A stretch of DNA of 63,605 nt, the filler included, from Candidatus Hydrogenedentota bacterium (GTDB lineage: Bacteria > JBFMHD01), in the NCBI GenBank assembly GCA_040752395.1. It is 7 parts of 7 records of this genome, joined end to end, with 100 filler letters (N's around TTAATTAATTAA, not from the genome) between each part and the next. Parts side by side here need not be neighbours in the genome. Positions count along the whole stretch, not along the records: positions 1 to 9,138 come from JBFMHD010000113.1; positions 9,239 to 18,322 come from JBFMHD010000114.1; positions 18,423 to 27,505 come from JBFMHD010000115.1; positions 27,606 to 36,670 come from JBFMHD010000116.1; positions 36,771 to 45,829 come from JBFMHD010000117.1; positions 45,930 to 54,807 come from JBFMHD010000118.1; positions 54,908 to 63,605 come from JBFMHD010000119.1. One strand, given 5' to 3'. The notes under the pieces are model-generated. The model was not told the DNA's origin and searched no databases. It saw nothing but the letters and a program-made list of their open reading frames with translations. Positions 1 through 63,605 of the stretch are shown in pieces (positions within the stretch are counted from its first letter, which is position 1; each line of letters opens with the position of its first letter). The position numbers and the translations under genes are program-made.

Positions 1-130
1 GCCGGCTGTAGTCCGTAGCCTGTAGCCTGTAGCCCGTCCTGACACCTCTCACTTCTTCCGTTATCTTGCTTCTTGCTTCTTGCTTCTACTTGATATTATT
101 AGAGTTACAGCGTTTTTCAGAGGAGCCATT
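1..130 (+). repeat. Composite intergenic repeat: GTAGCCT heptamer module plus TTCTTGC terminal module with SD, abutting the yajC start
   Basis: Near-identical to 27400-27505, 34667-34787 and the reverse complement of 45495-45620; ends tttttcagaggagccattATG. Confidence 0.9.
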
Positions 131-493
131 ATGTTTGAAAATTTAATTTATGCACAACAAGCTACACCAACCTCACAGTCCCAACCTGGTTGGGGTTCTG
201 TGTTACTTCCTTTTGTTCTAATATTTTTTGTTTTCTATTTTATTGTTATAAGACCGCAGAAGAAAGAACAGAAAAAACAGGATGATATTAGAAAGTCGCT
301 TCAAAAGGGAGACAAAGTAGTCACGATTGGCGGCATTATTGGAACCGTAACTATTGTTAAAGATGAAATCGTTGTTTTGAAAGTTGATGACAACACCAGG
401 ATAGAATTCAGAAAAAATGCCATCTCGTATAAAATACCAGAACCCGAGAAAAATAAAGAACAGATCAGTGCTAAACTAGGAGGCCCAAAATAA
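131..493 (+). CDS. yajC: Preprotein translocase subunit YajC
   Basis: TM segment then FYFIVIRPQKK...LQKGDKVVTIGGIIG; SD aggag before ATG131. The ORF-track extension to 80 is repeat-derived. Confidence 0.93.
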   Translation: MFENLIYAQQATPTSQSQPGWGSVLLPFVLIFFVFYFIVIRPQKKEQKKQDDIRKSLQKGDKVVTIGGIIGTVTIVKDEIVVLKVDDNTRIEFRKNAISYKIPEPEKNKEQISAKLGGPK

Positions 494-495
494 TC

Positions 496-768
496 GTGGT
501 TAAAACGAGACAATTTATTGTTAAGGGTCGAGTACAGGGAGTGGGGTTTAGATATTTTGTTTACAGGTATTGTGTTAATCTGGGATTAAGAGGCTATGTA
601 AAGAACCTGCGGGATGGAAATGTTGAGGTTGTTGCTCGTGGAGAAGAGGAAATATTAAATACTTTGTATGGAATACTAAAAGAAGGACCACATCTTGCAA
701 TAGTAAAAGATATCCATGTTAATGAACTAAATGGCGTTAGTTTTACAGATTTTGATATAAGGTATTAA
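496..768 (+). CDS. acyP: Acylphosphatase
   Basis: GRVQGVGFR and GYVKNLRDGNVE motifs. Confidence 0.95.
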   Translation: MVKTRQFIVKGRVQGVGFRYFVYRYCVNLGLRGYVKNLRDGNVEVVARGEEEILNTLYGILKEGPHLAIVKDIHVNELNGVSFTDFDIRY

Positions 769-845
769 GTAACTACTGAACTTTGAGCTTAAACCGTACG
801 GAATCCGTAGCACGTGGCATGGAGCCGGTAGTCTGCAATCTTTAT

Positions 846-1652
846 ATGAGATTTGGGTTTTGTATCCATTTTGGATTAAAAGATATTATAAAAGCTATTA
901 AGAAAGCTAAAAGATTAGGGTTTAATTATGTAGATATTACAATTGACCATCCTACAATGATGGAGGTTGATGTAAGAGAGATAAAGAGATTATTAAAAGA
1001 TTATGAAATGGAGATAGGAATACAAACGCCCTGGGAGACTATATTCTTAGCCTCAAGCTGGGAAGAATGCATTCGAGGGAATTTAGAGGTTATTGATAGA
1101 TGTTTTTCATTTGGTGAAAAAATTGGTTCTAAATACCTTAATGTTCATATAAGGGAAGATTTTGGAAATTTTCTTAATATATGGAACCTTACTGAAGAAA
1201 AAAAACAATTAATGACAGAAACCCTGAAAGAAATTGTTTCAAGATATTCAAATAAAATGATTGTAACAGCTGAGACACCAGGGAGTTCTATTTTCTCTGT
1301 ACCAGAAAATTTTAACAGTATAATAAGAGAAAGCGGTTGTGATGTCTGCATTGATACCGGTCATATCTGGCAGAGCACAAAAAATAATTATAAAAAATTT
1401 GTTCATTGGTTTAATATTCTTAATGATAAAATAAAAGTCATCCATCTCTCCGGTGGAAAAAAGACAAAAACAAGGGTTGCCCCACATTATGTACCTAACC
1501 TTAAGCAGCTTGAAATAATGACTGATTGCTTTAAAAGATGCAAAAATCTGAATTACATTATGTTTGAATTCTTTAGAGGTGTAAAACCTGAGAATTTACA
1601 CAAAAGAGAGATACAAATTTTAAAAAAATTAAGAGATGAGATAGATTACTGA
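846..1652 (+). CDS. Sugar phosphate isomerase/epimerase (xylose isomerase-like TIM barrel)
   Basis: MRFGF start; E(TP), DTGH, HLS and FE metal-ligand pattern. Confidence 0.7.
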   Translation: MRFGFCIHFGLKDIIKAIKKAKRLGFNYVDITIDHPTMMEVDVREIKRLLKDYEMEIGIQTPWETIFLASSWEECIRGNLEVIDRCFSFGEKIGSKYLNVHIREDFGNFLNIWNLTEEKKQLMTETLKEIVSRYSNKMIVTAETPGSSIFSVPENFNSIIRESGCDVCIDTGHIWQSTKNNYKKFVHWFNILNDKIKVIHLSGGKKTKTRVAPHYVPNLKQLEIMTDCFKRCKNLNYIMFEFFRGVKPENLHKREIQILKKLRDEIDY

Positions 1653-2530
1653 ATAGTTATATATTTTAATATCAAAAATAAAAAGAGTGGATATAGTAAA
1701 GTTGAGACAAATACAGTGCTCGCTGCAAATGAAGCCCCTTTTTTACATTCCTCTGATATTAAATAACTCATCACAGCTGAGGGTGTGGCTGATAAAATTA
1801 ATATAACAGGCATAATCTCTTTCGGGGGTGAGAATAAAAGTATAAATAAAGAGGCAAAAAATAGCCCGAAAAAATATCTGAATAATACCCCACCTGAAAT
1901 AAATAAAAGATTTTCTAATTTTAATGATGAGAGTGAGATGCCAAGAGTGACAAGAGCGACTGGCAGAGCGGATTTTGCAGGGAATGAAATAAAATTCAGG
2001 ATATATTGAGGCAGTGATAATCCTGTTAGATTAAATATTATCCCTAAAAGTATAGCAAAAAGCACAGGGTTAATTAATAAAACTTTAAGCCGTTCTCTTT
2101 TTGGGATATCAGACCCGGCAATAGACAGCCCGAGTGTAAAAATTAGAACTGATTGAGTCTGGTCATAGATAATGGCAAGCGAGGTTTTTTCATAACCAAA
2201 AAGAGATTCTATAATAGGTATGCCAAGGAATCCAGAATTCATAAAAACTACGGGTAACATATAGCTGCTAAAATCTATCCCTAAAATTTTTCCAGAAATC
2301 ACTATGAAAACAGTTGAAAAGAAAATAACAAAAAAAGCAGAGAATATCATATAGAAAATATTAGATCCTATAATATTGACCCCAACGATTGAGAGAAAGA
2401 CATAGAACGGTAAGAGATAATTAACAACGAGGACTGACAAATCTTCTACATTAAATTTTCTGATTTTCCCGGCAACAAACCCGATTAAAATAGCAAGAAA
2501 TACTACAAGCCATTTATAAGAAATATTCAT
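1646..2530 (-). CDS. AEC family (auxin efflux carrier-like) transporter
   Basis: About 10 TM segments, NSGFLGIP and NPVLFA motifs. Confidence 0.85.
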   Translation of the reverse strand: MNISYKWLVVFLAILIGFVAGKIRKFNVEDLSVLVVNYLLPFYVFLSIVGVNIIGSNIFYMIFSAFFVIFFSTVFIVISGKILGIDFSSYMLPVVFMNSGFLGIPIIESLFGYEKTSLAIIYDQTQSVLIFTLGLSIAGSDIPKRERLKVLLINPVLFAILLGIIFNLTGLSLPQYILNFISFPAKSALPVALVTLGISLSSLKLENLLFISGGVLFRYFFGLFFASLFILLFSPPKEIMPVILILSATPSAVMSYLISEECKKGASFAASTVFVSTLLYPLFLFLILKYITIQ

Positions 2531-2576
2531 AAAACCCAAAACCTATAACCGAAAACCAGACACCGAACCTAAAAAC
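2531..2576. repeat. AAAACCC/ATAACCG/ACACCGA heptamer module directly upstream of the AEC transporter start
   Basis: Matches 13314-13359; related reverse-complement copy at 53231-53260. Confidence 0.75.
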
Positions 2577-2647
2577 TTTATATTATAATAATCTATCAGT
2601 CAAAATTTTTCTTTACTTTTTTCTTATTAATAGAGATATTTACTAAA

Positions 2648-3919
2648 ATGAAACCAGCATCCTTAATTTTTATATATCTTTTTATCTTAATTCAACCATT
2701 GTCCAGTATAACTATCACTTTATGGCATTCGGCGCTCGGGAAAGAGGCCGAAGTGATTGAAGGTCTTGCTACTATTTTTAATCTGCAAAGCAATGATATA
2801 AATTTAAGGGTTGAAAATGTCAGAAAGGAAGGCCAGGGATGGTTTATCTCAGATTATGTTGTTAAGAAGGTGAAGGAGGGTAGGGGACCTGATGTTTTTA
2901 TCTGGGTCAATGATAAAATAGGTTATTGGGCAAATCATAATATTATATATCCGCTTGATGAATTTCTTGATAAAGATAAGATTTACGAATTTTTGCCCTC
3001 AACAGTAGAGGCTGTTAAATTTAATGAACGTTATTATGGATTACCCGTTGCTTTTGAATGTCTTATTTTATTTTACAATAAAAAATATATAAAGAATCCA
3101 CCACTTACTACTGATGATTTAATAAAACTTGCAAAAGAATTTACTGACAAAAAGCATCAATTATTTGGCCTGTGTTATCAGAATAGAGATTTTTATCATC
3201 ATGCTATATGGTTTAATGGTTTTGGGGCAAAACTTTTTGATGAGCGTGGCAAACCAATAGTGACCTCTAAAGAATGCAGAGACTCCTTAATATTTGCTAA
3301 AAGAATTATAACAAATGAAAAGATTTTTCTTCTGAGTTCTGATATTGGTGGTGATGAGGTGAGTTATGATTTACAATTTAAATATTTTAACGAAGAAAAA
3401 ATTGCTATGATGATTACCGGACCCTGGGCTTTATGCTCTATAAATTCAAATATAGATTTCGGCATAGCTAAACTACCGTTTATTAAGGAAGCTAACAATT
3501 GGGCCGAACCGTATCTTGGTGTTAAAGCTATAATGATAACAACCTCATCTAAACATAAAAAAGAGGCTTTTTCTGTTGCGTCATTTTACGCTTCAAGTTA
3601 TGCAGGGTATGTATTTGCAACCCAGGCTGGATACCAGCCTGCTGCTAAAGGTGCTTATGCTTATGATGAGGTCAATAAAAACCAGTTTTCTATAATGTTT
3701 AGAAATCAAGCTTATAATTCAAAACCGTTACCAAATAGAGAAGAAATGGAAATAGTGTGGAATGTTATGAATGGTTACTGGCAGACTGCCGGCGACCCCT
3801 CAACTGAAAGAAAAGGCATAATCACTCTGATAACTATTGAAAATGGATCGACGGAAAAAGTGTTAAAGGATTATCAGAAAATAGTTGATGAAGAATTCAA
3901 AAAAATGAGGAAGAAATAA
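2648..3919 (+). CDS. Extracellular solute-binding protein, maltose/sugar type
   Basis: Signal peptide; ITLWH, GPDVF, YGLP..LFYNK and MITGPW motifs. Confidence 0.88.
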   Translation: MKPASLIFIYLFILIQPLSSITITLWHSALGKEAEVIEGLATIFNLQSNDINLRVENVRKEGQGWFISDYVVKKVKEGRGPDVFIWVNDKIGYWANHNIIYPLDEFLDKDKIYEFLPSTVEAVKFNERYYGLPVAFECLILFYNKKYIKNPPLTTDDLIKLAKEFTDKKHQLFGLCYQNRDFYHHAIWFNGFGAKLFDERGKPIVTSKECRDSLIFAKRIITNEKIFLLSSDIGGDEVSYDLQFKYFNEEKIAMMITGPWALCSINSNIDFGIAKLPFIKEANNWAEPYLGVKAIMITTSSKHKKEAFSVASFYASSYAGYVFATQAGYQPAAKGAYAYDEVNKNQFSIMFRNQAYNSKPLPNREEMEIVWNVMNGYWQTAGDPSTERKGIITLITIENGSTEKVLKDYQKIVDEEFKKMRKK

Positions 3920-5814
3920 TGAGAATACAACATAAACTTTTTCTCGTAATGGTGGCTGTCACAATTATACCCTTGATTATATTTGGCAGCCTCTCATTAA
4001 ATCAATCGTCGAAAATAATTAAAACAAGAGTATTGGTTCAACTTCAGAAATTAGGTGTAGACCAGAGCAAAATTATTAAAGAGTATTTTCTAAATCTTGA
4101 TGAAGAGATTAAATGGTTCGAAACTAATGATAATTTTCAGCTCTATATAAGATATTTTGACTCGGGGAAAGACATATCTTTCCTTAAGAGTCTGCTTGAA
4201 AGTTCTTTTAGTTATAGAATGAAAAACATTGAGGAACTTCAGGCTATACGATTTTATAGCAGTGACAAACAGGTGAAATTTGAACTCGGGAAACTCGAAT
4301 TTTTTCCACGGGATATAAAAGAAGAATATCTCCTGACAAACTCTGTTTTTCTTTTTAGAACCGAAGACGGTTTTTTAAGAATGAACGTTGTAAAACCGAT
4401 ATTTCTGGAAGGCTTCGAGACCACTCGCGGTTATTTAGTGCTCGGATTAAACTCTACCAGGTTTTTAAATTTGTTTGATAACTGGACACTTGGTGAAAAT
4501 GAAGAGGCAATAGGATTTATTCTTGATACTAAAAACCGTTTCTTTGCCCATACAAAAGATAGTAAAATATTGGAATCATCAAAATCAATTGATTTTGAAA
4601 AAAATACTTTTACCGATAGAGATATTAAAGACAAATTTATATATCTTAAATTTGTGCTTTCCGAAACACCTTATCTCACAAAAGATTCATATCTTTATGC
4701 TGCTGTCTCTCTAAATAAATTTATGCAACCAGTTAATCTTTTAAGAAAAATGGTGATATGGGTTGGTATAGCATCTTTGCTGGTGGCTTTGTTTTTATCT
4801 TATCTTATGGCAAAAACCATTATTCAGCCGGTAGAGAGTCTTGTTGAAGGTGCAAGGATCGTTGCCAGGGGAGACCTTAATTATCAGATCCCATTACAGA
4901 GAACTGACGAGCTGGGAGAACTTACTGATACCTTTAATGAGATGATAAGAAATCTTAAAGAAGCATATAGAAAACTCGAAAATCAAATCGAGTTAGTTAA
5001 TGCTGATTTAGCCCGAACCAATGAAGAATTGAAAATAAGCAACGAAGAACTCCAAAAAAAACAGAGACAGATTGAAGAAGAACTTGATTTCGCAAGACAG
5101 GTGCAGGAAGGGTTGCTGCCGGATGTACCTGAAAAATTAGTTGGTATAGATTTGGCCTCCAAAATGATACCTGCAAAAGCTGTTGGCGGAGATTTTTTTG
5201 CCTATGATTTTGACCCGGATTTCCCTCAACGCATTAGCATTGGCATCGGTGATGTTAGTGGGAAAGGAGTACCAGCTGCATTACTCATGGTCGCTGTAAG
5301 AGACCAATTTCAGTCAATAACGAAATCTGAAAAAGCGCCCGGACGGGTACTCAGCTTATTGAATAAAAGTATCCATCAGGATATAGGAGCTGAATTATTT
5401 GTAACTTTCTTAAATGCTGAGATAGATGTAAAAAATATGGTTCTTTTGGTATCAAGCGGTGGCCATCACCCTGCTCTCGTTTATAGAAATAAAACCGGCG
5501 AGATTGAGGAGGTATCCTCTGGCGGTATTATACTTGGTATGTTCGCTGATATAAAATATCAAGAAAAAGTTGTTGAAATTAACAAGGGAGATGTTATACT
5601 TCTATATACCGATGGCGTTGTTGAGGCTGTATCTCCCGTGAAAGAGATGTTCGGCATAGATAAATTGAAAGGATTATTTAAAACTTATGCTAATGATTCC
5701 GCAGGCAATATTTGCTATAATCTTTATCAGAAGATTTTAGATTTTGTTGAATCAACGCCGCAGTTTGATGATATAACGATTATTGTGGCTAAGATTGGAG
5801 GAACAGATCAATGA
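3919..5814 (+). CDS. Membrane PP2C/SpoIIE phosphatase (RsbU-like) with extracytoplasmic sensor and HAMP domain
   Basis: Two TMs, HAMP (DELGELTDTFNEM), VGGDF, DVSGKGVPAAL, YTDG, DDIT. Confidence 0.9.
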   Translation: MRIQHKLFLVMVAVTIIPLIIFGSLSLNQSSKIIKTRVLVQLQKLGVDQSKIIKEYFLNLDEEIKWFETNDNFQLYIRYFDSGKDISFLKSLLESSFSYRMKNIEELQAIRFYSSDKQVKFELGKLEFFPRDIKEEYLLTNSVFLFRTEDGFLRMNVVKPIFLEGFETTRGYLVLGLNSTRFLNLFDNWTLGENEEAIGFILDTKNRFFAHTKDSKILESSKSIDFEKNTFTDRDIKDKFIYLKFVLSETPYLTKDSYLYAAVSLNKFMQPVNLLRKMVIWVGIASLLVALFLSYLMAKTIIQPVESLVEGARIVARGDLNYQIPLQRTDELGELTDTFNEMIRNLKEAYRKLENQIELVNADLARTNEELKISNEELQKKQRQIEEELDFARQVQEGLLPDVPEKLVGIDLASKMIPAKAVGGDFFAYDFDPDFPQRISIGIGDVSGKGVPAALLMVAVRDQFQSITKSEKAPGRVLSLLNKSIHQDIGAELFVTFLNAEIDVKNMVLLVSSGGHHPALVYRNKTGEIEEVSSGGIILGMFADIKYQEKVVEINKGDVILLYTDGVVEAVSPVKEMFGIDKLKGLFKTYANDSAGNICYNLYQKILDFVESTPQFDDITIIVAKIGGTDQ

Positions 5815-6173
5815 AGGAAGAATATTTCAGCATTAATGTAAGGTCAGATAGACCGGGTGGTGATATAAAAATTATTGATCTTGAAGGAGAACTTGATATT
5901 ACAACTCTTTCTGCTTTGAGAGATATGTTTGATGATTTATATGAAAATAAGTATTATCAGTTAATTATAAATTTTTCTAATGTTAAATATATTGACAGCA
6001 CCATTTTTGGATTACTCGTAAATAAACTGAAGATATCGCGTCACAATTTTGGTGATATTAAAATATTCGGTTTAAATGAGCAACTGATGAGAATTTTTAA
6101 AGTTCTCGGTGGTTTAAAAATATACAAAATTTATGAAAATGAAAAAAAAGCTGTCGAGGCATTCAAGGAATGA
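5811..6173 (+). CDS. STAS-domain anti-sigma factor antagonist
   Basis: LEGELD and V(K)YIDS(T) phospho-site motif. Confidence 0.88.
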   Translation: MKEEYFSINVRSDRPGGDIKIIDLEGELDITTLSALRDMFDDLYENKYYQLIINFSNVKYIDSTIFGLLVNKLKISRHNFGDIKIFGLNEQLMRIFKVLGGLKIYKIYENEKKAVEAFKE

Positions 6174-6703
6174 AAGATAGTGTTAAAGAAATAGATATAA
6201 AAAAGTTGAACATTGAGAATATAGCCCCAAACCATCTTAAAATTACTTTCCCTAACGATTTTTCTTATGTAAGAATTGTCAGGAAAGCCTGTATAGATTT
6301 TGTTAAAGGGTTTATAGAGAATGAAAATAAACTATTTCAACTTGAGATTTTAATTGATGAAGTCTGTAATAATGCTATAGAACATGGTTCCCCACTTTAT
6401 AAAATGCAGGATATCTATATTAATATCTGGTGCCGAAAAGACGAGATAAAGGTTCGGATTCAGGATGGTGGTAAAGGATATCGGGTAGGAGACGATGAGC
6501 TTAACAGAGAGTTTAGTAAGGAGATTATAAAAGAGAGAGAGGAATTATTCGAGGGATTAAGAGAGATACGCCGAGGACGAGGACTTCTACTTTTAAAAGA
6601 ATTATCCTCTTATTTTGATATCAATCTTGATCCTGTACGTGGGTCAGTTATCGAGTTCTCGGTATGCCCGCGTAGCTCAGCTGGCAGAGCAGCTGATTCG
6701 TAA
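6170..6703 (+). CDS. Anti-sigma factor / Ser kinase (RsbW-like HATPase_c)
   Basis: EVCNNAIEHG, DGGKG, RGRGL motifs. Confidence 0.87.
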   Translation: MKDSVKEIDIKKLNIENIAPNHLKITFPNDFSYVRIVRKACIDFVKGFIENENKLFQLEILIDEVCNNAIEHGSPLYKMQDIYINIWCRKDEIKVRIQDGGKGYRVGDDELNREFSKEIIKEREELFEGLREIRRGRGLLLLKELSSYFDINLDPVRGSVIEFSVCPRSSAGRAADS

Positions 6704-6738
6704 TCAGCAGGTCAGCAGTTCGAATCTGCTCGTGGGCT
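6666..6738 (+). tRNA. tRNA-Thr(CGT)
   Basis: Acceptor GCCCGCG/CGTGGGC, D arm AGCTCAGCTGGCAGAGC, anticodon arm GCTGA-TTCGTAA-TCAGC, T loop GTTCGAATC. Confidence 0.93.
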
Positions 6739-6745
6739 TCACCAC

Positions 6746-7990
6746 TTAGAATTGTTCTTCAAAAAGTTTGTAGAGGTATTCTTTTAGTTTTGCGGTTAGC
6801 GGACGTCTTCTAAATTTTTTAGCATCCAACGCCTCGCAATCCTTTAAATCCTTTTCAAATATTTGACCCATCTTCTCTGCAAAATTTTTATCGTAAATAT
6901 TAACATTTAATTCTTCATTGAGTTTGAAACTTCGGTTATCAAAATTTGTAGAGCCTATCGTTGTCCATAAGCCATCAGCTGTCGCAAACTTTGAATGCAG
7001 TTTCTGTTTTTTATATTCATATATTTTCACCCCGTTTTTTAATAGTTCGCCATAATAGGTTCTACCTGCGTATATCGGTGCTTTAGCATCAGTTGCTGAT
7101 AGACCCGGAACTATTATTCTTACATCAACACCTCGTTTTGCTGCTTCAATAAATGATTTTACTGATAAATCGTCAGGTACAAAATATGCGTTCTCCATAA
7201 AGAAATTTTTACGCGCTGAATTCAATGCAAAAAGATAGATATGCTGGATCGCAGAGCTCCCGTTACGCGGTGAACTACCCACAATTCTTAAAGATACATC
7301 GCCTTGCTTCTGTAATGTCGGGAAGTATTCAGGACCTGTTAACACCTCACCGGTTAGTTCCAGCCAGTGTTCCATAAAAATGGATTGCATTTGAAACACT
7401 GAGGGACCCTTAATAACGACCTGAATGTCATACCAGTTTTTACTCTCATCTTCACTTAGCCAGTGAGATGATATCCCGAACCCGCCGCTTATACCAATCT
7501 TACCATCAACTATTATAAGTTTCCTATGAGTTCTATTGATATATCTAATAAATCTGCCGAGTTCAATTGGGTGATAGAAATACAGGCGTACACCTGCTTT
7601 TTTCAGCAATGCAGGTATCTCACCGCCAAGATGTCTTGCACCAAACGAATCTATAATAAGATTAATCTTCACCCCGGATTTTGATTTTCTGCATAATATC
7701 TCAGCAATTTTTCTTCCAATCTCATCATCGTGATAAATATAGGACTCAATATTTATGCTATATTGAGCATTTTCAAGAAGACTGCAAATCAGTTTGTAAG
7801 TTTCTTTACCTGAGTTAATTATCTGGGCATCATTACCCTCAAGTATAGCGGTTCGGCTTATGCCTGAGATAGTCTGGTAGAATGCAGGGTCTTCGAGGTT
7901 TACCTCCGATGGAACAACGATTATCCGTTCATATAAGCAGCCTACTACCAAGCTAATAACAGATAACAGAAAAACGAGCCTATTTTTCAT
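6746..7990 (-). CDS. cls: Cardiolipin synthase / phospholipase D family
   Basis: Two HKD motifs (HRKLIIVD, HSKFATAD) and GSTNFDNRSF. Confidence 0.9.
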   Translation of the reverse strand: MKNRLVFLLSVISLVVGCLYERIIVVPSEVNLEDPAFYQTISGISRTAILEGNDAQIINSGKETYKLICSLLENAQYSINIESYIYHDDEIGRKIAEILCRKSKSGVKINLIIDSFGARHLGGEIPALLKKAGVRLYFYHPIELGRFIRYINRTHRKLIIVDGKIGISGGFGISSHWLSEDESKNWYDIQVVIKGPSVFQMQSIFMEHWLELTGEVLTGPEYFPTLQKQGDVSLRIVGSSPRNGSSAIQHIYLFALNSARKNFFMENAYFVPDDLSVKSFIEAAKRGVDVRIIVPGLSATDAKAPIYAGRTYYGELLKNGVKIYEYKKQKLHSKFATADGLWTTIGSTNFDNRSFKLNEELNVNIYDKNFAEKMGQIFEKDLKDCEALDAKKFRRRPLTAKLKEYLYKLFEEQF

Positions 7991-8107
7991 AACACTTGTG
8001 ATAAAATCACATTAATTAAAAAGTGAGAAGAAAAAAATTGATTAATAAACGCTGCTTTAGTATAATAATTCAAATTATACTACGCTTGAAGGATTGTAGA
8101 TCTTTAA

Positions 8108-8878
8108 ATGTCAAAATTAACTATAGTGCTTACTAACGATGATGGTATTATGGCGCCGGGGCTTGAAATATTGGAGCGGAGGCTTCAAACCATTGCTGAA
8201 GTGACTGTCATAGCTCCTGTTGAACAGATGAGTGCAGTAAGCCATTCTCTAACATTAACAAAGCCTTTACGTGTTGATTTTGTCTCCGCTAACAAATATG
8301 CTGTTTATGGTACACCAGCTGATTGCATAGCTTTCGCTGTAAGGGAGTTATTGCCTGATATACCCGCTTTAGTCGTATCTGGTATAAATAATGGACCTAA
8401 TCTTGGTGAGGATGTTATATATTCAGGTACTGTTGCGGGTGCGCGAGAAGGCGCTTTATATGGGATTACCTCGCTTGCAATATCTCTTGCAAATGAGAAA
8501 AGGATTACTATTCTTCCTGAAGACTACGATAAAGCTTCGAACATCGCTTTGAATGTAATAAAATCAATACTTAAGAATAATTTTCTTTACAAAGATGTAT
8601 TCTTAAATCTTAATGTTCCAGTTTTAAAAGACAGAGAAATAAAAGGATTAAAAGTGACACATCTTGCGTCAAGAAAGTATCTTGGGAAATTCATCCCTGA
8701 TAAAGAAGAGGGTATATCAAAATATTATTGGGTTTCAGGTGATGAGCCACCGGTCTGGGAAGGTAGTGAGCATAGTGATTATTATGCTATAAAGAATGGG
8801 TTTGCATCACTTACACCGCTCGGGCTTGAAGCTACTGCTTATAACAGAATGAAAGAATTTGAGATTCTGGAGTATTAG
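8108..8878 (+). CDS. surE: 5'/3'-nucleotidase SurE
   Basis: TNDDG, GTPADC, SGINNGPNLG, YSGTVAGA. Confidence 0.96.
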   Translation: MSKLTIVLTNDDGIMAPGLEILERRLQTIAEVTVIAPVEQMSAVSHSLTLTKPLRVDFVSANKYAVYGTPADCIAFAVRELLPDIPALVVSGINNGPNLGEDVIYSGTVAGAREGALYGITSLAISLANEKRITILPEDYDKASNIALNVIKSILKNNFLYKDVFLNLNVPVLKDREIKGLKVTHLASRKYLGKFIPDKEEGISKYYWVSGDEPPVWEGSEHSDYYAIKNGFASLTPLGLEATAYNRMKEFEILEY

Positions 8879-8919
8879 GCAACATTTTGCAAATGTCGAA
8901 TTAGAAATTGAAGTTAGAG

Positions 8920-9138
8920 GTAGCTGCCTGCGCCGCGCTCTACCGCGGCAGCCAGGCAAAGGCACAAAGGCACAGAGGCACAAAGTATGAAAAGAGTCGT
9001 GAGTCGTGAGTCGTGAGTCAAAACAGGACTCGAGACTCAAGACTCAAGACTTTTTAGCAGGCTTTTGGCTTTTGGCTACAGCCGGCTGGAGTCTGAAGCC
9101 AGTAAGCCCGAAACCTGAATTTACAATGGAGCAAAGCG
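8920..9138 (+). repeat. Stacked repeat modules: GC-rich palindrome, GGCACA(A/G)A octamers, GAGTCGT/GACTCAA inverted heptamer arrays, GGCTTTT/AAGCC module
   Basis: Modules recur at 17286-17311, 27310-27400, 30386-30450 and 35664-35718; runs into the contig end. Confidence 0.85.
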
Positions 9139-9238
9139 NNNNNNNNNNNNNNNNNNNNNNNNNNNNNNNNNNNNNNNNNNNNTTAATTAATTAANNNNNN
9201 NNNNNNNNNNNNNNNNNNNNNNNNNNNNNNNNNNNNNN
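9139..9238. other. Artificial contig linker (N44-TTAATTAATTAA-N44)
   Basis: Identical all-frame-stop spacer also at 18323-18422, 27506-27605, 36671-36770, 45830-45929 and 54808-54907. Confidence 0.98.
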
Positions 9239-9367
9239 CTTTAACTGCTCATCTGTTTTCTTTAACTGTTCATCTGTTTTTTTTAATTGCTCATCTGTCT
9301 TCTTCTGGCTTTCTTTTAGTTCTTCAATCCCTTTTAATATTTTGTCTATATCATATCTTTTATTCAT
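9239..9367 (-). CDS. N-terminal fragment of a coiled-coil protein with KKTDEQL repeats (DUF3782-like); truncated by contig end
   Basis: MNKRYDIDKILKGIEELKESQ(KKTDEQL)x3; 21-nt tandem repeat. Confidence 0.65.
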
Positions 9368-9369
9368 AA

Positions 9370-11415
9370 TTATTCTCCACATTTCTTATTTCTTTCGTTA
9401 TCTTGCCTCTTGCTTCTTTCGTTATCTAAATACTGCCATTTAAAGCTGTCAATCTTTTTAAACACTATCTCTTCTCCATTTAAAAACGTCTTTGGAAAAA
9501 AACCTCTTTTACTGAACACTTCAATAAAATTTATATCCCTGGTACTTAAGATATTACAGCCATTTTCTGTAAAAGATACTAATTTTACAATATTATTACA
9601 ATAAAAATATTCAATATTATTAAAAAAAAGTTTACTCCCTGATAACAATAAAAAATCACCGGATTCTTTGATAAACCCGATTCTTGCATCGGTCTGAATC
9701 TTTCTGCCCTCAATCACTCCGACTTCATTGTTAAATAATGACCAGTCTTTGCCTTCTATAATACTTAATCCTCCTCTGTACTCTGTCTCAACTGTATTAT
9801 CGTATAAACTTAATAATATTATCTCTGTTGGATTTTTAATTGTTAATTTATCATCTAATCTTTGTAGCGCAGGATTTAAAAAATAACTCGACAACCCGCT
9901 AAAATAATTTGAATATTCAAATGATCCAACCTCATTGTTATAATAAATTAATAGTCCTTTCTCTTTAATAAAATAAATATAAAATAAATCATTAGATACA
10001 AATACTCTACAATTATCATCAGAATGAGAGAGATAAATCTTCTCTTGTGAATTTAAATCGGTCTTTATATATGTTATTCTGTCTTTCTCTACCAAACAGG
10101 AAAAATTTGAACTTAAAATCCAGTAGACATTATCTGTCACGGGAATTATCAATATGGAACTATCAAACAATATATCAAAGCAGGTTGTCTTAATAATATT
10201 CTCGGCATCTTGAAAAAAATACCTCGAATTAAGCAAAACATATCTATAATTATCCAAAAGCTCTTCTTTTTTAATAAAATTTAATATTCTTCTATCCCCG
10301 GTTATCTGATATAGAAGATATAAATTTAAAGAACTTATATTTACCTTTTTCGCTTCCATATTTAATACAACCTTACTATTGAATATATAAAAATATTTAA
10401 CTATATCATCTACATAATGTTTCAAAAACTCTTTGATATTATCATTTTGAATGAGTGACAGAGCAAATAAAGTATACCTAAGGCTATTATCATCATTTAT
10501 TAATCTATTAATAAAATTCTGCAATTCGTTATCTAAATTAATAATAATTTTTTTATTATATAAAAATGATTCGAGTAACTCGATGAGAAGACTTTTACTT
10601 GCTACTGTTACCTTATCGGTTCTGGGGATATCTAACAACAGGATAGAAAGAAGAAAATCTGTATATTCATCGACGGAGAGAACATTCTTTTTTTCTAAAA
10701 TGGAAAATACCTCTCCTGCTTTTTCTTTATAAATTTTATTACCAGTGTTCCTGTATTTTATACTTAAGTCTAAAAGAAAATTTATATATTCTCTGCTTTT
10801 ATTAATTTTTAAAATTTCAAATTCAGCGAGTCTGGGGTCATATTTTGCAAAACCTTCTCTTGTCTTATTCTCAAGTATATTAAAAAACATCTGAAAATTA
10901 TCAGGTCCAGGAATAGTAAAGGGCAGATAATATTCTTCCCTTTTATCAATAACTATCTCTTTGACCTCTTTTTTAGACCTTATATTCTCTCCTTCTAAAA
11001 TAAGAGACTTGATTGTTAATTTACAATCAGGATATAATTTACCAGAGAAAATAATATTATTATTTTCAAAAGAAAAAATATCTATCTTTGTTTCTTCGCC
11101 AGGCTTTATTTCTTTAGTCTCAGGTTTACTATTTACATCAAAATAATTTATACTTACAGGGAAACTGCCTTCAACCTTGAATACTATACTCCCTTTAATT
11201 AATAAGTTATATACTCTGATATTTTTTTTAATTGTAAAATATTCAGGTGTCTTTGATTGTGTATATAAAATCCAGGTATTTGACCCTTCTTTTAATACAT
11301 CTATATTTTTCCCGGTTAAAAACCTGTCCAGTACAAAAATATTGTCTAACGAATAATCGTTTGCAAAAACTAAAGAGCAAACAAATAAAAGAACCGGTAT
11401 TCTCAATAAAAGCAT
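9370..11415 (-). CDS. Large hypothetical secreted protein
   Basis: About 680-codon ORF with signal-peptide-like N-terminus, contiguous with ade; start uncertain. Confidence 0.7.
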   Translation of the reverse strand: MLLLRIPVLLFVCSLVFANDYSLDNIFVLDRFLTGKNIDVLKEGSNTWILYTQSKTPEYFTIKKNIRVYNLLIKGSIVFKVEGSFPVSINYFDVNSKPETKEIKPGEETKIDIFSFENNNIIFSGKLYPDCKLTIKSLILEGENIRSKKEVKEIVIDKREEYYLPFTIPGPDNFQMFFNILENKTREGFAKYDPRLAEFEILKINKSREYINFLLDLSIKYRNTGNKIYKEKAGEVFSILEKKNVLSVDEYTDFLLSILLLDIPRTDKVTVASKSLLIELLESFLYNKKIIINLDNELQNFINRLINDDNSLRYTLFALSLIQNDNIKEFLKHYVDDIVKYFYIFNSKVVLNMEAKKVNISSLNLYLLYQITGDRRILNFIKKEELLDNYRYVLLNSRYFFQDAENIIKTTCFDILFDSSILIIPVTDNVYWILSSNFSCLVEKDRITYIKTDLNSQEKIYLSHSDDNCRVFVSNDLFYIYFIKEKGLLIYYNNEVGSFEYSNYFSGLSSYFLNPALQRLDDKLTIKNPTEIILLSLYDNTVETEYRGGLSIIEGKDWSLFNNEVGVIEGRKIQTDARIGFIKESGDFLLLSGSKLFFNNIEYFYCNNIVKLVSFTENGCNILSTRDINFIEVFSKRGFFPKTFLNGEEIVFKKIDSFKWQYLDNERSKRQDNERNKKCGE

Positions 11416-11416
11416 A

Positions 11417-13129
11417 TTAATTAACAAATAAATCAACAAAATCAAATTTTTTCACATCAAATAGACCTTTATCTGTAAGTTTAAGCTCAGGTATAACAGG
11501 CAGGCTCAGGAACGAAAGATGCATAAAAGGGTCTCTAAGTTTAACACCCATCTCTTTGGCAAGACTATTCATCTGTTTCAAATTTTCATCCACTTCATAT
11601 AGACTTTTATTACTCATTAATCCTGCTATAGGCAGTGGCAAAACTCCCTTCAATGTCTCATTCTCTACAACACTAATACCACCCTGATATTTTCTTATGG
11701 CTGTTATAGCTTTAAAAATATCTCTATCATTTGTTCCTACAACCACAATATTATGTGAATCATGAGATACTGATGAGGCTATTGCCCCCCTCTTTAACCC
11801 GAACCCTCTGACAAAACCTTTACCTATATTATTAGACCCAAGATGTCGCTCTAAAACTATAAGTTTGAGGATATCGTTTTCTGTATCAGATTCTAATCTA
11901 TTATCAATAATTCGTGGTTCTGTGATAAATTGGTTGGTAAATATCTGGTCCGGCACAATATCTATGACTCTTATTCTGTTCCCTCTGGCTTTCATAATAA
12001 AATCATCGTTTTCAAGCCATTTAATATTTATAGAGCCCCTTAATCTGACATCAATAGTAGGTGTCTCAAGTGGCAATAGTTTTCCACGTTCCGCAACGAC
12101 TCTCCCATACTTAAGAACATATTTTATATCAATCTTTTTTAAATCTTCAAAGATAATTATATCAGCTCTGTAACCCGGGGCAATGGCTCCTATATCCTGC
12201 TTCTGAAAATAACAAGCTGCATTAAGCGAAGCCATCTGAAAAACTAATAAAGGGTCGATACCTTTGTTAATACTTTTTCTAACAATGAAATCTATATGTC
12301 CCTCATTAATTAAATCTCCAGGATGCCTGTCATCTGTAACAAAGAAACATCTTCGTGCATTCTCTTTAGTAACTATGTTTATAATTTCATCTAAATTCTT
12401 ACTTGCTGAGCCCTCTCTAATCATAATATACATACCTGCACGCAATTTCTCTTTTGCTTCCTCTCTTGTTATACATTCATGATCAGAATAGATACCAGCA
12501 GATATATAGGCATAAAGGTCTTTACCTTTCAGGCCGGGACAATGACCATCAATCCTTTTACTCCCGGCAGACTTTATTTTATCGATTACATCTGGTACTG
12601 TATTGATAACCCCTGGAAAATTCATCATCTCACCTATACCAAGAACCCATTTTTCGTTTAAAAAAGGCATTAAATCAAAAGCACGAAGCTGACTCCCTGA
12701 TGTTTCTTTGTCAGTTGCAGGGACACAGGATGGTAACATAAGATAAACAGTTAAAGGATTGTATTTACTCGATTCAAGAATATATCTGATACCATCAATA
12801 CCTAAGACATTGGCTATCTCATGAGGGTCAGCTACTACAGTGGTTGTTCCACGTGGCACAACAGCTTTTGCAAACTCTCTTACAGAAACCATTGAGCTCT
12901 CTATGTGCATATGACCATCAATAAAACCCGGTGCCGCATATAAACCATCACAATCTATAATCTCTTTAGCCTCATAATCACCAAAACCCACCACCCGTGT
13001 ATTGCTAATAGCTATTGAGGTAGGGTATATCTCATATGAGAGCACGTTTATTAGCTGGATATTTTTTAAAAGTAAATCTACGGGTTCCTCACCACGCGAT
13101 CTTCTAATCCTTGTCTCGAGCGTAACCAT
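11417..13129 (-). CDS. ade: Adenine deaminase
   Basis: PGFIDGHMHIESS, DPHEIANV, EMMNFPG, SDHE, SHDSHN. Confidence 0.96.
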   Translation of the reverse strand: MVTLETRIRRSRGEEPVDLLLKNIQLINVLSYEIYPTSIAISNTRVVGFGDYEAKEIIDCDGLYAAPGFIDGHMHIESSMVSVREFAKAVVPRGTTTVVADPHEIANVLGIDGIRYILESSKYNPLTVYLMLPSCVPATDKETSGSQLRAFDLMPFLNEKWVLGIGEMMNFPGVINTVPDVIDKIKSAGSKRIDGHCPGLKGKDLYAYISAGIYSDHECITREEAKEKLRAGMYIMIREGSASKNLDEIINIVTKENARRCFFVTDDRHPGDLINEGHIDFIVRKSINKGIDPLLVFQMASLNAACYFQKQDIGAIAPGYRADIIIFEDLKKIDIKYVLKYGRVVAERGKLLPLETPTIDVRLRGSINIKWLENDDFIMKARGNRIRVIDIVPDQIFTNQFITEPRIIDNRLESDTENDILKLIVLERHLGSNNIGKGFVRGFGLKRGAIASSVSHDSHNIVVVGTNDRDIFKAITAIRKYQGGISVVENETLKGVLPLPIAGLMSNKSLYEVDENLKQMNSLAKEMGVKLRDPFMHLSFLSLPVIPELKLTDKGLFDVKKFDFVDLFVN

Positions 13130-13232
13130 AATACCACCAAACAATAAACCCCTATCCCACAGCGCCTTAACAATAATTTATTAATACAAAATGTCAAGTT
13201 ATAAAAGTATTGCCTCACTTCATAGATAAAAT

Positions 13233-13375
13233 TTAGAAGCAAGAAGCAAGAGGCAAGAGGCAAGATATTCGGTTATCGGCGTTCGGTGTTCGGTGGTCGG
13301 TTCACCGATAACCTAAAACCCAAAACCTATAACCGAAAATTTAACACCGAACTTAAGAACTCCACTAAATACCCC
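13233..13375. repeat. GCAAGA(A/G) heptamers followed by an inverted TTCGGT(G/T)/ACCGA heptamer hairpin
   Basis: tagaagcaagaagcaagaggcaagaggcaag then ttcggttatcggcgttcggtgttcgg...ccgataacc...ccgaa...caccgaac. Confidence 0.8.
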
Positions 13376-13443
13376 ATGATTACTTGAAAATTACGAATGT
13401 TTATTGACATACCTTTTATATAATTTAATATCAGCTATCAAAT

Positions 13444-14700
13444 ATGAAAACAAAGTTATTTCTTTTGTTAATTAGCGCCTTCATTTTCCGATTAATACTT
13501 CTTTATTTCTTTTATTCGGATGATTATTTATGCGACGAACTTGAATATCATCTTTTGGCAAAAAATTTGGTTTCAGGTATCGGCTATAGTCTTGATAACA
13601 TATCGCTGACCACATATAGAAACCCGGGGTTCCCTTTCTTTCTCTCGGTTGTTTATAAACTCTTTTCTTCTAATATTCTAATAGTAAAAATCATCCAGTG
13701 CCTATTCAACTCATTTGCTTCAGTAATTGTTTTCTTAATTGCTAAAATTTTCTTTGATGAAAAGATTGCCCTGTTATCAGGTTATATAACCTCTTTTCAT
13801 CCGGTTATTGGTATCTATGCCACACAACTATACAGCGAGTCTTTTTATACAATAATATTTCTGGTTGGTATTTACTTTTTCATTAAGGCTTTTATAGACG
13901 TCTCTACTTACAAAATATATATAATTTTAGCCGGCATATTCTGTGGTCTATGTCTCCTCACCCGAACCTCAACTCTCTTTTATTTCTTACCACTGACCGC
14001 TGGCTACTTTATAATCTATAAAGATAAAAGAATACTAAAAATGGCTTTATTATTCTCTACAATTATTCTGCTTCTTATCCCCTGGACAATAAGAAACTAT
14101 AAGATTTCAGGTAAAATTCAGCCATTCGGTTCAGGTATCGGCGGCATAGTGTTCTTTATCGCAACTTACTTGCCCTGGAAAGGTGATAACCCGGGTTACG
14201 ATAAAGAACCTCTAAAAACCTATATGGAAAGATTTAAAAATGAAGAACTTGATAGTTTCCTCTACAAAGAAGGAATAAACAACATAAAAAAATGGCCTCT
14301 ACAATATCTCATTATGAGTATAAAAAGAATCAGACCATTATGGTTTACATCTCATTCTGCAATATTCGGGATCAACCTGCCTAATAAAACAATGCTTGAA
14401 AAAAAACTTTATCATTTAATCTTCATCAAAATCATACTCTTCGTATTCAATTGTTTGTTAATACTCTCAAATGTATTTTATTACTTCATTAACAAAGATA
14501 AAATAAAAGAACATATATTGTTTCTATTGCTTATTCTCGGTTTCAGCCTGCATATATTTCTTGCTGTCACAGCAAGATACACAGTACCCTATCTGCCATT
14601 ATCTATAATTCTATTTTCAAGTATGGTTTATCGGATAAAATATTATCTGCCTTGTTCCTGTCCAGTTACAGGTAACCCATCAGTTATGGGTAATATTTAG
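13444..14700 (+). CDS. GT39/ArnT-like membrane glycosyltransferase
   Basis: DE.EY..LA.NL, RNPGFP, SESFY, PWTIRNY motifs; multi-TM. Confidence 0.82.
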   Translation: MKTKLFLLLISAFIFRLILLYFFYSDDYLCDELEYHLLAKNLVSGIGYSLDNISLTTYRNPGFPFFLSVVYKLFSSNILIVKIIQCLFNSFASVIVFLIAKIFFDEKIALLSGYITSFHPVIGIYATQLYSESFYTIIFLVGIYFFIKAFIDVSTYKIYIILAGIFCGLCLLTRTSTLFYFLPLTAGYFIIYKDKRILKMALLFSTIILLLIPWTIRNYKISGKIQPFGSGIGGIVFFIATYLPWKGDNPGYDKEPLKTYMERFKNEELDSFLYKEGINNIKKWPLQYLIMSIKRIRPLWFTSHSAIFGINLPNKTMLEKKLYHLIFIKIILFVFNCLLILSNVFYYFINKDKIKEHILFLLLILGFSLHIFLAVTARYTVPYLPLSIILFSSMVYRIKYYLPCSCPVTGNPSVMGNI

Positions 14701-14789
14701 AAGCAAGATGCAAGATAACGAAAAACCGCTGTATGGGCAGACCTATGTGTCGGGCTGATGTAAGATGCAAAAGATAAGAGGCTGGATTA

Positions 14790-16025
14790 ATGAATTCCTT
14801 GTATGATTTCGATGTAACACCGCCACTTTTATTAAAAAGATTTAAAGAAGGTATATATCTCCACATACTTGATAAATTAAGAAAACTCATCTTTTTGCCG
14901 TTCTTTACCCGTATGCTTGATACAGCTGGAATAGGTATTTTAAATCTTATCTATGTTACCTGTGCCCTAATTATGCCTGTTTTTGAATTAAACTTAAAAA
15001 CAGGAGCGATACCTTTTCTCTCAGAAGAAAAGAACCAGGAGGAAATATATAAAATATTAAACGCCGTTGTATTCTACTCTCTTCTCTCAACCCTGATACT
15101 CTGCCTCGCAATGATTTCACCAATTTTAATGAATGACCCGCATCTTTTGAATATCTGTCTTGCTTTTGCATTTTATGTTTTTTCCAACAACCTTAAAGAA
15201 GTCTCCTCTCTTATCCACCAGTCGTTTCAGAAAACTGAGTTCCTTTTAAAATTCCTCTGTATTATCGGCTATCTCTCAAGTATAGTCAGCATAGTCTTCT
15301 TGTTTGCAGGACTCTTTATACCTGGAATTATCTGGGCAGAATCAATAGTGATGTTTGGTTCCGGGTTGTGGCTTTTATATGTTCTATTTAAATCCGGCTG
15401 GAAATTCAATCTCAATTTCAGCAAAAAATTCAATGACATCCTTAATCTATCTATCTCTACCACACCTGTAAGACTCTTTCAATGGATAATAAGAAGCCTT
15501 GATTCATATCTTATACTCTTGTTTTATGACACTTCCAGCGTTGGCATATATGCCGTAGCCTATATGTTCGCTTCTCCTGTTTTATCATTTGAAATGGCAA
15601 TAAATTTTATGTGGGTCCCGAACTTCTCAAGGCTGTATTCTGAAAGTAAAGACAAAGCTCTAAAAATGATTAAAAGAGCTTTAAAATTTATCACCCTGAG
15701 TTTTGTCAGTATTATTATTCTTTATTTAATTCTATTAAAAAAACTTATTATAATTATAGCCGGAAATGAATATGTTGAATCATATCTGGTTTGTCTTATA
15801 ATCGTATTAGCTTTCTTCTTTTATTGTTTGGGGAAACTCTTTGAAGGGGTCTTATTCTCATTTAAAAAAGGAAAAAGTATATTTTCTGCTTATCTAACTG
15901 GTATGATATTAAATGTTATGTTTAATATCATACTAATTCCAGTATACGCTTTAAAAGGAGCATCAGTAGCTACCTTAATATCCTATTGCGCTACATTTTT
16001 AATTATGTATTTGAGGAGCCGTTGA
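14790..16025 (+). CDS. Polysaccharide flippase (Wzx-like)
   Basis: FLPFFTRML, VGIYAVAY, LNVMFNIILIP..GASVAT. Confidence 0.85.
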   Translation: MNSLYDFDVTPPLLLKRFKEGIYLHILDKLRKLIFLPFFTRMLDTAGIGILNLIYVTCALIMPVFELNLKTGAIPFLSEEKNQEEIYKILNAVVFYSLLSTLILCLAMISPILMNDPHLLNICLAFAFYVFSNNLKEVSSLIHQSFQKTEFLLKFLCIIGYLSSIVSIVFLFAGLFIPGIIWAESIVMFGSGLWLLYVLFKSGWKFNLNFSKKFNDILNLSISTTPVRLFQWIIRSLDSYLILLFYDTSSVGIYAVAYMFASPVLSFEMAINFMWVPNFSRLYSESKDKALKMIKRALKFITLSFVSIIILYLILLKKLIIIIAGNEYVESYLVCLIIVLAFFFYCLGKLFEGVLFSFKKGKSIFSAYLTGMILNVMFNIILIPVYALKGASVATLISYCATFLIMYLRSR

Positions 16026-16072
16026 GTTTGATCCTTTATCCAGAGCAGAGCAAAGGATCGTAAAAAGAAAAT

Positions 16073-17188
16073 ATGAAAATAGGAATGATAATTCAGAACT
16101 TTTATCCTTATATAGGCGGCAGTGAAAAACAGTGTTTAAGATTAAGCGAATATCTAACAGAAACACTCGGCTTGGAGGTTGATATAATAACAAGAAAGAT
16201 TGAAAAATCTCAACCCCGATATCAAAAAATAAATACCAACTTGAATGTAATACGACTTGATTTAGCAGGATACCCTACCTCTACAAATGTATTTATGCTA
16301 ATTTTATTCTGGTACCTTATACGAAATATTAAAAAATATGATATTATGCACATACATCTTATCTCTTCTCATACAATTTCTGCTTTGCTTACAGCAAAAC
16401 TTTTTAGAAAGAAAACTATTGTAAAATTGGCTGCATCAGGTGAATTTGGTGATATCGCTACCTCTTCTTGCTCCCTCATCGGTAAGCTAAAACTTTTATT
16501 AACCAGGTGGTTAGCTGATAGATTTGTAGCACCTTCGGCTGGCGTAAAACAGGAAATGCTTGATTCCAGTTTTAATGAAAATAAAATAAAAGTTATACCA
16601 AATATGATAAGAGAAGATAAAAATTATAATAAAACATATCATTATAAAGAAATTATCAACATAGTCTTTATTGCGAGACTAACTGAACAGAAATCACCAG
16701 AAACACTTATCCACTCTCTAAATAAGATTAAAAGTCATAAATTTATATGTAAAATAGTTGGTGGTGGAGTTTTGAAAAGCATACTCCAAGAGATGGTGAA
16801 AAATTATGGGTTGATAGACAAAATTTATTTTACAGGCGAAGTTAATGATGTTATACCATATTTAAAAGAAGCGGATATTTTTATTTCAACCTCGTTGTCA
16901 GAAGGACTACCTAATTCAATACTTGAAGCTGGTATGGTTGGATTACCTGTGATCGCTACTGATATCAGTGGTAATAATGAGATAATAATAAACAACTACA
17001 ACGGGTTTCTTTTCGAGCCTAAAAACGTAAACCAGCTTTGTGAAAAAATTTCCTTTTTTATAAATAATAAAGACAAGATCAAAGAGTTCGGTACAAGATT
17101 ACAAAAACTTATAATGGAGAAATATACGTTTGAATCAAACATAGAAAAAATAAAAAATCTATATGAAATAGTAGTGCCTTATAAGTAA
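16073..17188 (+). CDS. Glycosyltransferase family 4
   Basis: GGSEKQ, EGLPNSILEA, PVIATD. Confidence 0.92.
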   Translation: MKIGMIIQNFYPYIGGSEKQCLRLSEYLTETLGLEVDIITRKIEKSQPRYQKINTNLNVIRLDLAGYPTSTNVFMLILFWYLIRNIKKYDIMHIHLISSHTISALLTAKLFRKKTIVKLAASGEFGDIATSSCSLIGKLKLLLTRWLADRFVAPSAGVKQEMLDSSFNENKIKVIPNMIREDKNYNKTYHYKEIINIVFIARLTEQKSPETLIHSLNKIKSHKFICKIVGGGVLKSILQEMVKNYGLIDKIYFTGEVNDVIPYLKEADIFISTSLSEGLPNSILEAGMVGLPVIATDISGNNEIIINNYNGFLFEPKNVNQLCEKISFFINNKDKIKEFGTRLQKLIMEKYTFESNIEKIKNLYEIVVPYK

Positions 17189-17261
17189 AACTCTGACAAA
17201 AAAACAAAAATATTTACCACTTAAAATACTGAATTACAGAGGCATTGAAAAACATATGACC

Positions 17262-17345
17262 CCTGACTCCTAATTTTGAATTTAACTTTGTGCCTCTGTG
17301 CCTTTGTGCCTCTGAAAGTAAGAAGTGGGAAGTGAGAAGTATCAC
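17262..17345. repeat. CTGACTC / TTTGTGCC octamer / GAAGTGA modules
   Basis: Shares segments with 61795-61853 and 21394-21424; reverse complement of 8957-8986. Confidence 0.75.
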
Positions 17346-17642
17346 TAAGAATGTGGAATGCAGAAACAAGAAAAACCAGAACCGTCCATGTTTTCTGTGA
17401 CACCACCATCTCGCCTTGGTTATCCATCCAATGGCTGAACGGTTACAAAATTTTTAATTTTTCACCCTTGACAAATAAAAAAAATTAAATAAAAAATATT
17501 ATGGAACGAGATGATCCCGAAATTATGACAAATTTATGTCAGTGGGACGCTCGTTCCTTTGTGTTCTTGCGGCAAGCGTGTGTGGGGCGTAAATACTGAA
17601 CCATACTTTATCGTGAAAATCTGATTTTTAAATCATAAAAAA

Positions 17643-17935
17643 CTAAGAAGGGATTGCTTGAGTATAATTCCATGGCATCCATTGACAAGGATTTTTAATC
17701 AGGTCTTATGAATTCCTGATAAGCGCAGTAAGATAATGAAAGGGGTTGACATTTGAAAGATTGCAGGTATGAATGAGACTCATAAACAGGTCACCGATGT
17801 ATGCACCAGGATTTGTTTTGTAAAAAAGCGAGTTTTTTTCCGCTGAAGGATGACTTTCTTAAGAGCCTGTTCACAGATGTTGTTGTCAAGAGGTGCGCCA
17901 GCAACTCTCAAAAATAAAGTGAGATGATACCAATT
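17643..17935 (-). pseudogene. IS66-family transposase C-terminal remnant
   Basis: My translation: NWYHLTLFLRVAGAPLDNNICEQALKKVILQRK/NSLFYKTNPGAYIGDLFMSLIHTCNLSNVNPFHYLTAL...QWMPWNY; frameshift in the T-run at 17833-17839 and stop at 17706-17708. Confidence 0.88.
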
Positions 17936-18227
17936 TACACCACTATCACTTCAAGCACTATTGCCGAAAGAACACAGTCTAACGTATGATGTCTATGGTC
18001 TATTTGTCTAAATTGCAGATTTGGTAAATCTTATTAAAATCCGAGCTTTATTTAGGCCGCCACCTCACTCACGATTTATTCACGTTTATTTATAACTCTT
18101 CTAAAAATTTTAAAAACTGAAACTTTATGTTAACTATACTTTCGCACATTTTACCTTGAAAAAATAAAAAGCCGCCGTATAATATTGACTACAATTAAAT
18201 AATCAACACTATACTGAGGAAACTTCA

Positions 18228-18320
18228 ATGTTTACTACACAGCAAAGTATACAACCACCAAAGAATTTTGACAAGTATTTAAATCACTTTAAATCCGTCT
18301 TTACTAAACCATCAGTATAA
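18228..18320 (+). pseudogene. Possible transposase N-terminal fragment at contig end
   Basis: SD gagga then MFTTQQSIQPPKNFDKYLNHFKSVFTKPSV*; loosely resembles DDE transposase N-termini. Confidence 0.3.
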
Positions 18321-18422
18321 TTNNNNNNNNNNNNNNNNNNNNNNNNNNNNNNNNNNNNNNNNNNNNTTAATTAATTAANNNNNNNNNNNNNNNNNNNNNN
18401 NNNNNNNNNNNNNNNNNNNNNN

Positions 18423-18770
18423 GACAGGAGGAGAAGGCACAAAGGATATTAGGGGATGGGTCATAGGGGATGGGGTATATTAGGGGGCGGCGGTTAGGGG
18501 TTAGGGGTCCGGAGTCGAGAGTCGTGAGTCAGGATAAGACTGACGACTTAATGACCGGAGACTAGAGACTTTTTAGAGGAGTACTCATGAGCGCAGGTTG
18601 CGCTCTACACTATTGTGTTATTGGGTTCTTGGGTTATCGCGTTTTTGGGTTTTTGCGCTCTACACAACGTATGAAAAACCAGATGTTTGTTTATCTTGCT
18701 TCTTGCCTCTTGCCTCTTGCTTCTATTTGATATTATTAGAGTTACAGCGTTTTTCAGAGGAGGGGAACCA
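18423..18770 (+). repeat. Long stacked cassette: G-rich module, GAGTC/GACT hairpin, SD-ATG, octamer module, terminal TTCTTGC module with SD
   Basis: Segments match 21208-21380 (reverse complement), 27195-27297 and 50869-51020. Confidence 0.9.
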
Positions 18771-19007
18771 ATGGTCTGGAAAAAAGAAGGAACCATACTT
18801 GATACTAATCTTAAAGAACTCGAACTCGATGTTCTTTTAAAACTCACAATCGAATGTATCAGAGAAATACAGGATAGAAAAACTAAAATAGAACAGTTCA
18901 TAGATACACTTGATGAAGATATGAAAGCTCTGCTCAATCGTTCAGTCGAGGCTCGTGGTCAAAATAGGCTATTTTCCACTATGGCTTCTGAGGAAACCAA
19001 TCAATGA
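18771..19007 (+). CDS. Small hypothetical protein
   Basis: SD gaggagg from the repeat; ATGA overlap with the next gene. Confidence 0.7.
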   Translation: MVWKKEGTILDTNLKELELDVLLKLTIECIREIQDRKTKIEQFIDTLDEDMKALLNRSVEARGQNRLFSTMASEETNQ

Positions 19008-19621
19008 AGATTGTTATATCAAGCGACCATGCGGGATATAAACTCAAAGAAGAAATTAAACCATTTTTAAAAACTAAAACCGAAACAACTGAAGACCTTG
19101 GCCCTTTTTCCGAATCGCCTGTGGATTTCCCTGATTATGCTCTCAGGGTCGCTGAGTTAGTAAGTAGAGGAGAAGCTGATTTTGGCATTATGATTGATGG
19201 TGTCGGTTCAAGTTCTGCTATTGTTTGTAATAAACTACCTGGTATCAGAGCAAGTGTTGTTTATAACGAATTCTCATCTAAAATCGCAAAAGAACATTCT
19301 AATGCTAATATTCTATGCCTCGGTAGTAAAAGTCTTGGTGCAGATGATGCTATAAAAATATTAGATACCTTTTTTTCAGCCGAGTTTTTAGGTGGTAAAT
19401 ACAAAAACCGGTTACAGAAAGTTGAAGATATAGAAAATAAATATCTCATAAAACCTGATAAATCTTCTCTTTTAAAAAAGAAGCTTGTCACAGAAACAGA
19501 TTTACGCGAATCTAAACGTGCTGGTACCCCAATCTTACTCTCAAAAAGTATGTCAAAATTTACACCCTCTGCTTTAGAGTTTATAGAAAAAAATTCTGAT
19601 ATTATAACCTGGGAACCATAA
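19004..19621 (+). CDS. rpiB: RpiB/LacA/LacB family sugar-phosphate isomerase with C-terminal extension
   Basis: SDHAGYKLK, DFPDYA, NKLPGIRA, AKEHSNANIL, FLGGKY. Confidence 0.85.
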   Translation: MKIVISSDHAGYKLKEEIKPFLKTKTETTEDLGPFSESPVDFPDYALRVAELVSRGEADFGIMIDGVGSSSAIVCNKLPGIRASVVYNEFSSKIAKEHSNANILCLGSKSLGADDAIKILDTFFSAEFLGGKYKNRLQKVEDIENKYLIKPDKSSLLKKKLVTETDLRESKRAGTPILLSKSMSKFTPSALEFIEKNSDIITWEP

Positions 19622-20730
19622 TGAAAGAAGATAGATGGGTTATTATTCTTGCAGGTGGATGTGGCGAAAGACTCTGGCCCTTAAGCACAAAAAGACGACC
19701 TAAACACTTAATACCTATAATAAGGCAGTTCCAGAACTCACTCAAACCCCTACCACTTAAAACTAATCACCTGAAAAATAACACAACATTGTTAGAAGAA
19801 ACTTTTAATAGAACCTCTCAGGTCATACCAGATGACAGGATATTAATAGTCACCAAAAAAGAGCAATATCCTCTTATAAAAAATTGTTTTAGAAAAAATA
19901 TTACCATAATCAAAGAACCCATTGGAAAAAACACTTTCCCTGCGATATTATCAGGTGTGCAGTGGATAATAAACCATTCTGATGAAAACCAATTAATCTC
20001 AGTCTTTTCAGCTGACCAATTCATCTCACCGCTTCATAAATTTATATCCTGTATATTACGTTCGTTTAGATACTTACAGAATAATAATAATATCCTTCTC
20101 TGGGGTATAAAACCTGATAGACCATCTACTAATTTTGGTTATATTAAAACATATCATAACAAATCAAGGGCTACTCCCTCTTTCTTAGACGTTGCTGGTT
20201 TTATTGAAAAACCTGATATCAAAAAAGCCAAAAAGTTTATCTCACAAAAAAACTATTTTTTTAATGCAGGTATATTTTTCTTCAAAGCAAATGTTTTTCT
20301 TAATGAAGCTATTATTCTATATCCTGATTTATCTCTCCTACTTCCTAAACTTTATACCTCGATTAGCTCTACAGCACCTGTTTTAGAAGTATATCAGAAA
20401 TTTCCGACAATCTCTATTGATTATGCACTTCTTGAAAAAATCAGGAATCTAAAATGTTTACCAGTTAATTTTTACTGGAATGACGTTGGTAGTCTTGATG
20501 ATTTTGTCAATTTATTTGCTAAACAAACCCGGTTAATCACCTATAACTCTAAAAATATAGCTGCTTATTCTGAATCAGGTCATATTATATCAGCTTTTAA
20601 TATTAATGATATTATTATTATTGAGAGTAACGGAAAAATATTTGTAGCAGATAGGAAATCATTAAAAGAGATTCGCGGATTCTATAAATTTCTTTCAACT
20701 AATGCATCAGTGCCGCAATCCATTCTGTAA
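19621..20730 (+). CDS. Mannose-1-phosphate guanylyltransferase
   Basis: ILAGGCGERLWPLS, EPIGKNT, FIEKP, SIDYAL, WNDVGS. Confidence 0.9.
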   Translation: MKEDRWVIILAGGCGERLWPLSTKRRPKHLIPIIRQFQNSLKPLPLKTNHLKNNTTLLEETFNRTSQVIPDDRILIVTKKEQYPLIKNCFRKNITIIKEPIGKNTFPAILSGVQWIINHSDENQLISVFSADQFISPLHKFISCILRSFRYLQNNNNILLWGIKPDRPSTNFGYIKTYHNKSRATPSFLDVAGFIEKPDIKKAKKFISQKNYFFNAGIFFFKANVFLNEAIILYPDLSLLLPKLYTSISSTAPVLEVYQKFPTISIDYALLEKIRNLKCLPVNFYWNDVGSLDDFVNLFAKQTRLITYNSKNIAAYSESGHIISAFNINDIIIIESNGKIFVADRKSLKEIRGFYKFLSTNASVPQSIL

Positions 20731-20787
20731 TATGCCATTGTTATGCGATATGTTGTGCAGGTTTAATTGAAAATTAAATATAGGCTT

Positions 20788-21207
20788 CTACCATTCATTT
20801 AAATTAACCGGTTTACGCATCGCTTTTTTCTCTGAGTTTTTGTGTTTTTGTTCTAATACTTTTAATTTAGCCCGGCGGGACCTTTGCCTCTTCTGACGCC
20901 TCAGCTTCGCTATTCGTGCTTTTTCGCTTGCAATCTCACCTGTTAGCTTTCTCTCAATCAAATCACACAATAGCCTTCTTGCAAGATACCGATTTACTGA
21001 TTGCAACCGTTCCCTCTGACACCGAACCATAATACCGCTTGGCCTGTGATACAATCTCACGCACGTTGAGGCTTTATTGATTTTCTGACCACCAGGACCT
21101 GATCCCCTTATAAATTCTTCCTTAATATCAGACTCTTTTATATTAAGCGATCCCATCCTCTGTTCAAGTTCTTTAAGTTTTCTCTCAGATACCCTGAAAA
21201 AATACAT
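20788..21207 (-). CDS. RF-1-domain peptidyl-tRNA hydrolase (ArfB-like)
   Basis: GSGPGGQKINK and a strongly basic C-terminal tail; the ORF-track extension is repeat-derived. Confidence 0.88.
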   Translation of the reverse strand: MYFFRVSERKLKELEQRMGSLNIKESDIKEEFIRGSGPGGQKINKASTCVRLYHRPSGIMVRCQRERLQSVNRYLARRLLCDLIERKLTGEIASEKARIAKLRRQKRQRSRRAKLKVLEQKHKNSEKKAMRKPVNLNEW

Positions 21208-21424
21208 TAATAAAAACCCCCCTTCGAAAAACATTGTAACTCTAATGATATCAAGTAGAAGCAAGAAGCAAGATAAACAAACATCTGGTTTTTCATCCTT
21301 TGTGTAGAGCGCAAAAACGCAATAACCCAATAACCCAATAACCCAATAACCCAATAGTGTAGAGCGCAACCCGCGCTCATGTTGACTCCTCTGAGTGCCT
21401 TTGAAAGTAAGAAGTGAGAAGTAT
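21208..21424 (-). repeat. SD-ATG, (TTATTGGG)n octamer module and terminal module upstream of the ArfB-like gene
   Basis: Reverse complement matches 18587-18762 and 50869-51011. Confidence 0.9.
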
Positions 21425-21478
21425 ACTTTTTTACTTTTTATAATTGATTTATTCAATAAATTTTTGTATTTAAAAGAT

Positions 21479-22378
21479 ATGTTTCAGCTTAAATTTGATT
21501 CATTTAAAAATATAGAAATATCTGATAAAAGTAAGATAAAAAGTACATTACACAAATGTAATCCTATGCAAAGCGATTATAATTTTGCAACTTTATATGT
21601 CTGGAAAGATATCTATAAGACGAAATGGACTTATATCGATGAATTATTAATTATCTATGCAGCATCAACAGATTTCATATTAATGCCTATCGGCAGAGAA
21701 ATAAATTTTGATGAATTATTACAAATCTCTGATATTTTTAAAAACGAGAATAAAAAAGGCAATTTCACTCTTGTTGAACTATGCTTTATTGAAAAAAACA
21801 AAGATTTTATTATAAAATATTTTAAACCTGAGCAAAACCAGGGATACAGCGATTATATCTACCTTACAAAAAAATTAGTTGAATTAAAAGGTCAAAAATT
21901 ACATAAGAAAAAAAATTTAATCTCTCAATTCTTAAGAAATAACCCGGATTATAAGTCTTTAAGAATTCAAAATAGTCTGTTAAGTGAATGCAAACAATTA
22001 GCTGAAAAATGGTCTGAGGATAAAAAATGTGATGGGTCCTCTTCATTAATAAATGAAAAATTGGCAATAATTACTGCACTGGACAATTTTACTCAACTTG
22101 ATTTAGATGGCCTCATTATCTCTGTAAAAGACAATATAATTGCTTTCTCAATCTTTAGCAGGCAGAATACCGAAACCTATACAGTACACTTTGAAAAATA
22201 TAATAACAAAATAAAAGGTTCAGCTCAAATTATCAACTGGGAAACAGCAAAATATTTGCTTGATAAATGTAAGTATATAAATAGAGAACAGGATATGGGG
22301 ATACCAGGATTGAGACAGGCTAAAATGTCATATGCCCCAGTGTTCCTGATTAAAACTTACAATCTATTCCGCAGTTAA
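21479..22378 (+). CDS. DUF2156 / phosphatidylglycerol lysyltransferase-like domain protein
   Basis: DYIY...L.G.K..KKN, VHFEK, INREQDMGIPGLRQAKMSY. Confidence 0.88.
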   Translation: MFQLKFDSFKNIEISDKSKIKSTLHKCNPMQSDYNFATLYVWKDIYKTKWTYIDELLIIYAASTDFILMPIGREINFDELLQISDIFKNENKKGNFTLVELCFIEKNKDFIIKYFKPEQNQGYSDYIYLTKKLVELKGQKLHKKKNLISQFLRNNPDYKSLRIQNSLLSECKQLAEKWSEDKKCDGSSSLINEKLAIITALDNFTQLDLDGLIISVKDNIIAFSIFSRQNTETYTVHFEKYNNKIKGSAQIINWETAKYLLDKCKYINREQDMGIPGLRQAKMSYAPVFLIKTYNLFRS

Positions 22379-22384
22379 TATAGA

Positions 22385-22480
22385 CCTCAGTTATTCTACT
22401 TTAGTATTCCGTCAGTCTTCAGTGGGATTCCGTAATCTTGCTTCTAAAGTATAAGTTCTACTGCACCAACAACTGAGGCA
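22385..22480. repeat. CCTCAGTT...AACTGAGG palindromic repeat
   Basis: 22437-22479 is the reverse complement of 61741-61783 with one mismatch. Confidence 0.75.
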
Positions 22481-22503
22481 TTACCTACTTTAGTAATTTA
22501 TCC

Positions 22504-22530
22504 TTGACATTGGTAAAATAATGTTATATC
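22504..22530 (+). promoter_or_regulatory. Candidate sigma70 promoter of the nuo operon
   Basis: TTGACA followed by TGtTATATC, just upstream of nuoA. Confidence 0.45.
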
Positions 22531-22545
22531 AACCATTATATTATT

Positions 22546-22989
22546 ATGAGTAAAAATTTTTTGTATGTTGGTTTATTTATAGTTTTTGGTGCAGCATTCG
22601 TTATCGCTTGTGTACTCTTTTCGAAAATATTATCATTTATTCTTGGTTATCGAAACCCTACTGAAACAAAATTAAAACCATACGAATGCGGTGAGATACC
22701 AGTAGAATCTGCCTGGAGAAAATTTACGCCAAGATTCTATATAATCGCTTTAATATTCATCATCTTCGATGTTGAGATTATATTTATGATACCCTGGGCT
22801 TGTTATTTTAGCTCTCTGCTTGAACAGGGTCTCGCTGTTTTTGCAGCAATCGAGATGCTTGTTTTTATCATCATTCTTCTTCTTGGGTTCGCTTATTTAT
22901 GGAGCGAAGGCGACCTTGACTGGATTAAAGGCTACCAGCCTTCATCCTCGAGTAAAGAAAAGCAAGAAAAGTATCATTTGGTAAAATAG
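22546..22989 (+). CDS. nuoA: NADH-quinone oxidoreductase subunit A
   Basis: PYECG, FIIFDVE. Confidence 0.95.
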   Translation: MSKNFLYVGLFIVFGAAFVIACVLFSKILSFILGYRNPTETKLKPYECGEIPVESAWRKFTPRFYIIALIFIIFDVEIIFMIPWACYFSSLLEQGLAVFAAIEMLVFIIILLLGFAYLWSEGDLDWIKGYQPSSSSKEKQEKYHLVK

Positions 22990-23040
22990 GTCTTTATTAG
23001 ATGTCAGCTATTAAAATGTGAAGGAGTAAATCGTTAAATA

Positions 23041-23346
23041 ATGAAAAAATATTTTATTAATCTTACTGAAAAGGACAGGATACGAGTTGAAATAACAGTT
23101 AGTAAAGGCAAAATATTAAATTTTGTTGTGCAATTAGAAACTTTTCTAATTAATAATTGGGAACCCGCAGTACGATATAATTATGCGCATGGCTTTCCAC
23201 ATAAAGATTTGATTTTTAGAAATGGTAAAAAAATTAAAGAAAATATTTCAGAAGAAAGTCTGTCAAAGATAGTTAATTGGGCAATTAATGAACTAAAAAT
23301 AAATTGGAAAAAATATTTAAGGAGGTGCGGTTTTGAAAAATTATAA
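23041..23346 (+). CDS. Small protein with RYxxAHGxxH motif (putative toxin-type)
   Basis: FVVQLE...VRYNYAHGFPHKD; coupled to a small downstream ORF. Confidence 0.65.
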   Translation: MKKYFINLTEKDRIRVEITVSKGKILNFVVQLETFLINNWEPAVRYNYAHGFPHKDLIFRNGKKIKENISEESLSKIVNWAINELKINWKKYLRRCGFEKL

Positions 23347-23491
23347 AATTTTAAAAAATAAAAAAAGAGAAAAGTTGATGCAGGAAAATCTCGAATTAGC
23401 AAGAAAGTTTCTGTTAGAGATTGTAAAAAATCCCAGTAAGACGAAAAACATACCTTCAGGTGCTACTATTATACTTTATCCAGTTAGATGA
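23333..23491 (+). CDS. Small DUF5647-like protein (putative antitoxin partner), absent from the ORF track
   Basis: SD aaggagg, TTG start; MKNYKILKNKKREKLMQENLELARKFLLEIVKNPSKTKNIPSGATIILYPVR. Confidence 0.6.
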   Translation: MKNYKILKNKKREKLMQENLELARKFLLEIVKNPSKTKNIPSGATIILYPVR

Positions 23492-23548
23492 GCAGCCGAG
23501 GAGTTTTCCCACGACCGCTCAATTAACTAGCTAAATTTTGGATCTTTT

Positions 23549-24022
23549 ATGCGTGATTCGATAATTATCACTTCGGTAGATTATATTATTAACTGGGCAC
23601 GTAAATCTTCGCTCTGGCCTATGACTTTTGGACTTGCCTGCTGCGCGATTGAGATGATGGCTACCGGTGCCTCCCGGTTTGACTGGGATAGGTTCGGCCT
23701 TATCCCAAGAGCTACTCCTCGACAATCTGACCTGATGATAGTAGCAGGAACCGTAACACTAAAAATGGCTGAAAGAGTAAAAGTATTATACGAGCAGATG
23801 CCAGAACCTAAATATGTTATCGCAATGGGTTCCTGCGCAATATCAGGTGGACCCTATAGACCACAGGGTTATCACGTGCTTAAAGGCGTTGATTTAATTA
23901 TACCTGTTGATGTCTATGTTCCTGGCTGTCCACCACGACCAGAGGCTTTATTTGATGGTATAATCGCTTTAAGAGAAAAGATAACAAAAACAAAAAACAT
24001 CGCGAAAATACTAAAGGGGTAA
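23549..24022 (+). CDS. nuoB: NADH-quinone oxidoreductase subunit B
   Basis: [25 protein letters not shown]. Confidence 0.97.
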
Positions 24023-24025
24023 AAA

Positions 24026-24496
24026 TTGACACGAATCGAACTAACTAAAATCTATTCTCAATTATCTAATAAATTCCCGGATGCTATCTTACCTTTTACC
24101 CTACCTGCAAATGGTGATAGTTATATCGAGATAAAACAGGAATCAATTTTAGTTATTGCAAGCGAGCTAAAAAATAATGGGTTTACCTCACTTGTCTGCA
24201 TGACAGGTGTTGATGATGGAAATACCTTTAGCATCAGATATCATCTCTATTCAATGCAAAAAAAAGAATGGGCTATATTAAAACTCAGTCTATCAAAAGA
24301 TAACCCGGTTGTTGATTCAGTTTCAGGTATATGGAGAGCTGCGAACTGGCAGGAACGTGAAATATATGATATGTTTGGTATAAAATTTATAGGTCATCCT
24401 GATTTACGAAGGATTTTAATGCCAGAAGATTGGAGCGGATTCCCATTAAGAAGAGATTATGTAACACCATCCAGGTGGCACGGGATACCAGTGTAA
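24026..24496 (+). CDS. nuoC: NADH-quinone oxidoreductase subunit C
   Basis: ANWQEREIYDMFG..F.GHPDLRRIL..PLRRD. Confidence 0.95.
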   Translation: MTRIELTKIYSQLSNKFPDAILPFTLPANGDSYIEIKQESILVIASELKNNGFTSLVCMTGVDDGNTFSIRYHLYSMQKKEWAILKLSLSKDNPVVDSVSGIWRAANWQEREIYDMFGIKFIGHPDLRRILMPEDWSGFPLRRDYVTPSRWHGIPV

Positions 24497-24515
24497 CAGT
24501 ACCTCCGTAAGCCAT

Positions 24516-24548
24516 CAGAACGTGTGAAAAAATTGTAGTGAGCACCTT
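24516..24548 (+). mobile_element. Solo left end of a MITE-like element between nuoC and nuoD
   Basis: cagaacgtgtgaaaaaattgtagtgagcacctt resembles 57154-57186. Confidence 0.6.
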
Positions 24549-24566
24549 GCTATCTAAAAGAAAAAA

Positions 24567-25688
24567 ATGAGTGAATTTATTATTGAAGGCACGACATTAT
24601 TCAAAGGTCCTCAACACCCGTCAACACACGGCGTTTTTCAGTTAAAATTAAAGACTGACGGCGAAATCGTTATTGACCTTGACCCTGTTATCGGTTATCT
24701 ACATAGATGTTTTGAAAAGCACTGTGAAAATATTAACTACACTCAAGTCATACCATATACAGACAGGCTCGATTACGTTGCTTCGATGAACAATAACTGG
24801 GGATATTGTCTCTGTGTAGAAAAGCTCGCTGGTATTGAGGTTCCGAAACGGGCTGAATTCATACGAGTAATCGTAGGTGAACTTAATCGTATAGCAAGCC
24901 ATCTTGTGGCTTTTGGAACCTACGGCATGGATATCGGTGCGTTTACGCCGTTTTTATACGCATTTCGTGAACGAGAATTTATCCTTGATCTTTTTGAAGA
25001 GCTCTGCGGTGCAAGACTTACTTATAATTTCGTAAGGATCGGTGGCGTAAGCTATGATCTGCCACCAGGCTGGCTCCAAAAATGCCTGGAGTTCTTAGAT
25101 TATTTTCTCCCGTTTATTGATGAATACAATAACCTGCTTTCATATAATAAAATTTTTATAAAGCGAACTGCCAGAGTTGGCATCCTCTCAAAAGAACTCG
25201 CAATAGATTATAATGTAACAGGTCCTAATCTTCGTGCCTGCGGTATTGACTGGGACCTGCGTAGAGATGAGCCGTTCTCAGTCTATAAAGAACTCGAGTT
25301 TAATGTTTGTACTGGCAAAGACGGGATTGGTGTATGTGGTGATTCCTGGAACAGATATTTTGTAAGGATGCTTGAGATGGCTGAATCAGTAAAAATTATA
25401 AAGCAGGCACTTGATATGATCCCTGACGGACCTGTAATGTCAAAATTTAACCCGCTTGCTTTTAAACCACCTGCTGGTGAAGCTTATGCGAGATGTGAGA
25501 CACCACGTGGTGAGATCGGATTCTTTATTATGTCAAATGGAAGTGATAAACCATATCGCGTAAAGGTCAAATCCCCTTGTTTTTCTGCTATCTCTTCTAT
25601 ACCTGCTTTCTCAAAAGGTCTTATGATCGCAGATATCGTTGCTGTAATCGGGTCACTTGATTTTGTTATGGGTGAGGTTGATAGATGA
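24567..25688 (+). CDS. nuoD: NADH-quinone oxidoreductase subunit D
   Basis: GPQHPSTHG, GYLHR, DRLDY, GEVDR. Confidence 0.97.
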   Translation: MSEFIIEGTTLFKGPQHPSTHGVFQLKLKTDGEIVIDLDPVIGYLHRCFEKHCENINYTQVIPYTDRLDYVASMNNNWGYCLCVEKLAGIEVPKRAEFIRVIVGELNRIASHLVAFGTYGMDIGAFTPFLYAFREREFILDLFEELCGARLTYNFVRIGGVSYDLPPGWLQKCLEFLDYFLPFIDEYNNLLSYNKIFIKRTARVGILSKELAIDYNVTGPNLRACGIDWDLRRDEPFSVYKELEFNVCTGKDGIGVCGDSWNRYFVRMLEMAESVKIIKQALDMIPDGPVMSKFNPLAFKPPAGEAYARCETPRGEIGFFIMSNGSDKPYRVKVKSPCFSAISSIPAFSKGLMIADIVAVIGSLDFVMGEVDR

Positions 25689-26725
25689 ACCTTATTGAAA
25701 AATTTTTAGGTAATTTTATACCAGATAACTACGTGATAATTGTTTCAGTTATTATATTCTTTGGTATTATCTTATCTATCCTTTCATTATATAATCTCTT
25801 TATTGTCTGGCTTGAGCGCAAAGTCGCGGGTCATATGCAGGTTCGACCAGGCCCAATGGTTACAGGTGGTTTTCATGGCTGGCTGCAGACAGTTGCTGAT
25901 GGTATAAAACTTTTCTTAAAAGAAGATATTATCCCCAAAGAAGCTGATAATATTTTCTTCTGGATATCTCCTGCGCTTATTATGGCGGTCTCATTTGCGG
26001 TCTGGGTCTGCATCCCCCTTGGCATCGATTTAATTCCTGCTGACCTTAATCTTGGTATCTTCTTTATAATTGCGATATCTTCTCCAGTAGTAGTTGGCAT
26101 TGTAATGGCTGGCTGGGCTTCAAAAAACAAATGGGCGATGCTCGGCGCATTCAGGTCAGCTGCACAGATTGTCTCTTATGAAATACCAGTCGCTCTCTCA
26201 ATCCTGCCACCTATTATTTATGCAGGCACACTTTCTATGACAGGCATTGTAGATCTTCAGATAGGCGGGTTCTGGAACTGGCTTGTCTTTAGAAACCCAT
26301 TCTTATTTTTAACTTTTATTACTTATTATATCTCAGCTGTTGCTGAAGTTAACAGGTCACCTTTTGATCTACCTGAAGCTGAGAGTGAACTTGTTGCAGG
26401 GTTTCATACAGAATACAGCGGTATGCGGTTTGCTATGTTCTTTTTTGCTGAATACTCGAATATGCTCGCAGTAAGTGCCATCGCAGTAACTCTGTTTCTT
26501 GGCGGCTGGTCTGGTCCGCTACCTACATCTTTTGTACTCCGTATACCTGTTTCAGTCTTAAACTTTTTTGCTAAAACTATGTTTCTTGTATATCTGATGA
26601 TATGGTTTCGGTGGACTTTCCCGAGACTTCGAGTCGACCAGCTTATGAACCTGTGCTGGAAATTTTTTATACCGCTATCATTTATTAATCTATTCGGAAC
26701 AACTTTGTGGAAACTTTTATTATGA
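25685..26725 (+). CDS. nuoH: NADH-quinone oxidoreductase subunit H
   Basis: ERKVAGHMQ.R.GP, ADGIKLFLKE, PFDLPEAESELVAG. Confidence 0.97.
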   Translation: MNLIEKFLGNFIPDNYVIIVSVIIFFGIILSILSLYNLFIVWLERKVAGHMQVRPGPMVTGGFHGWLQTVADGIKLFLKEDIIPKEADNIFFWISPALIMAVSFAVWVCIPLGIDLIPADLNLGIFFIIAISSPVVVGIVMAGWASKNKWAMLGAFRSAAQIVSYEIPVALSILPPIIYAGTLSMTGIVDLQIGGFWNWLVFRNPFLFLTFITYYISAVAEVNRSPFDLPEAESELVAGFHTEYSGMRFAMFFFAEYSNMLAVSAIAVTLFLGGWSGPLPTSFVLRIPVSVLNFFAKTMFLVYLMIWFRWTFPRLRVDQLMNLCWKFFIPLSFINLFGTTLWKLLL

Positions 26726-27198
26726 AATTTTTATCTTATTTTAAAGAAATTTATTCAAGTATCTACTCACTAATCGTTGGAATGCTTATAACAAATAAAT
26801 ATTTATTTAAACCCATCTTCACAGTTCAATATCCGTTCGAAACACTGATATTCAAAGACCGGTTCCGTGGCATTGTTTTTAATGATATTTCTGACTGTAT
26901 AGTCTGTGGCATGTGTGCCAGAATCTGTCCACCTGGTTGCATAAACTTAAAATCAGAAAAGCGTAGTCCCGAAGAAACAATACCCCTTACATCAGATGGC
27001 AGAAAAAAAATGCTGAAACTTACTACTTATATAATAGATATATCTAAGTGTATGTTCTGTGGCTTATGCACAGAGGTCTGTCCCACTAAATGCCTTAAGA
27101 TGACAAAAAAGATAAAAGGGCTGATAAGTAATGACTACTATGATAGAAAATTGCTTATCTATGATTACATCGCACTAAATAGTAAGGAGTTAACATGA
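26722..27198 (+). CDS. nuoI: NADH-quinone oxidoreductase subunit I
   Basis: TVQYP and two CxxCxxCxxxCP motifs. Confidence 0.92.
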   Translation: MKFLSYFKEIYSSIYSLIVGMLITNKYLFKPIFTVQYPFETLIFKDRFRGIVFNDISDCIVCGMCARICPPGCINLKSEKRSPEETIPLTSDGRKKMLKLTTYIIDISKCMFCGLCTEVCPTKCLKMTKKIKGLISNDYYDRKLLIYDYIALNSKELT

Positions 27199-27505
27199 GC
27201 GCGGGTTGCGTTCTACACTATTGGGTTTTTGGGTTTTTGGGTTCTTGGGTTATTGGGTTATTGCGTTTTTGCGCTCTACACAAAGCATGAAAAACTAAAG
27301 ATGATATAAAAAGAGTCGTGAGTCACAAGTCGCAAGTCGTGAGTCAAAACAAGACTCAAGACTCAAGACTTTTCAGCAGGCTCCGGGCTTTTGTCTCCAG
27401 CCGGCTGTAGTCCGTAGCCTGTAGCCTGTAGCCCGTCCTGACACCTCTCACTTCTTCCGTTATCTTGCTTCTTGCTTCTACTTGATATCATTAGAGTTAC
27501 AATGT
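27195..27505 (+). repeat. Four-module stacked cassette beginning at an SD+ATG that overlaps the nuoI stop
   Basis: Octamer, GAGTC/GACTC hairpin, GTAGCCT and TTCTTGC modules in series; truncated by contig end. Confidence 0.92.
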
Positions 27506-27605
27506 NNNNNNNNNNNNNNNNNNNNNNNNNNNNNNNNNNNNNNNNNNNNTTAATTAATTAANNNNNNNNNNNNNNNNNNNNNNNNNNNNNNNNNNNNNNN
27601 NNNNN

Positions 27606-28001
27606 ATGGTTATAGAAAGATATTCACACGTTATGCATATAGTCTCAAACGTAACGGCGAAAATAAAGAAAAATAAATCGATGTTCGATGTATTAAAAGC
27701 ATCATTTCCAGCAGGTACGGTCTCAGGCGCACCTAAGATAAGAGCGATGGAGATTATCTCTGAACTTGAAAAATGTAAACGCAACACCTATGCAGGCTCT
27801 ATGGGTTATTTCAGTTATACCGGTGATATGGATATGTGCATAACAATAAGAACTATTCTTTATAAAAATAGCAGAGCTTATATACAGGCAGGTGCCGGCA
27901 TAGTTGCTGATTCTATACCACTAAATGAACATAACGAATGTATTAATAAAGCACGTGCTTTATTCAGAGCCGTAGCAATAGCAGATGAGGGTCTGGAATG
28001 A
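27606..28001 (+). CDS. trpE: Anthranilate synthase component I family, C-terminal part (5' truncated)
   Basis: YSHVMHIVS, FPAGTVSGAPK, QAGAGIVADS. Confidence 0.88.
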   Translation: MVIERYSHVMHIVSNVTAKIKKNKSMFDVLKASFPAGTVSGAPKIRAMEIISELEKCKRNTYAGSMGYFSYTGDMDMCITIRTILYKNSRAYIQAGAGIVADSIPLNEHNECINKARALFRAVAIADEGLE

Positions 28002-28570
28002 GAAAAAAGGTTTTAATGATAGATAATTATGACTCGTTTACGTTTAATTTAGTTCAATATTTAGAAGAGATAGGCTCAAAAGTCACGGTTGCAAGAAATG
28101 ATAAAATTACTTTAGCCGAGATAAAAAGACTAAAACCCGAATGTATTGTGATTTCTCCCGGACCAGGCACGCCTAAACAAGGTGGGATATCCAATGCTAC
28201 TATTAAAACCTTTTATAAAGATTTACCTATTCTTGGTGTTTGTCTGGGACATCAATGCATAGGCTATGTATTTGGAGGTATTGTTACCTATGCACCCAGG
28301 CTTATGCACGGCAAGACCAGTTTGATTTATCACAACAAAAAAGATATTTTTAAAAAAATCCCAAATCCTTTTACAGCAACACGCTATCATTCTCTTATTG
28401 TAAGTAAAAAAAATTTTCCAGACTGTCTTGAAATAGTAGCTACGTGTGATAAAGATGTCATTATGGGGATCAGGCATAGAGAGTATCCGTGCTTTGGTGT
28501 TCAATTTCATCCCGAGAGTATTCTTACAGAACACGGAAAATTATTGCTTAAAAATTTTCTGCAGATTTAA
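27998..28570 (+). CDS. trpG: Anthranilate/aminodeoxychorismate synthase component II
   Basis: IDNYDSFT, SPGPG, GVCLGHQ, QFHPES. Confidence 0.92.
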   Translation: MRKKVLMIDNYDSFTFNLVQYLEEIGSKVTVARNDKITLAEIKRLKPECIVISPGPGTPKQGGISNATIKTFYKDLPILGVCLGHQCIGYVFGGIVTYAPRLMHGKTSLIYHNKKDIFKKIPNPFTATRYHSLIVSKKNFPDCLEIVATCDKDVIMGIRHREYPCFGVQFHPESILTEHGKLLLKNFLQI

Positions 28571-28641
28571 TTTTGACTTGCTATTTTAATTCAATCTTGA
28601 TAAAAGTTAATTGAGGGTTCTGGCTGTTTAAATTAAGGATA

Positions 28642-28872
28642 ATGATTATGATGAATTATCGGTTTTCTGTCGTGATTGAAAAAGATCAGGATGGGTATTA
28701 TGCTTTTTGCCCGGAATTACAGGGGTGTTATACTCAGGGCGATACGTACGAAGAAGCCATGAGCAACATTAAGGATGCTATTAAATTGCATGTGGAGGAT
28801 CGTCTTGCTGAGGGCGAATTCATTCCTCGTATTGAGCAGGTCAGTTTAACTTCTCTTGAAATTGCCATATGA
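28642..28872 (+). CDS. HicB-family antitoxin
   Basis: CPELQGCYTQGDTYEEA. Confidence 0.88.
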   Translation: MIMMNYRFSVVIEKDQDGYYAFCPELQGCYTQGDTYEEAMSNIKDAIKLHVEDRLAEGEFIPRIEQVSLTSLEIAI

Positions 28873-28997
28873 GTTTCAAATTACCGCGGGTAACGGCTGC
28901 TGATGTTATTCGCGTTATTGAACAAGTAGGGTTCAGGTTTTCAAGGCAAACTGGAAGCCATAAGATATATAAAGATACTCGAGGTGGATGTCAATAG
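28869..28997 (+). pseudogene. Truncated HicA-family toxin
   Basis: MSFKLPRVTAADVIRVIEQVGFRFSRQTGSHKIYKDTRGGCQ*; has GSH but lacks the VTVP.H half. Confidence 0.78.
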
Positions 28998-29005
28998 AAA
29001 AGTAT

Positions 29006-29034
29006 TTGACTTTAATGAAGAAAACGAGGATAAT
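29006..29034 (+). promoter_or_regulatory. Candidate promoter for the tRNA
   Basis: TTGACT-17 nt-GATAAT. Confidence 0.4.
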
Positions 29035-29055
29035 GTTGCCATGATACAATATTAA

Positions 29056-29128
29056 GGGCCCATAGCTCAGTTGGTAGAGCGGCCGGCTCATAACCGGTTG
29101 GTCCGGGGTTCGAGGCCTCGTGGGCCCA
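29056..29128 (+). tRNA. tRNA with CAT anticodon, probably tRNA-Ile2 (lysidine)
   Basis: GGGCCCA/TGGGCCC acceptor, GCCGG-CTCATAA-CCGGT arm; lacks initiator features (no C1 mismatch, no three G-C pairs). Confidence 0.9.
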
Positions 29129-29242
29129 CTTGATGTATAGAAGCAAGAAGCAAGATGCAAGAAGTAGATGATATGTTGGCTTCGGAGTTGATATGTTTAA
29201 AAGATATCTTAGTAAATGGAGCGGGTTACAATGAGAGGGAGG

Positions 29243-30355
29243 ATGATAAAGGGACTCCTGATTTCTGAGATTGTAAGTCATATCGAGTCCCTTTATCATC
29301 CTTCACTTAAACTCGAGTTTGATAACCCTGGTTTACACATAGGTTTTAATAAAAGAATAAAAAATGTTCTTGTGGCTTTAGACCCCTTAATAGAGGTTAT
29401 TGATTATGCGGTAATGAATAAATGTGAACTTATTGTATCTCATCACCCGATAATACCACCTGACAAAGAAGAATTTATTGATGAAAACAATGTTATTCAC
29501 AGAAGAATCATAAAAGCCATACAGAATAGAATTTCTGTTTATTGCTGTCATACCCCTATTGATGTCTCAACAAAAGGTATAAATTTCAGGATGGCTGGAC
29601 TTATTGGCTTGAGTAGTTTGGAGTATATAAAAGTAACTGCAAGAAAGAACAGATTAAAACTCGTTACTTTTATACCGGAAAAATATATGGATAAATTAAT
29701 AGATAGATTAAGTAGAGAGGGAGCAGGGGTAATAGGCAATTACACAGAATGCGCTTTTTATTCAAAGGGAACCGGAAGATTCAAGGGGAATGAAAAGAGT
29801 TTGCCAGCTATCGGGAATAAAAACAAAAGAGAGTTTGTTGATGAATTCAGGGTGGAGATGATTCTTGATGAAGAAAATAGAGATAGAGTTGAAAAAGCTC
29901 TAACAGAAAATCATCCTTACGAAGAACCTGCTTATGAATTTTATAGAATAGATTCACCGTATGAAAATCAGGGTATCGGTATTATAGGTAAATTAAGTAA
30001 ACCTGTAAAACTTAGAGAATTAATCAACAGACTGAAAAGGATTTTGAAGATAGATACGGTCAGAGTAAACACAGCTGATCTTGATAAAGAGGTGAGAATC
30101 ATAGCTTATAGCGGTGGTTCAGGTGGTAGTCTAATAAAGGATGTAATAAAGAGTAAAGCAGAGGTTTATATTTGCGGTGATTTAAAGTTATATAATGGTC
30201 AGGAAGCAAAAGAAGCAGGTCTTATAACCATAGATGCGGGTCATTATCATACAGAGAAGGTTTTTATAGAGCTAATGAGCAAACATCTTAAACAACTTAA
30301 AGATATTAATGTGAAAGGGTATAGAAAGACTACGGATTATTTTATCAATGCATAA
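29243..30355 (+). CDS. Nif3-like dinuclear metal-centre protein with PII-like insert
   Basis: DNPGL, SHHP, HTPID, HPYEEPAY, DAGHYHTE. Confidence 0.93.
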   Translation: MIKGLLISEIVSHIESLYHPSLKLEFDNPGLHIGFNKRIKNVLVALDPLIEVIDYAVMNKCELIVSHHPIIPPDKEEFIDENNVIHRRIIKAIQNRISVYCCHTPIDVSTKGINFRMAGLIGLSSLEYIKVTARKNRLKLVTFIPEKYMDKLIDRLSREGAGVIGNYTECAFYSKGTGRFKGNEKSLPAIGNKNKREFVDEFRVEMILDEENRDRVEKALTENHPYEEPAYEFYRIDSPYENQGIGIIGKLSKPVKLRELINRLKRILKIDTVRVNTADLDKEVRIIAYSGGSGGSLIKDVIKSKAEVYICGDLKLYNGQEAKEAGLITIDAGHYHTEKVFIELMSKHLKQLKDINVKGYRKTTDYFINA

Positions 30356-30385
30356 CTTACTTTTTACTTCTTCATAGAAGTTGAT

Positions 30386-30459
30386 ATGAAAACAGTCATG
30401 GGTCGCGAGTCGTGAGTCAAAACAAGGCTCAAGACTCAAGACTTTTCATAGGGGTTATT
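30386..30459 (+). repeat. Single palindromic module between operon genes
   Basis: ATGAAAAcAGTC...GAGTCaaaacaaGGCTC...GACTTTTCAT then agggg SD and ATG30460. Confidence 0.85.
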
Positions 30460-31182
30460 ATGCGAGAGATTATATTAAGATTAAAAGAGCTTGAGAGTAT
30501 GGATGGTGAGTATTATGAATTAATTGAGAAGTCCAAACAGTTGCCAGAGACATTGAAAACTATGGAAAAAGAGAACATAGCAATAAGGAATGAATTACTT
30601 AATAAAGAAGAGGAGTTAAAGAAAACGATTGCCAGAGAAGATTTATTCACTCGCGAGATAGATGAGATAACAGCGAAAGTGAAAGCCCTTGATAAAAAGA
30701 TGTTTACATTAAGGAGGCTTGAGGAAGTTGATGCACTTGAAAAAGAGAAGGAATTCTTGATTAAAACCCGTAAAGAAAAAGAAAGAGAGGTTCTTGATAT
30801 TATGGATTTAAGAGAGAATCTTGAAAAGATAATACCAGAACTACGGAGTAAGGTTGAAAAATCAAATAATGAGTTTACATTATCCAGAGATAAAACAACA
30901 GCTGAGATACAAAATGTTCATAAGAGACTGAAGACATTAGAAGAGAGGAGAGAAAGCATAAAGAAGGCAATACCACTTGATATTTATCAGAAATATGAAA
31001 GAATTTATAAAGCACGCGAAGGAAAAGCCATAGCATACGTTGATAAAGAAGGTGTCTGCTCTGAGTGCGGCATACAGTTAAGACCACAGATTATAGCTAT
31101 GACAAAATTAAACAAAAAGATAGTTGAATGCGAGGGCTGTTCCAGAATACTTTATTTCCAGAGTAATAAAAATGAATCGTAG
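30460..31182 (+). CDS. Coiled-coil C4 zinc-ribbon protein (DUF164-like)
   Basis: Long coiled coil; CSEC...CEGCSRIL; usual nif3-zinc ribbon-rnhA order. Confidence 0.9.
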   Translation: MREIILRLKELESMDGEYYELIEKSKQLPETLKTMEKENIAIRNELLNKEEELKKTIAREDLFTREIDEITAKVKALDKKMFTLRRLEEVDALEKEKEFLIKTRKEKEREVLDIMDLRENLEKIIPELRSKVEKSNNEFTLSRDKTTAEIQNVHKRLKTLEERRESIKKAIPLDIYQKYERIYKAREGKAIAYVDKEGVCSECGIQLRPQIIAMTKLNKKIVECEGCSRILYFQSNKNES

Positions 31183-31699
31183 AGAGATTATTGAAGAATT
31201 AAAAAAGATAAAAAACAAAGATAATATTGATGAGATTAAAATAGGGATACAGGGTTTAATAGATAATCTTGAAGCTATAAAAGGCAGTGTAGTAAGTTTA
31301 TATTCTGATGGGACAGCGTTGGAGAATAACGGGCCCGGGGCAGCTGCGTTTATACTGAAAGACGAGACCGGAAAAACGATATTTAAGAAGGGTATTTATA
31401 TATCTGAAAAAACAACTAACAATGTTGCTGAATATAGAGCTTTATTAGAGGGTCTTAACTTTTTGATAGGGAACGGATTTAGAAAGGTTAAAATTTATTC
31501 AGACAGCAGTCTTGTTATAAATCAGTTAAAAGGAAATTATAAAATAAGAGACCAGAGATTAGCTAAATTTGCGATTGAAATTATGAATAAACTTAAAAGT
31601 ATGGATTATTATGAATTGATAAACATACCGCGAGACCAGAACAAAGAAGCAGATACTTTAGCTGTAACCGTAGTAAACCTCAAACAAGATATTGAATAA
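31172..31699 (+). CDS. rnhA: Ribonuclease HI family protein
   Basis: YSDG, TNNVAEY, SDS.LV..Q, NKEAD. Confidence 0.9.
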   Translation: MNRREIIEELKKIKNKDNIDEIKIGIQGLIDNLEAIKGSVVSLYSDGTALENNGPGAAAFILKDETGKTIFKKGIYISEKTTNNVAEYRALLEGLNFLIGNGFRKVKIYSDSSLVINQLKGNYKIRDQRLAKFAIEIMNKLKSMDYYELINIPRDQNKEADTLAVTVVNLKQDIE

Positions 31700-33164
31700 C
31701 AGCCAGAGTGATATCGTCTTTTATTTCAGTATCATGGGTATTTATAAGAATAATCAATCTATCTTTTAAATTTCCCTTAAGGGTGCTAATTTTTTCTAAT
31801 ACAAAAGCGATGCCTGAAGAATCAGTTTTATAAAAGAGATCGCTTAAACCATCTGTATAAAGCAGAAAAGATGTATTTTTATTAAATTTTAATTCAAGTT
31901 CGTTATAACAGGAATTCTTCTCCATACCTACAGATGGAGATTCTAATTCGAATGAATGAATTATATTATAATTACTGTCAATAACAACAGGGGATTCAAG
32001 ACCTGCAAAAGAAAAAATCATATTATTGGAATTTAAATCTAAGATACCATAGAATAAAGCAACAAAGTGATGCAGGATATCGATTCTGTCAGTTAAAAGT
32101 TTATTAAGATCCGATAAAACATAAGCGGGTGAAACAAGTTTATCATTTGACAGACCTGAAAAATAAGCTTTGACGATAGATACAATCAAAGCAGCAGGGA
32201 TACCCTTACCTGAAACATCACCGAAAATTATTCCAAGATGATTATCATCAATTTTAAAGTAATCATAAAAATCGCCACCTATCTCGCGTAGAGGTCTATG
32301 ATAAAAATCTATCTGTTTATTGCCAAATGATATTTTTGAAGATGGCATAAAACTTTGCTGAAGTTCGCGAGCAAGTAGTAATTCTTTTTCATTTTGCTCG
32401 TTTTCTTTACGCAATCTTTGCATAAGCCCCGACATCCTCATTGATATAGTCAAATATTGTGCAAAGGTGAGCAGAGTATTTTTCTCGAAATGGTCAAAAT
32501 TGGTATTCCGTCCTATTTCTATTACTCCTATTTTTTCTTGGTCGAAAAATAAAGGTATGCATATTACAAATTCACTGTTCTTGCAGATAGAGGAAGCAGA
32601 TAAAGAAGAACTTTGAAAATCTTTTAGATTATGTATTTTTAAATTCAGAAATGATTGTACAACACCAAGATCAGGTGAATCTTTGATTTTAGTAGCGTTT
32701 TTTGAGGCAGGCTGCTCTGGATATATTTTAACAGCTGAAAGGCTATCATCTACCTCGTTATAAAGATATATAATAAGAGCCTCAGGTAATAAAAATGATT
32801 TAATCTCATTAAACGAGATATCAATTATTTTATTACTCTCAGGGTTCTGTATCACGTATTCTCCTAAAAAAGCATATTTTTCTAAGACGTTTAATCTTTT
32901 TTCAAGCGGCTTTATTTTATTTTTCAAGGAATCTATTTCATTCTGAGCCGATACAGCGTTTTTTGAAAGGGTTTCATTTGTAATCTTTATATTTATCAGA
33001 TCATTTTCTATCTTTGAATATTTTTTAATGTAAAAATAAATTACAAGAATAAAAACTATAAATATTAATAGAAAACGGATTAAAGCTGAAGTGTATATAG
33101 TGATAAGATAGACTATGAAAGAGATAACAATAGCGATTAGAATTGTTCTTATAATCATCCTCAT
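31680..33164 (-). CDS. Membrane GAF plus PP2C/SpoIIE phosphatase
   Basis: IGGDFYD, DVSGKGIPAAL, YTDG, DDIT; start uncertain. Confidence 0.85.
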   Translation of the reverse strand: MRMIIRTILIAIVISFIVYLITIYTSALIRFLLIFIVFILVIYFYIKKYSKIENDLINIKITNETLSKNAVSAQNEIDSLKNKIKPLEKRLNVLEKYAFLGEYVIQNPESNKIIDISFNEIKSFLLPEALIIYLYNEVDDSLSAVKIYPEQPASKNATKIKDSPDLGVVQSFLNLKIHNLKDFQSSSLSASSICKNSEFVICIPLFFDQEKIGVIEIGRNTNFDHFEKNTLLTFAQYLTISMRMSGLMQRLRKENEQNEKELLLARELQQSFMPSSKISFGNKQIDFYHRPLREIGGDFYDYFKIDDNHLGIIFGDVSGKGIPAALIVSIVKAYFSGLSNDKLVSPAYVLSDLNKLLTDRIDILHHFVALFYGILDLNSNNMIFSFAGLESPVVIDSNYNIIHSFELESPSVGMEKNSCYNELELKFNKNTSFLLYTDGLSDLFYKTDSSGIAFVLEKISTLKGNLKDRLIILINTHDTEIKDDITLAVIQYLV

Positions 33165-33251
33165 CACAGAATATTGTTTATTCTTTTTTGTGTAAAGATT
33201 ATTTTTCAAATAAAACTTGACCGAATAATTAAAACATATAAAATTAATATT

Positions 33252-34622
33252 GTGAAAAGGATATTTTTGTTTTCGATAGTTTTATTAATCTCATTTGCCA
33301 CCCAGATAAAAGGAGTAATCTATCATAGTAAAGTTGATGGTCCGATAGACCCTATAATTGCAAGATATATAGAAAATACAATCCTTAAAGCTGAGAGAGA
33401 AGGGAATGTTACTTTAATAGTATTTGAGATTAATACGCCGGGTGGTCTTGTTGACTCTATGGAGACCATAGTTAAGGCTATCTCTAATACCCATATCCCG
33501 GTCTGTATCTATGTTGCGCCGAAGACCGCGCGTGCAGCATCTGCGGGCGCGTTTATAGCTTTATCAGCTGATATTATCGCGATGGCACCGCAAACACACA
33601 TAGGAGCAGCACATCCTGTTACTATGGGCTCTAATCCGGAAAAATCAAAAACAAAACCATGGGATGAATGGTTGAAGGAGAATAAAGAGGATACAAAAAG
33701 GGTAAAGAGAACCCCACCACTATCTAATGAAGATGCTATGATGGAGAAAATAACGAATTATCTTGCAGCTAAAGCTAAATCACTTGCAAAAGCGCACAAC
33801 CGGAATGAAACCTGGGCTGAAAAATCTGTGAGAGAAAGTATTATAACAGATGAAGAGCAGGCTTACAAAGATAAAGTTATAGAGATCATCGCAGAGGATT
33901 TCGATGAATTGATAACTAAAATACAGGGATTGAAAATAAATAAATTTAATAAAGAGATTATATTAGACTTAGAAGATAAAAGTACAAGAGAGCTTGAGAT
34001 GAGTTTTTCTGAATATTTCCTGCATTCCATCGCCAATCCACAGGTGGCTTATTTTCTCTTGATACTCGGGTTTTTTGGCATATTTTTTGAGTTTAAAGCA
34101 GGTGGTATAGGTTTCCCCGGGGTTTTTGGCGGTATATGTCTTATACTTGCGTTTGTAAGTTTACAGATGTTACCTATTAATATAGCAGGTCTTTTACTTA
34201 TTATTTTAGGTATCATATTACTTATACTGGAGGTCAAGATTGTGAGTTATGGAATTCTAACTATAGGTGGTATTATCTCGTTTGTGTTTGGTTCTATGAT
34301 ACTTATAGATTCGCCAAAAGGCGCGACTTATTATTCTATCCCTATGGGAATGATTTCAGGTGTAACAGTTGCTCTTGTTCTTTTTATTTTTATTGTTGGG
34401 TTTTTTGCTGTAAAGATATTCAGAAAGAAAATAGAGACAGGTAAAGAAGGTTTAATAGATAAGATAGGTATCGTGAAAGAGAGGCTTGCTCCTTCGGGTT
34501 ATATAAGGGTTGAGGGTGAACTCTGGCAGGCAAAGAGTGTTAATGCCGAAACGATTGAGGCAGGCGCGGAAGTAGTAGTAAAGGAGGTTCAGGCGAGAAT
34601 TTTAATCGTTGAAAAACGATAA
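33252..34622 (+). CDS. nfeD: NfeD long-form membrane serine protease
   Basis: NTPGG, AASAG, IGAAHP, G.I.V.GE.W. Confidence 0.92.
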   Translation: MKRIFLFSIVLLISFATQIKGVIYHSKVDGPIDPIIARYIENTILKAEREGNVTLIVFEINTPGGLVDSMETIVKAISNTHIPVCIYVAPKTARAASAGAFIALSADIIAMAPQTHIGAAHPVTMGSNPEKSKTKPWDEWLKENKEDTKRVKRTPPLSNEDAMMEKITNYLAAKAKSLAKAHNRNETWAEKSVRESIITDEEQAYKDKVIEIIAEDFDELITKIQGLKINKFNKEIILDLEDKSTRELEMSFSEYFLHSIANPQVAYFLLILGFFGIFFEFKAGGIGFPGVFGGICLILAFVSLQMLPINIAGLLLIILGIILLILEVKIVSYGILTIGGIISFVFGSMILIDSPKGATYYSIPMGMISGVTVALVLFIFIVGFFAVKIFRKKIETGKEGLIDKIGIVKERLAPSGYIRVEGELWQAKSVNAETIEAGAEVVVKEVQARILIVEKR

Positions 34623-34631
34623 AATTAGATG

Positions 34632-34787
34632 AAAGGAGTTGATATGTTGGCTTCAGGCTCCAGGTGGCTGTAGTCCGTAGCCTGTAGCCTGTAGCCCGTC
34701 CTGACACCTCTCATTTCTTCCGTTATCTTGCTTCTTGCTTCTATTTGATATTATTAGAGTTACAACGTTTTTCAGAGGAGGTTAGCT
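34632..34787 (+). repeat. Cassette between nfeD and slipin: SD-ATG, modules, new SD-ATG
   Basis: gaaaggagttgatATG(34644)...tttttcagaggaggttagctATG(34788). Confidence 0.92.
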
Positions 34788-35534
34788 ATGATAAACTTCT
34801 GGGTTATTTTAGGTATAATCATTCTTCTTTTTTTAATCAATGCTATTAAGATTGTTCGAGAGTATGAGCGAGGTGTTATATTCAGGTTCGGTCGTCTTGT
34901 TGGAGCAAAAGGTCCAGGATTGTTTTTTATAATCCCTATTGTTGATAGAATGGTGAAAGTAGATTTAAGGGTTATAACAATGGATGTACCGTCTCAGGAA
35001 GTTATAACAAGAGACAATGTCCCGTTAAGAGTGAATGCTGTTGTATATTTCAGGGTTCTTGATGCCTGCAATGCAGTTGTAAAAGTGAATGATTATTTTA
35101 TAGCAACAAGTCAGATATCGCAAACTACATTAAGGTCGGTTCTTGGTCAGATGGAGCTTGATGAACTTTTAGCTGAAAGAGACAAGATAAACAAAAGATT
35201 ACAGGAGATAATAGATGAGATGACTGACCAGTGGGGTATAAAAGTGAGTGTAGTTGAGGTAAAGGATGTTGAGTTACCCGAGGGAATGAAACGAGCGATG
35301 GCGAGACAGGCTGAGGCTGAAAGAGAAAGGAGAGCCAAGATTATAGCAGCTGAAGGTGAGTATCAGGCTGCTGAGAAACTCACTCAAGCTGCTGAGGTAA
35401 TTAGTAAGAACCCTGTAACGATACAATTAAGATACCTTCAGACATTAATCGAGGTTGCTTCTGAGAATAATTCGACAACATTGTTCCCTATACCGATTGA
35501 TTTATTTAAAGCATTTATGGATAAAAAGAGCTAA
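34788..35534 (+). CDS. Slipin / SPFH (stomatin-like) protein
   Basis: [34 protein letters not shown]. Confidence 0.95.
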
Positions 35535-35569
35535 GCGAAATTCTTTTGAACTTCGAATTGAAAATTTCA

Positions 35570-35718
35570 CCCCCTTAGATACTGGTAGCTAATTATGATT
35601 AGAGGTAATTTTGACTTATCTAAGGGGGGAGATTGGGAATTGAAAATTACCCGCGACTTTTCAACTGGAGCCTGAAGCCAGTAGCCCGAAGCCTGAATTT
35701 ACAATGGAGCGAAGTGAC
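35570..35718. repeat. CCCCTTAGAT...ATCTAAGGGG inverted repeat plus AAGCC heptamer module between convergent genes
   Basis: Arms at 35571-35580 and 35618-35627; 35665-35712 nearly identical to 9086-9134; a related ccccgttaga at 46044-46053. Confidence 0.7.
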
Positions 35719-35725
35719 AAATAGG

Positions 35726-36670
35726 CTATTGCCCAATACCGATAGTTGTTATCAGGTATTTTAAATCTTTGTCTTCGAACTCGAACTTACCGCCGAGCCA
35801 GAAGCACGCATCTGAACCGAGATTGTCACCACCAGCTCTGAGGTAAAGATTTTTATAGAGATTATATTCTAAATATGACCTTATTCTGATATTATCAATT
35901 CTTTCTTCATTTTCGTAGGTCTCTCGTGTTTCAAGCAAACAAGAAGTTTTATCATTGATTTTGTAATCGATCCCGGCACCGATTCGTGATTCAAATAACC
36001 CGGCTCTAAATGTCAATCTATCATTATAGAATTTATATCCTATCTGTAAATCGAGGTCTATTTCAGTATCTCTATCCTTTTTAGTGATATCGCGGCCAGA
36101 GGTCATATCAAGACCTATGGAATAAAATTTATGGGTATTTGGTTCGATCCTTAAATAAGCGTTTGTAAGGTTCTCCTCACGTTCAAAATTTTTCATATCA
36201 GAAGCACCAAGATATATTTTTATCTCTTTACTTTTCTGTGTTATCTCTGAGATATCAGTTAGAGCTATTTTAGTTTTATCGAGCGTTTCCACTGCTTTGA
36301 GGTAGATTGTATCTTCATTAATCAGTTTACCAACAGTACCCTGACTCGTCTCTATTTTATCAGCTATTTTATTAAGTTTTTCTCCAAGATTTTTGAACTG
36401 ATTTGATAATTCCTCAAGCTCGGTATATACTTTATCTTCTTTGATAAGTTTGCCGAGTGTACCTTTGCCCTCACTAATATCAGTTGTAAGACTTTCTACC
36501 TTAGAAGTTATACGATTAATTTTTTCTGATATATCTTTAGCATCAACATAAATCTCATCGCTTGAGATCAGTTTTCCAACTGTCCCTTCAGCCTCCTCAA
36601 TCTTTTTAATAATAGCGATAGCTCTTTCTGCTACATTCTGAAAATCAAGCGCCATATTATTGAAGTTTTC
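35726..36670 (-). CDS. MlaD/MCE-family protein, C-terminal part (5' truncated)
   Basis: Repeated G.GT(V/L)GKLI..D..Y helices followed by a beta-rich C-terminus. Confidence 0.75.
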   Translation of the reverse strand, partial: ENFNNMALDFQNVAERAIAIIKKIEEAEGTVGKLISSDEIYVDAKDISEKINRITSKVESLTTDISEGKGTLGKLIKEDKVYTELEELSNQFKNLGEKLNKIADKIETSQGTVGKLINEDTIYLKAVETLDKTKIALTDISEITQKSKEIKIYLGASDMKNFEREENLTNAYLRIEPNTHKFYSIGLDMTSGRDITKKDRDTEIDLDLQIGYKFYNDRLTFRAGLFESRIGAGIDYKINDKTSCLLETRETYENEERIDNIRIRSYLEYNLYKNLYLRAGGDNLGSDACFWLGGKFEFEDKDLKYLITTIGIGQ

Positions 36671-37365
36671 NNNNNNNNNNNNNNNNNNNNNNNNNNNNNN
36701 NNNNNNNNNNNNNNTTAATTAATTAANNNNNNNNNNNNNNNNNNNNNNNNNNNNNNNNNNNNNNNNNNNNAATTGTTCGATTTTTTATTATTCAAGTTCA
36801 CTGATTAATAAAACGATGAAACGAAATAACCGTTATCTCATAATGACATGCGCGGAAACATTTTTATATAGGAAAATCGATCGTAAGAAGCACATGTAAA
36901 TCCTCTTATCTTTAAGCAATCTTACTACTTGTTCTTTCTTAGCTATAAATGCCTTAAACCCCCACGTATCAATCATTATCATTTATTATATAACTCTTTA
37001 TCTATAGAAAATTTTAATGTCGATAGACTCGCTATCGGCAAAAGTTTTTTATAAAATTGACCGCTGACTAACACCACGAGTATTATTTATAAAGTATAAT
37101 ATTTTTAAATTCAAAAGGCAGTTTAACCTAGCTTTCTATATCTATAATATTTAATATTAATTTTTGAATCCTTTGAAACGTTATCAGAAAAATAGTATGC
37201 ATATTCCCTTCCCCACCCACTATAACTCTCCTTCTCAATCAGAGTTTCATCAGCAAGCTCTATTGATATGGATTTTATGAAACTTATATTATCAGATTCG
37301 ATCTCAATTTTGTTTTCATCAAGATTCGTATTGATTTTTTATGTGATATAATTTATCTTAAGACT

Positions 37366-38520
37366 ATGATAAACATCACCCGATTGTATTGTAATGTAAA
37401 AACAGAAAGAGATTGGATAAGATACGGAGAGCGTATTCAAAATAGAAAGCCTGTTATTGTATGGAACCTTACAAGAAAATGTAATTTACGATGTATTCAC
37501 TGTTATTCTGATTCTTATAATAAAAAATATAAAAATGAGCTTGATACATCCAGTGCTAAAAAGGTAATTAAGGATTTAAGTGATTTCAAAGTGCCAGTTA
37601 TACTTTTTTCAGGAGGTGAACCATTACTTAGAAAAGATATATTCGAACTACTCTGTTATGCGAAATCTTTAAATATAAGAACTGTCTTATCTACAAACGG
37701 AACATTGATAACAAAAGAGCTCGCAAAAAAAATTAAAGATGTCTCTTGCGATTACGTCGGTATAAGTCTTGATGGTATCGGTAAAGTAAATGATTATTTC
37801 AGACAAACCAAAGGAGCTTTTATTAAAGCAAGAGATGGATTCCGAAATTGTTTAGAGATGGGTTTGAGAGTGGGGTTAAGATTGACACTTACAAAATATA
37901 ATTACAAAGATTTAGAGAATGTTTTTGATTTTATTGATAAAGAAAATATACAACGAGTATGTTTTTATCATCTCGTATATGCTGGTAGAGGAATGAATAT
38001 AAAAGACCTGGACCTGACACCAGGTGAAACGAGAATGACTATGAATAAGATTCTATCAAAAACAAGAGATTTTGTAGAAAAGGGAAAGAAGATAGAGGTC
38101 TTGACTGTGGATAACCATGTTGATTCTGTGTATATATATCTCAAATTGTTAAAAGAAAATAAAATAAGAGCAAAAGAAGTTTATAAACTCTTAAAACAAA
38201 ATGGCGGAGGATTATACTCAAGTGGTGTCGGTATAGGTTGTATAGATTATATGGGTGAGGTACATCCTGACCAGTTCTGGATGCATTATACATTAGGAAA
38301 CATTCTTGAAAGACCGTTTAAAGAGATATGGATGGATAGAAAAGACCCGTTAATGGCAGGGTTAAAAAACAGATTAATATTATTGAAAGGTAAATGTTCA
38401 CGATGTAAATATAAAGAGATTTGTGGTGGCAGTTTACGTGTCAGAGCTGATATAATTTACAATGACCCATGGAAACCTGACCCAGCCTGTTATTTAACTA
38501 AAGATGAGTTAAGTGGTTAA
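37366..38520 (+). CDS. ahbC: Radical SAM/SPASM heme biosynthesis protein, AhbC/NirJ1-like
   Basis: VIVWNLTRKCNLRCIHCY, FYHLVYAGRG, LTVDNHVD, VHPDQFW, DPACY. Confidence 0.85.
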   Translation: MINITRLYCNVKTERDWIRYGERIQNRKPVIVWNLTRKCNLRCIHCYSDSYNKKYKNELDTSSAKKVIKDLSDFKVPVILFSGGEPLLRKDIFELLCYAKSLNIRTVLSTNGTLITKELAKKIKDVSCDYVGISLDGIGKVNDYFRQTKGAFIKARDGFRNCLEMGLRVGLRLTLTKYNYKDLENVFDFIDKENIQRVCFYHLVYAGRGMNIKDLDLTPGETRMTMNKILSKTRDFVEKGKKIEVLTVDNHVDSVYIYLKLLKENKIRAKEVYKLLKQNGGGLYSSGVGIGCIDYMGEVHPDQFWMHYTLGNILERPFKEIWMDRKDPLMAGLKNRLILLKGKCSRCKYKEICGGSLRVRADIIYNDPWKPDPACYLTKDELSG

Positions 38521-38524
38521 AGAG

Positions 38525-39076
38525 ATGAATAATAAACCAAAAATAATTCTGCATACCTGTTGTGCTTGCTGTCTTGCTGGTGTTATAGAGAATCTCACAG
38601 AATTTATACCTCTAATTTTTTATTATAATCCTAATATATATCCAGAGGCCGAATACAAAAAAAGATTACAGGAGGTAATTAAAGTTGCAAAACTTTATGG
38701 ACTTGAACTCATTGAAGGAGCAAAAGATTTCCAGGCCTGGACTTTATACATCAAAGGGTTCGAGAATGAGAAAGAGGGCGGTGAAAGGTGTAAGCTATGT
38801 TTTAGGTTGCGGATGAAAAAGACCAAAGAAAAGGCAAAACAACTGAATATTAATTACGCAACAACTACTCTTACAATCTCGCCATATAAAAATTTTAAAA
38901 TTATTAAAGCTATTAGTGAAGGATTGAATGATAATGGTTTCAACTTTATAGTTTATGATTTCAAAAAAAAAGAAGGCTATTTAAAAAGTATAAAAGAAAG
39001 CAAAAGACTTGGATTATACAGACAGCATTATTGTGGCTGCGTTTATTCATTAAGAGATAATAATAATGAAAAATGA
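38525..39076 (+). CDS. queH: Epoxyqueuosine reductase QueH
   Basis: LHTCCACC, YNPNIYP, RCKLCF, TTLTISP, YRQHYCGC. Confidence 0.9.
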   Translation: MNNKPKIILHTCCACCLAGVIENLTEFIPLIFYYNPNIYPEAEYKKRLQEVIKVAKLYGLELIEGAKDFQAWTLYIKGFENEKEGGERCKLCFRLRMKKTKEKAKQLNINYATTTLTISPYKNFKIIKAISEGLNDNGFNFIVYDFKKKEGYLKSIKESKRLGLYRQHYCGCVYSLRDNNNEK

Positions 39077-40142
39077 TTTAAGGGTTATATTTCTTGAGAC
39101 TACAAATTTATGTAATTTAAATTGTATTCATTGCCGAAGGATAAATAAAAATAATAATCAGCAGCTAAATTTTAAGGAAATAAAAAGATTAATAGATGAT
39201 ATCTCTTTACAATACAGCCCTCTTTTTGTCTTATCAGGCGGTGAACCTTTGATGAGAAAAGATATCTTTGAGATAATAGAGTATAGTGCAACCACTGGAT
39301 TAGCTACTGCGCTGGCAAGTAATGGGACCTTAATAGATCAACAAATAGCAAACAAAATAAAAGTATCTAAATTAAAGCGAGTATCAATAAGTCTTGATGG
39401 CTCAAATGAAGAGATACATAATTATCTGAGAAATGAAAAAGATTCTTATAAAAAAGCTATTAGTGGTATAAGGTCTCTTATTAAAGAGGGTGTGGAGGTT
39501 CAGGTAAATTGTACAGTCTCCAGACATAATAAAGATGACTTAACTAATTTGTTTGAGTTATGCATAAAAGAACGTGTTATTGCATTACATTTTTTTCTTT
39601 TTGTTCCTGTTTCCTGCGGCCTTGAGTTAAAAGAAAAAGACCAGCTTAATAAATACGAATACGAATCGATACTTGAACAGATTTATATCCTTGATAAACA
39701 GAATAAAATTGAGATAAGAGCGACCTGTGCCCCGCAATATTATAGATTGCTTGTACAACAAGGTGAGCCTATAAAAAAGGTAACAAAAGGTTGTCTGGCT
39801 GGCTATAGTGTTTGTTTTATCGCTTCAGATGGGAATGTATATCCCTGCGGATATTTACCGATATCTGCTGGTAATATTAGAAAAAGTAGTTTCAGTGAGA
39901 TATGGGAGAATGGAGAAATTTTTAAGATATTAAGAGACGAAAATAATTTAAAGGGCAAGTGTGGTATATGTGAGTTTAAATATATCTGCTCCGGTTGCCG
40001 GGCAAGAGCCTATAGTTTATATGGTGATTTTTTAGCTGAAGAACCGCTCTGTTTATATAACCCCTCAGTTAGAGGTGATATAATAGAAGCAAAAAGCAAG
40101 ATAATGAAACCATATCGAAAAGTGTGGAATTATAATTTTTAA
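39066..40142 (+). CDS. ahbD: Radical SAM/SPASM heme biosynthesis protein, AhbD/NirJ2-like
   Basis: CNLNCIHCR, TCAPQYYR, KGCLAG, GKCGICEF..CSGCRAR. Confidence 0.82.
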   Translation: MKNDLRVIFLETTNLCNLNCIHCRRINKNNNQQLNFKEIKRLIDDISLQYSPLFVLSGGEPLMRKDIFEIIEYSATTGLATALASNGTLIDQQIANKIKVSKLKRVSISLDGSNEEIHNYLRNEKDSYKKAISGIRSLIKEGVEVQVNCTVSRHNKDDLTNLFELCIKERVIALHFFLFVPVSCGLELKEKDQLNKYEYESILEQIYILDKQNKIEIRATCAPQYYRLLVQQGEPIKKVTKGCLAGYSVCFIASDGNVYPCGYLPISAGNIRKSSFSEIWENGEIFKILRDENNLKGKCGICEFKYICSGCRARAYSLYGDFLAEEPLCLYNPSVRGDIIEAKSKIMKPYRKVWNYNF

Positions 40143-40174
40143 AAGCGAAAAAGCAGGGCTTTGGAGAATGAAAC

Positions 40175-41659
40175 TTGAAGTGGTTAAAGAAAAAATTTAG
40201 TATCGCAAGTATTCGAAGAATAATACAAATAGTCTGTTTTCTGCTTTTTTTATACCTCGTTATTGAAAGTTCGTCTCCTTTCAAAGACACAATTATACCA
40301 GATAATATCTTTATCCGTCTCTCGCCTTATCTTGCTATAACCGGCGTCTTTCTCGAAATATCAATCCTAAAATTTATACCAGCAATAATAATTTTATTTT
40401 TAACTTTTATTCTTGGTAGATTTTTCTGTGGATGGGTCTGCCCTCTTGGTACATTACTGGATATAACAGATAAGGTATTATCTCGTGGTATCATCTCACT
40501 TACCGACAAAGAAAAAGTAAGAAGTAAGTCAAAAGGAGATAGTAATATCTTAAGATATATTAAATACATTTTATTTTTTATAAGTTTGATCTTATCTATC
40601 GCAGGGATTTGTGTAGCAGGGTTATTGGACCCATTATGTATAACGTTTCGCTTTTTTTCGCTTTCTTTATTTCCGTATCTTCATTGGGTTTTGGCTAAAG
40701 TCCAGGGCCTTGGTTTTATCGATTATCTAAACACATTTTCAGCTTCAAAACAGCCTTTATATAATACTCACATTATTATCAGTCTTGTTTTTGTAACTAT
40801 TATAGCAACTGAGTTAATTAAAAATCGGTTCTGGTGCAGATATCTCTGTCCCACCAGTGCGATACTTGCCATGGTCTCAAGATTTTCGTTTATTAAAAGA
40901 TATGTAACCTCTCCCTGTAATCAATGTGGTATATGCGGTAATATTTGTAGAATGGGAACACTTGGTAATAAAGGTGAGATTATACATCAAAGTGAATGCA
41001 TTGAATGTATGAGGTGCAAAGAAGAATGCAGTCAAAATGCTATAAAATGGGGTATTATTAAACAACAAACTGATATCTCCATAGATCGTCGTGTTTTTTT
41101 AAGTAGTATAATATCATCTTTGGTTTTAATACCTTTATTTAAGTTATCGACTAAAAGAAATTATATAAGACCACCTGGTGCCCTTTCTGAAAAAGAATTT
41201 TTAAAAAAGTGTGTTCGATGTGGTATGTGTATGAGGGTATGTCCAACGAATGGGCTCCAGCCTGTTATGGGACTTGAGACTCTATGGACCCCAGAGCTCA
41301 TACCCCGAATCGGCCCCTGTGAATATTACTGTAATGATTGTGGCAAGATATGTCCAGGTGGAGCTATACAAAAATTGACAATCAAACAAAAGACAAAATT
41401 TGTAATAGGAAGAGCAGAGATAAACAAGAAGACCTGTTTGGTCTGGTCAAAGTGGATACCCTGCCTGGTTTGTGAAGAGTTTTGTCCTGTACCTGAAAAA
41501 GCAATCAAGATTATAGATATAGAGTCAGGTATAGGTAAACCGGTTGTTGAGATCAACTTGTGTGTAGGTTGCGGCAAATGCGAGAATGTCTGTCCAGTTG
41601 AAGGATCAGCAATCAAAGTTAATCCTGTGGCAAAAACCAACATTTTATTAAATAGCTAA
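40175..41659 (+). CDS. Membrane polyferredoxin (NapH/MauN-like fused to MauM/NapG-like domain)
   Basis: GRFFCGWVCP, RFWCRYLCP, RPPGA and multiple CxxCxxCxxxCP motifs. Confidence 0.87.
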   Translation: MKWLKKKFSIASIRRIIQIVCFLLFLYLVIESSSPFKDTIIPDNIFIRLSPYLAITGVFLEISILKFIPAIIILFLTFILGRFFCGWVCPLGTLLDITDKVLSRGIISLTDKEKVRSKSKGDSNILRYIKYILFFISLILSIAGICVAGLLDPLCITFRFFSLSLFPYLHWVLAKVQGLGFIDYLNTFSASKQPLYNTHIIISLVFVTIIATELIKNRFWCRYLCPTSAILAMVSRFSFIKRYVTSPCNQCGICGNICRMGTLGNKGEIIHQSECIECMRCKEECSQNAIKWGIIKQQTDISIDRRVFLSSIISSLVLIPLFKLSTKRNYIRPPGALSEKEFLKKCVRCGMCMRVCPTNGLQPVMGLETLWTPELIPRIGPCEYYCNDCGKICPGGAIQKLTIKQKTKFVIGRAEINKKTCLVWSKWIPCLVCEEFCPVPEKAIKIIDIESGIGKPVVEINLCVGCGKCENVCPVEGSAIKVNPVAKTNILLNS

Positions 41660-41881
41660 AAGATTTTTTGCTCACTCCATTTCCTGTTTAAATAGAAGCT
41701 GCGATGAACGTATTGGCGTTCTACCCAAAGTAAGAAAAAAATCTTTGTGGACATCCCTCCCAACATATCGTATTATATTTATATGCATGATATGGATGAT
41801 GTCGGTGGTATCTGCCTTTTCCCTCAAGAAGTGCAAATAAAAAATAAAAACGATTGGATACAAGCGGAGAAGTGATTCATT

Positions 41882-42382
41882 ATGGACAAAACAATAAAAG
41901 TTATTAATGAATTGAAAAAGGAAGGTGTAATAAAAGATTATGCTATTGGTGGTGGTATCGCCGCCATATTTTATATTGAGCCAGTTCTGACGTATGACCT
42001 TGATATATTCTTTATTCCAGCTAATTGCGATAGAAAACTCGATATTCTATCACAAATTTACACATCACTTAAGAAAAAAGGATATCATTTTCATAAAGAG
42101 CACATAATAATTGAGGGCATACCTGTTCAATTTCTTCCAGCATATAATAACCTGGTTATCGAAGCGGTTGAAAAGGCAAAAATGAAACGTATCAAAAAAA
42201 TTACAACCCGCGTGGTAACGCCAGAATATCTGGTGGCAATTATGGTTCAAACTTATCGGCCAAAAGACAGGGAACGGATTGTCAAGTTTATCACTGAGGC
42301 TATTCTTGACAAAAAGCTATTAACCTATATTCTCCATAAGCACAGTTTATTTGATACTTATAGGAAAGTAACTCACATATGA
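41882..42382 (+). CDS. Nucleotidyltransferase-fold protein
   Basis: YAIGGGIA..Y.EP..TYDLDIF, R.KD. Confidence 0.78.
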   Translation: MDKTIKVINELKKEGVIKDYAIGGGIAAIFYIEPVLTYDLDIFFIPANCDRKLDILSQIYTSLKKKGYHFHKEHIIIEGIPVQFLPAYNNLVIEAVEKAKMKRIKKITTRVVTPEYLVAIMVQTYRPKDRERIVKFITEAILDKKLLTYILHKHSLFDTYRKVTHI

Positions 42383-42549
42383 GTTATCGAAAAGAGATGA
42401 ACCGTCTTATTAAAGGTAAAAAACAATATCATCGATCTCTATCTATACTTCCTATCGAACAGAAGATAGAGATTGTCATCAATTTGCAACGTCTTGCTGC
42501 GTCAATCCGTCCTAAGCTTAGAAAACAGGTTTGGAATATTAACAGATAG
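42379..42549 (+). CDS. Small partner ORF (56 aa), absent from the ORF track
   Basis: ATGA overlap; MSYRKEMNRLIKGKKQYHRSLSILPIEQKIEIVINLQRLAASIRPKLRKQVWNINR. Confidence 0.6.
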   Translation: MSYRKEMNRLIKGKKQYHRSLSILPIEQKIEIVINLQRLAASIRPKLRKQVWNINR

Positions 42550-42567
42550 TAGCAGATAAATCCTGGC

Positions 42568-44523
42568 CTACCATGAACCTAAGGATTGAAGTCTTGATAT
42601 GGCGGTCTGGTTCTGTGGGTCGAGCTCGACAACTTTTCTGTATAAAATAAAACTCTCTTTTAACATATTATTTACTCTGTAAATCTCAGCAAGGTTCAAT
42701 AAACCATCAACATATCCGGGGTTTAACATAATATTAAATTGATATTGTGTGATGGCGGTCTGGAGATCACCAAGGAAATACAGGGCATTCGCATAATTGT
42801 TTCTATAATCAGGGCTTAAGGGGTCGAGTTTCATAGCTTTCTCGAATAATCGCATTGCTTTTTCTTTTTCACCTGCTTCATAATACATAAACGCAAGTTT
42901 AGTTAGCCCGGCTGGATATAATGGATAAATCTTTAGATATTTTTGTATAAACGAAGCCATCTTTTCTCGGTTACCCAATTTTTCATAACATAACCCTATT
43001 CTGTATGGCAGCATTACGAAATACGGTGCTAAATTTTTTAGATTGTAATAGATATTTAAGGAAGAGTTATAATTGTTTCTGTCATATTCATTAGTTCCAT
43101 AAAAATATAACGCTTCGATGTAATTTTTATCCAGTCTCAAGGTTGTCTCATAAAGTTTTTTTGCTGTATCGTAATCATTATTTCTTGAATGTCTTACAGC
43201 TTCTCCAAGATAAAAATCAGATAAAAAAAGATTACTCACTGCAAATATTATAACGAAGATTGAAAGAATAACACTTATTATCTTTCTTGCTTCTTGCTTC
43301 TTGCTTCTTGCTTCTTGCTCAATTCCTGGATTAATAAAAATAGATAGCGCCATCCCTAAAATTAACCAGAAGAATATATTATTCTGAATATATCTAAAAT
43401 TAACACAGGTAGCATTGTGACTCATATATGCTATAAAGCCAAAGATAAATCCCTTCCTTATAACCTCGACTTCTTTATTTTTACAGTGAAACTTAAAAAT
43501 CCTGTAAATTATAAGTAAAATAATAGATACAAATAAGGATAAACCGATAACACCCTCCTCAACCAGAACCTCAAGATATTCATTGTGGGTATGAACCGTT
43601 TCGTTATTAATATTATGTTCAAATTTTAATACCTCAATCGGCCGAAAACCCGGGTAAATTATTCTAAAAGTGCCTCTACCAGTACCTTTTAAAAAGTTCT
43701 CTTGGATCATATCAAGGGTTGTTCTATAGGTATCTATTCTGAATGCGCTGGTACCGACATAACCAAACGATTTAACAAACTTTTCTCCCATCGGACTTGT
43801 AAAAAAATAGATGAAAAATAATGATACGAAGATAAAAATATATATTTTATAAGATGGTTTAAGCCATAGTGCGCGAGTTGTGTACAATATAAATATTATA
43901 AAAAACAGAATAGATACTATAAATCCTAAAAACGCACCCTTTGATTCAATCTCAAATAGGGAGTAAAGCAGAATAATACCTGTAAATGTAAATATCCCTA
44001 TCTTTATTATTCTACGATTATTGATACAATACAAAAGATACATAAGTAGAACAGGAAAGATAAATATAACAAACGCACCGAGAAAATTCTTATTTCCAAA
44101 AGACGAGAATAAAATAGCACCCCCAAAATCCATAAATCCAAATCGTATAAAGCCCATAATGATGCATAGCAATCCAAAAAGTATTATAAATACACCAAAA
44201 TTTTTCACTATCTCTTTATTTTGGAAATAATTTGCAGTATATATAGAAAAAACTATCATTCCTATATCATAGACTATTTCTCTTATTACGCTGATTTTAA
44301 AATCCGAGATAAAAATCTGGATTATTCTATAGATTAACAATAAAAATACTAAATATATTAACGGGTCTTTAAAATTGATTACAGGTTTATGGAATATAAT
44401 TATTATACTGATTAAAATAAAAAATAGAGCATATTTTATCTGTATCTCAAAATAATTTGAATAAGATACAGATAAACCCACGAGAAGAACTAATAACTGA
44501 ATTAAATCAATATATTTTCTCAC
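42568..44523 (-). CDS. O-antigen ligase (Wzy_C)-like membrane protein with C-terminal TPRs
   Basis: SSFGNKNFLG, SKGAFLG, G.GRGTF, HTHNEYL and TPR helices. Confidence 0.88.
   Translation of the reverse strand: MRKYIDLIQLLVLLVGLSVSYSNYFEIQIKYALFFILISIIIIFHKPVINFKDPLIYLVFLLLIYRIIQIFISDFKISVIREIVYDIGMIVFSIYTANYFQNKEIVKNFGVFIILFGLLCIIMGFIRFGFMDFGGAILFSSFGNKNFLGAFVIFIFPVLLMYLLYCINNRRIIKIGIFTFTGIILLYSLFEIESKGAFLGFIVSILFFIIFILYTTRALWLKPSYKIYIFIFVSLFFIYFFTSPMGEKFVKSFGYVGTSAFRIDTYRTTLDMIQENFLKGTGRGTFRIIYPGFRPIEVLKFEHNINNETVHTHNEYLEVLVEEGVIGLSLFVSIILLIIYRIFKFHCKNKEVEVIRKGFIFGFIAYMSHNATCVNFRYIQNNIFFWLILGMALSIFINPGIEQEARSKKQEARKIISVILSIFVIIFAVSNLFLSDFYLGEAVRHSRNNDYDTAKKLYETTLRLDKNYIEALYFYGTNEYDRNNYNSSLNIYYNLKNLAPYFVMLPYRIGLCYEKLGNREKMASFIQKYLKIYPLYPAGLTKLAFMYYEAGEKEKAMRLFEKAMKLDPLSPDYRNNYANALYFLGDLQTAITQYQFNIMLNPGYVDGLLNLAEIYRVNNMLKESFILYRKVVELDPQNQTAISRLQSLGSW
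43284..43318. repeat. (TTCTTGC)x5 perfect heptamer array inside a CDS
   Basis: Read directly from the sequence; encodes QEARSKKQEARK. Confidence 0.95.
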
Positions 44524-44587
44524 TGAATTATTATCAACAATATAATATAACTTATCTGATATATATTATCAAGACTTTTTTAATTTT

Positions 44588-44615
44588 TTGACAAATTAAG
44601 TTGTTTTGATATATT
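44588..44615 (+). promoter_or_regulatory. Candidate promoter of hicAB
   Basis: TTGACA-16 nt-TATATT with TG extension, 6 nt before the ATG (possibly leaderless). Confidence 0.45.
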
Positions 44616-44621
44616 TAAATT

Positions 44622-44846
44622 ATGAGCGGATTAGGCAATATAAAAGCAAAAGATATTGAAAAAGTACTTTCTAAATCAAATTATAAATTTCATCATCAAA
44701 GAGGAAGCCATAGATATTATGTGTTAGGGAACAAAATAATCGGTGTTCCTCAACATAAAGGTAAAACATTAGGTGTTGGTTTATGTCATAAAATTATTAC
44801 TAAAGATATGGGTATTACGATAGATGAATTTTTAAAATTAATTTAA
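44622..44846 (+). CDS. HicA-family toxin
   Basis: QRGSH, VPQH. Confidence 0.88.
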   Translation: MSGLGNIKAKDIEKVLSKSNYKFHHQRGSHRYYVLGNKIIGVPQHKGKTLGVGLCHKIITKDMGITIDEFLKLI

Positions 44847-44857
44847 GGGAGGTTAAC

Positions 44858-45094
44858 ATGCAAACTATTGAATATAAAGTAGTTATTCAAAAAGATGAAG
44901 AGAATAGAAGTTGGTGGGCATATTGTCCTGATTTGCCAGGTTGTAATTCAATAGGGGATACATTAGAAGAAGTAAAAATAAATATTAAAGAAGCAATTTT
45001 AGGCTATTTGGAAGTGTTAGAATCAATGAAAAAGGATGTTCCTATGCCATCAGAAGATAATTTAATTATTGAAAAAGTACCAATAACTATTTAA
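44858..45094 (+). CDS. HicB-family antitoxin
   Basis: CPDLPGCNSIGDTLEE. Confidence 0.88.
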   Translation: MQTIEYKVVIQKDEENRSWWAYCPDLPGCNSIGDTLEEVKINIKEAILGYLEVLESMKKDVPMPSEDNLIIEKVPITI

Positions 45095-45125
45095 GAGAAA
45101 GGAGATATGGATATCCTATATTTTC

Positions 45126-45494
45126 TCACGGAATAATTATCAATGAATTTTCATACCCGCCATATCTATCTCTGCTTGGATTAGACGGATCAAATTCCCA
45201 CCGTTCACCGAGATTAATAACAAATTTATACTGATGTCTGCCTTTCTCAAGCGGTACAACTACCGTCCATATCCCCTTTTCATTTTTTTTAAGATCTATC
45301 CTCTGTCTTTGTGTCCCGTATTCCCAATCATTAAAAGTTCCTGCAAGTTGCACCTCTCTTGCTGTCGGGTCATCAAATTGAAAAAGCCAGCCATCTTCAA
45401 CCTGATGTGGCGGCGGCAACCGATCCTTAACTACACTTAGAACGTTGCATCCAATAAATAATACTGAGACAATAAAAAAAACGATATACCTCAT
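45126..45494 (-). CDS. CBM48/AMPK-type glycogen-binding lipoprotein
   Basis: Lipobox-like FIGC; VQLAGTFNDW, GIW, YKFVI, W..DP.NP. Confidence 0.85.
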   Translation of the reverse strand: MRYIVFFIVSVLFIGCNVLSVVKDRLPPPHQVEDGWLFQFDDPTAREVQLAGTFNDWEYGTQRQRIDLKKNEKGIWTVVVPLEKGRHQYKFVINLGERWEFDPSNPSRDRYGGYENSLIIIP

Positions 45495-45742
45495 CTTAAT
45501 ATCTCCTCTGAAAAACATTGTAACTCTAATGATATCAAGTAGAAGCAAGAAGCAAGATAACGGAAGAAGTGAGAGGTATCAGGAGAGGCTACAGGCTACA
45601 GGCTACGGACTACAGCCGGCTGGAGCCAAAAGCCCGGAGCCTGAAGCCAACATCCTTTAAAAAATTCAAAATACAAAATGCAGAAATCTGGGGTCAGCAA
45701 CCAGAATTTAGAACGCAAGAACGCAATAGTGTAGAGCGCAAA
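45495..45742 (-). repeat. Stacked cassette upstream of the CBM48 gene
   Basis: Reverse complement matches 1-125, 27379-27505 and 34644-34780. Confidence 0.9.
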
Positions 45743-45929
45743 GCCGGTACAGGGATAACGTTGACCAACGGAGCCATTACTCAGACTATCTATGTATCCG
45801 GGACCGGCGCCCAGACGCTCGATTTTTCGNNNNNNNNNNNNNNNNNNNNNNNNNNNNNNNNNNNNNNNNNNNNTTAATTAATTAANNNNNNNNNNNNNNN
45901 NNNNNNNNNNNNNNNNNNNNNNNNNNNNN

Positions 45930-46053
45930 AATAGGGTAGAGCGCAACCCACGCTCATGAGTACTCCTTCGAAAAAGTTCGGAGTTCGGAGTTCGGAGCTA
46001 TTATTACGAACTCCTAACTCCTATCTTTTTCATACGTTGTGTACCCCGTTAGA
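45930..46053 (-). repeat. GGAGTT(C/A)/GAACTCC heptamer hairpin module, SD-ATG, then octamer module start
   Basis: Reverse complement: ATGAAAAAG ataggagttaggagttcg...ccgaactccgaactccgaa CTTTTTCgaaggagtactcATGagcg. Confidence 0.85.
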
Positions 46054-46155
46054 GAACGATATTACTTTTTATTATTACAGGAGTCAAGTAATTATTGACG
46101 GATGGCTACAAATCTTAATATAATAATTAAAATTTTTTCGGGGGGTAAAAAAAAG

Positions 46156-47238
46156 ATGAGTAAAAGCGAGATCGAAGTTTTAAGGGATAAAATCAATGCA
46201 ATAGATGATAATATTGTTGTTCTTTTAAGAAAGCGGGCTTGTTTAGCAAAAAGTATAGGTGAGATAAAACTTAAAACAGGTAAAGAATTTTATAGCCCGG
46301 TTCGCGAACACAAGATATATAGAAATCTATTAAAAAAAGAATCAGGTGATTTTCATAAGAAGGGATTGCTTGCTGTTTTTCGCGAGATTCAATCAGTCTG
46401 TCTTAATCTTGAGAAACAGCTACGAATCGTATATTTAGGGCCGGAGGCAAGTTTTACACACATAGCCTCTCGTGAGAAATTCGGGGATAGCGCTTTTTAT
46501 TATCCAGTAAAGACTATATCTGATGTTTTTGATGAGGTAGCAAGAGAATCCGCACCCTACGGCATTGTACCGATTGAGAATACCAGCGAAGGCGCGGTTA
46601 CTCATACACTCGATATGTTTCTTGAATATGATTTAAAAATCTGTGCTGAGCTCTCGATAAAGATATCTCATTGTCTCTTGAGTAAAGCTAAAAAATTACA
46701 ACAGATAAAAAGGATTTATTCTAATCCACAGGCTCTTGGTCAGTGCAGGATTTATATAGAATCACATTTTCCTGGGGTCGAGGTTATTGAAGTATCATCT
46801 ACTGCCTCTGCAGCGCAGATCGCCTCGAAAAACAAAGACTCTGCTGCTATTGCAAGTAAACTCGCAGGCGAAGTATACAATATACCAGTTATCGATAGCG
46901 AAATAGAAGATAGAAAAAATAATTATACCCGCTTTCTTGTAATAGGCAAAAATTTTATAGAAAGGTCAGGAGAGGATAAGACCTCTATAGTATTCAGTGT
47001 AAAAGATGAGGTCGGAATTTTATACAGGATGTTGAAACCATTTGCTTTAAATGGAATTAATCTTACTAAAATAGAGTCCAGACCTTCAAAAACCAAACCC
47101 TGGGAATATTATTTCTTCCTTGATTTTGAAGGTTATTATAAAGACACAAAAGTTAGAAGAGCTTTATTTGAACTTGAAAAAAATTGTACGTTTATAAAAA
47201 TTCTCGGTAGTTATCCAAGAGAGGTTATCAAAGAATGA
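46156..47238 (+). CDS. pheA: Chorismate mutase / prephenate dehydratase
   Basis: CM domain, YLGP.ASFT, PIENTSEG, NYTRF, LTKIESRP. Confidence 0.96.
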   Translation: MSKSEIEVLRDKINAIDDNIVVLLRKRACLAKSIGEIKLKTGKEFYSPVREHKIYRNLLKKESGDFHKKGLLAVFREIQSVCLNLEKQLRIVYLGPEASFTHIASREKFGDSAFYYPVKTISDVFDEVARESAPYGIVPIENTSEGAVTHTLDMFLEYDLKICAELSIKISHCLLSKAKKLQQIKRIYSNPQALGQCRIYIESHFPGVEVIEVSSTASAAQIASKNKDSAAIASKLAGEVYNIPVIDSEIEDRKNNYTRFLVIGKNFIERSGEDKTSIVFSVKDEVGILYRMLKPFALNGINLTKIESRPSKTKPWEYYFFLDFEGYYKDTKVRRALFELEKNCTFIKILGSYPREVIKE

Positions 47239-48371
47239 AATACTCTATTAAACCAAGAGAGATTATTCATTCTCTTACCCCTTATGTTCCCGGTACACCT
47301 GTTGAAAATATAAAAAACAGATATGGGCTGAAGACCGTCTATAAACTTGCATCTAATGAAAATCTCTGTGGAGTATCTGAGAATGTAATAAGAGAAATAA
47401 AAGAAAACATTAACGAGATAAGTTATTATCCTGATGGTGACGCTTTGTTATTAAAGAACAGATTAGCTAAATTTTTTTGTGTTGATGAGAAAAATATTAT
47501 TCTTGGTGCGGGCTCTGATGAACTTATTATGTATATATGCATCACTTTCCTTGAAAAAGGTGATAACGTTATTCAGTCCTGGCCCGCATTTATAAGATAT
47601 CTGCAGAATGCAAAAATTATGGCCGCTACTGTAAAACTCGTACCTTTAAAAAATTGGAAACATAATGTTAAAGCTATCATCGATTCAATTGATAATAAAA
47701 CTAAAATAGTTTTCATTGATAATCCCATAAATCCGGTTGGCACCTATCTTGATATCAGCAACTTTGAATGGTTTATGAAAAGAGTACCAAAAAATATACT
47801 TATTGTTTTAGATGAGGCTTATTTTGAATTTGTAGATAAAAAGGATTATCCTGATGGCTTATACTACTTGAAAAAATTTCCGAACTTAATTGTTCTTCGA
47901 ACTTTCTCTAAATCATATTCATTAGCAGGAGTGCGAGTGGGGTATGGGATTTGTTCATTCGAGATAGCTGATTGGATTAACAGGGTAAGATGCCCGTTTA
48001 ATGTTAATCGAGTGGCTCAGATAGCTGCAGCAGCATCTTTGAAAGAAACAAGCTTATATAAAAGAAAAATTGCAAAAATAAAAAAAGAACGAGAATATCT
48101 TCAAAAGGAGCTTACCAACGCAAAGATAGAATTTGTTCCCTCGAATACTAATTTTATTTTAATAAACGTCAAACAGGATTCTTCAATTGTATATGAAAAA
48201 TTATGTAGAAAAGGTGTTATTGTAAGACCGATGAAAGGCATTAAAGAGATTGAAAATTATATAAGATTGACAATCAGTCCGAAGAGAGAAGTTAATAAAT
48301 ATGTGATTAAATTATTAAATGAGATGAGATATCAGGGGTTGGTGTGGGGGCAAGAAGTGGCGAGCTTATAA
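47235..48371 (+). CDS. hisC: Histidinol-phosphate / aromatic aminotransferase
   Basis: KLASNEN, NP.NP.G, DEAY, RTFSKSYSLAG.R.GY. Confidence 0.94.
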   Translation: MKYSIKPREIIHSLTPYVPGTPVENIKNRYGLKTVYKLASNENLCGVSENVIREIKENINEISYYPDGDALLLKNRLAKFFCVDEKNIILGAGSDELIMYICITFLEKGDNVIQSWPAFIRYLQNAKIMAATVKLVPLKNWKHNVKAIIDSIDNKTKIVFIDNPINPVGTYLDISNFEWFMKRVPKNILIVLDEAYFEFVDKKDYPDGLYYLKKFPNLIVLRTFSKSYSLAGVRVGYGICSFEIADWINRVRCPFNVNRVAQIAAAASLKETSLYKRKIAKIKKEREYLQKELTNAKIEFVPSNTNFILINVKQDSSIVYEKLCRKGVIVRPMKGIKEIENYIRLTISPKREVNKYVIKLLNEMRYQGLVWGQEVASL

Positions 48372-48413
48372 AAACTTTTATAAAGAAAAAGAAAGGATTA
48401 GAAAAACCATCAC

Positions 48414-48704
48414 ATGAAAATTCGCATTCTTGAATCTGCATCACAAGACTTGATCGAGGGATTTCATTTTTACGAAAAACAATCAAATGGACTTGGAGGT
48501 TATTTTATAGATTCTTTATTTTCTGACATTGATTCCCTGCAAATTTATGCAGGGGGTCATCCGTTATATTTTGGCTATCACCCTACGCTTTCAAAACGCT
48601 TTCCATTTGCTATCTATTATAAAATATCTGATAATGAAGCAGTAGTATATGCTATTCTTGATTGCCGCAAGAATCCTGCATGGATAAAAAAACGACTACA
48701 ATAA
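48414..48704 (+). CDS. RelE/ParE-family toxin
   Basis: ASQDL..FYE.Q..GLG, RFPFAIYY, LDCRKNP. Confidence 0.85.
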   Translation: MKIRILESASQDLIEGFHFYEKQSNGLGGYFIDSLFSDIDSLQIYAGGHPLYFGYHPTLSKRFPFAIYYKISDNEAVVYAILDCRKNPAWIKKRLQ

Positions 48705-48731
48705 ATGTGAAGTTTTCGAAGGAGACTTTCT

Positions 48732-49745
48732 ATGATCGTTGTATTAAAACCAGATGCTACTCCAAATGATATGGAATATATTATAGAAAAAATTAAGGAA
48801 TGGGGGTTTGAGGTCCATATCTCAAAAGGGAAAGAAAGAACTATTATAGGCATCATAGGCGACGAGCGTTTAATAAAAGAGAAACCACTTAATATTTTTC
48901 GTGGTGTTGAGCAGGTGTTACCAATACTTAAACCTTATAAGCTTGTGAGTCGTGAGTTTCAGCATGAGGGAACAAAGATAAAAATCGGTGATGTTATGAT
49001 AGGTGGGAATGAGATTGTTATTATGGCTGGACCCTGCTCTGTTGAGAGTGAAGAACAGGTTTTAGAGATAGCTAAAGAAGTTAAAGAAGCCGGGGCAAAA
49101 GTTTTCCGAGGTGGAGCTTTTAAACCGCGAACATCACCTTACAGCTTCCAGGGGTTAGGTATCGAGGGGTTAAAAATATTAGATGTTGTCCGTAAAGAAA
49201 TCGGACTCATTATCGTTACTGAGATTATGGATGTGAGAGATGTCGAGACTTTTATTGAGTATGCTGATATAATCCAGGTGGGTGCAAGAAATATGCAGAA
49301 TTTTAATCTATTAAAAGAATTAGGGACTATCGATAAACCTGTTCTTTTAAAAAGGGGCATGGCTTCTACACTTGAAGAACTATTTATGTCAGCTGAATAT
49401 ATAGCAAAAGGCGGGAATAAAAATATAATTTTATGTGAACGTGGTATACGGACTTTTAATACTTATTTAAGAAATACGCCGGATTTATCTGCTATACCTA
49501 TAATTCATAAAGAAACACATCTCCCATGTGTTTTTGACCCGAGCCACAGTTTAGGGACATGGGAGTTTGTTGAACCGATGTCAATGGCTGCTGTTGCCTG
49601 CGGAGTCGATGGCTTGTTAATAGAAGTACATAATTGTCCAGAAGAAGCTTTATGTGATGGCTCCCAGAGCCTTAAACCCAGAAGATTTAAAAGACTCATA
49701 GAAAACTTAAAAAAAATCGCACTCTGCATGGAAAGAAAGATATGA
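48732..49745 (+). CDS. aroF: DAHP synthase (type I-beta, N-terminal regulatory domain)
   Basis: AGPCSVE, GGAFKPRTSPYSFQG, GARNMQNF, DPSH. Confidence 0.96.
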   Translation: MIVVLKPDATPNDMEYIIEKIKEWGFEVHISKGKERTIIGIIGDERLIKEKPLNIFRGVEQVLPILKPYKLVSREFQHEGTKIKIGDVMIGGNEIVIMAGPCSVESEEQVLEIAKEVKEAGAKVFRGGAFKPRTSPYSFQGLGIEGLKILDVVRKEIGLIIVTEIMDVRDVETFIEYADIIQVGARNMQNFNLLKELGTIDKPVLLKRGMASTLEELFMSAEYIAKGGNKNIILCERGIRTFNTYLRNTPDLSAIPIIHKETHLPCVFDPSHSLGTWEFVEPMSMAAVACGVDGLLIEVHNCPEEALCDGSQSLKPRRFKRLIENLKKIALCMERKI

Positions 49746-50848
49746 AGAAACTTACTATAGTGGGTGTAGGTTTAATCGGTGGTTCAGTTGGGCTTGGTTT
49801 GAAACGCATCAAAGCACCTTTTTATATTATAGGAACCTCAAGAAATATTGAAAACCTGAAGAAAGCATATAAAGTTGGTGCTGTTGATTATTATACAACT
49901 GATTTTATAGAAGCTACTAAAGATTCTGATATTGTAATGATATGTGTACCTGTAGAGAAGATTGTCCTGTTTACCGAAAATATAATAGATACCCTTAAAA
50001 AAGGGTGTATAATAACAGATGCAGGTAGCACAAAATCCGAGATACTTAAAAAAATAGATAGACTGATAATAAAGAAAAGGAAGGCGGTATATTTTGTTGG
50101 AGCCCATCCCTTAGCAGGTTCTGAAAAGACAGGTGTTGAGTTCGCTAAAGGTCATTTATTTGAAAATGCATATTGTCTTATTACCCCGGGTAAAACTTCT
50201 TGCGATAAGATTGATGAAATAAAAGATTTATGGAAGAGCTTAAATGCTATAGTTGTTGAGATGGACGCTTATGTACATGATAAGATTGTTGGGGCCATAA
50301 GTCATTTACCACATATTGTTGCAACCGCTCTAATTAACACTGTTGGCAGAAATTGCAGTAATATAGCCGGGCTTGATGCTCTTAGTTTTGCTGCAAGTGG
50401 GTTTCGGGATACTACGCGTATCGCTGGCAGTGATGCTGGACTATGGAAAGATATATTTTTATCTAATAGAAAAGCAATTCTACCGCTTATTGACAAATTT
50501 ATTAACGAATTAAATAGATTTAAAAGATACATCTCACCTGATAGAAAAGATAAATTAATTGAAACTTTAAATACAGCAAAAGGGTTTAAAGATAGGGTAT
50601 CAGGTTTATCACACAAAGGTATAATTCCCGGGGGTTTTGAGATTTATCTTGATGTAGAAGACAGGGTAGGTGTTATAGCTTCTATTTCAGGAATTCTGAG
50701 GGATGTTAAAATAAATATTAAGGATATCGCGGTTGTGAAATCACGAGAAGACGGTAGCGGCGCATTAAGAATAGGGTTTGAATCTGATGAAGATAGGAAT
50801 TTTGCTATGAAGGTTTTAAAAGAGAAAGGGTTCTCGGTATTCAGATAA
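49742..50848 (+). CDS. tyrA: Prephenate/arogenate dehydrogenase with ACT domain
   Basis: GVGLIGGS, D.GSTK, HPLAGSE, SHLPH, GFRDTTRIA. Confidence 0.94.
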   Translation: MKKLTIVGVGLIGGSVGLGLKRIKAPFYIIGTSRNIENLKKAYKVGAVDYYTTDFIEATKDSDIVMICVPVEKIVLFTENIIDTLKKGCIITDAGSTKSEILKKIDRLIIKKRKAVYFVGAHPLAGSEKTGVEFAKGHLFENAYCLITPGKTSCDKIDEIKDLWKSLNAIVVEMDAYVHDKIVGAISHLPHIVATALINTVGRNCSNIAGLDALSFAASGFRDTTRIAGSDAGLWKDIFLSNRKAILPLIDKFINELNRFKRYISPDRKDKLIETLNTAKGFKDRVSGLSHKGIIPGGFEIYLDVEDRVGVIASISGILRDVKINIKDIAVVKSREDGSGALRIGFESDEDRNFAMKVLKEKGFSVFR

Positions 50849-50852
50849 ACAA

Positions 50853-51020
50853 TTTCAGAGAAGTTGTCATGAGCACTTTTGCGCTCTACATTATTGGGTT
50901 CTTGGGTTCTTGCGTTTTTGCGCTCTACACAAAGGATGAAAAACCAGATGTTTGTTTATCTTGCTTCTTGCCTCTATTTGATATTATTATAGTTACGAAG
51001 TTTTTCGAAGGATGGTTCTA
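50853..51020 (+). repeat. Cassette between tyrA and cmk
   Basis: ATG50869, octamer module, terminal module, tttttcgaagga before cmk. Confidence 0.9.
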
Positions 51021-51671
51021 ATGAAAGACGTCATAGCGATTGATGGACCTGCAGCTGCAGGTAAAAGTACCGTTGCCAGATTAGTAGCTGAAAAACGGGG
51101 ATATTTTTATCTTGATACAGGTGCTATGTACCGTGCAGCTACACTTCAATGCCTTTGTAAAGGAGTTAATATTGATAACGAAGAAGAAGTATCTCAAATT
51201 GTAAATAATATAGAATTAAAATTTGATAATAATAACAGAATATATCTTGATAATGAGGACGTATCTTTTCAGATAAGAACAATACCTGTTACTGCCAATG
51301 TATCTAAAGTCTCAAGTTATAAATCTGTTAGAGATAAAATGACTGAACTCCAGCGAAGGATGTGTGACAATGGTAAAATAGTTATGGAGGGAAGAGATAT
51401 AGGAACAGTTGTGGTCCCTGATGCTAAATATAAATTTTTTCTTGATGCTTCACTACAGGAACGAGCTCAAAGAAGAATAAAAGACATCGGAAATGAAAAT
51501 ATGAAACTTGATAAAATTGTAGAGGAGATCAAAAAACGCGATTCATTTGATTCTAATAGAAGACTGGCACCGCTTAAAAAGGCAGAAGATTCTATATATA
51601 TAGACACAACTAGTATGACTGTAGATATGGTTGTTAACTATATACTAAACGAGATAGAAAAGATGGGATAG
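51021..51671 (+). CDS. cmk: Cytidylate kinase
   Basis: IAIDGPAAAGKST, DTGAMYR, EGRDIG. Confidence 0.96.
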   Translation: MKDVIAIDGPAAAGKSTVARLVAEKRGYFYLDTGAMYRAATLQCLCKGVNIDNEEEVSQIVNNIELKFDNNNRIYLDNEDVSFQIRTIPVTANVSKVSSYKSVRDKMTELQRRMCDNGKIVMEGRDIGTVVVPDAKYKFFLDASLQERAQRRIKDIGNENMKLDKIVEEIKKRDSFDSNRRLAPLKKAEDSIYIDTTSMTVDMVVNYILNEIEKMG

Positions 51672-51678
51672 AAATCTT

Positions 51679-52536
51679 ATGCAAGATAGAGAAATACTTT
51701 TATCTGAATTTGCCGGATTCTGTTTCGGTGTTAAAAGAGCAGTCGAGTTAGCTGAAAAAAAACTCTTTGAATCAAAAGAAAATAGCGAGTCAATCTATTC
51801 ATTCGGACCATTGATTCATAACCCACAGGTTGTTAAACAGCTTAAAGAAAAAGGGGTGAAAGTGATCGAAAATATACAGGAAATAAAAAATAATAGTTCA
51901 GTTATTATAAGGACTCACGGTATCCACCCTGATATTGAAGAAGAACTAAAAAATAAGGATATAACTATAGTCGATGTCACCTGCCCGTTTGTGAGAAATG
52001 TTCAGAATTATGCTAAACAGCTAAAAAATGAAGGATATTTTATATTTCTTATAGGTGAGAAAGAACACCCTGAAATTAAAGGGATTCTCGGGTATTGTGG
52101 TGAAAATAGCCGTGTAATTAATAGTGTGCAGGAGCTTTTTGGTATTAAGATACCTCAAAGCGTAGGAGTTATAGCTCAAACGACTCAGTCTATAACAAAC
52201 TTCGGTGAAATTGTTGCCTATTTATCAACAATAGCTAAAGAATTAAAAATATTTAATACTATATGCTGGGCTACTGAAAAACGGCAACAGGCTGCTTATA
52301 AATTAGCTAAAGTTGTTGATATAATGTTAGTTATAGGGGGTAAAAATAGCGGGAATACCCGACGTTTATACGAAATCTGTAAAAAAGTTAATAATAATAC
52401 TTATCATATCGAAACCGCAGATGAATTAGATAATAGTTGGTTTACTGATAAAGTTAAGAGAGTAGGTATAACTGCAGGCGCTTCCACGCCGGACTGGATT
52501 ATATTGGAAGTAATAGATAGAGTTAAAGTTATATGA
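51679..52536 (+). CDS. ispH: 4-hydroxy-3-methylbut-2-enyl diphosphate reductase
   Basis: GFCFGVKRA, IHNP, TCPFV, TIC.AT..RQ, TAGASTP. Confidence 0.96.
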   Translation: MQDREILLSEFAGFCFGVKRAVELAEKKLFESKENSESIYSFGPLIHNPQVVKQLKEKGVKVIENIQEIKNNSSVIIRTHGIHPDIEEELKNKDITIVDVTCPFVRNVQNYAKQLKNEGYFIFLIGEKEHPEIKGILGYCGENSRVINSVQELFGIKIPQSVGVIAQTTQSITNFGEIVAYLSTIAKELKIFNTICWATEKRQQAAYKLAKVVDIMLVIGGKNSGNTRRLYEICKKVNNNTYHIETADELDNSWFTDKVKRVGITAGASTPDWIILEVIDRVKVI

Positions 52537-52548
52537 GGTTTGCATACT

Positions 52549-53202
52549 ATGATTAAATTTAAAACCGGGATGATTATGAAGGTTGCTTCTGAATATGTCT
52601 CGCAGTTTTTTGTCTCTGTCTATATTTTACTTTCTAACCAGGAAGGGATACTTATCTCAAGACCTCAATTTGAGGATATACCTATACCATTAAAAAAAGG
52701 AACAATCCTTTATTGTAAACTCCTGAATTTTGATGATATTTTAAAGTTTGATACTTGTGTTCTTGAAATATTTAATGATGGTTATATTGATTTAAGCATT
52801 ATTAAGAATCCGAGTTTAATTGAATGGGGCAGGAAACCGTGCATTTTAATTGCTTACCCGTCTTCTGTAAGACCTACAGATAGACGGATCTCCAGACGAA
52901 TTCATACTGATTTTAAGTGCCAGATACTAAGAATAAAAGATATCGAAGAAAATATCAAGGGGCTTGAAAATTTTAATGGAGAAGTTCAGAATATCAGTCT
53001 TGATGGTTTTTATCTTACAACTTCTTTGAAACTTGAGTTAGATGAATACGTCCAGCTTATTATAAAAATGAGGGATGAGATATTTGGTCCTTTGTATGCA
53101 AAAGTAATAAGGAAAGATGAGAGGGGGTATGGTTTACAGATATCAAGTATCTTTGAGGAAGACAGAGAATTTCTCTATAACTGGATTTCAAGATATATTT
53201 AA
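52549..53202 (+). CDS. PilZ-domain protein
   Basis: RRISRR and NISLDG motifs. Confidence 0.75.
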   Translation: MIKFKTGMIMKVASEYVSQFFVSVYILLSNQEGILISRPQFEDIPIPLKKGTILYCKLLNFDDILKFDTCVLEIFNDGYIDLSIIKNPSLIEWGRKPCILIAYPSSVRPTDRRISRRIHTDFKCQILRIKDIEENIKGLENFNGEVQNISLDGFYLTTSLKLELDEYVQLIIKMRDEIFGPLYAKVIRKDERGYGLQISSIFEEDREFLYNWISRYI

Positions 53203-53275
53203 AGGGTATAATCCATCCATCTTCAGTGTGAGTTCTTAAGTTTGGTGTTTGGTTTTCGGTTAACTGAGGGATTAT

Positions 53276-54682
53276 ATGATAACCACGCGTTTTGCTCCGT
53301 CACCAACCGGGTTCCTGCACCTCGGAAGTGCAAGAACAGCGTTATTAAACTATTTATATGCAAAACATACAGAAGGAAAATTTATACTCCGAATTGAGGA
53401 TACTGACGCAAAAAGAAGCGATAAATCGTTATCTGCTAAAATAATTGAGGCTCTTAAATGGATTGGATTAGAGTGGGATGAAGAATATTATCAGAGTGAA
53501 CGCATTGATATTTATAAAAAATATGCTTATCAATTACTTGAGAATGGGTTTGCTTATCGGTGCTTCTGTAATCCCGACGAGATTGAGAAAAAAACAAAGA
53601 ATAATATTATCTGGAAATATGATAAAAATTGCCTTAAGCTATCACAAGATAAAATTGATAAATTATTAAAAGATAACACCAATTTTGTTATAAGATTTAA
53701 TGTAGTAAATGATGGGAATAAGATTACTTTTTATGATAATGTAAGAGGTGAGGTTTCTTTTGATAAAGAACAGGTTGATGATTTTGTTCTATTAAAGGCA
53801 GATAATTATCCGACATATCATCTCGCAGTCTGTTGTGATGACCATCTTATGGGTGTAACCGATATTTTACGTGGTGAAGACCATCTCACAAATACCCCAA
53901 AACAGATTTTAATATATAATGCTTTTAACTGGGAACCACCCAGATTTTATCATTTACCACTTATACACGGTTCTGATGGCAAGAAACTCTCTAAGAGACA
54001 CGGTAGCGTTGATACACTTTTTTATAAAAGAATGGGGATATTGAGCGAAACACTGGTAAATTATCTAACTTTGCTTGGTTACTCACCACAAGAGAATAAA
54101 GAACTCTTCGATATGAGTGAACTTATTGAAAAATTTGACATAAAAAGGATAAGAAAATCATATAGCAGATTTGACCTTAAAAAACTTGTTTCTATAAACT
54201 CCGAAAAAATTAGAAATCTAAAAAATGAAAGAATTTATGATATGTTGTCTGAATATGAAGAGTTTAACAGATTAACACAGGGCTTTAATAAAGAATATAT
54301 CTTAAAGGGTATCGAACTTATTAAAACACGGATGCCTACGTTGAGAGATTTTTTTGATAGAGCTAAATATATGTTTATAGAACCAGAATCTTATGATGAA
54401 AAGGGATTGAAAAAATATTTCAAAGAAAATACAAAAGATTTGTTGCTACAATTGAAAATTGAACTTGAAAAACTGGATGATTTCAAAGAAACAAATATTG
54501 AAAATTCACTACGGAGCCTGTGCAGTCGTTTAAATATAAAAGATGCAGAACTGATACACCCGCTGCGAATAGTATTAACAGGATATACTGTCTCTCCAGG
54601 CATATTTGAGGTGATAGCGCATCTCGGTAAAAAAGTAGTTGTAGAAAGAATAGAAAATGCAAGGATTAGACTCTCTATTTAA
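53276..54682 (+). CDS. gltX: Glutamate--tRNA ligase
   Basis: RFAPSPTG.LHLG, RGEDHL, KLSKR. Confidence 0.97.
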   Translation: MITTRFAPSPTGFLHLGSARTALLNYLYAKHTEGKFILRIEDTDAKRSDKSLSAKIIEALKWIGLEWDEEYYQSERIDIYKKYAYQLLENGFAYRCFCNPDEIEKKTKNNIIWKYDKNCLKLSQDKIDKLLKDNTNFVIRFNVVNDGNKITFYDNVRGEVSFDKEQVDDFVLLKADNYPTYHLAVCCDDHLMGVTDILRGEDHLTNTPKQILIYNAFNWEPPRFYHLPLIHGSDGKKLSKRHGSVDTLFYKRMGILSETLVNYLTLLGYSPQENKELFDMSELIEKFDIKRIRKSYSRFDLKKLVSINSEKIRNLKNERIYDMLSEYEEFNRLTQGFNKEYILKGIELIKTRMPTLRDFFDRAKYMFIEPESYDEKGLKKYFKENTKDLLLQLKIELEKLDDFKETNIENSLRSLCSRLNIKDAELIHPLRIVLTGYTVSPGIFEVIAHLGKKVVVERIENARIRLSI

Positions 54683-54908
54683 ATTACCTACGCTTTTTGC
54701 GTAGATGGTTCGCTGCTATATTATGCCAGAAGGGGTTGCGGCACTGCCACATTATACAATGATCAAACTTATCGCCTTTGATAGGTTCGGATGAATATAT
54801 GGTTCCGNNNNNNNNNNNNNNNNNNNNNNNNNNNNNNNNNNNNNNNNNNNNTTAATTAATTAANNNNNNNNNNNNNNNNNNNNNNNNNNNNNNNNNNNNN
54901 NNNNNNNC

Positions 54909-56225
54909 AAAGGGAAAGCCATAGCTACTATCCCGGGTTTTGATGGAAACAGAAATACAAAACTTGTAGATTTTAATAAACTACCATGGCCTGAGGATAA
55001 CGATGTATCAAGGTATAAATACGCTCTACAAGGAGAACCAAATTGCGAGTACCGTGAGATACAAGCTTATGCTTCACGAGGATGCGTTTATAGATGTAAT
55101 TTTTGTGCCGCTGCTAATCTTTATTATAATAAACCAAACTGGCGACCACGCGATGTACAAGATATAGTTAATGAAATAATATATCTTAAAAATAAATATC
55201 CAGAGATGCAGGGGATATTCTTTGATGAAGAATGGCATAATTACAGAAAAGATTTTATTTTGGAATTATGTAAAAAAATAAAAGAAAATAAAATTGATAA
55301 TCTTCATTATAATGCTATGTGCGGATATTCTACTATGAATAAAGAGATGCTTGAAGCTATGAAAGATGCGGGCTATTACAAGCTGCGTATAGGGATTGAA
55401 ACACTATCTGATAAAATAGCTGATGCTATGAATTTGGGAGGGAAATTTAATCAGGAGAGGCTATATAAGGTACTTGAGATGGCAAAAAATATCGGCCTTA
55501 AAATTTATGCTACTTTTACTATTGGTGGCAGAGGCGCAACCAGAGATGAAGATAATAAAACAGCAGAGTTTATTAGAGAATCTGTAGCCAGGGGCTGGAT
55601 ATGTGATCTACAGGTATCTATAGCTACTCCACAGCCAGGAACACCTTTTTATAAATGGGCACAGGATAATGGTTATATAATAAGAACAGAGTGGTCTCAA
55701 TTTGATGGTGGCAATTATGCGGTTGTCTCATATCCTGATTATCAAAGAGAAGAGATAGAGGCGATGTTCAGAATCGCGCTTTTTAAATATGATGGGGGTA
55801 GATATGAAAGAGATGGTAGATATATTAAAAATAGGGTTCTAAACGAATTGAAAAGATACACAATTAATAAAGCGATTTGTTTTAGAACAAACAGAATGTG
55901 GCATATATGGAGTTTTCTGGACGCGATATGTGAGGTCTTGAAAGACAAAAGGATTGATTTTATTATTCAGCCAGCTGTTAAAGAGATATTTGAAAAAGAT
56001 AAAAGGATAAATAGAATTTATATTTATGATAAAGGATTTTTTAATAGAGATATATTTCCTGAAGAATTATTTAACACAATTAAATATCAGTCTTATGATA
56101 CAGCAATTATTTTTGTAAATCATCCTGAGGGCAAAGGATACGATAATGTGTATAACATAGCAAAAGACTCTGCTATACCACAAATTTTATATATATTCCC
56201 TGATGGGGGGATTAAGAAAAAATAA
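54909..56225 (+). CDS. Radical SAM protein, probably B12-binding class (5' truncated), with an extra C-terminal domain
   Basis: Frame is open upstream of 55206: LPWP...ASRGCVYRCNFC; later GIET and TPQPGT. Confidence 0.85.
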   Translation, partial: KGKAIATIPGFDGNRNTKLVDFNKLPWPEDNDVSRYKYALQGEPNCEYREIQAYASRGCVYRCNFCAAANLYYNKPNWRPRDVQDIVNEIIYLKNKYPEMQGIFFDEEWHNYRKDFILELCKKIKENKIDNLHYNAMCGYSTMNKEMLEAMKDAGYYKLRIGIETLSDKIADAMNLGGKFNQERLYKVLEMAKNIGLKIYATFTIGGRGATRDEDNKTAEFIRESVARGWICDLQVSIATPQPGTPFYKWAQDNGYIIRTEWSQFDGGNYAVVSYPDYQREEIEAMFRIALFKYDGGRYERDGRYIKNRVLNELKRYTINKAICFRTNRMWHIWSFLDAICEVLKDKRIDFIIQPAVKEIFEKDKRINRIYIYDKGFFNRDIFPEELFNTIKYQSYDTAIIFVNHPEGKGYDNVYNIAKDSAIPQILYIFPDGGIKKK

Positions 56226-57179
56226 ATGAAAATATCAGTAATTGTTACAAACTGGAACGGCGTCAGACTCGGATATTTAGAACCCTGTCTCGATAGCATA
56301 GAAAAAGAATTTAATAGAACCGATATAATCGACGAAGTGATAATTGTTGATGATTGCTCATCTGATGAGAGTGAAAGATTTATATTAGTGAATTATCCGC
56401 AATTTAAAATAATTAGAACGCCTAAGAATTTAGGGTTTCAGGCTGCTGCTAATTATGGGGTTTATTATGCTACAAACGAAGTCGTGATGATATTAAATAA
56501 TGATATAATTGTTACCATAGGTGTATCTGAAAAATTCATAAACTGGTTCAAAAAAGATGACAATGTTTTTGCGGTATCCACGCGTGTCCATTTATGGGAT
56601 GGCGTAACATATCTTGCAGGTAAAAGGATAGCTCACATCGAAAAAGGTAATTTTATATTAAAAGATTGTATTGATGAAAAAGATAAAACTGCCTTGACGT
56701 TATTTGCAACAGGTGGCGCTGCTTGTTTTAATAGAGAAAAATTCTTTAAATTAGAAGGGTTTGATAGATTATATTATCCGTTATACTGGGAAGACATAGA
56801 TATCTGCTACAGGGCTCAAAAACGCGGCTGGAAAGTTATTTATGATCCCCAAATACTTTTATTACACAAACATCAAGCTACGATACAGACTATGTATGGC
56901 AAAGACAGTCTAAGACTTTTAACAGCGCGTAACAGTTATCTATTTTTCTGGAAAAACATCACAGATTCAACACTTATACGAGAACACATATTTTATAATC
57001 TTCTTTTAATAATCAAAGATATCTTTATGCTGAAATTCAGGTTCCCGGTAGCATCTATACTTGCCCTGCAACGAATAATTGAGGTAATAAAAAGACGTAA
57101 GATTGAGTTACGCGAGTCGACAAAAACCGATACAGAGGTCTTAAGTAACCACTCAGAACGTGCGAAAAAACTCTGGTGA
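56226..57179 (+). CDS. Glycosyltransferase family 2
   Basis: SVIVTNWN, VDDCSSD, LNND, YWEDID. Confidence 0.92.
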   Translation: MKISVIVTNWNGVRLGYLEPCLDSIEKEFNRTDIIDEVIIVDDCSSDESERFILVNYPQFKIIRTPKNLGFQAAANYGVYYATNEVVMILNNDIIVTIGVSEKFINWFKKDDNVFAVSTRVHLWDGVTYLAGKRIAHIEKGNFILKDCIDEKDKTALTLFATGGAACFNREKFFKLEGFDRLYYPLYWEDIDICYRAQKRGWKVIYDPQILLLHKHQATIQTMYGKDSLRLLTARNSYLFFWKNITDSTLIREHIFYNLLLIIKDIFMLKFRFPVASILALQRIIEVIKRRKIELRESTKTDTEVLSNHSERAKKLW

Positions 57180-57301
57180 GCACCTTTAGGTGCGTTTTTT
57201 TAAAGATGCGTCTTTAAAAAAGGTATTTATATTATTTTTAACAAATTATTAAAATGGGTCTTTTGACCCTTGGTAAATTTAATATATCTTTTCACACGTT
57301 C
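57154..57301. mobile_element. MITE-like element with terminal inverted repeats
   Basis: GAACGTGCGAAAA (57156-57168) / TTTTCACACGTTC (57289-57301). Confidence 0.65.
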
Positions 57302-57351
57302 GAAGACGTACATATCTCAGGACTTCAGGGGAGTCTGAGGGTTATAAGCAA

Positions 57352-58497
57352 TTATAGTTTGTTAGTCATTATGACCTGCAGTTCTTTGAAAGCCTGCTTT
57401 ACAGGTATTATTTCGATTGGACCCTCGTGTAAACGCTGGTTTCCGGTGTAAATAAAATAAGCTTTGGCTTGGGGATAATCTTTTAAGAATAATTTTAAAC
57501 CGCGTAAAAAAGAGAGGTTGATTCTTGAAGTACGTTTTATTTCGAATGCCTTGATGCCTTTCGATCCATATAACACAAAGTCAACTTCGATATTGTTTGA
57601 TGTTCTCCAATAAAATATATTATAATTCAGGCCAAGATAATCATTCAAAGCCATCAGTTCTTGAAGAAAAAGAGATTCAAAAGCATGACCCTCTGCTTCC
57701 TCAGGCATGTCAAGCGGCTCCATAGGCCGTAATGTTCGATATACGCCTACGTCAAAATAATAGAATTTGGGATGACTGACTACTCTTCTTTTAGCCCGTT
57801 TTAAGAAAACTGGCAGGCGGTAAGCAATCAGCAGGTCTTCCAATATCGTAAAGTAATTCTGAACGACCTTTCGTTCAACCGCACATTCACGGCTTACTTC
57901 CGCAATATTCAAAACTGAGCCTTGTGAAAAACTTGCACTTTCAAGAAAACGGGTGAAAGCACCCAAATTTCTTGTCAGCCCTTCCTGCTTAACTTCCTGC
58001 TCAAGATACATTTTAACGTAGCTTTCAAGGTAAGCTTTAGGATCGGATTCGCTATAGACTGACGGCAGACTGCCAAATTTTAATGAGTGTTCGAGATTAA
58101 AATCGCTGCCAAGCTCTGAAACAGTAAGCGGGTGCATGGAATAATTTAATGCCCTTCCAGCGAGCAGGTTCACACCTTTTTTTCTTATTTTTCTCGCACT
58201 TGAACCTGTCAAAACAAACTTGTAATTATATCTTTCGATGAGACGATGTACTTCATTCAGCAGTTCTGGAACTCTCTGTACCTCATCGATGATGACCCAA
58301 CCATTAAATTTTGTCGGTATCATATTTTCCAGTCTTTGAGGATTGGCAATAAACTTATTAAAAATACCAGCTTCCAATAAATCGATATATATTGAGTCAT
58401 GGAAAGCAGACTTCACCCACGTGGTTTTCCCCGTGCCTCTAGGCCCAAAAAGAAAGAAACTCTTATTTTTCGGTGGTGTAATCAATCTGGAATACAT
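57352..58497 (-). CDS. AAA_14 ATPase with DUF4143 C-terminal domain
   Basis: GPRGTGKT, IDEVQ, LTGSS, KFYYFD.G, EVDFV...EIK. Confidence 0.9.
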   Translation of the reverse strand: MYSRLITPPKNKSFFLFGPRGTGKTTWVKSAFHDSIYIDLLEAGIFNKFIANPQRLENMIPTKFNGWVIIDEVQRVPELLNEVHRLIERYNYKFVLTGSSARKIRKKGVNLLAGRALNYSMHPLTVSELGSDFNLEHSLKFGSLPSVYSESDPKAYLESYVKMYLEQEVKQEGLTRNLGAFTRFLESASFSQGSVLNIAEVSRECAVERKVVQNYFTILEDLLIAYRLPVFLKRAKRRVVSHPKFYYFDVGVYRTLRPMEPLDMPEEAEGHAFESLFLQELMALNDYLGLNYNIFYWRTSNNIEVDFVLYGSKGIKAFEIKRTSRINLSFLRGLKLFLKDYPQAKAYFIYTGNQRLHEGPIEIIPVKQAFKELQVIMTNKL

Positions 58498-58685
58498 ACT
58501 TCCATTTTACATATATTTTAGGAATTGTCAATACTCAATTCAAAATTTATTTTTTCCTCTCACAAAAGAAAATGGTGTAAGAAGTCAAGGCGAGAGTTGT
58601 TGACCGTGGTATTTAAGAATTGCAAAATATATAATATAATTATAAAATATTATTTATATATGATTATTTTTATGGAGGTCATATT

Positions 58686-59633
58686 ATGAATAATTTAGAT
58701 AACAGGGGTAAAAAATGTGGTGCAAAAATAGCTGATAATATTCTTGAGTTAATGTTTAATACACCAATGATAAAACTCAATCGTATCGTAAAAAATGGTT
58801 CGGCAGATGTTTATGCTAAACTTGAGTCATACTCTCCGGGTGGGAGTGTAAAAGATAGGATTGCGTATAGTATGATAGAGGATGCTGAAAAAAAGGGGAT
58901 ATTAAAACCCGGTTCAGTGATTGTTGAACCAACGAGTGGAAACACAGGTATAGGACTTGCTCTTATAGCTGCACATAAAGGTTATAAGTGTATCTTAACG
59001 ATGCCTGAGTCTATGAGTGTTGAGCGAAGATACATTTTATCTCTTTTTGGGGTTGAGATAGTATTAACACCAGCTCAAGAAGGTATGGCCGGTGCTCTGA
59101 AAAAAGCAAATGAGATAGTGAAACAAAATCCTGATGCATTTATGCCCCAACAGTTTGAGAACCCATCAAACCCACAGATACACAGAGAAACAACCGCACT
59201 TGAAATATTATCCTGTATGGGTAATGAGAAGATAGATGCATTTGTAGCAGGTGTTGGAACAGGTGGAACAATAACTGGTGTAGGCGAAGTTTTAAAAGAG
59301 AGATATCCTGATATATTAATTGTTGGGGTGGAGCCTTCTGATTCAGCTGTACTTTCTGGAAACCAACCGGGGTCACATAAAATACAGGGTATAGGACCCG
59401 GTTTTATTCCCTGGGTTCTAAATAGAAAAATTATAAATAAGATTATAACTGTAAAAAATGAAGAAGCTATAATTTATGCAAGAAGATTAGCTAAAGAAGA
59501 GAGCTTATTTTGTGGTATATCTTCAGGTGCTGCTTGTTTTGCTTCGCTTTTGATTGCTAAAGAATTAGGCACCAGTAAAAAAGTAGTTACAATTTTTCCT
59601 GACACAGGTGAACGATATCTGAGTATGAGATAG
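58686..59633 (+). CDS. cysK: Cysteine synthase A
   Basis: PGGSVKDR, EPTSGNTG, GTGGT, HKIQGIG, PDTGERYLS. Confidence 0.96.
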   Translation: MNNLDNRGKKCGAKIADNILELMFNTPMIKLNRIVKNGSADVYAKLESYSPGGSVKDRIAYSMIEDAEKKGILKPGSVIVEPTSGNTGIGLALIAAHKGYKCILTMPESMSVERRYILSLFGVEIVLTPAQEGMAGALKKANEIVKQNPDAFMPQQFENPSNPQIHRETTALEILSCMGNEKIDAFVAGVGTGGTITGVGEVLKERYPDILIVGVEPSDSAVLSGNQPGSHKIQGIGPGFIPWVLNRKIINKIITVKNEEAIIYARRLAKEESLFCGISSGAACFASLLIAKELGTSKKVVTIFPDTGERYLSMR

Positions 59634-59637
59634 ATTT

Positions 59638-60630
59638 ATGAAAGCTATTGCTGTTGTTTCAGGTGGGCTTGATAGTATGCTAAGCGCAAAACTTATAATG
59701 AATCAAGGGATAGAAGTTACAGGTGTCCATCTCTTAATACCTTTTTCCAAATATGCAAACGAAAATATTTATAGAGAAAAAGTAAAAGAGCTCGGTAAGA
59801 ATCTTGGTATAGAGATAATAGCTTTAAGCACCGGTATAGATTATCTTGAGCTCATTAAGAAGCCACGCTATGGCTATGGCAAAAATATCAATCCCTGTAT
59901 CGACTGTCATATTTATATGTTTAAAAGAGCTAAAAAATTAATGGAAGAAATTGATGCAAAATTTATTATAACAGGTGAGGTGCTCGGACAGAGACCTATG
60001 AGTCAGAACAAAGCTACATTAGAATTAATAGAAAAAAGGAGTGAGTTACAGGGCTTGATTGTAAGACCACTCTCTGCAAAAGCTTTAAAAGAAACGATAC
60101 CTGAAAAAGAGGGCCGGATAGATAGAGAAAAACTTCTTGGGATTGTTGGTAAATCACGAAAAATACAATTAGAAAAAGCAAGAGAACTTGGATTACAGGG
60201 TTATGGTACACCTGCTGGTGGCTGTCTCCTCACTGACCCTGGTTTTGCAAGAAGAGTACAAGACCTTATAAAATCAGATATGCTGACCTTAGATACTATT
60301 GATTTAATTAAAAATGGGAGATATTTTGCTTTGTCTGATAAGTTTAAATTGATTGTCGCTAGAGATTATAATGAGAATATCAATTTAAAATCGCTTGCTA
60401 AAGAGCGATATTTAGTTATTGAATCTATCTCAAAAGGGCCTGATGCGATAGGGATTGGCGATATCAATGATGAGAGGATTAAACAATCAGTAGAGATTGT
60501 GGCGTACTATTGTAAAAAAGAGAAAGAGCATGCCAGGATAAAGTATGGGATTTATCCAGAGACAGGGAAGTATGAAATGTCTATTAACAGAAATGAGATA
60601 AAAATAGATTTACAAAAAGGGGCGGTATGA
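59638..60630 (+). CDS. ThiI/MnmA-like PP-loop tRNA thiouridylase-family protein
   Basis: SGGLDS, NPCIDC, TGEVLGQRPMSQ, PAGGCLLT. Confidence 0.85.
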   Translation: MKAIAVVSGGLDSMLSAKLIMNQGIEVTGVHLLIPFSKYANENIYREKVKELGKNLGIEIIALSTGIDYLELIKKPRYGYGKNINPCIDCHIYMFKRAKKLMEEIDAKFIITGEVLGQRPMSQNKATLELIEKRSELQGLIVRPLSAKALKETIPEKEGRIDREKLLGIVGKSRKIQLEKARELGLQGYGTPAGGCLLTDPGFARRVQDLIKSDMLTLDTIDLIKNGRYFALSDKFKLIVARDYNENINLKSLAKERYLVIESISKGPDAIGIGDINDERIKQSVEIVAYYCKKEKEHARIKYGIYPETGKYEMSINRNEIKIDLQKGAV

Positions 60631-61703
60631 GAGAAAAAGTAGCTGTTGCTATGTCAGGCGGCGTTGATTCTTCAACTACTGCTTATCTATTAAAAGAAGA
60701 AGGTTATGATGTTCTTGGCATATTTTTGAAATTTTTTAGAACCAACGATGATAAAGAAAGAATAAGCTGCTGTGGGATCCAGGGTAGAGAGGATGCAAGA
60801 AGCGTAGCAAAACATATTGGTATCCCGTTTTATGTATTAAACTATGAACAGAGTTTCCAAAAAGAGGTAATAGAAAACTTCTGTCTGGAATACAGAAATG
60901 CCAGGACACCTAATCCGTGCGTGTTATGTAATAAAAAAGTGAAGCTTGGTAGATTATTACAGGAGATGCAGATAGCTGAGATACAATATGTAGCAACAGG
61001 TCACTATGCAAATATTGAGTATGATAAAAATATAAAACGATACCTCCTTAAAAAAGGTAAAGATGTAGCTAAAGACCAGTCATATTTTTTATATGCATTA
61101 AATCAGGTTCAACTCTCGCGACTGAAGTTTCCACTCGGGAATTATACAAAAGATGAGGTAAGAAAAATAGCACAAAAAGCCGGCCTCTTTGTGTGCGATA
61201 AACCGGCCAATCAGGAAATCTGTTTTATCCCAGATAATGATTATAAAAGATTTTTATTAAAAAGACACCCCGAGTTAAATAGTCCAGGATATATACTCTT
61301 CAAAGATGGTAAAATATTAGGTGAACATAAAGGAATAGCATTTTACACGATTGGTCAGAGAGAGGGTTTAGGTATATCTCATAAAAAGCCGTTATATGTT
61401 ATTAAAATTGATAAAAACAATAACACGATTATTGTTGGGGAAGAAGAGGATCTTTATAGTTCTGAGCTTACTGCTTGTGAATTAAATCTCATAGCAGTTG
61501 AAAAGATTATAGAACCATTAAAAGTAAAGGCAAAGATCAGGTATAATCACAAAGAAGCAGAGGCTATAGCAGAAAAAATATCAGATGATAGAATAAAGAT
61601 AAAATTCAAAGAGCCGCAGCGAGCGATAACACGCGGTCAGTCTGTTGTTATGTATCAAGACGATACAGTCATCGCCGGTGGCATAATCGAGGCAGAGGGT
61701 TAA
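60627..61703 (+). CDS. mnmA: tRNA 2-thiouridylase MnmA
   Basis: AMSGGVDS, PNPCVLCN, ATGHYA, KDQSYFL, TIGQR.GLG. Confidence 0.96.
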   Translation: MREKVAVAMSGGVDSSTTAYLLKEEGYDVLGIFLKFFRTNDDKERISCCGIQGREDARSVAKHIGIPFYVLNYEQSFQKEVIENFCLEYRNARTPNPCVLCNKKVKLGRLLQEMQIAEIQYVATGHYANIEYDKNIKRYLLKKGKDVAKDQSYFLYALNQVQLSRLKFPLGNYTKDEVRKIAQKAGLFVCDKPANQEICFIPDNDYKRFLLKRHPELNSPGYILFKDGKILGEHKGIAFYTIGQREGLGISHKKPLYVIKIDKNNNTIIVGEEEDLYSSELTACELNLIAVEKIIEPLKVKAKIRYNHKEAEAIAEKISDDRIKIKFKEPQRAITRGQSVVMYQDDTVIAGGIIEAEG

Positions 61704-61740
61704 GAAGAGATTATATAGGATATCTATAGATTTAAGTAAA

Positions 61741-61883
61741 GCCTCAGTTATTGGTGCAGTAGAACTTATACTTTAGAAGCAAGAAGCAAGAAGTCTGACT
61801 CCTGACTCCTAATTTTGAATTTTTCAATCTTTCAATCTTTCAATCTTTGTGCCTGATGGTAGTATGGTTTCCACCGAAGACTG
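61741..61883. repeat. Stacked modules: CCTCAGTT arm, GCAAGAA, CTGACTC, (TTTCAATC)x3
   Basis: Shared with 22412-22479 (reverse complement) and 17262-17292. Confidence 0.8.
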
Positions 61884-61974
61884 AGAACGTGTGAAATAAT
61901 CATCATTAATACCGGGCAACTCTTTTATTATCAGCCCCTGTTTTCTGAAAAAATCTAATTTTTTCACAGGTTCT
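61884..61974. mobile_element. MITE-like element, same TIR family as 57154-57301
   Basis: AGAACGTGTGAAA / TTTCACAGGTTCT. Confidence 0.6.
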
Positions 61975-62227
61975 GAGGGAATACAGATTTAACCTGATTT
62001 TGATTGACGCTATGATATACAAAGAATAAAATGTAAATATGTTAGAGAATTTTATATTTCCAGAAGAGATAAATACACTTATACGACTTGGAAAAGTGCT
62101 TAAGGAACAGGTTTTGTATTACATTAATCATTCACAATATACCGTTGATTTGTGTTTGAGTATCGCAAAGGAAGGGGGCAAAGGATGAGTCATAGTGGAA
62201 GGGAAAAGACTCCCGGAGGCCTCAATT

Positions 62228-63604
62228 ATGTTGGGTTTTAAGAAAATAATTGTAACAGCATTATTACTCTTTCTTTTTTTTACCACCACTACCATAGCTT
62301 TTGATGAATACTGGTACGGGATTTATTTACAGAATAGTTTGATAGGCTGGGCTAAAACTTTATTCAGTGAAAATAATAAATCAATTAAAATAGAGACAGA
62401 GAGCAGAATGAAGATTAAGGCTATGGATGTAAGCATCGATATTTCTACTACAAATTATACTACTATAGCTACTAAAGATTTTAAACCTGAAAGCTATTAT
62501 TATAAATTAAAAGGTGGTATTCAAAATACTGAGATAAAAGGGAAAAGAGAGAAAGATAAATTCAAGCTTATAATTGATAATGGGTATAAAATACTTGAGA
62601 AAACATACAACATTGACGAATTAACACTACCTGCTGTCGCCGATTATCTTATCTCTAAAGAAAAGCTACACCCAGACTGGAAAAAAGAATTAAATGTCTT
62701 CTCTCCTGAATTAATGGATAAATTGAATATTAAAATGTCTGTTACAGGTGAACGAGAATTGATACATAATAAAGAAAAGATTGAGTGCTATATCATTGAA
62801 ACATTAATAGGGAATATAAGAATGTTAAGTTTTACAGGTAAAAAAGATAATATCTGTTATCGGATAGACCAGGCCGCAGGTATATCGCTTGTTTTGAAAC
62901 ACAAAGAAGAGATACTTGCTCGTTTTAAAGACGAAAAAGAAGTTGAGATAGATTTAATGAAGAGTTTTTGTGTACCTGTCAATACTCAACTCCAAAGAGG
63001 CACTGATAAAATAAGATTAAAAATCAGAGGTATTTCGGATTACCATGGTCTTGAGATAGCGGGTTTATTTCAGGATGTTATGATTGATAAAGATACTCTT
63101 TTTGTAACTATTTGTAGAAGAATAGAGACGGAATCACGGCTTGATAAGAATTTGTATCTTAAAGACGATTATGATAAGATAATAAAAGATAAAGCGCTGG
63201 CTATTACGAAAAAATGCGATACAAACAAAGAAAGAGTAAAAGCATTATATGACTGGATTGATAAGAACATTTCAAAAAAAGTAACGTTTTCTATCCCTGA
63301 CCCCTTACAGGTATTAAAAACAGGTCAGGGTGATTGTAATGAGATAAGTGTTTTATTTACAGCTTTTTGCAGAAGTTGTAATATCTCCTGTAGAACAGTC
63401 GTCGGTCTCGTCGGAATGGATGACGGATTTTATTATCACGCATGGAACGAGGTACTCACAGAGGATGGTTGGCAATCAGTAGATGCAGCCCTTTCGCAAT
63501 TTCCGGCTGATGCTTTACATCTGAGGATTGTTTCGGCAGAGGCTAAAGATTTGTTAAAAATGGCTGGCGCTGTTTGTGACTATAAAATAGAAGTCATTGA
63601 GTAA
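62228..63604 (+). CDS. Secreted transglutaminase-like domain protein
   Basis: Signal peptide; GDCNE, HAWNEV, W..VD catalytic triad. Confidence 0.88.
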   Translation: MLGFKKIIVTALLLFLFFTTTTIAFDEYWYGIYLQNSLIGWAKTLFSENNKSIKIETESRMKIKAMDVSIDISTTNYTTIATKDFKPESYYYKLKGGIQNTEIKGKREKDKFKLIIDNGYKILEKTYNIDELTLPAVADYLISKEKLHPDWKKELNVFSPELMDKLNIKMSVTGERELIHNKEKIECYIIETLIGNIRMLSFTGKKDNICYRIDQAAGISLVLKHKEEILARFKDEKEVEIDLMKSFCVPVNTQLQRGTDKIRLKIRGISDYHGLEIAGLFQDVMIDKDTLFVTICRRIETESRLDKNLYLKDDYDKIIKDKALAITKKCDTNKERVKALYDWIDKNISKKVTFSIPDPLQVLKTGQGDCNEISVLFTAFCRSCNISCRTVVGLVGMDDGFYYHAWNEVLTEDGWQSVDAALSQFPADALHLRIVSAEAKDLLKMAGAVCDYKIEVIE

Positions 63605-63605
63605 G

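Follow-up and report, generated by a model that had tools for sequence, protein, structure and literature searches.

The DNA examined here raises the question of what the heptamer and octamer arrays in front of many of its genes are, and why they lie so close to start codons. The window, a stretch of 63,605 nucleotides, consists of seven whole contigs (C17-C23) separated by N spacers and is part of an assembly of 349 contigs (2.84 Mb, 34.8% GC); the evidence base is this single MAG together with one stray contig from another assembly. Tandem Repeats Finder listed the units TTCTTGC, GTAGCC., GAGTCGT/GACTCAA, AGTTCGG, TTCGGTG, octamers around TTGGGTT., CAAAGGCA and TTTCAATC where the original prediction had placed its tandem units, AGTTCGG being its GGAGTTC seen on the opposite strand, and the loci are indeed spread over seven unlinked contigs. 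The nine loci that had been singled out as clear cases all show the grammar ascribed to them, namely a Shine-Dalgarno (SD)-like hexamer, about 5 nt, an ATG, one or more modules, a 12-mer or near variant of it, a spacer and the ATG of a gene or of the next module, and contig ends truncate three of the nine (1-130, 27195-27505 and 45930-46032). A k=16 repeat scan added islands at 9390-9427, 14694-14751, 17266-17387, 18133-18279, 22412-22469 and 24515-24548 in the window and counted 1559 islands in the assembly, where their 153,264 bp set the repeat share at a minimum of 5.4%; 290 of 698 contig ends (42%) fall inside such islands. The exact 12-mer TTTTCAGAGGAG is present in 329 copies in this genome, the only representative of its phylum in the GTDB set searched, as against 0 to 6 copies per genome in 300 other bacterial genomes, and its backwards-read control is found 0 times in this genome; its abundance far exceeds chance. 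Exact module 18- to 30-mers have 19 to 215 genomic copies each (for example 215, 215, 167 and 156), and a 98.5% identical copy was found on a contig of a different assembly. The arrays belong to a single, abundant family of intergenic repeats, which are composite and strand-specific and about 60 to 500 nt long. This family is real, and its mechanism is what we infer below.

The canonical order of modules is F, E or K (optional), B, a short linker, hairpin C, hairpin D, A, a tail and the 3'-terminal 12-mer S, TTTTC(A/G)(G/A)AGGAG. Module B is an octamer array flanked by two copies of GCGCTCTACAC, the arms of the hairpins are GAGTC.. and GACTC.. in C, GGCT... and GTAGCC. in D, and GGAGTT and AACTCC in E, and module A is an unstructured pyrimidine-rich stretch of TTCTTGC units. 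The lengths of three copies assembled in full are 280-315 nt. Each of the hairpins C, D and E exceeded shuffled sequences in stability: z lay between -3.3 and -4.1 for four of the five folds, with equal stability in 0 of 200 shuffles, and the fold of a second D copy gave z -2.05, a stability reached by 5 of 200 shuffles. No structure is seen in the SD-bearing A tail (z +0.7 against shuffles), and the whole element, when folded, was no stabler than shuffles (z 0.17). A second type of tail, CTGAATTTACAATGGAGC..., contains no SD.

Several loci in the window display this architecture directly upstream of genes. At 1-130 (+), the contig start leaves the 3' part of a composite (D right arm, linker x, TTCTTGC array A, tail and S at 114-125), whose SD lies 5 nt upstream of the yajC ATG at 131. 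A long composite at 18423-18770 (+) comprises F, G-rich arrays, a C-like hairpin ending TTTTTAGAGGAG, B with its octamer array between two GCGCTCTACAC, linker, A, tail and S (18751-18762), and the ATG of a 78-aa ORF follows at 18771, 8 nt past S. On the minus strand, K, S, B, linker, A, tail and a variant S, TTTTCGAAGGGG, (21208-21424) directly precede the ATG at 21207 of an RF-1-domain gene, and a B remnant, a linker module, D, x, A, tail and S at 45503-45514 (45495-45742) lead, after 8 nt, to a CBM48-domain gene with its ATG at 45494. As predicted, elements are also found inside conserved operons. In nuo, AGGAG, TTAAC, ATG, B, linker, C, D, x, A and tail form a near-full composite after nuoI (27185-27505, +), the ATGA of which overlaps the nuoI stop and which is cut by the contig end. 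Between NfeD and SPFH, AGGAG, a B-linker remnant, D, x, A, tail and S at 34769-34780 (34629-34787, +) end 7 nt before the SPFH ATG at 34788. Between an aromatic amino-acid gene (prephenate dehydrogenase) and cmk (ATG at 51021), an S-like 5' end, TTTCAGAGAAG, is followed by B, linker, A, tail and a variant S, TTTTCGAAGGATGG (50860-51020, +), and a solo hairpin C ending TTTTCATAGGGG (30386-30459, +) separates NIF3 from a zinc-ribbon gene, 5 nt before the ATG at 30460. Hairpin E ending TTTTTCGAAGGAG, TACTC, ATG and the start of B occupy 45930-46057 (-) and run off the contig start.

Other copies of modules lie elsewhere. Downstream of surE, F (an GGCACAAA array), hairpin C, a D variant and the SD-less second tail reach the contig end (8957-9138, +), and a D-like right arm with the same type of tail is found at 35665-35714 (+). 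F/K-type modules lie downstream of a glycosyltransferase gene with no S beside a called gene (17266-17387, -). A divergent gap contains a reversed A-type array (AGAAGCA) with TTCGGTG and AACCTAA arrays and no S motif (13231-13359, -), and a mixed island downstream of mnmA, to which no strand was assigned, combines a reversed A array, CTGACTC units, an TTTCAATC array and TTTGTGCC, again with no S motif (61741-61974). An A-type TTCTTGC array (29136-29185, -) abuts the 3' end of a tRNA gene (29056-29128), and five perfect TTCTTGC units (43284-43319, +) lie within a 651-aa ORF (42568-44523, -). Genome-wide, TTCTTGC arrays without tail and SD were found upstream of gene starts (42), facing gene ends (23) and within ORFs (14).

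The original prediction had explained such loci by independent heptamer or octamer cassettes, shuffled among sites, each of which inserts at a start codon, brings a replacement SD and so creates a new target, leading to stacks. Directly in front of every module there is indeed an ATG, with an SD-like hexamer about 5 nt upstream of it; the TTTTC..AGGAG ends of hairpins C and E contain a T-run that pairs with the A-run following the ATG; and in 73 of 410 cases an internal S is followed by a further unit. However, any module may be absent from a copy and yet the order is kept: genome-wide, 1258 transitions between modules were ascending and 24 descending, compared with 669 and 425 in shuffles, and the module after S was B in 62 of 77 cases, whereas random re-targeting would scramble the order and duplicate modules. 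Identical 42-mers spanning specific deletion junctions recur in 36, 24 and 14 copies at unrelated loci, together with linked variants; the B-to-A junction occurs 32 times, and 41 of the 65 starts of module D share one and the same B-to-D junction (…GATGATATG before TTGGCTTC). Because copies beginning with D retain remnants of the B linker, they are truncated composites. The near-invariant order and the recurrent junctions therefore identify the composite and its deletion derivatives, and not lone modules, as the amplified units, and copy-and-paste spread is implied by deletion derivatives that recur identically 14 to 36 times across unrelated loci. With spacers and ATGs beside real genes that differ in length and sequence, and with two junctions at tRNA genes where there is no start codon, the cassette model seems quite improbable for the present-day copies, and it may describe the first origin of the composite. 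It is extremely improbable that the arrays arose in place by slippage, in the manner of STRR-like tandem repeats, or through faulty assembly, with no dispersed family at all. Unit numbers do vary by slippage, the TTCTTGC arrays without tail and SD occur in mixed contexts, and 42% of contig ends lie in repeats, but stretches of linker, loop and tail, 18-30 nt long and not tandem, have 150-215 exact copies, many copies are internal to contigs with unique flanks on both sides, and the 98.5% identical copy stands on another assembly's contig; together with the recurrent deletion junctions, these copies contradict such an origin.

All 410 genomic occurrences of TTTTC(A/G)(G/A)AGGAG were then classified by what comes next, a gene being scored when a start codon within 30 nt opened an ORF of at least 60 aa. 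A start codon with ORF followed in 272 cases, another module in 73, a contig end in 20 and something else in 45, and in the reverse-complement control only 6 of 410 were followed by a start codon and ORF; these counts are independent of the crude ORF caller used for gene calls. The spacing between S and start codon peaks at 4-12 nt, and islands in co-directional gaps are co-oriented with the genes in 226 cases, anti-oriented in 45 and of undetermined orientation in 102. It is evident that the 3' AGGAG of most copies is the SD site of a co-oriented downstream gene, 4-12 nt from its start, as had been predicted for a non-autonomous family whose 3' ends are enriched near start codons. S serves as SD in 250 of 583 callable AGGAG SDs, a proportion that may be inflated by a choice of starts that rewards AGGAG, and thus in 250 of 2606 genes or about one gene in ten. 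The 45 S motifs away from any recognisable gene included 20 loci at which no Rfam match was found.

These positions could also reflect function and not targeting, the family being a shared 5' leader or intercistronic cassette retained because it benefits expression; its hairpins would contribute to mRNA stability or processing, its arrays would bind an RNA-binding protein, and its unstructured pyrimidine-rich leader with a strong SD would enhance translation, much as in the regulon proposed for the TAACTGA repeats of Beggiatoaceae. Such a role, which is compatible with a mobile origin, is possible but unlikely. A common leader and SD in about one gene in ten, the placement of the SD in an unstructured stretch right 3' of stable hairpins and the almost invariant hairpin loops (209 of 210 and 212 of 220) are in its favor, and heptamer repeats just upstream of starts have been proposed as sites of a post-transcriptional regulator (PMC4679880). 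However, an SD is useless at tRNA junctions, there is no correlation between the heptamer counts of the two hairpin arms, which thus change independently (Spearman -0.03 and 0.06), the whole element is no stabler than shuffles, and the genes downstream of elements within the window have mixed functions. Also, function leaves unexplained how identical copies arrived at hundreds of loci.

The boundaries of the copies bear on what is targeted. The sequence 3' of the terminal AGGAG is not conserved, and the spacer and ATG found there are variable and belong to the host. On the left, where the 5' ends of copies are heterogeneous, unique sequence is followed by AGGAG, a 5-nt subfamily marker (TACTC, TCAAC, TCGTC or TACCC) and ATGAGCGCGG. 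Of 93 copies beginning with B, 70 have AGGAG as their 5' pentamer, their left boundary falling directly after it, and the markers are found in similar numbers after a host AGGAG and after an element AGGAG (21:17, 20:12, 7:5 and 6:4). Among unstacked copies with a co-directional upstream ORF, 18 of 19 have the ORF stop 4-60 nt before the hexamer, which is the position expected of a native SD. Four of the 43 tRNA genes begin with GGAG, and in two of these, Ser-tga and Tyr-gta, the GGAG of S forms tRNA bases 1-4; a K module abuts a third, and no S motif was present at the 5' end of the remaining 39 tRNA genes (Fisher exact p ~0.007, hand-calculated from what are two cases of fusion). The fusion of S only to tRNA genes starting with GGAG points to the sequence and not the start codon as the target, which looks like the pentamer AGGAG, or GGAG. 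The predicted placement before genes holds, and the variable spacers and ATGs, the left boundary and the two tRNAs point to AGGAG/GGAG as the probable target. No target duplication was detected; in 32 copies the pentamer at one end or the other is a variant, and in none of them do the two ends share it, so that both AGGAGs could simply be fixed parts of the element.

The best explanation, and one we consider somewhat favored, is that the family is non-autonomous mobile DNA that inserts next to AGGAG and amplifies as composites. Such DNA would integrate in one orientation beside a sense-strand AGGAG (minimally GGAG). As the element's own 3' end carries the same pentamer, an intact AGGAG would still precede whatever lay downstream of the target, be it spacer and start codon or the remainder of a tRNA, and insertion would be harmless. 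Because AGGAG outside coding sequence is mainly found at SD sites, copies would accumulate there, essential operons included. The amplifying units would be composite copies and their deletion derivatives, with unit numbers altered afterwards by replication slippage. This logic can be likened to the single-strand, tetra- or pentanucleotide-targeted, duplication-free insertion of the IS200/IS605 type. In agreement with the prediction that no mobilising enzyme is visible, neither a Y1 transposase, TnpB or reverse transcriptase nor a multi-copy element longer than 500 nt was found in the assembly, which is 93.8% complete and of a kind from which repeats and IS elements are often missing. No empty or polymorphic site was seen, the GTDB set searched containing no other genome of the phylum; the nearest metagenome NuoD loci show no more than 62% identity and contain none of the motifs, and one allelic pair (C97/C119) differs by a 563-nt deletion with no clean excision.

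Repeats of the REP/BIME/REPIN group, mobilised by RAYT, and palindromic elements derived from IS200/IS605 are strand-specific mosaics of imperfect palindromes that cause no target duplication, adjoin a fixed short sequence and are mobilised in trans. The family described here shares the palindrome mosaic, the strand specificity, the lack of target duplication and the fixed adjoining sequence. However, REP-type repeats mostly follow genes whereas this family precedes them, its hairpins are internal and built from 7-nt units instead of subterminal, and no Y1 (RAYT or IS200) gene was found. STRR of filamentous cyanobacteria are likewise tandem heptamers in intergenic DNA, but belong to another host lineage, and here the units form part of a conserved composite whose linkers are unique; the resemblance invoked in the prediction is thus formal only, the host being the sole member of its phylum in the GTDB set searched. 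Forward TAACTGA heptamer direct repeats of marine Beggiatoaceae also lie a few nt from start codons, those of ribosomal protein genes included, and a regulon was proposed, but these single-unit arrays overlap the RBS and replace the canonical SD (PMC4679880), whereas several different units form hairpins here and a canonical SD is supplied. Neisseria REP2 and Borrelia IR-A/IR-B are dispersed immediately upstream of ORFs, have internal stem-loops without terminal inverted repeats and carry an RBS before the ORF; REP2, of 120-150 bp and about 26 copies, has its own promoter and ATG (PMC3184786), whereas the present family has hundreds of copies, uses the host ATG, contains no promoter signal above shuffles and has a body of heptamer arrays. 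MIRUs are short repeats, co-oriented with genes, tolerated in operons and presumably mobile, whose entry at gene starts would hardly alter expression; according to a 2025 review, they 'insert themselves at start codons' and thereby couple an internal ORF to the gene (PMC12548453), so that the idea of harmless entry of repeats at gene starts is already published. In MIRUs, expression is kept by overlapping stop and start codons (-4 coupling), whereas here an SD-ended element, a collinear mosaic of heptamer hairpins, is followed by a variable host spacer. Compared by description, the family is akin to these known RBS-bearing or operon-tolerated repeats, MIRU, Neisseria REP2 and BIME.

The seven contigs of the window (C17-C23) are complete and joined by N spacers, and the metagenome-derived assembly to which they belong comprises 349 contigs with 2.84 Mb, a GC content of 34.8% and a completeness of 93.8%; no 16S gene was found in this assembly. 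In a set of one genome per GTDB species it is the sole representative of its phylum, and even the best of 309 metagenome relatives of its NuoD shares no more than 62% identity with it. Tandem Repeats Finder recovered the heptamer and octamer arrays where they had been predicted in the window, and reading of the sequence confirmed, for the nine loci regarded as the clearest, that repeat modules are followed by the 12-mer TTTTC(A/G)(G/A)AGGAG (S), which contains the Shine-Dalgarno (SD) pentamer AGGAG, or by a near variant of it. As a description of the repeats, the original prediction was accurate. Genes located 3' of these elements are ordinary housekeeping genes, several of them within conserved operons, and the contexts encountered are yajC, nuoI followed by an element, NIF3 with a zinc-ribbon gene, NfeD with SPFH, and prephenate dehydrogenase with cmk. 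In the window, a gene for a DUF7718 protein (23041-23346) lies between nuoA and nuoB; the run nuoA-B-C-D-H-I is standard apart from this gene, which is flanked by gaps of unusual length for that operon.

There are 329 exact copies of the 12-mer TTTTCAGAGGAG in the genome and none of its backwards-read control, while 300 other bacterial genomes, which like the first 40 compared are related to this one at the domain level only, contain 0-6 copies each. The degenerate form TTTTC[AG][AG]AGGAG was found 410 times, and individual non-tandem pieces of 18-30 nt are present in 150-215 exact copies. A repeat scan with k=16, employed in place of a k=12 scan that was too permissive, flagged 1559 islands built from words present at least 5 times; together they cover 153,264 bp or 5.4% of the assembly, and the 22,135 island bases that fall inside predicted coding regions belong mostly to spurious ORFs crossing repeats. 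As 290 of the 698 contig ends lie within an island, the true share of the genome must be higher than 5.4%, and these repeats are the cause of the fragmentation of the assembly into 349 pieces. The feature is real, striking and far in excess of chance.

Chaining of the consensus contexts around each module marker yielded the module order F/E/K, B, C, D, x, A, tail, S. At the 5' side, three modules are optional: F consists of GGCACAAA units, E is a hairpin with GGAGTT and AACTCC arms, and K begins with CTTCTCACTTCT. Module B contains octamers of the TTATTGGG type flanked by two copies of GCGCTCTACAC and continues into a linker running from ATGAAAAAC to GATGATATG. Hairpin C is formed by GAGTCGT units, the loop GAGTCAAAACA and GACTCAA units, and hairpin D by GGCT-type units, the centre GCCGGCT and GTAGCC-type units. 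Linker x (CCTGACACCTCTCACTTCTTCCG), the TTCTTGC units of A, a tail (CTTGATATTATTAGAGTTACA and a G after two variable positions) and S complete the composite, of which three fully assembled copies of 280-315 nt were found. Each hairpin arm carries 1-6 heptamer units, and the loops are near-invariant (209/210 in C, 212/220 in D). Co-variation of the lengths of the two arms was considered and rejected, given Spearman coefficients of -0.03 for C (n=210) and 0.06 for D (n=220).

According to the original prediction, independent cassettes insert one upon another and so build up stacks. In the 444 oriented islands that contain two or more modules, 1258 transitions between adjacent modules follow the canonical order and 24 run against it, whereas shuffling of modules within islands gave 669 versus 425, and where an S motif is internal, the module after it is B in 62 of 77 cases. 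Any of the modules may be absent from a copy, yet the deletion junctions are fixed: the junction from D to tail is represented by 36 identical 42-mers, that from B to A by 32 copies, and that from B to D, in which GATGATATG stands before TTGGCTTC, is identical in 41 of 65 D-module starts. Two A-tail haplotypes with linked variants are represented by 24 and 14 copies. Recurrence of identical deletion junctions indicates that both the composites and certain of their deletion derivatives spread by copying to numerous unrelated sites in the genome. As judged from these sequences, the pattern is that of mobile-element subfamilies and not of module-by-module assembly at each site, and both the fixed order and the recurrent junctions speak against cassette stacking.

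A second type of tail, starting with CTGAATTTACAATGGAGCGAAG and lacking an SD, follows D-like arms at 9100-9138 and 35690-35714 of the window and is also present upstream of a tRNA-Gly(ccc) gene on contig C288, which suggests a sister family with another 3' end. The last 0.9 kb or so of contig C18 (window 17400-18322) contain no ORF of at least 80 aa, and the island located there (18133-18279) matched none of the module markers used.

Following the 410 S motifs into the downstream sequence, the start codon (ATG, GTG or TTG) of an ORF of 60 aa or longer was found within 30 nt in 272 cases; it is mostly ATG, and the most frequent spacings are 4-12 nt, which is typical of SDs. The same test was positive for 6 of 410 on the reverse complement and for 1234 of 4379 AGGAG pentamers of any origin. 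As to the other S motifs, 73 are followed by another module, 20 lie less than 200 nt from a contig end and 45 were classed as other, so that 317 motifs are open to judgement and 272 of these precede an ORF start. Some of the 45 precede short ORFs, one of which may be the start of ribosomal protein L34, and near base 131 of contig C101 a long open frame lies downstream of an S motif and has no ATG, GTG or TTG in the first 30 nt, so that it may be a gene with a non-canonical start codon. AGGAG is present in the SD window of 583 of 2606 genes and in 250 of these 583 it is the end of an S motif, as counted with gene calls from a crude ORF search (2683 genes, 84.5% coding) in which the choice of starts rewards AGGAG; the counts from S to start codon (272/410, and 6/410 in reverse) are independent of these calls.

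In co-directional intergenic gaps, 226 islands share the direction of the genes and 45 run against it, with no orientation assignable to 102, and convergent gaps make up 38 of the 475 island-bearing gaps versus 285 of all 2334 gaps. Where TTCTTGC arrays are accompanied by tail and S, they point towards the start of a gene in 74 cases and towards a gene end in 6; for arrays lacking S, whose position is less constrained, the numbers are 42 and 23, with 14 inside ORFs. In the window, five perfect TTCTTGC units (43284-43319) lie inside a 651-aa ORF (42568-44523, minus strand) whose frame is open throughout, and they fall roughly between a match to an IctB-like membrane domain and TPR repeats.

At the 3' side of the element, conservation ends immediately after AGGAG, and since spacer and ATG vary among copies, both belong to the host. 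At the 5' side, the 70 B-module starts inspected, out of 96, read as unique sequence or another module, AGGAG, a 5-nt marker and ATGAGCGCGG. Among the 93 B-first copies with a downstream S, 70 have AGGAG as their 5' pentamer. The markers TACTC, TCAAC, TCGTC and TACCC occur in similar proportions after element-derived and host-side AGGAG, and this identifies them as subfamily marks of the element. An SD-like hexamer precedes 108 B starts, of which 53 are stacked on a preceding module and 55 stand free. For 19 of the 55 unstacked starts the end of a co-directional ORF of 80 aa or more lies between -60 and +45 of the hexamer, with the stop codon 4-60 nt before it in 18 cases and 6 nt after its first base in one; the hexamer thus occupies the position expected of a native SD. 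AGGAG is found at both ends of 61 of the 93 B-first copies, and as the remaining 32 have a variant pentamer at one end or the other and none shares its variant between ends, nothing in these 93 copies points to duplication of a variable target.

The most telling observation on the target comes from tRNA genes, 4 of 43 of which start with GGAG. In tRNA-Ser(tga) on contig C28 and tRNA-Tyr(gta) in a tRNA cluster on contig C175, the GGAG of an S motif constitutes bases 1-4 of the tRNA, the element tail running directly into the gene, and these bases pair with the 3' acceptor strand. In a third of the four, tRNA-Ser(cga), a K module abuts the GGAG. The 39 tRNA genes with other beginnings all lack a 5' S motif (2/4 versus 0/39; numbers are small, and the Fisher p of about 0.007 was calculated by hand). 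A tRNA gene has no use for an SD in front of it, and the junction thus follows the sequence GGAG and not translation. The proposal that start codons are the target is therefore not borne out, as host spacer and ATG vary and GGAG junctions occur even at tRNA genes. Random insertion followed by selection would be an alternative to targeting. It would place the 3' end 4-12 nt before a start codon and in the right orientation in perhaps only a few percent of cases, and other bacteria usually tolerate insertions at further intergenic positions, so that targeting is more economical than selection alone. The left arm of hairpin E contains an AGGAG of its own, and no clear insertion into it was found when it was used as an internal empty site.

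When folded alone, hairpins C, D and E gave z-scores of -3.3 to -4.1 in four of five folds, with 0 of 200 dinucleotide shuffles as stable, and a second copy of D gave -2.05, with 5 of 200 as stable. Both C and D, as read, present stop codons in every frame. The T-run of S pairs with an A-run 3' of the ATG of the module, and the SD-bearing stretch x-A-tail-S is unstructured (z +0.72). A structured RNA spanning the whole element was rejected, as a near-full element had a z of 0.17 and 58 of 100 shuffles folded at least as well. At the gathering score of Rfam, the window yielded two tRNAs only, and 20 further S-adjacent loci gave no match. In two element regions that were scanned, no terminator-like site was detected and the promoter-like scan returned one 9-of-12 match per region, within the range of shuffles, so that hairpin plus T-run was discarded as a terminator or promoter signal.

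No copy of the element was detected in the 40 relatives at domain level or in plasmid, phage and viral-contig collections, and one 23-nt element pattern had 0 matches in JGI metagenome contigs. Of the 309 confirmed NuoD relatives, 80 metagenome loci, all at most 62% identical, were inspected and none carried element motifs; relatives at this distance are too remote for the comparison of empty sites, and a comparison of nuo gaps added little. Five element motifs gave only unrelated, primer-like matches in the collection of papers searched. A pattern scan of contigs from all species returned, among the matches listed, eight single chance matches and one real copy. The latter (L005, contig G041:C128) stands at the start of a contig of 2.2 kb that was binned with another assembly, of 2.9 Mb; it has the structure B-D-tail-S and shares 98.5% identity with copies in the studied genome. 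The genes following it are absent from the studied genome and its own assembly has no second copy; the contig probably is a stray one from a close relative of the studied organism and did not serve for orthologous comparison. Within the assembly, a search for filled and empty alleles produced mostly overlaps of contig ends, and two deletion variants were rejected as excisions of the element because they are not clean. Bases 1-210 of contig C97 and 4139-4914 of contig C119 represent the same locus and differ by a 563-nt segment, one end of the deletion lying inside an element tail at 2-3 nt of microhomology; the pair shows strain heterogeneity within the bin and not element excision.

That no mobilising enzyme is visible, as had been noted for the window, also holds for the whole genome with respect to Y1 transposase (PF01797; 0 matches, the control matching 6 of 14 reference genomes), TnpB (0 matches) and reverse transcriptase (0 matches). 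Three tyrosine recombinases were found, two with longest open frames of 297 and 291 aa and the third with an internal TGA. The only IS-like genes are an IS256-like fragment and an IS110-family gene, neither of which has element ends, and no inter-contig repeat longer than 500 nt exists in the assembly. The IS110-family transposase gene (368-aa open frame) is located on contig C263 of 1742 nt, in which no sequence of the element is present, and is flanked by mutually inverted heptamer-like arrays, of CCTGCC type on one side and GGCAGG type on the other, as if it lay in the loop of a further hairpin module. Absence of an enzyme from a 94%-complete MAG broken at repeats is weak evidence.

The best reading, to which we incline with some reserve, is that of a composite, non-autonomous element which would integrate beside AGGAG and regenerate it. 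A harmless, SD-supplying repeat mobilised in trans, as originally proposed, is supported, and the stacking of cassettes and start-codon targeting are not. An additional regulatory role of the shared leader is possible. A wider proposal is offered tentatively and, taken as a whole, is rather doubtful: previously undescribed mobile DNA may home to the SD pentamer and regenerate it, may thereby have colonised about one gene start in ten and the 5' ends of GGAG-tRNAs without harm, may be moved by an enzyme outside the Y1, TnpB and reverse transcriptase groups, and the hairpins and leader that its copies share may later have been recruited as a module of translational control throughout the genome. 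If integration beside AGGAG is correct, the element would be a clear natural case of a genomic parasite rendered harmless by targeting and then rebuilding the commonest functional short motif outside coding sequence, the saturation of essential operons with repeats would be explained, and much translation initiation (250 of 583 AGGAG sites) would take place on sequence delivered by mobile DNA. The SD sequence would then be a new target logic beside the start-codon logic proposed for MIRUs. The conserved 12-mer with its tail is a handy marker for binning or scaffolding of the lineage, and an unstructured leader with a strong SD behind insulating hairpins is a type of part that operon engineers design deliberately.

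BIME/REP mosaics and palindromic elements derived from IS200/IS605 are mosaic, strand-specific and free of target duplications, a logic that the element would share. Like REP, BIME and REPIN sequences it has imperfect palindromes and mosaic clusters, although its mosaic is collinear and the Y1 (HUH) RAYT gene that accompanies such repeats was not found in this genome. IS200/IS605-type elements insert beside a fixed tetra- or pentanucleotide, in one orientation and without duplication; the 5' AGGAG (70/93), the junctions at GGAG-tRNAs (2/4 versus 0/39) and the orientation bias observed here may correspond to this. Both TnpA (Y1) and TnpB are unmatched in the genome. Unlike MITEs, the element has no terminal inverted repeats, its consensus ends being direct AGGAG repeats on inspection (5' AGGAG-TCAAC-ATGAGCGCGG, 3' GTTTTTCAGAGGAG), and no related autonomous IS with the same ends was found in the 93.8%-complete assembly. 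Heptamer arrays are shared with cyanobacterial STRR, but the host is no filamentous cyanobacterium and the arrays here are part of a conserved composite. The co-oriented, intercistronic position in operons is shared with MIRUs, in which an internal ORF stop overlaps the start (-4 coupling); here there is a variable spacer of 4-12 nt instead. Neisseria REP2 and Borrelia IR repeats are reported to carry promoter, RBS and ATG and to lie just upstream of ORFs (PMC3184786), and TAACTGA heptamer arrays within a few nt of start codons are reported for Beggiatoaceae (PMC4679880). An RBS directly upstream of ORFs is common to REP2 and the element (272 of 410 S motifs), whereas the promoter and ATG of REP2 have no equivalent here, promoter matches being at the level of shuffles and ATG and spacer being unconserved. 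The idea is not new in kind: repeats that bear an RBS, and repeats tolerated in operons, are already known. The element differs from them in that no known mobilising gene was found in its genome, in its body of several different heptamer hairpins in fixed order, in the sequence-level indication that its junction would track GGAG even at tRNA genes, in its mode of tolerance, with a regenerated SD and a host spacer in place of stop-start overlap or a carried ATG, and in its scale, as roughly a tenth of the genes are concerned and 250 of 583 AGGAG SDs.
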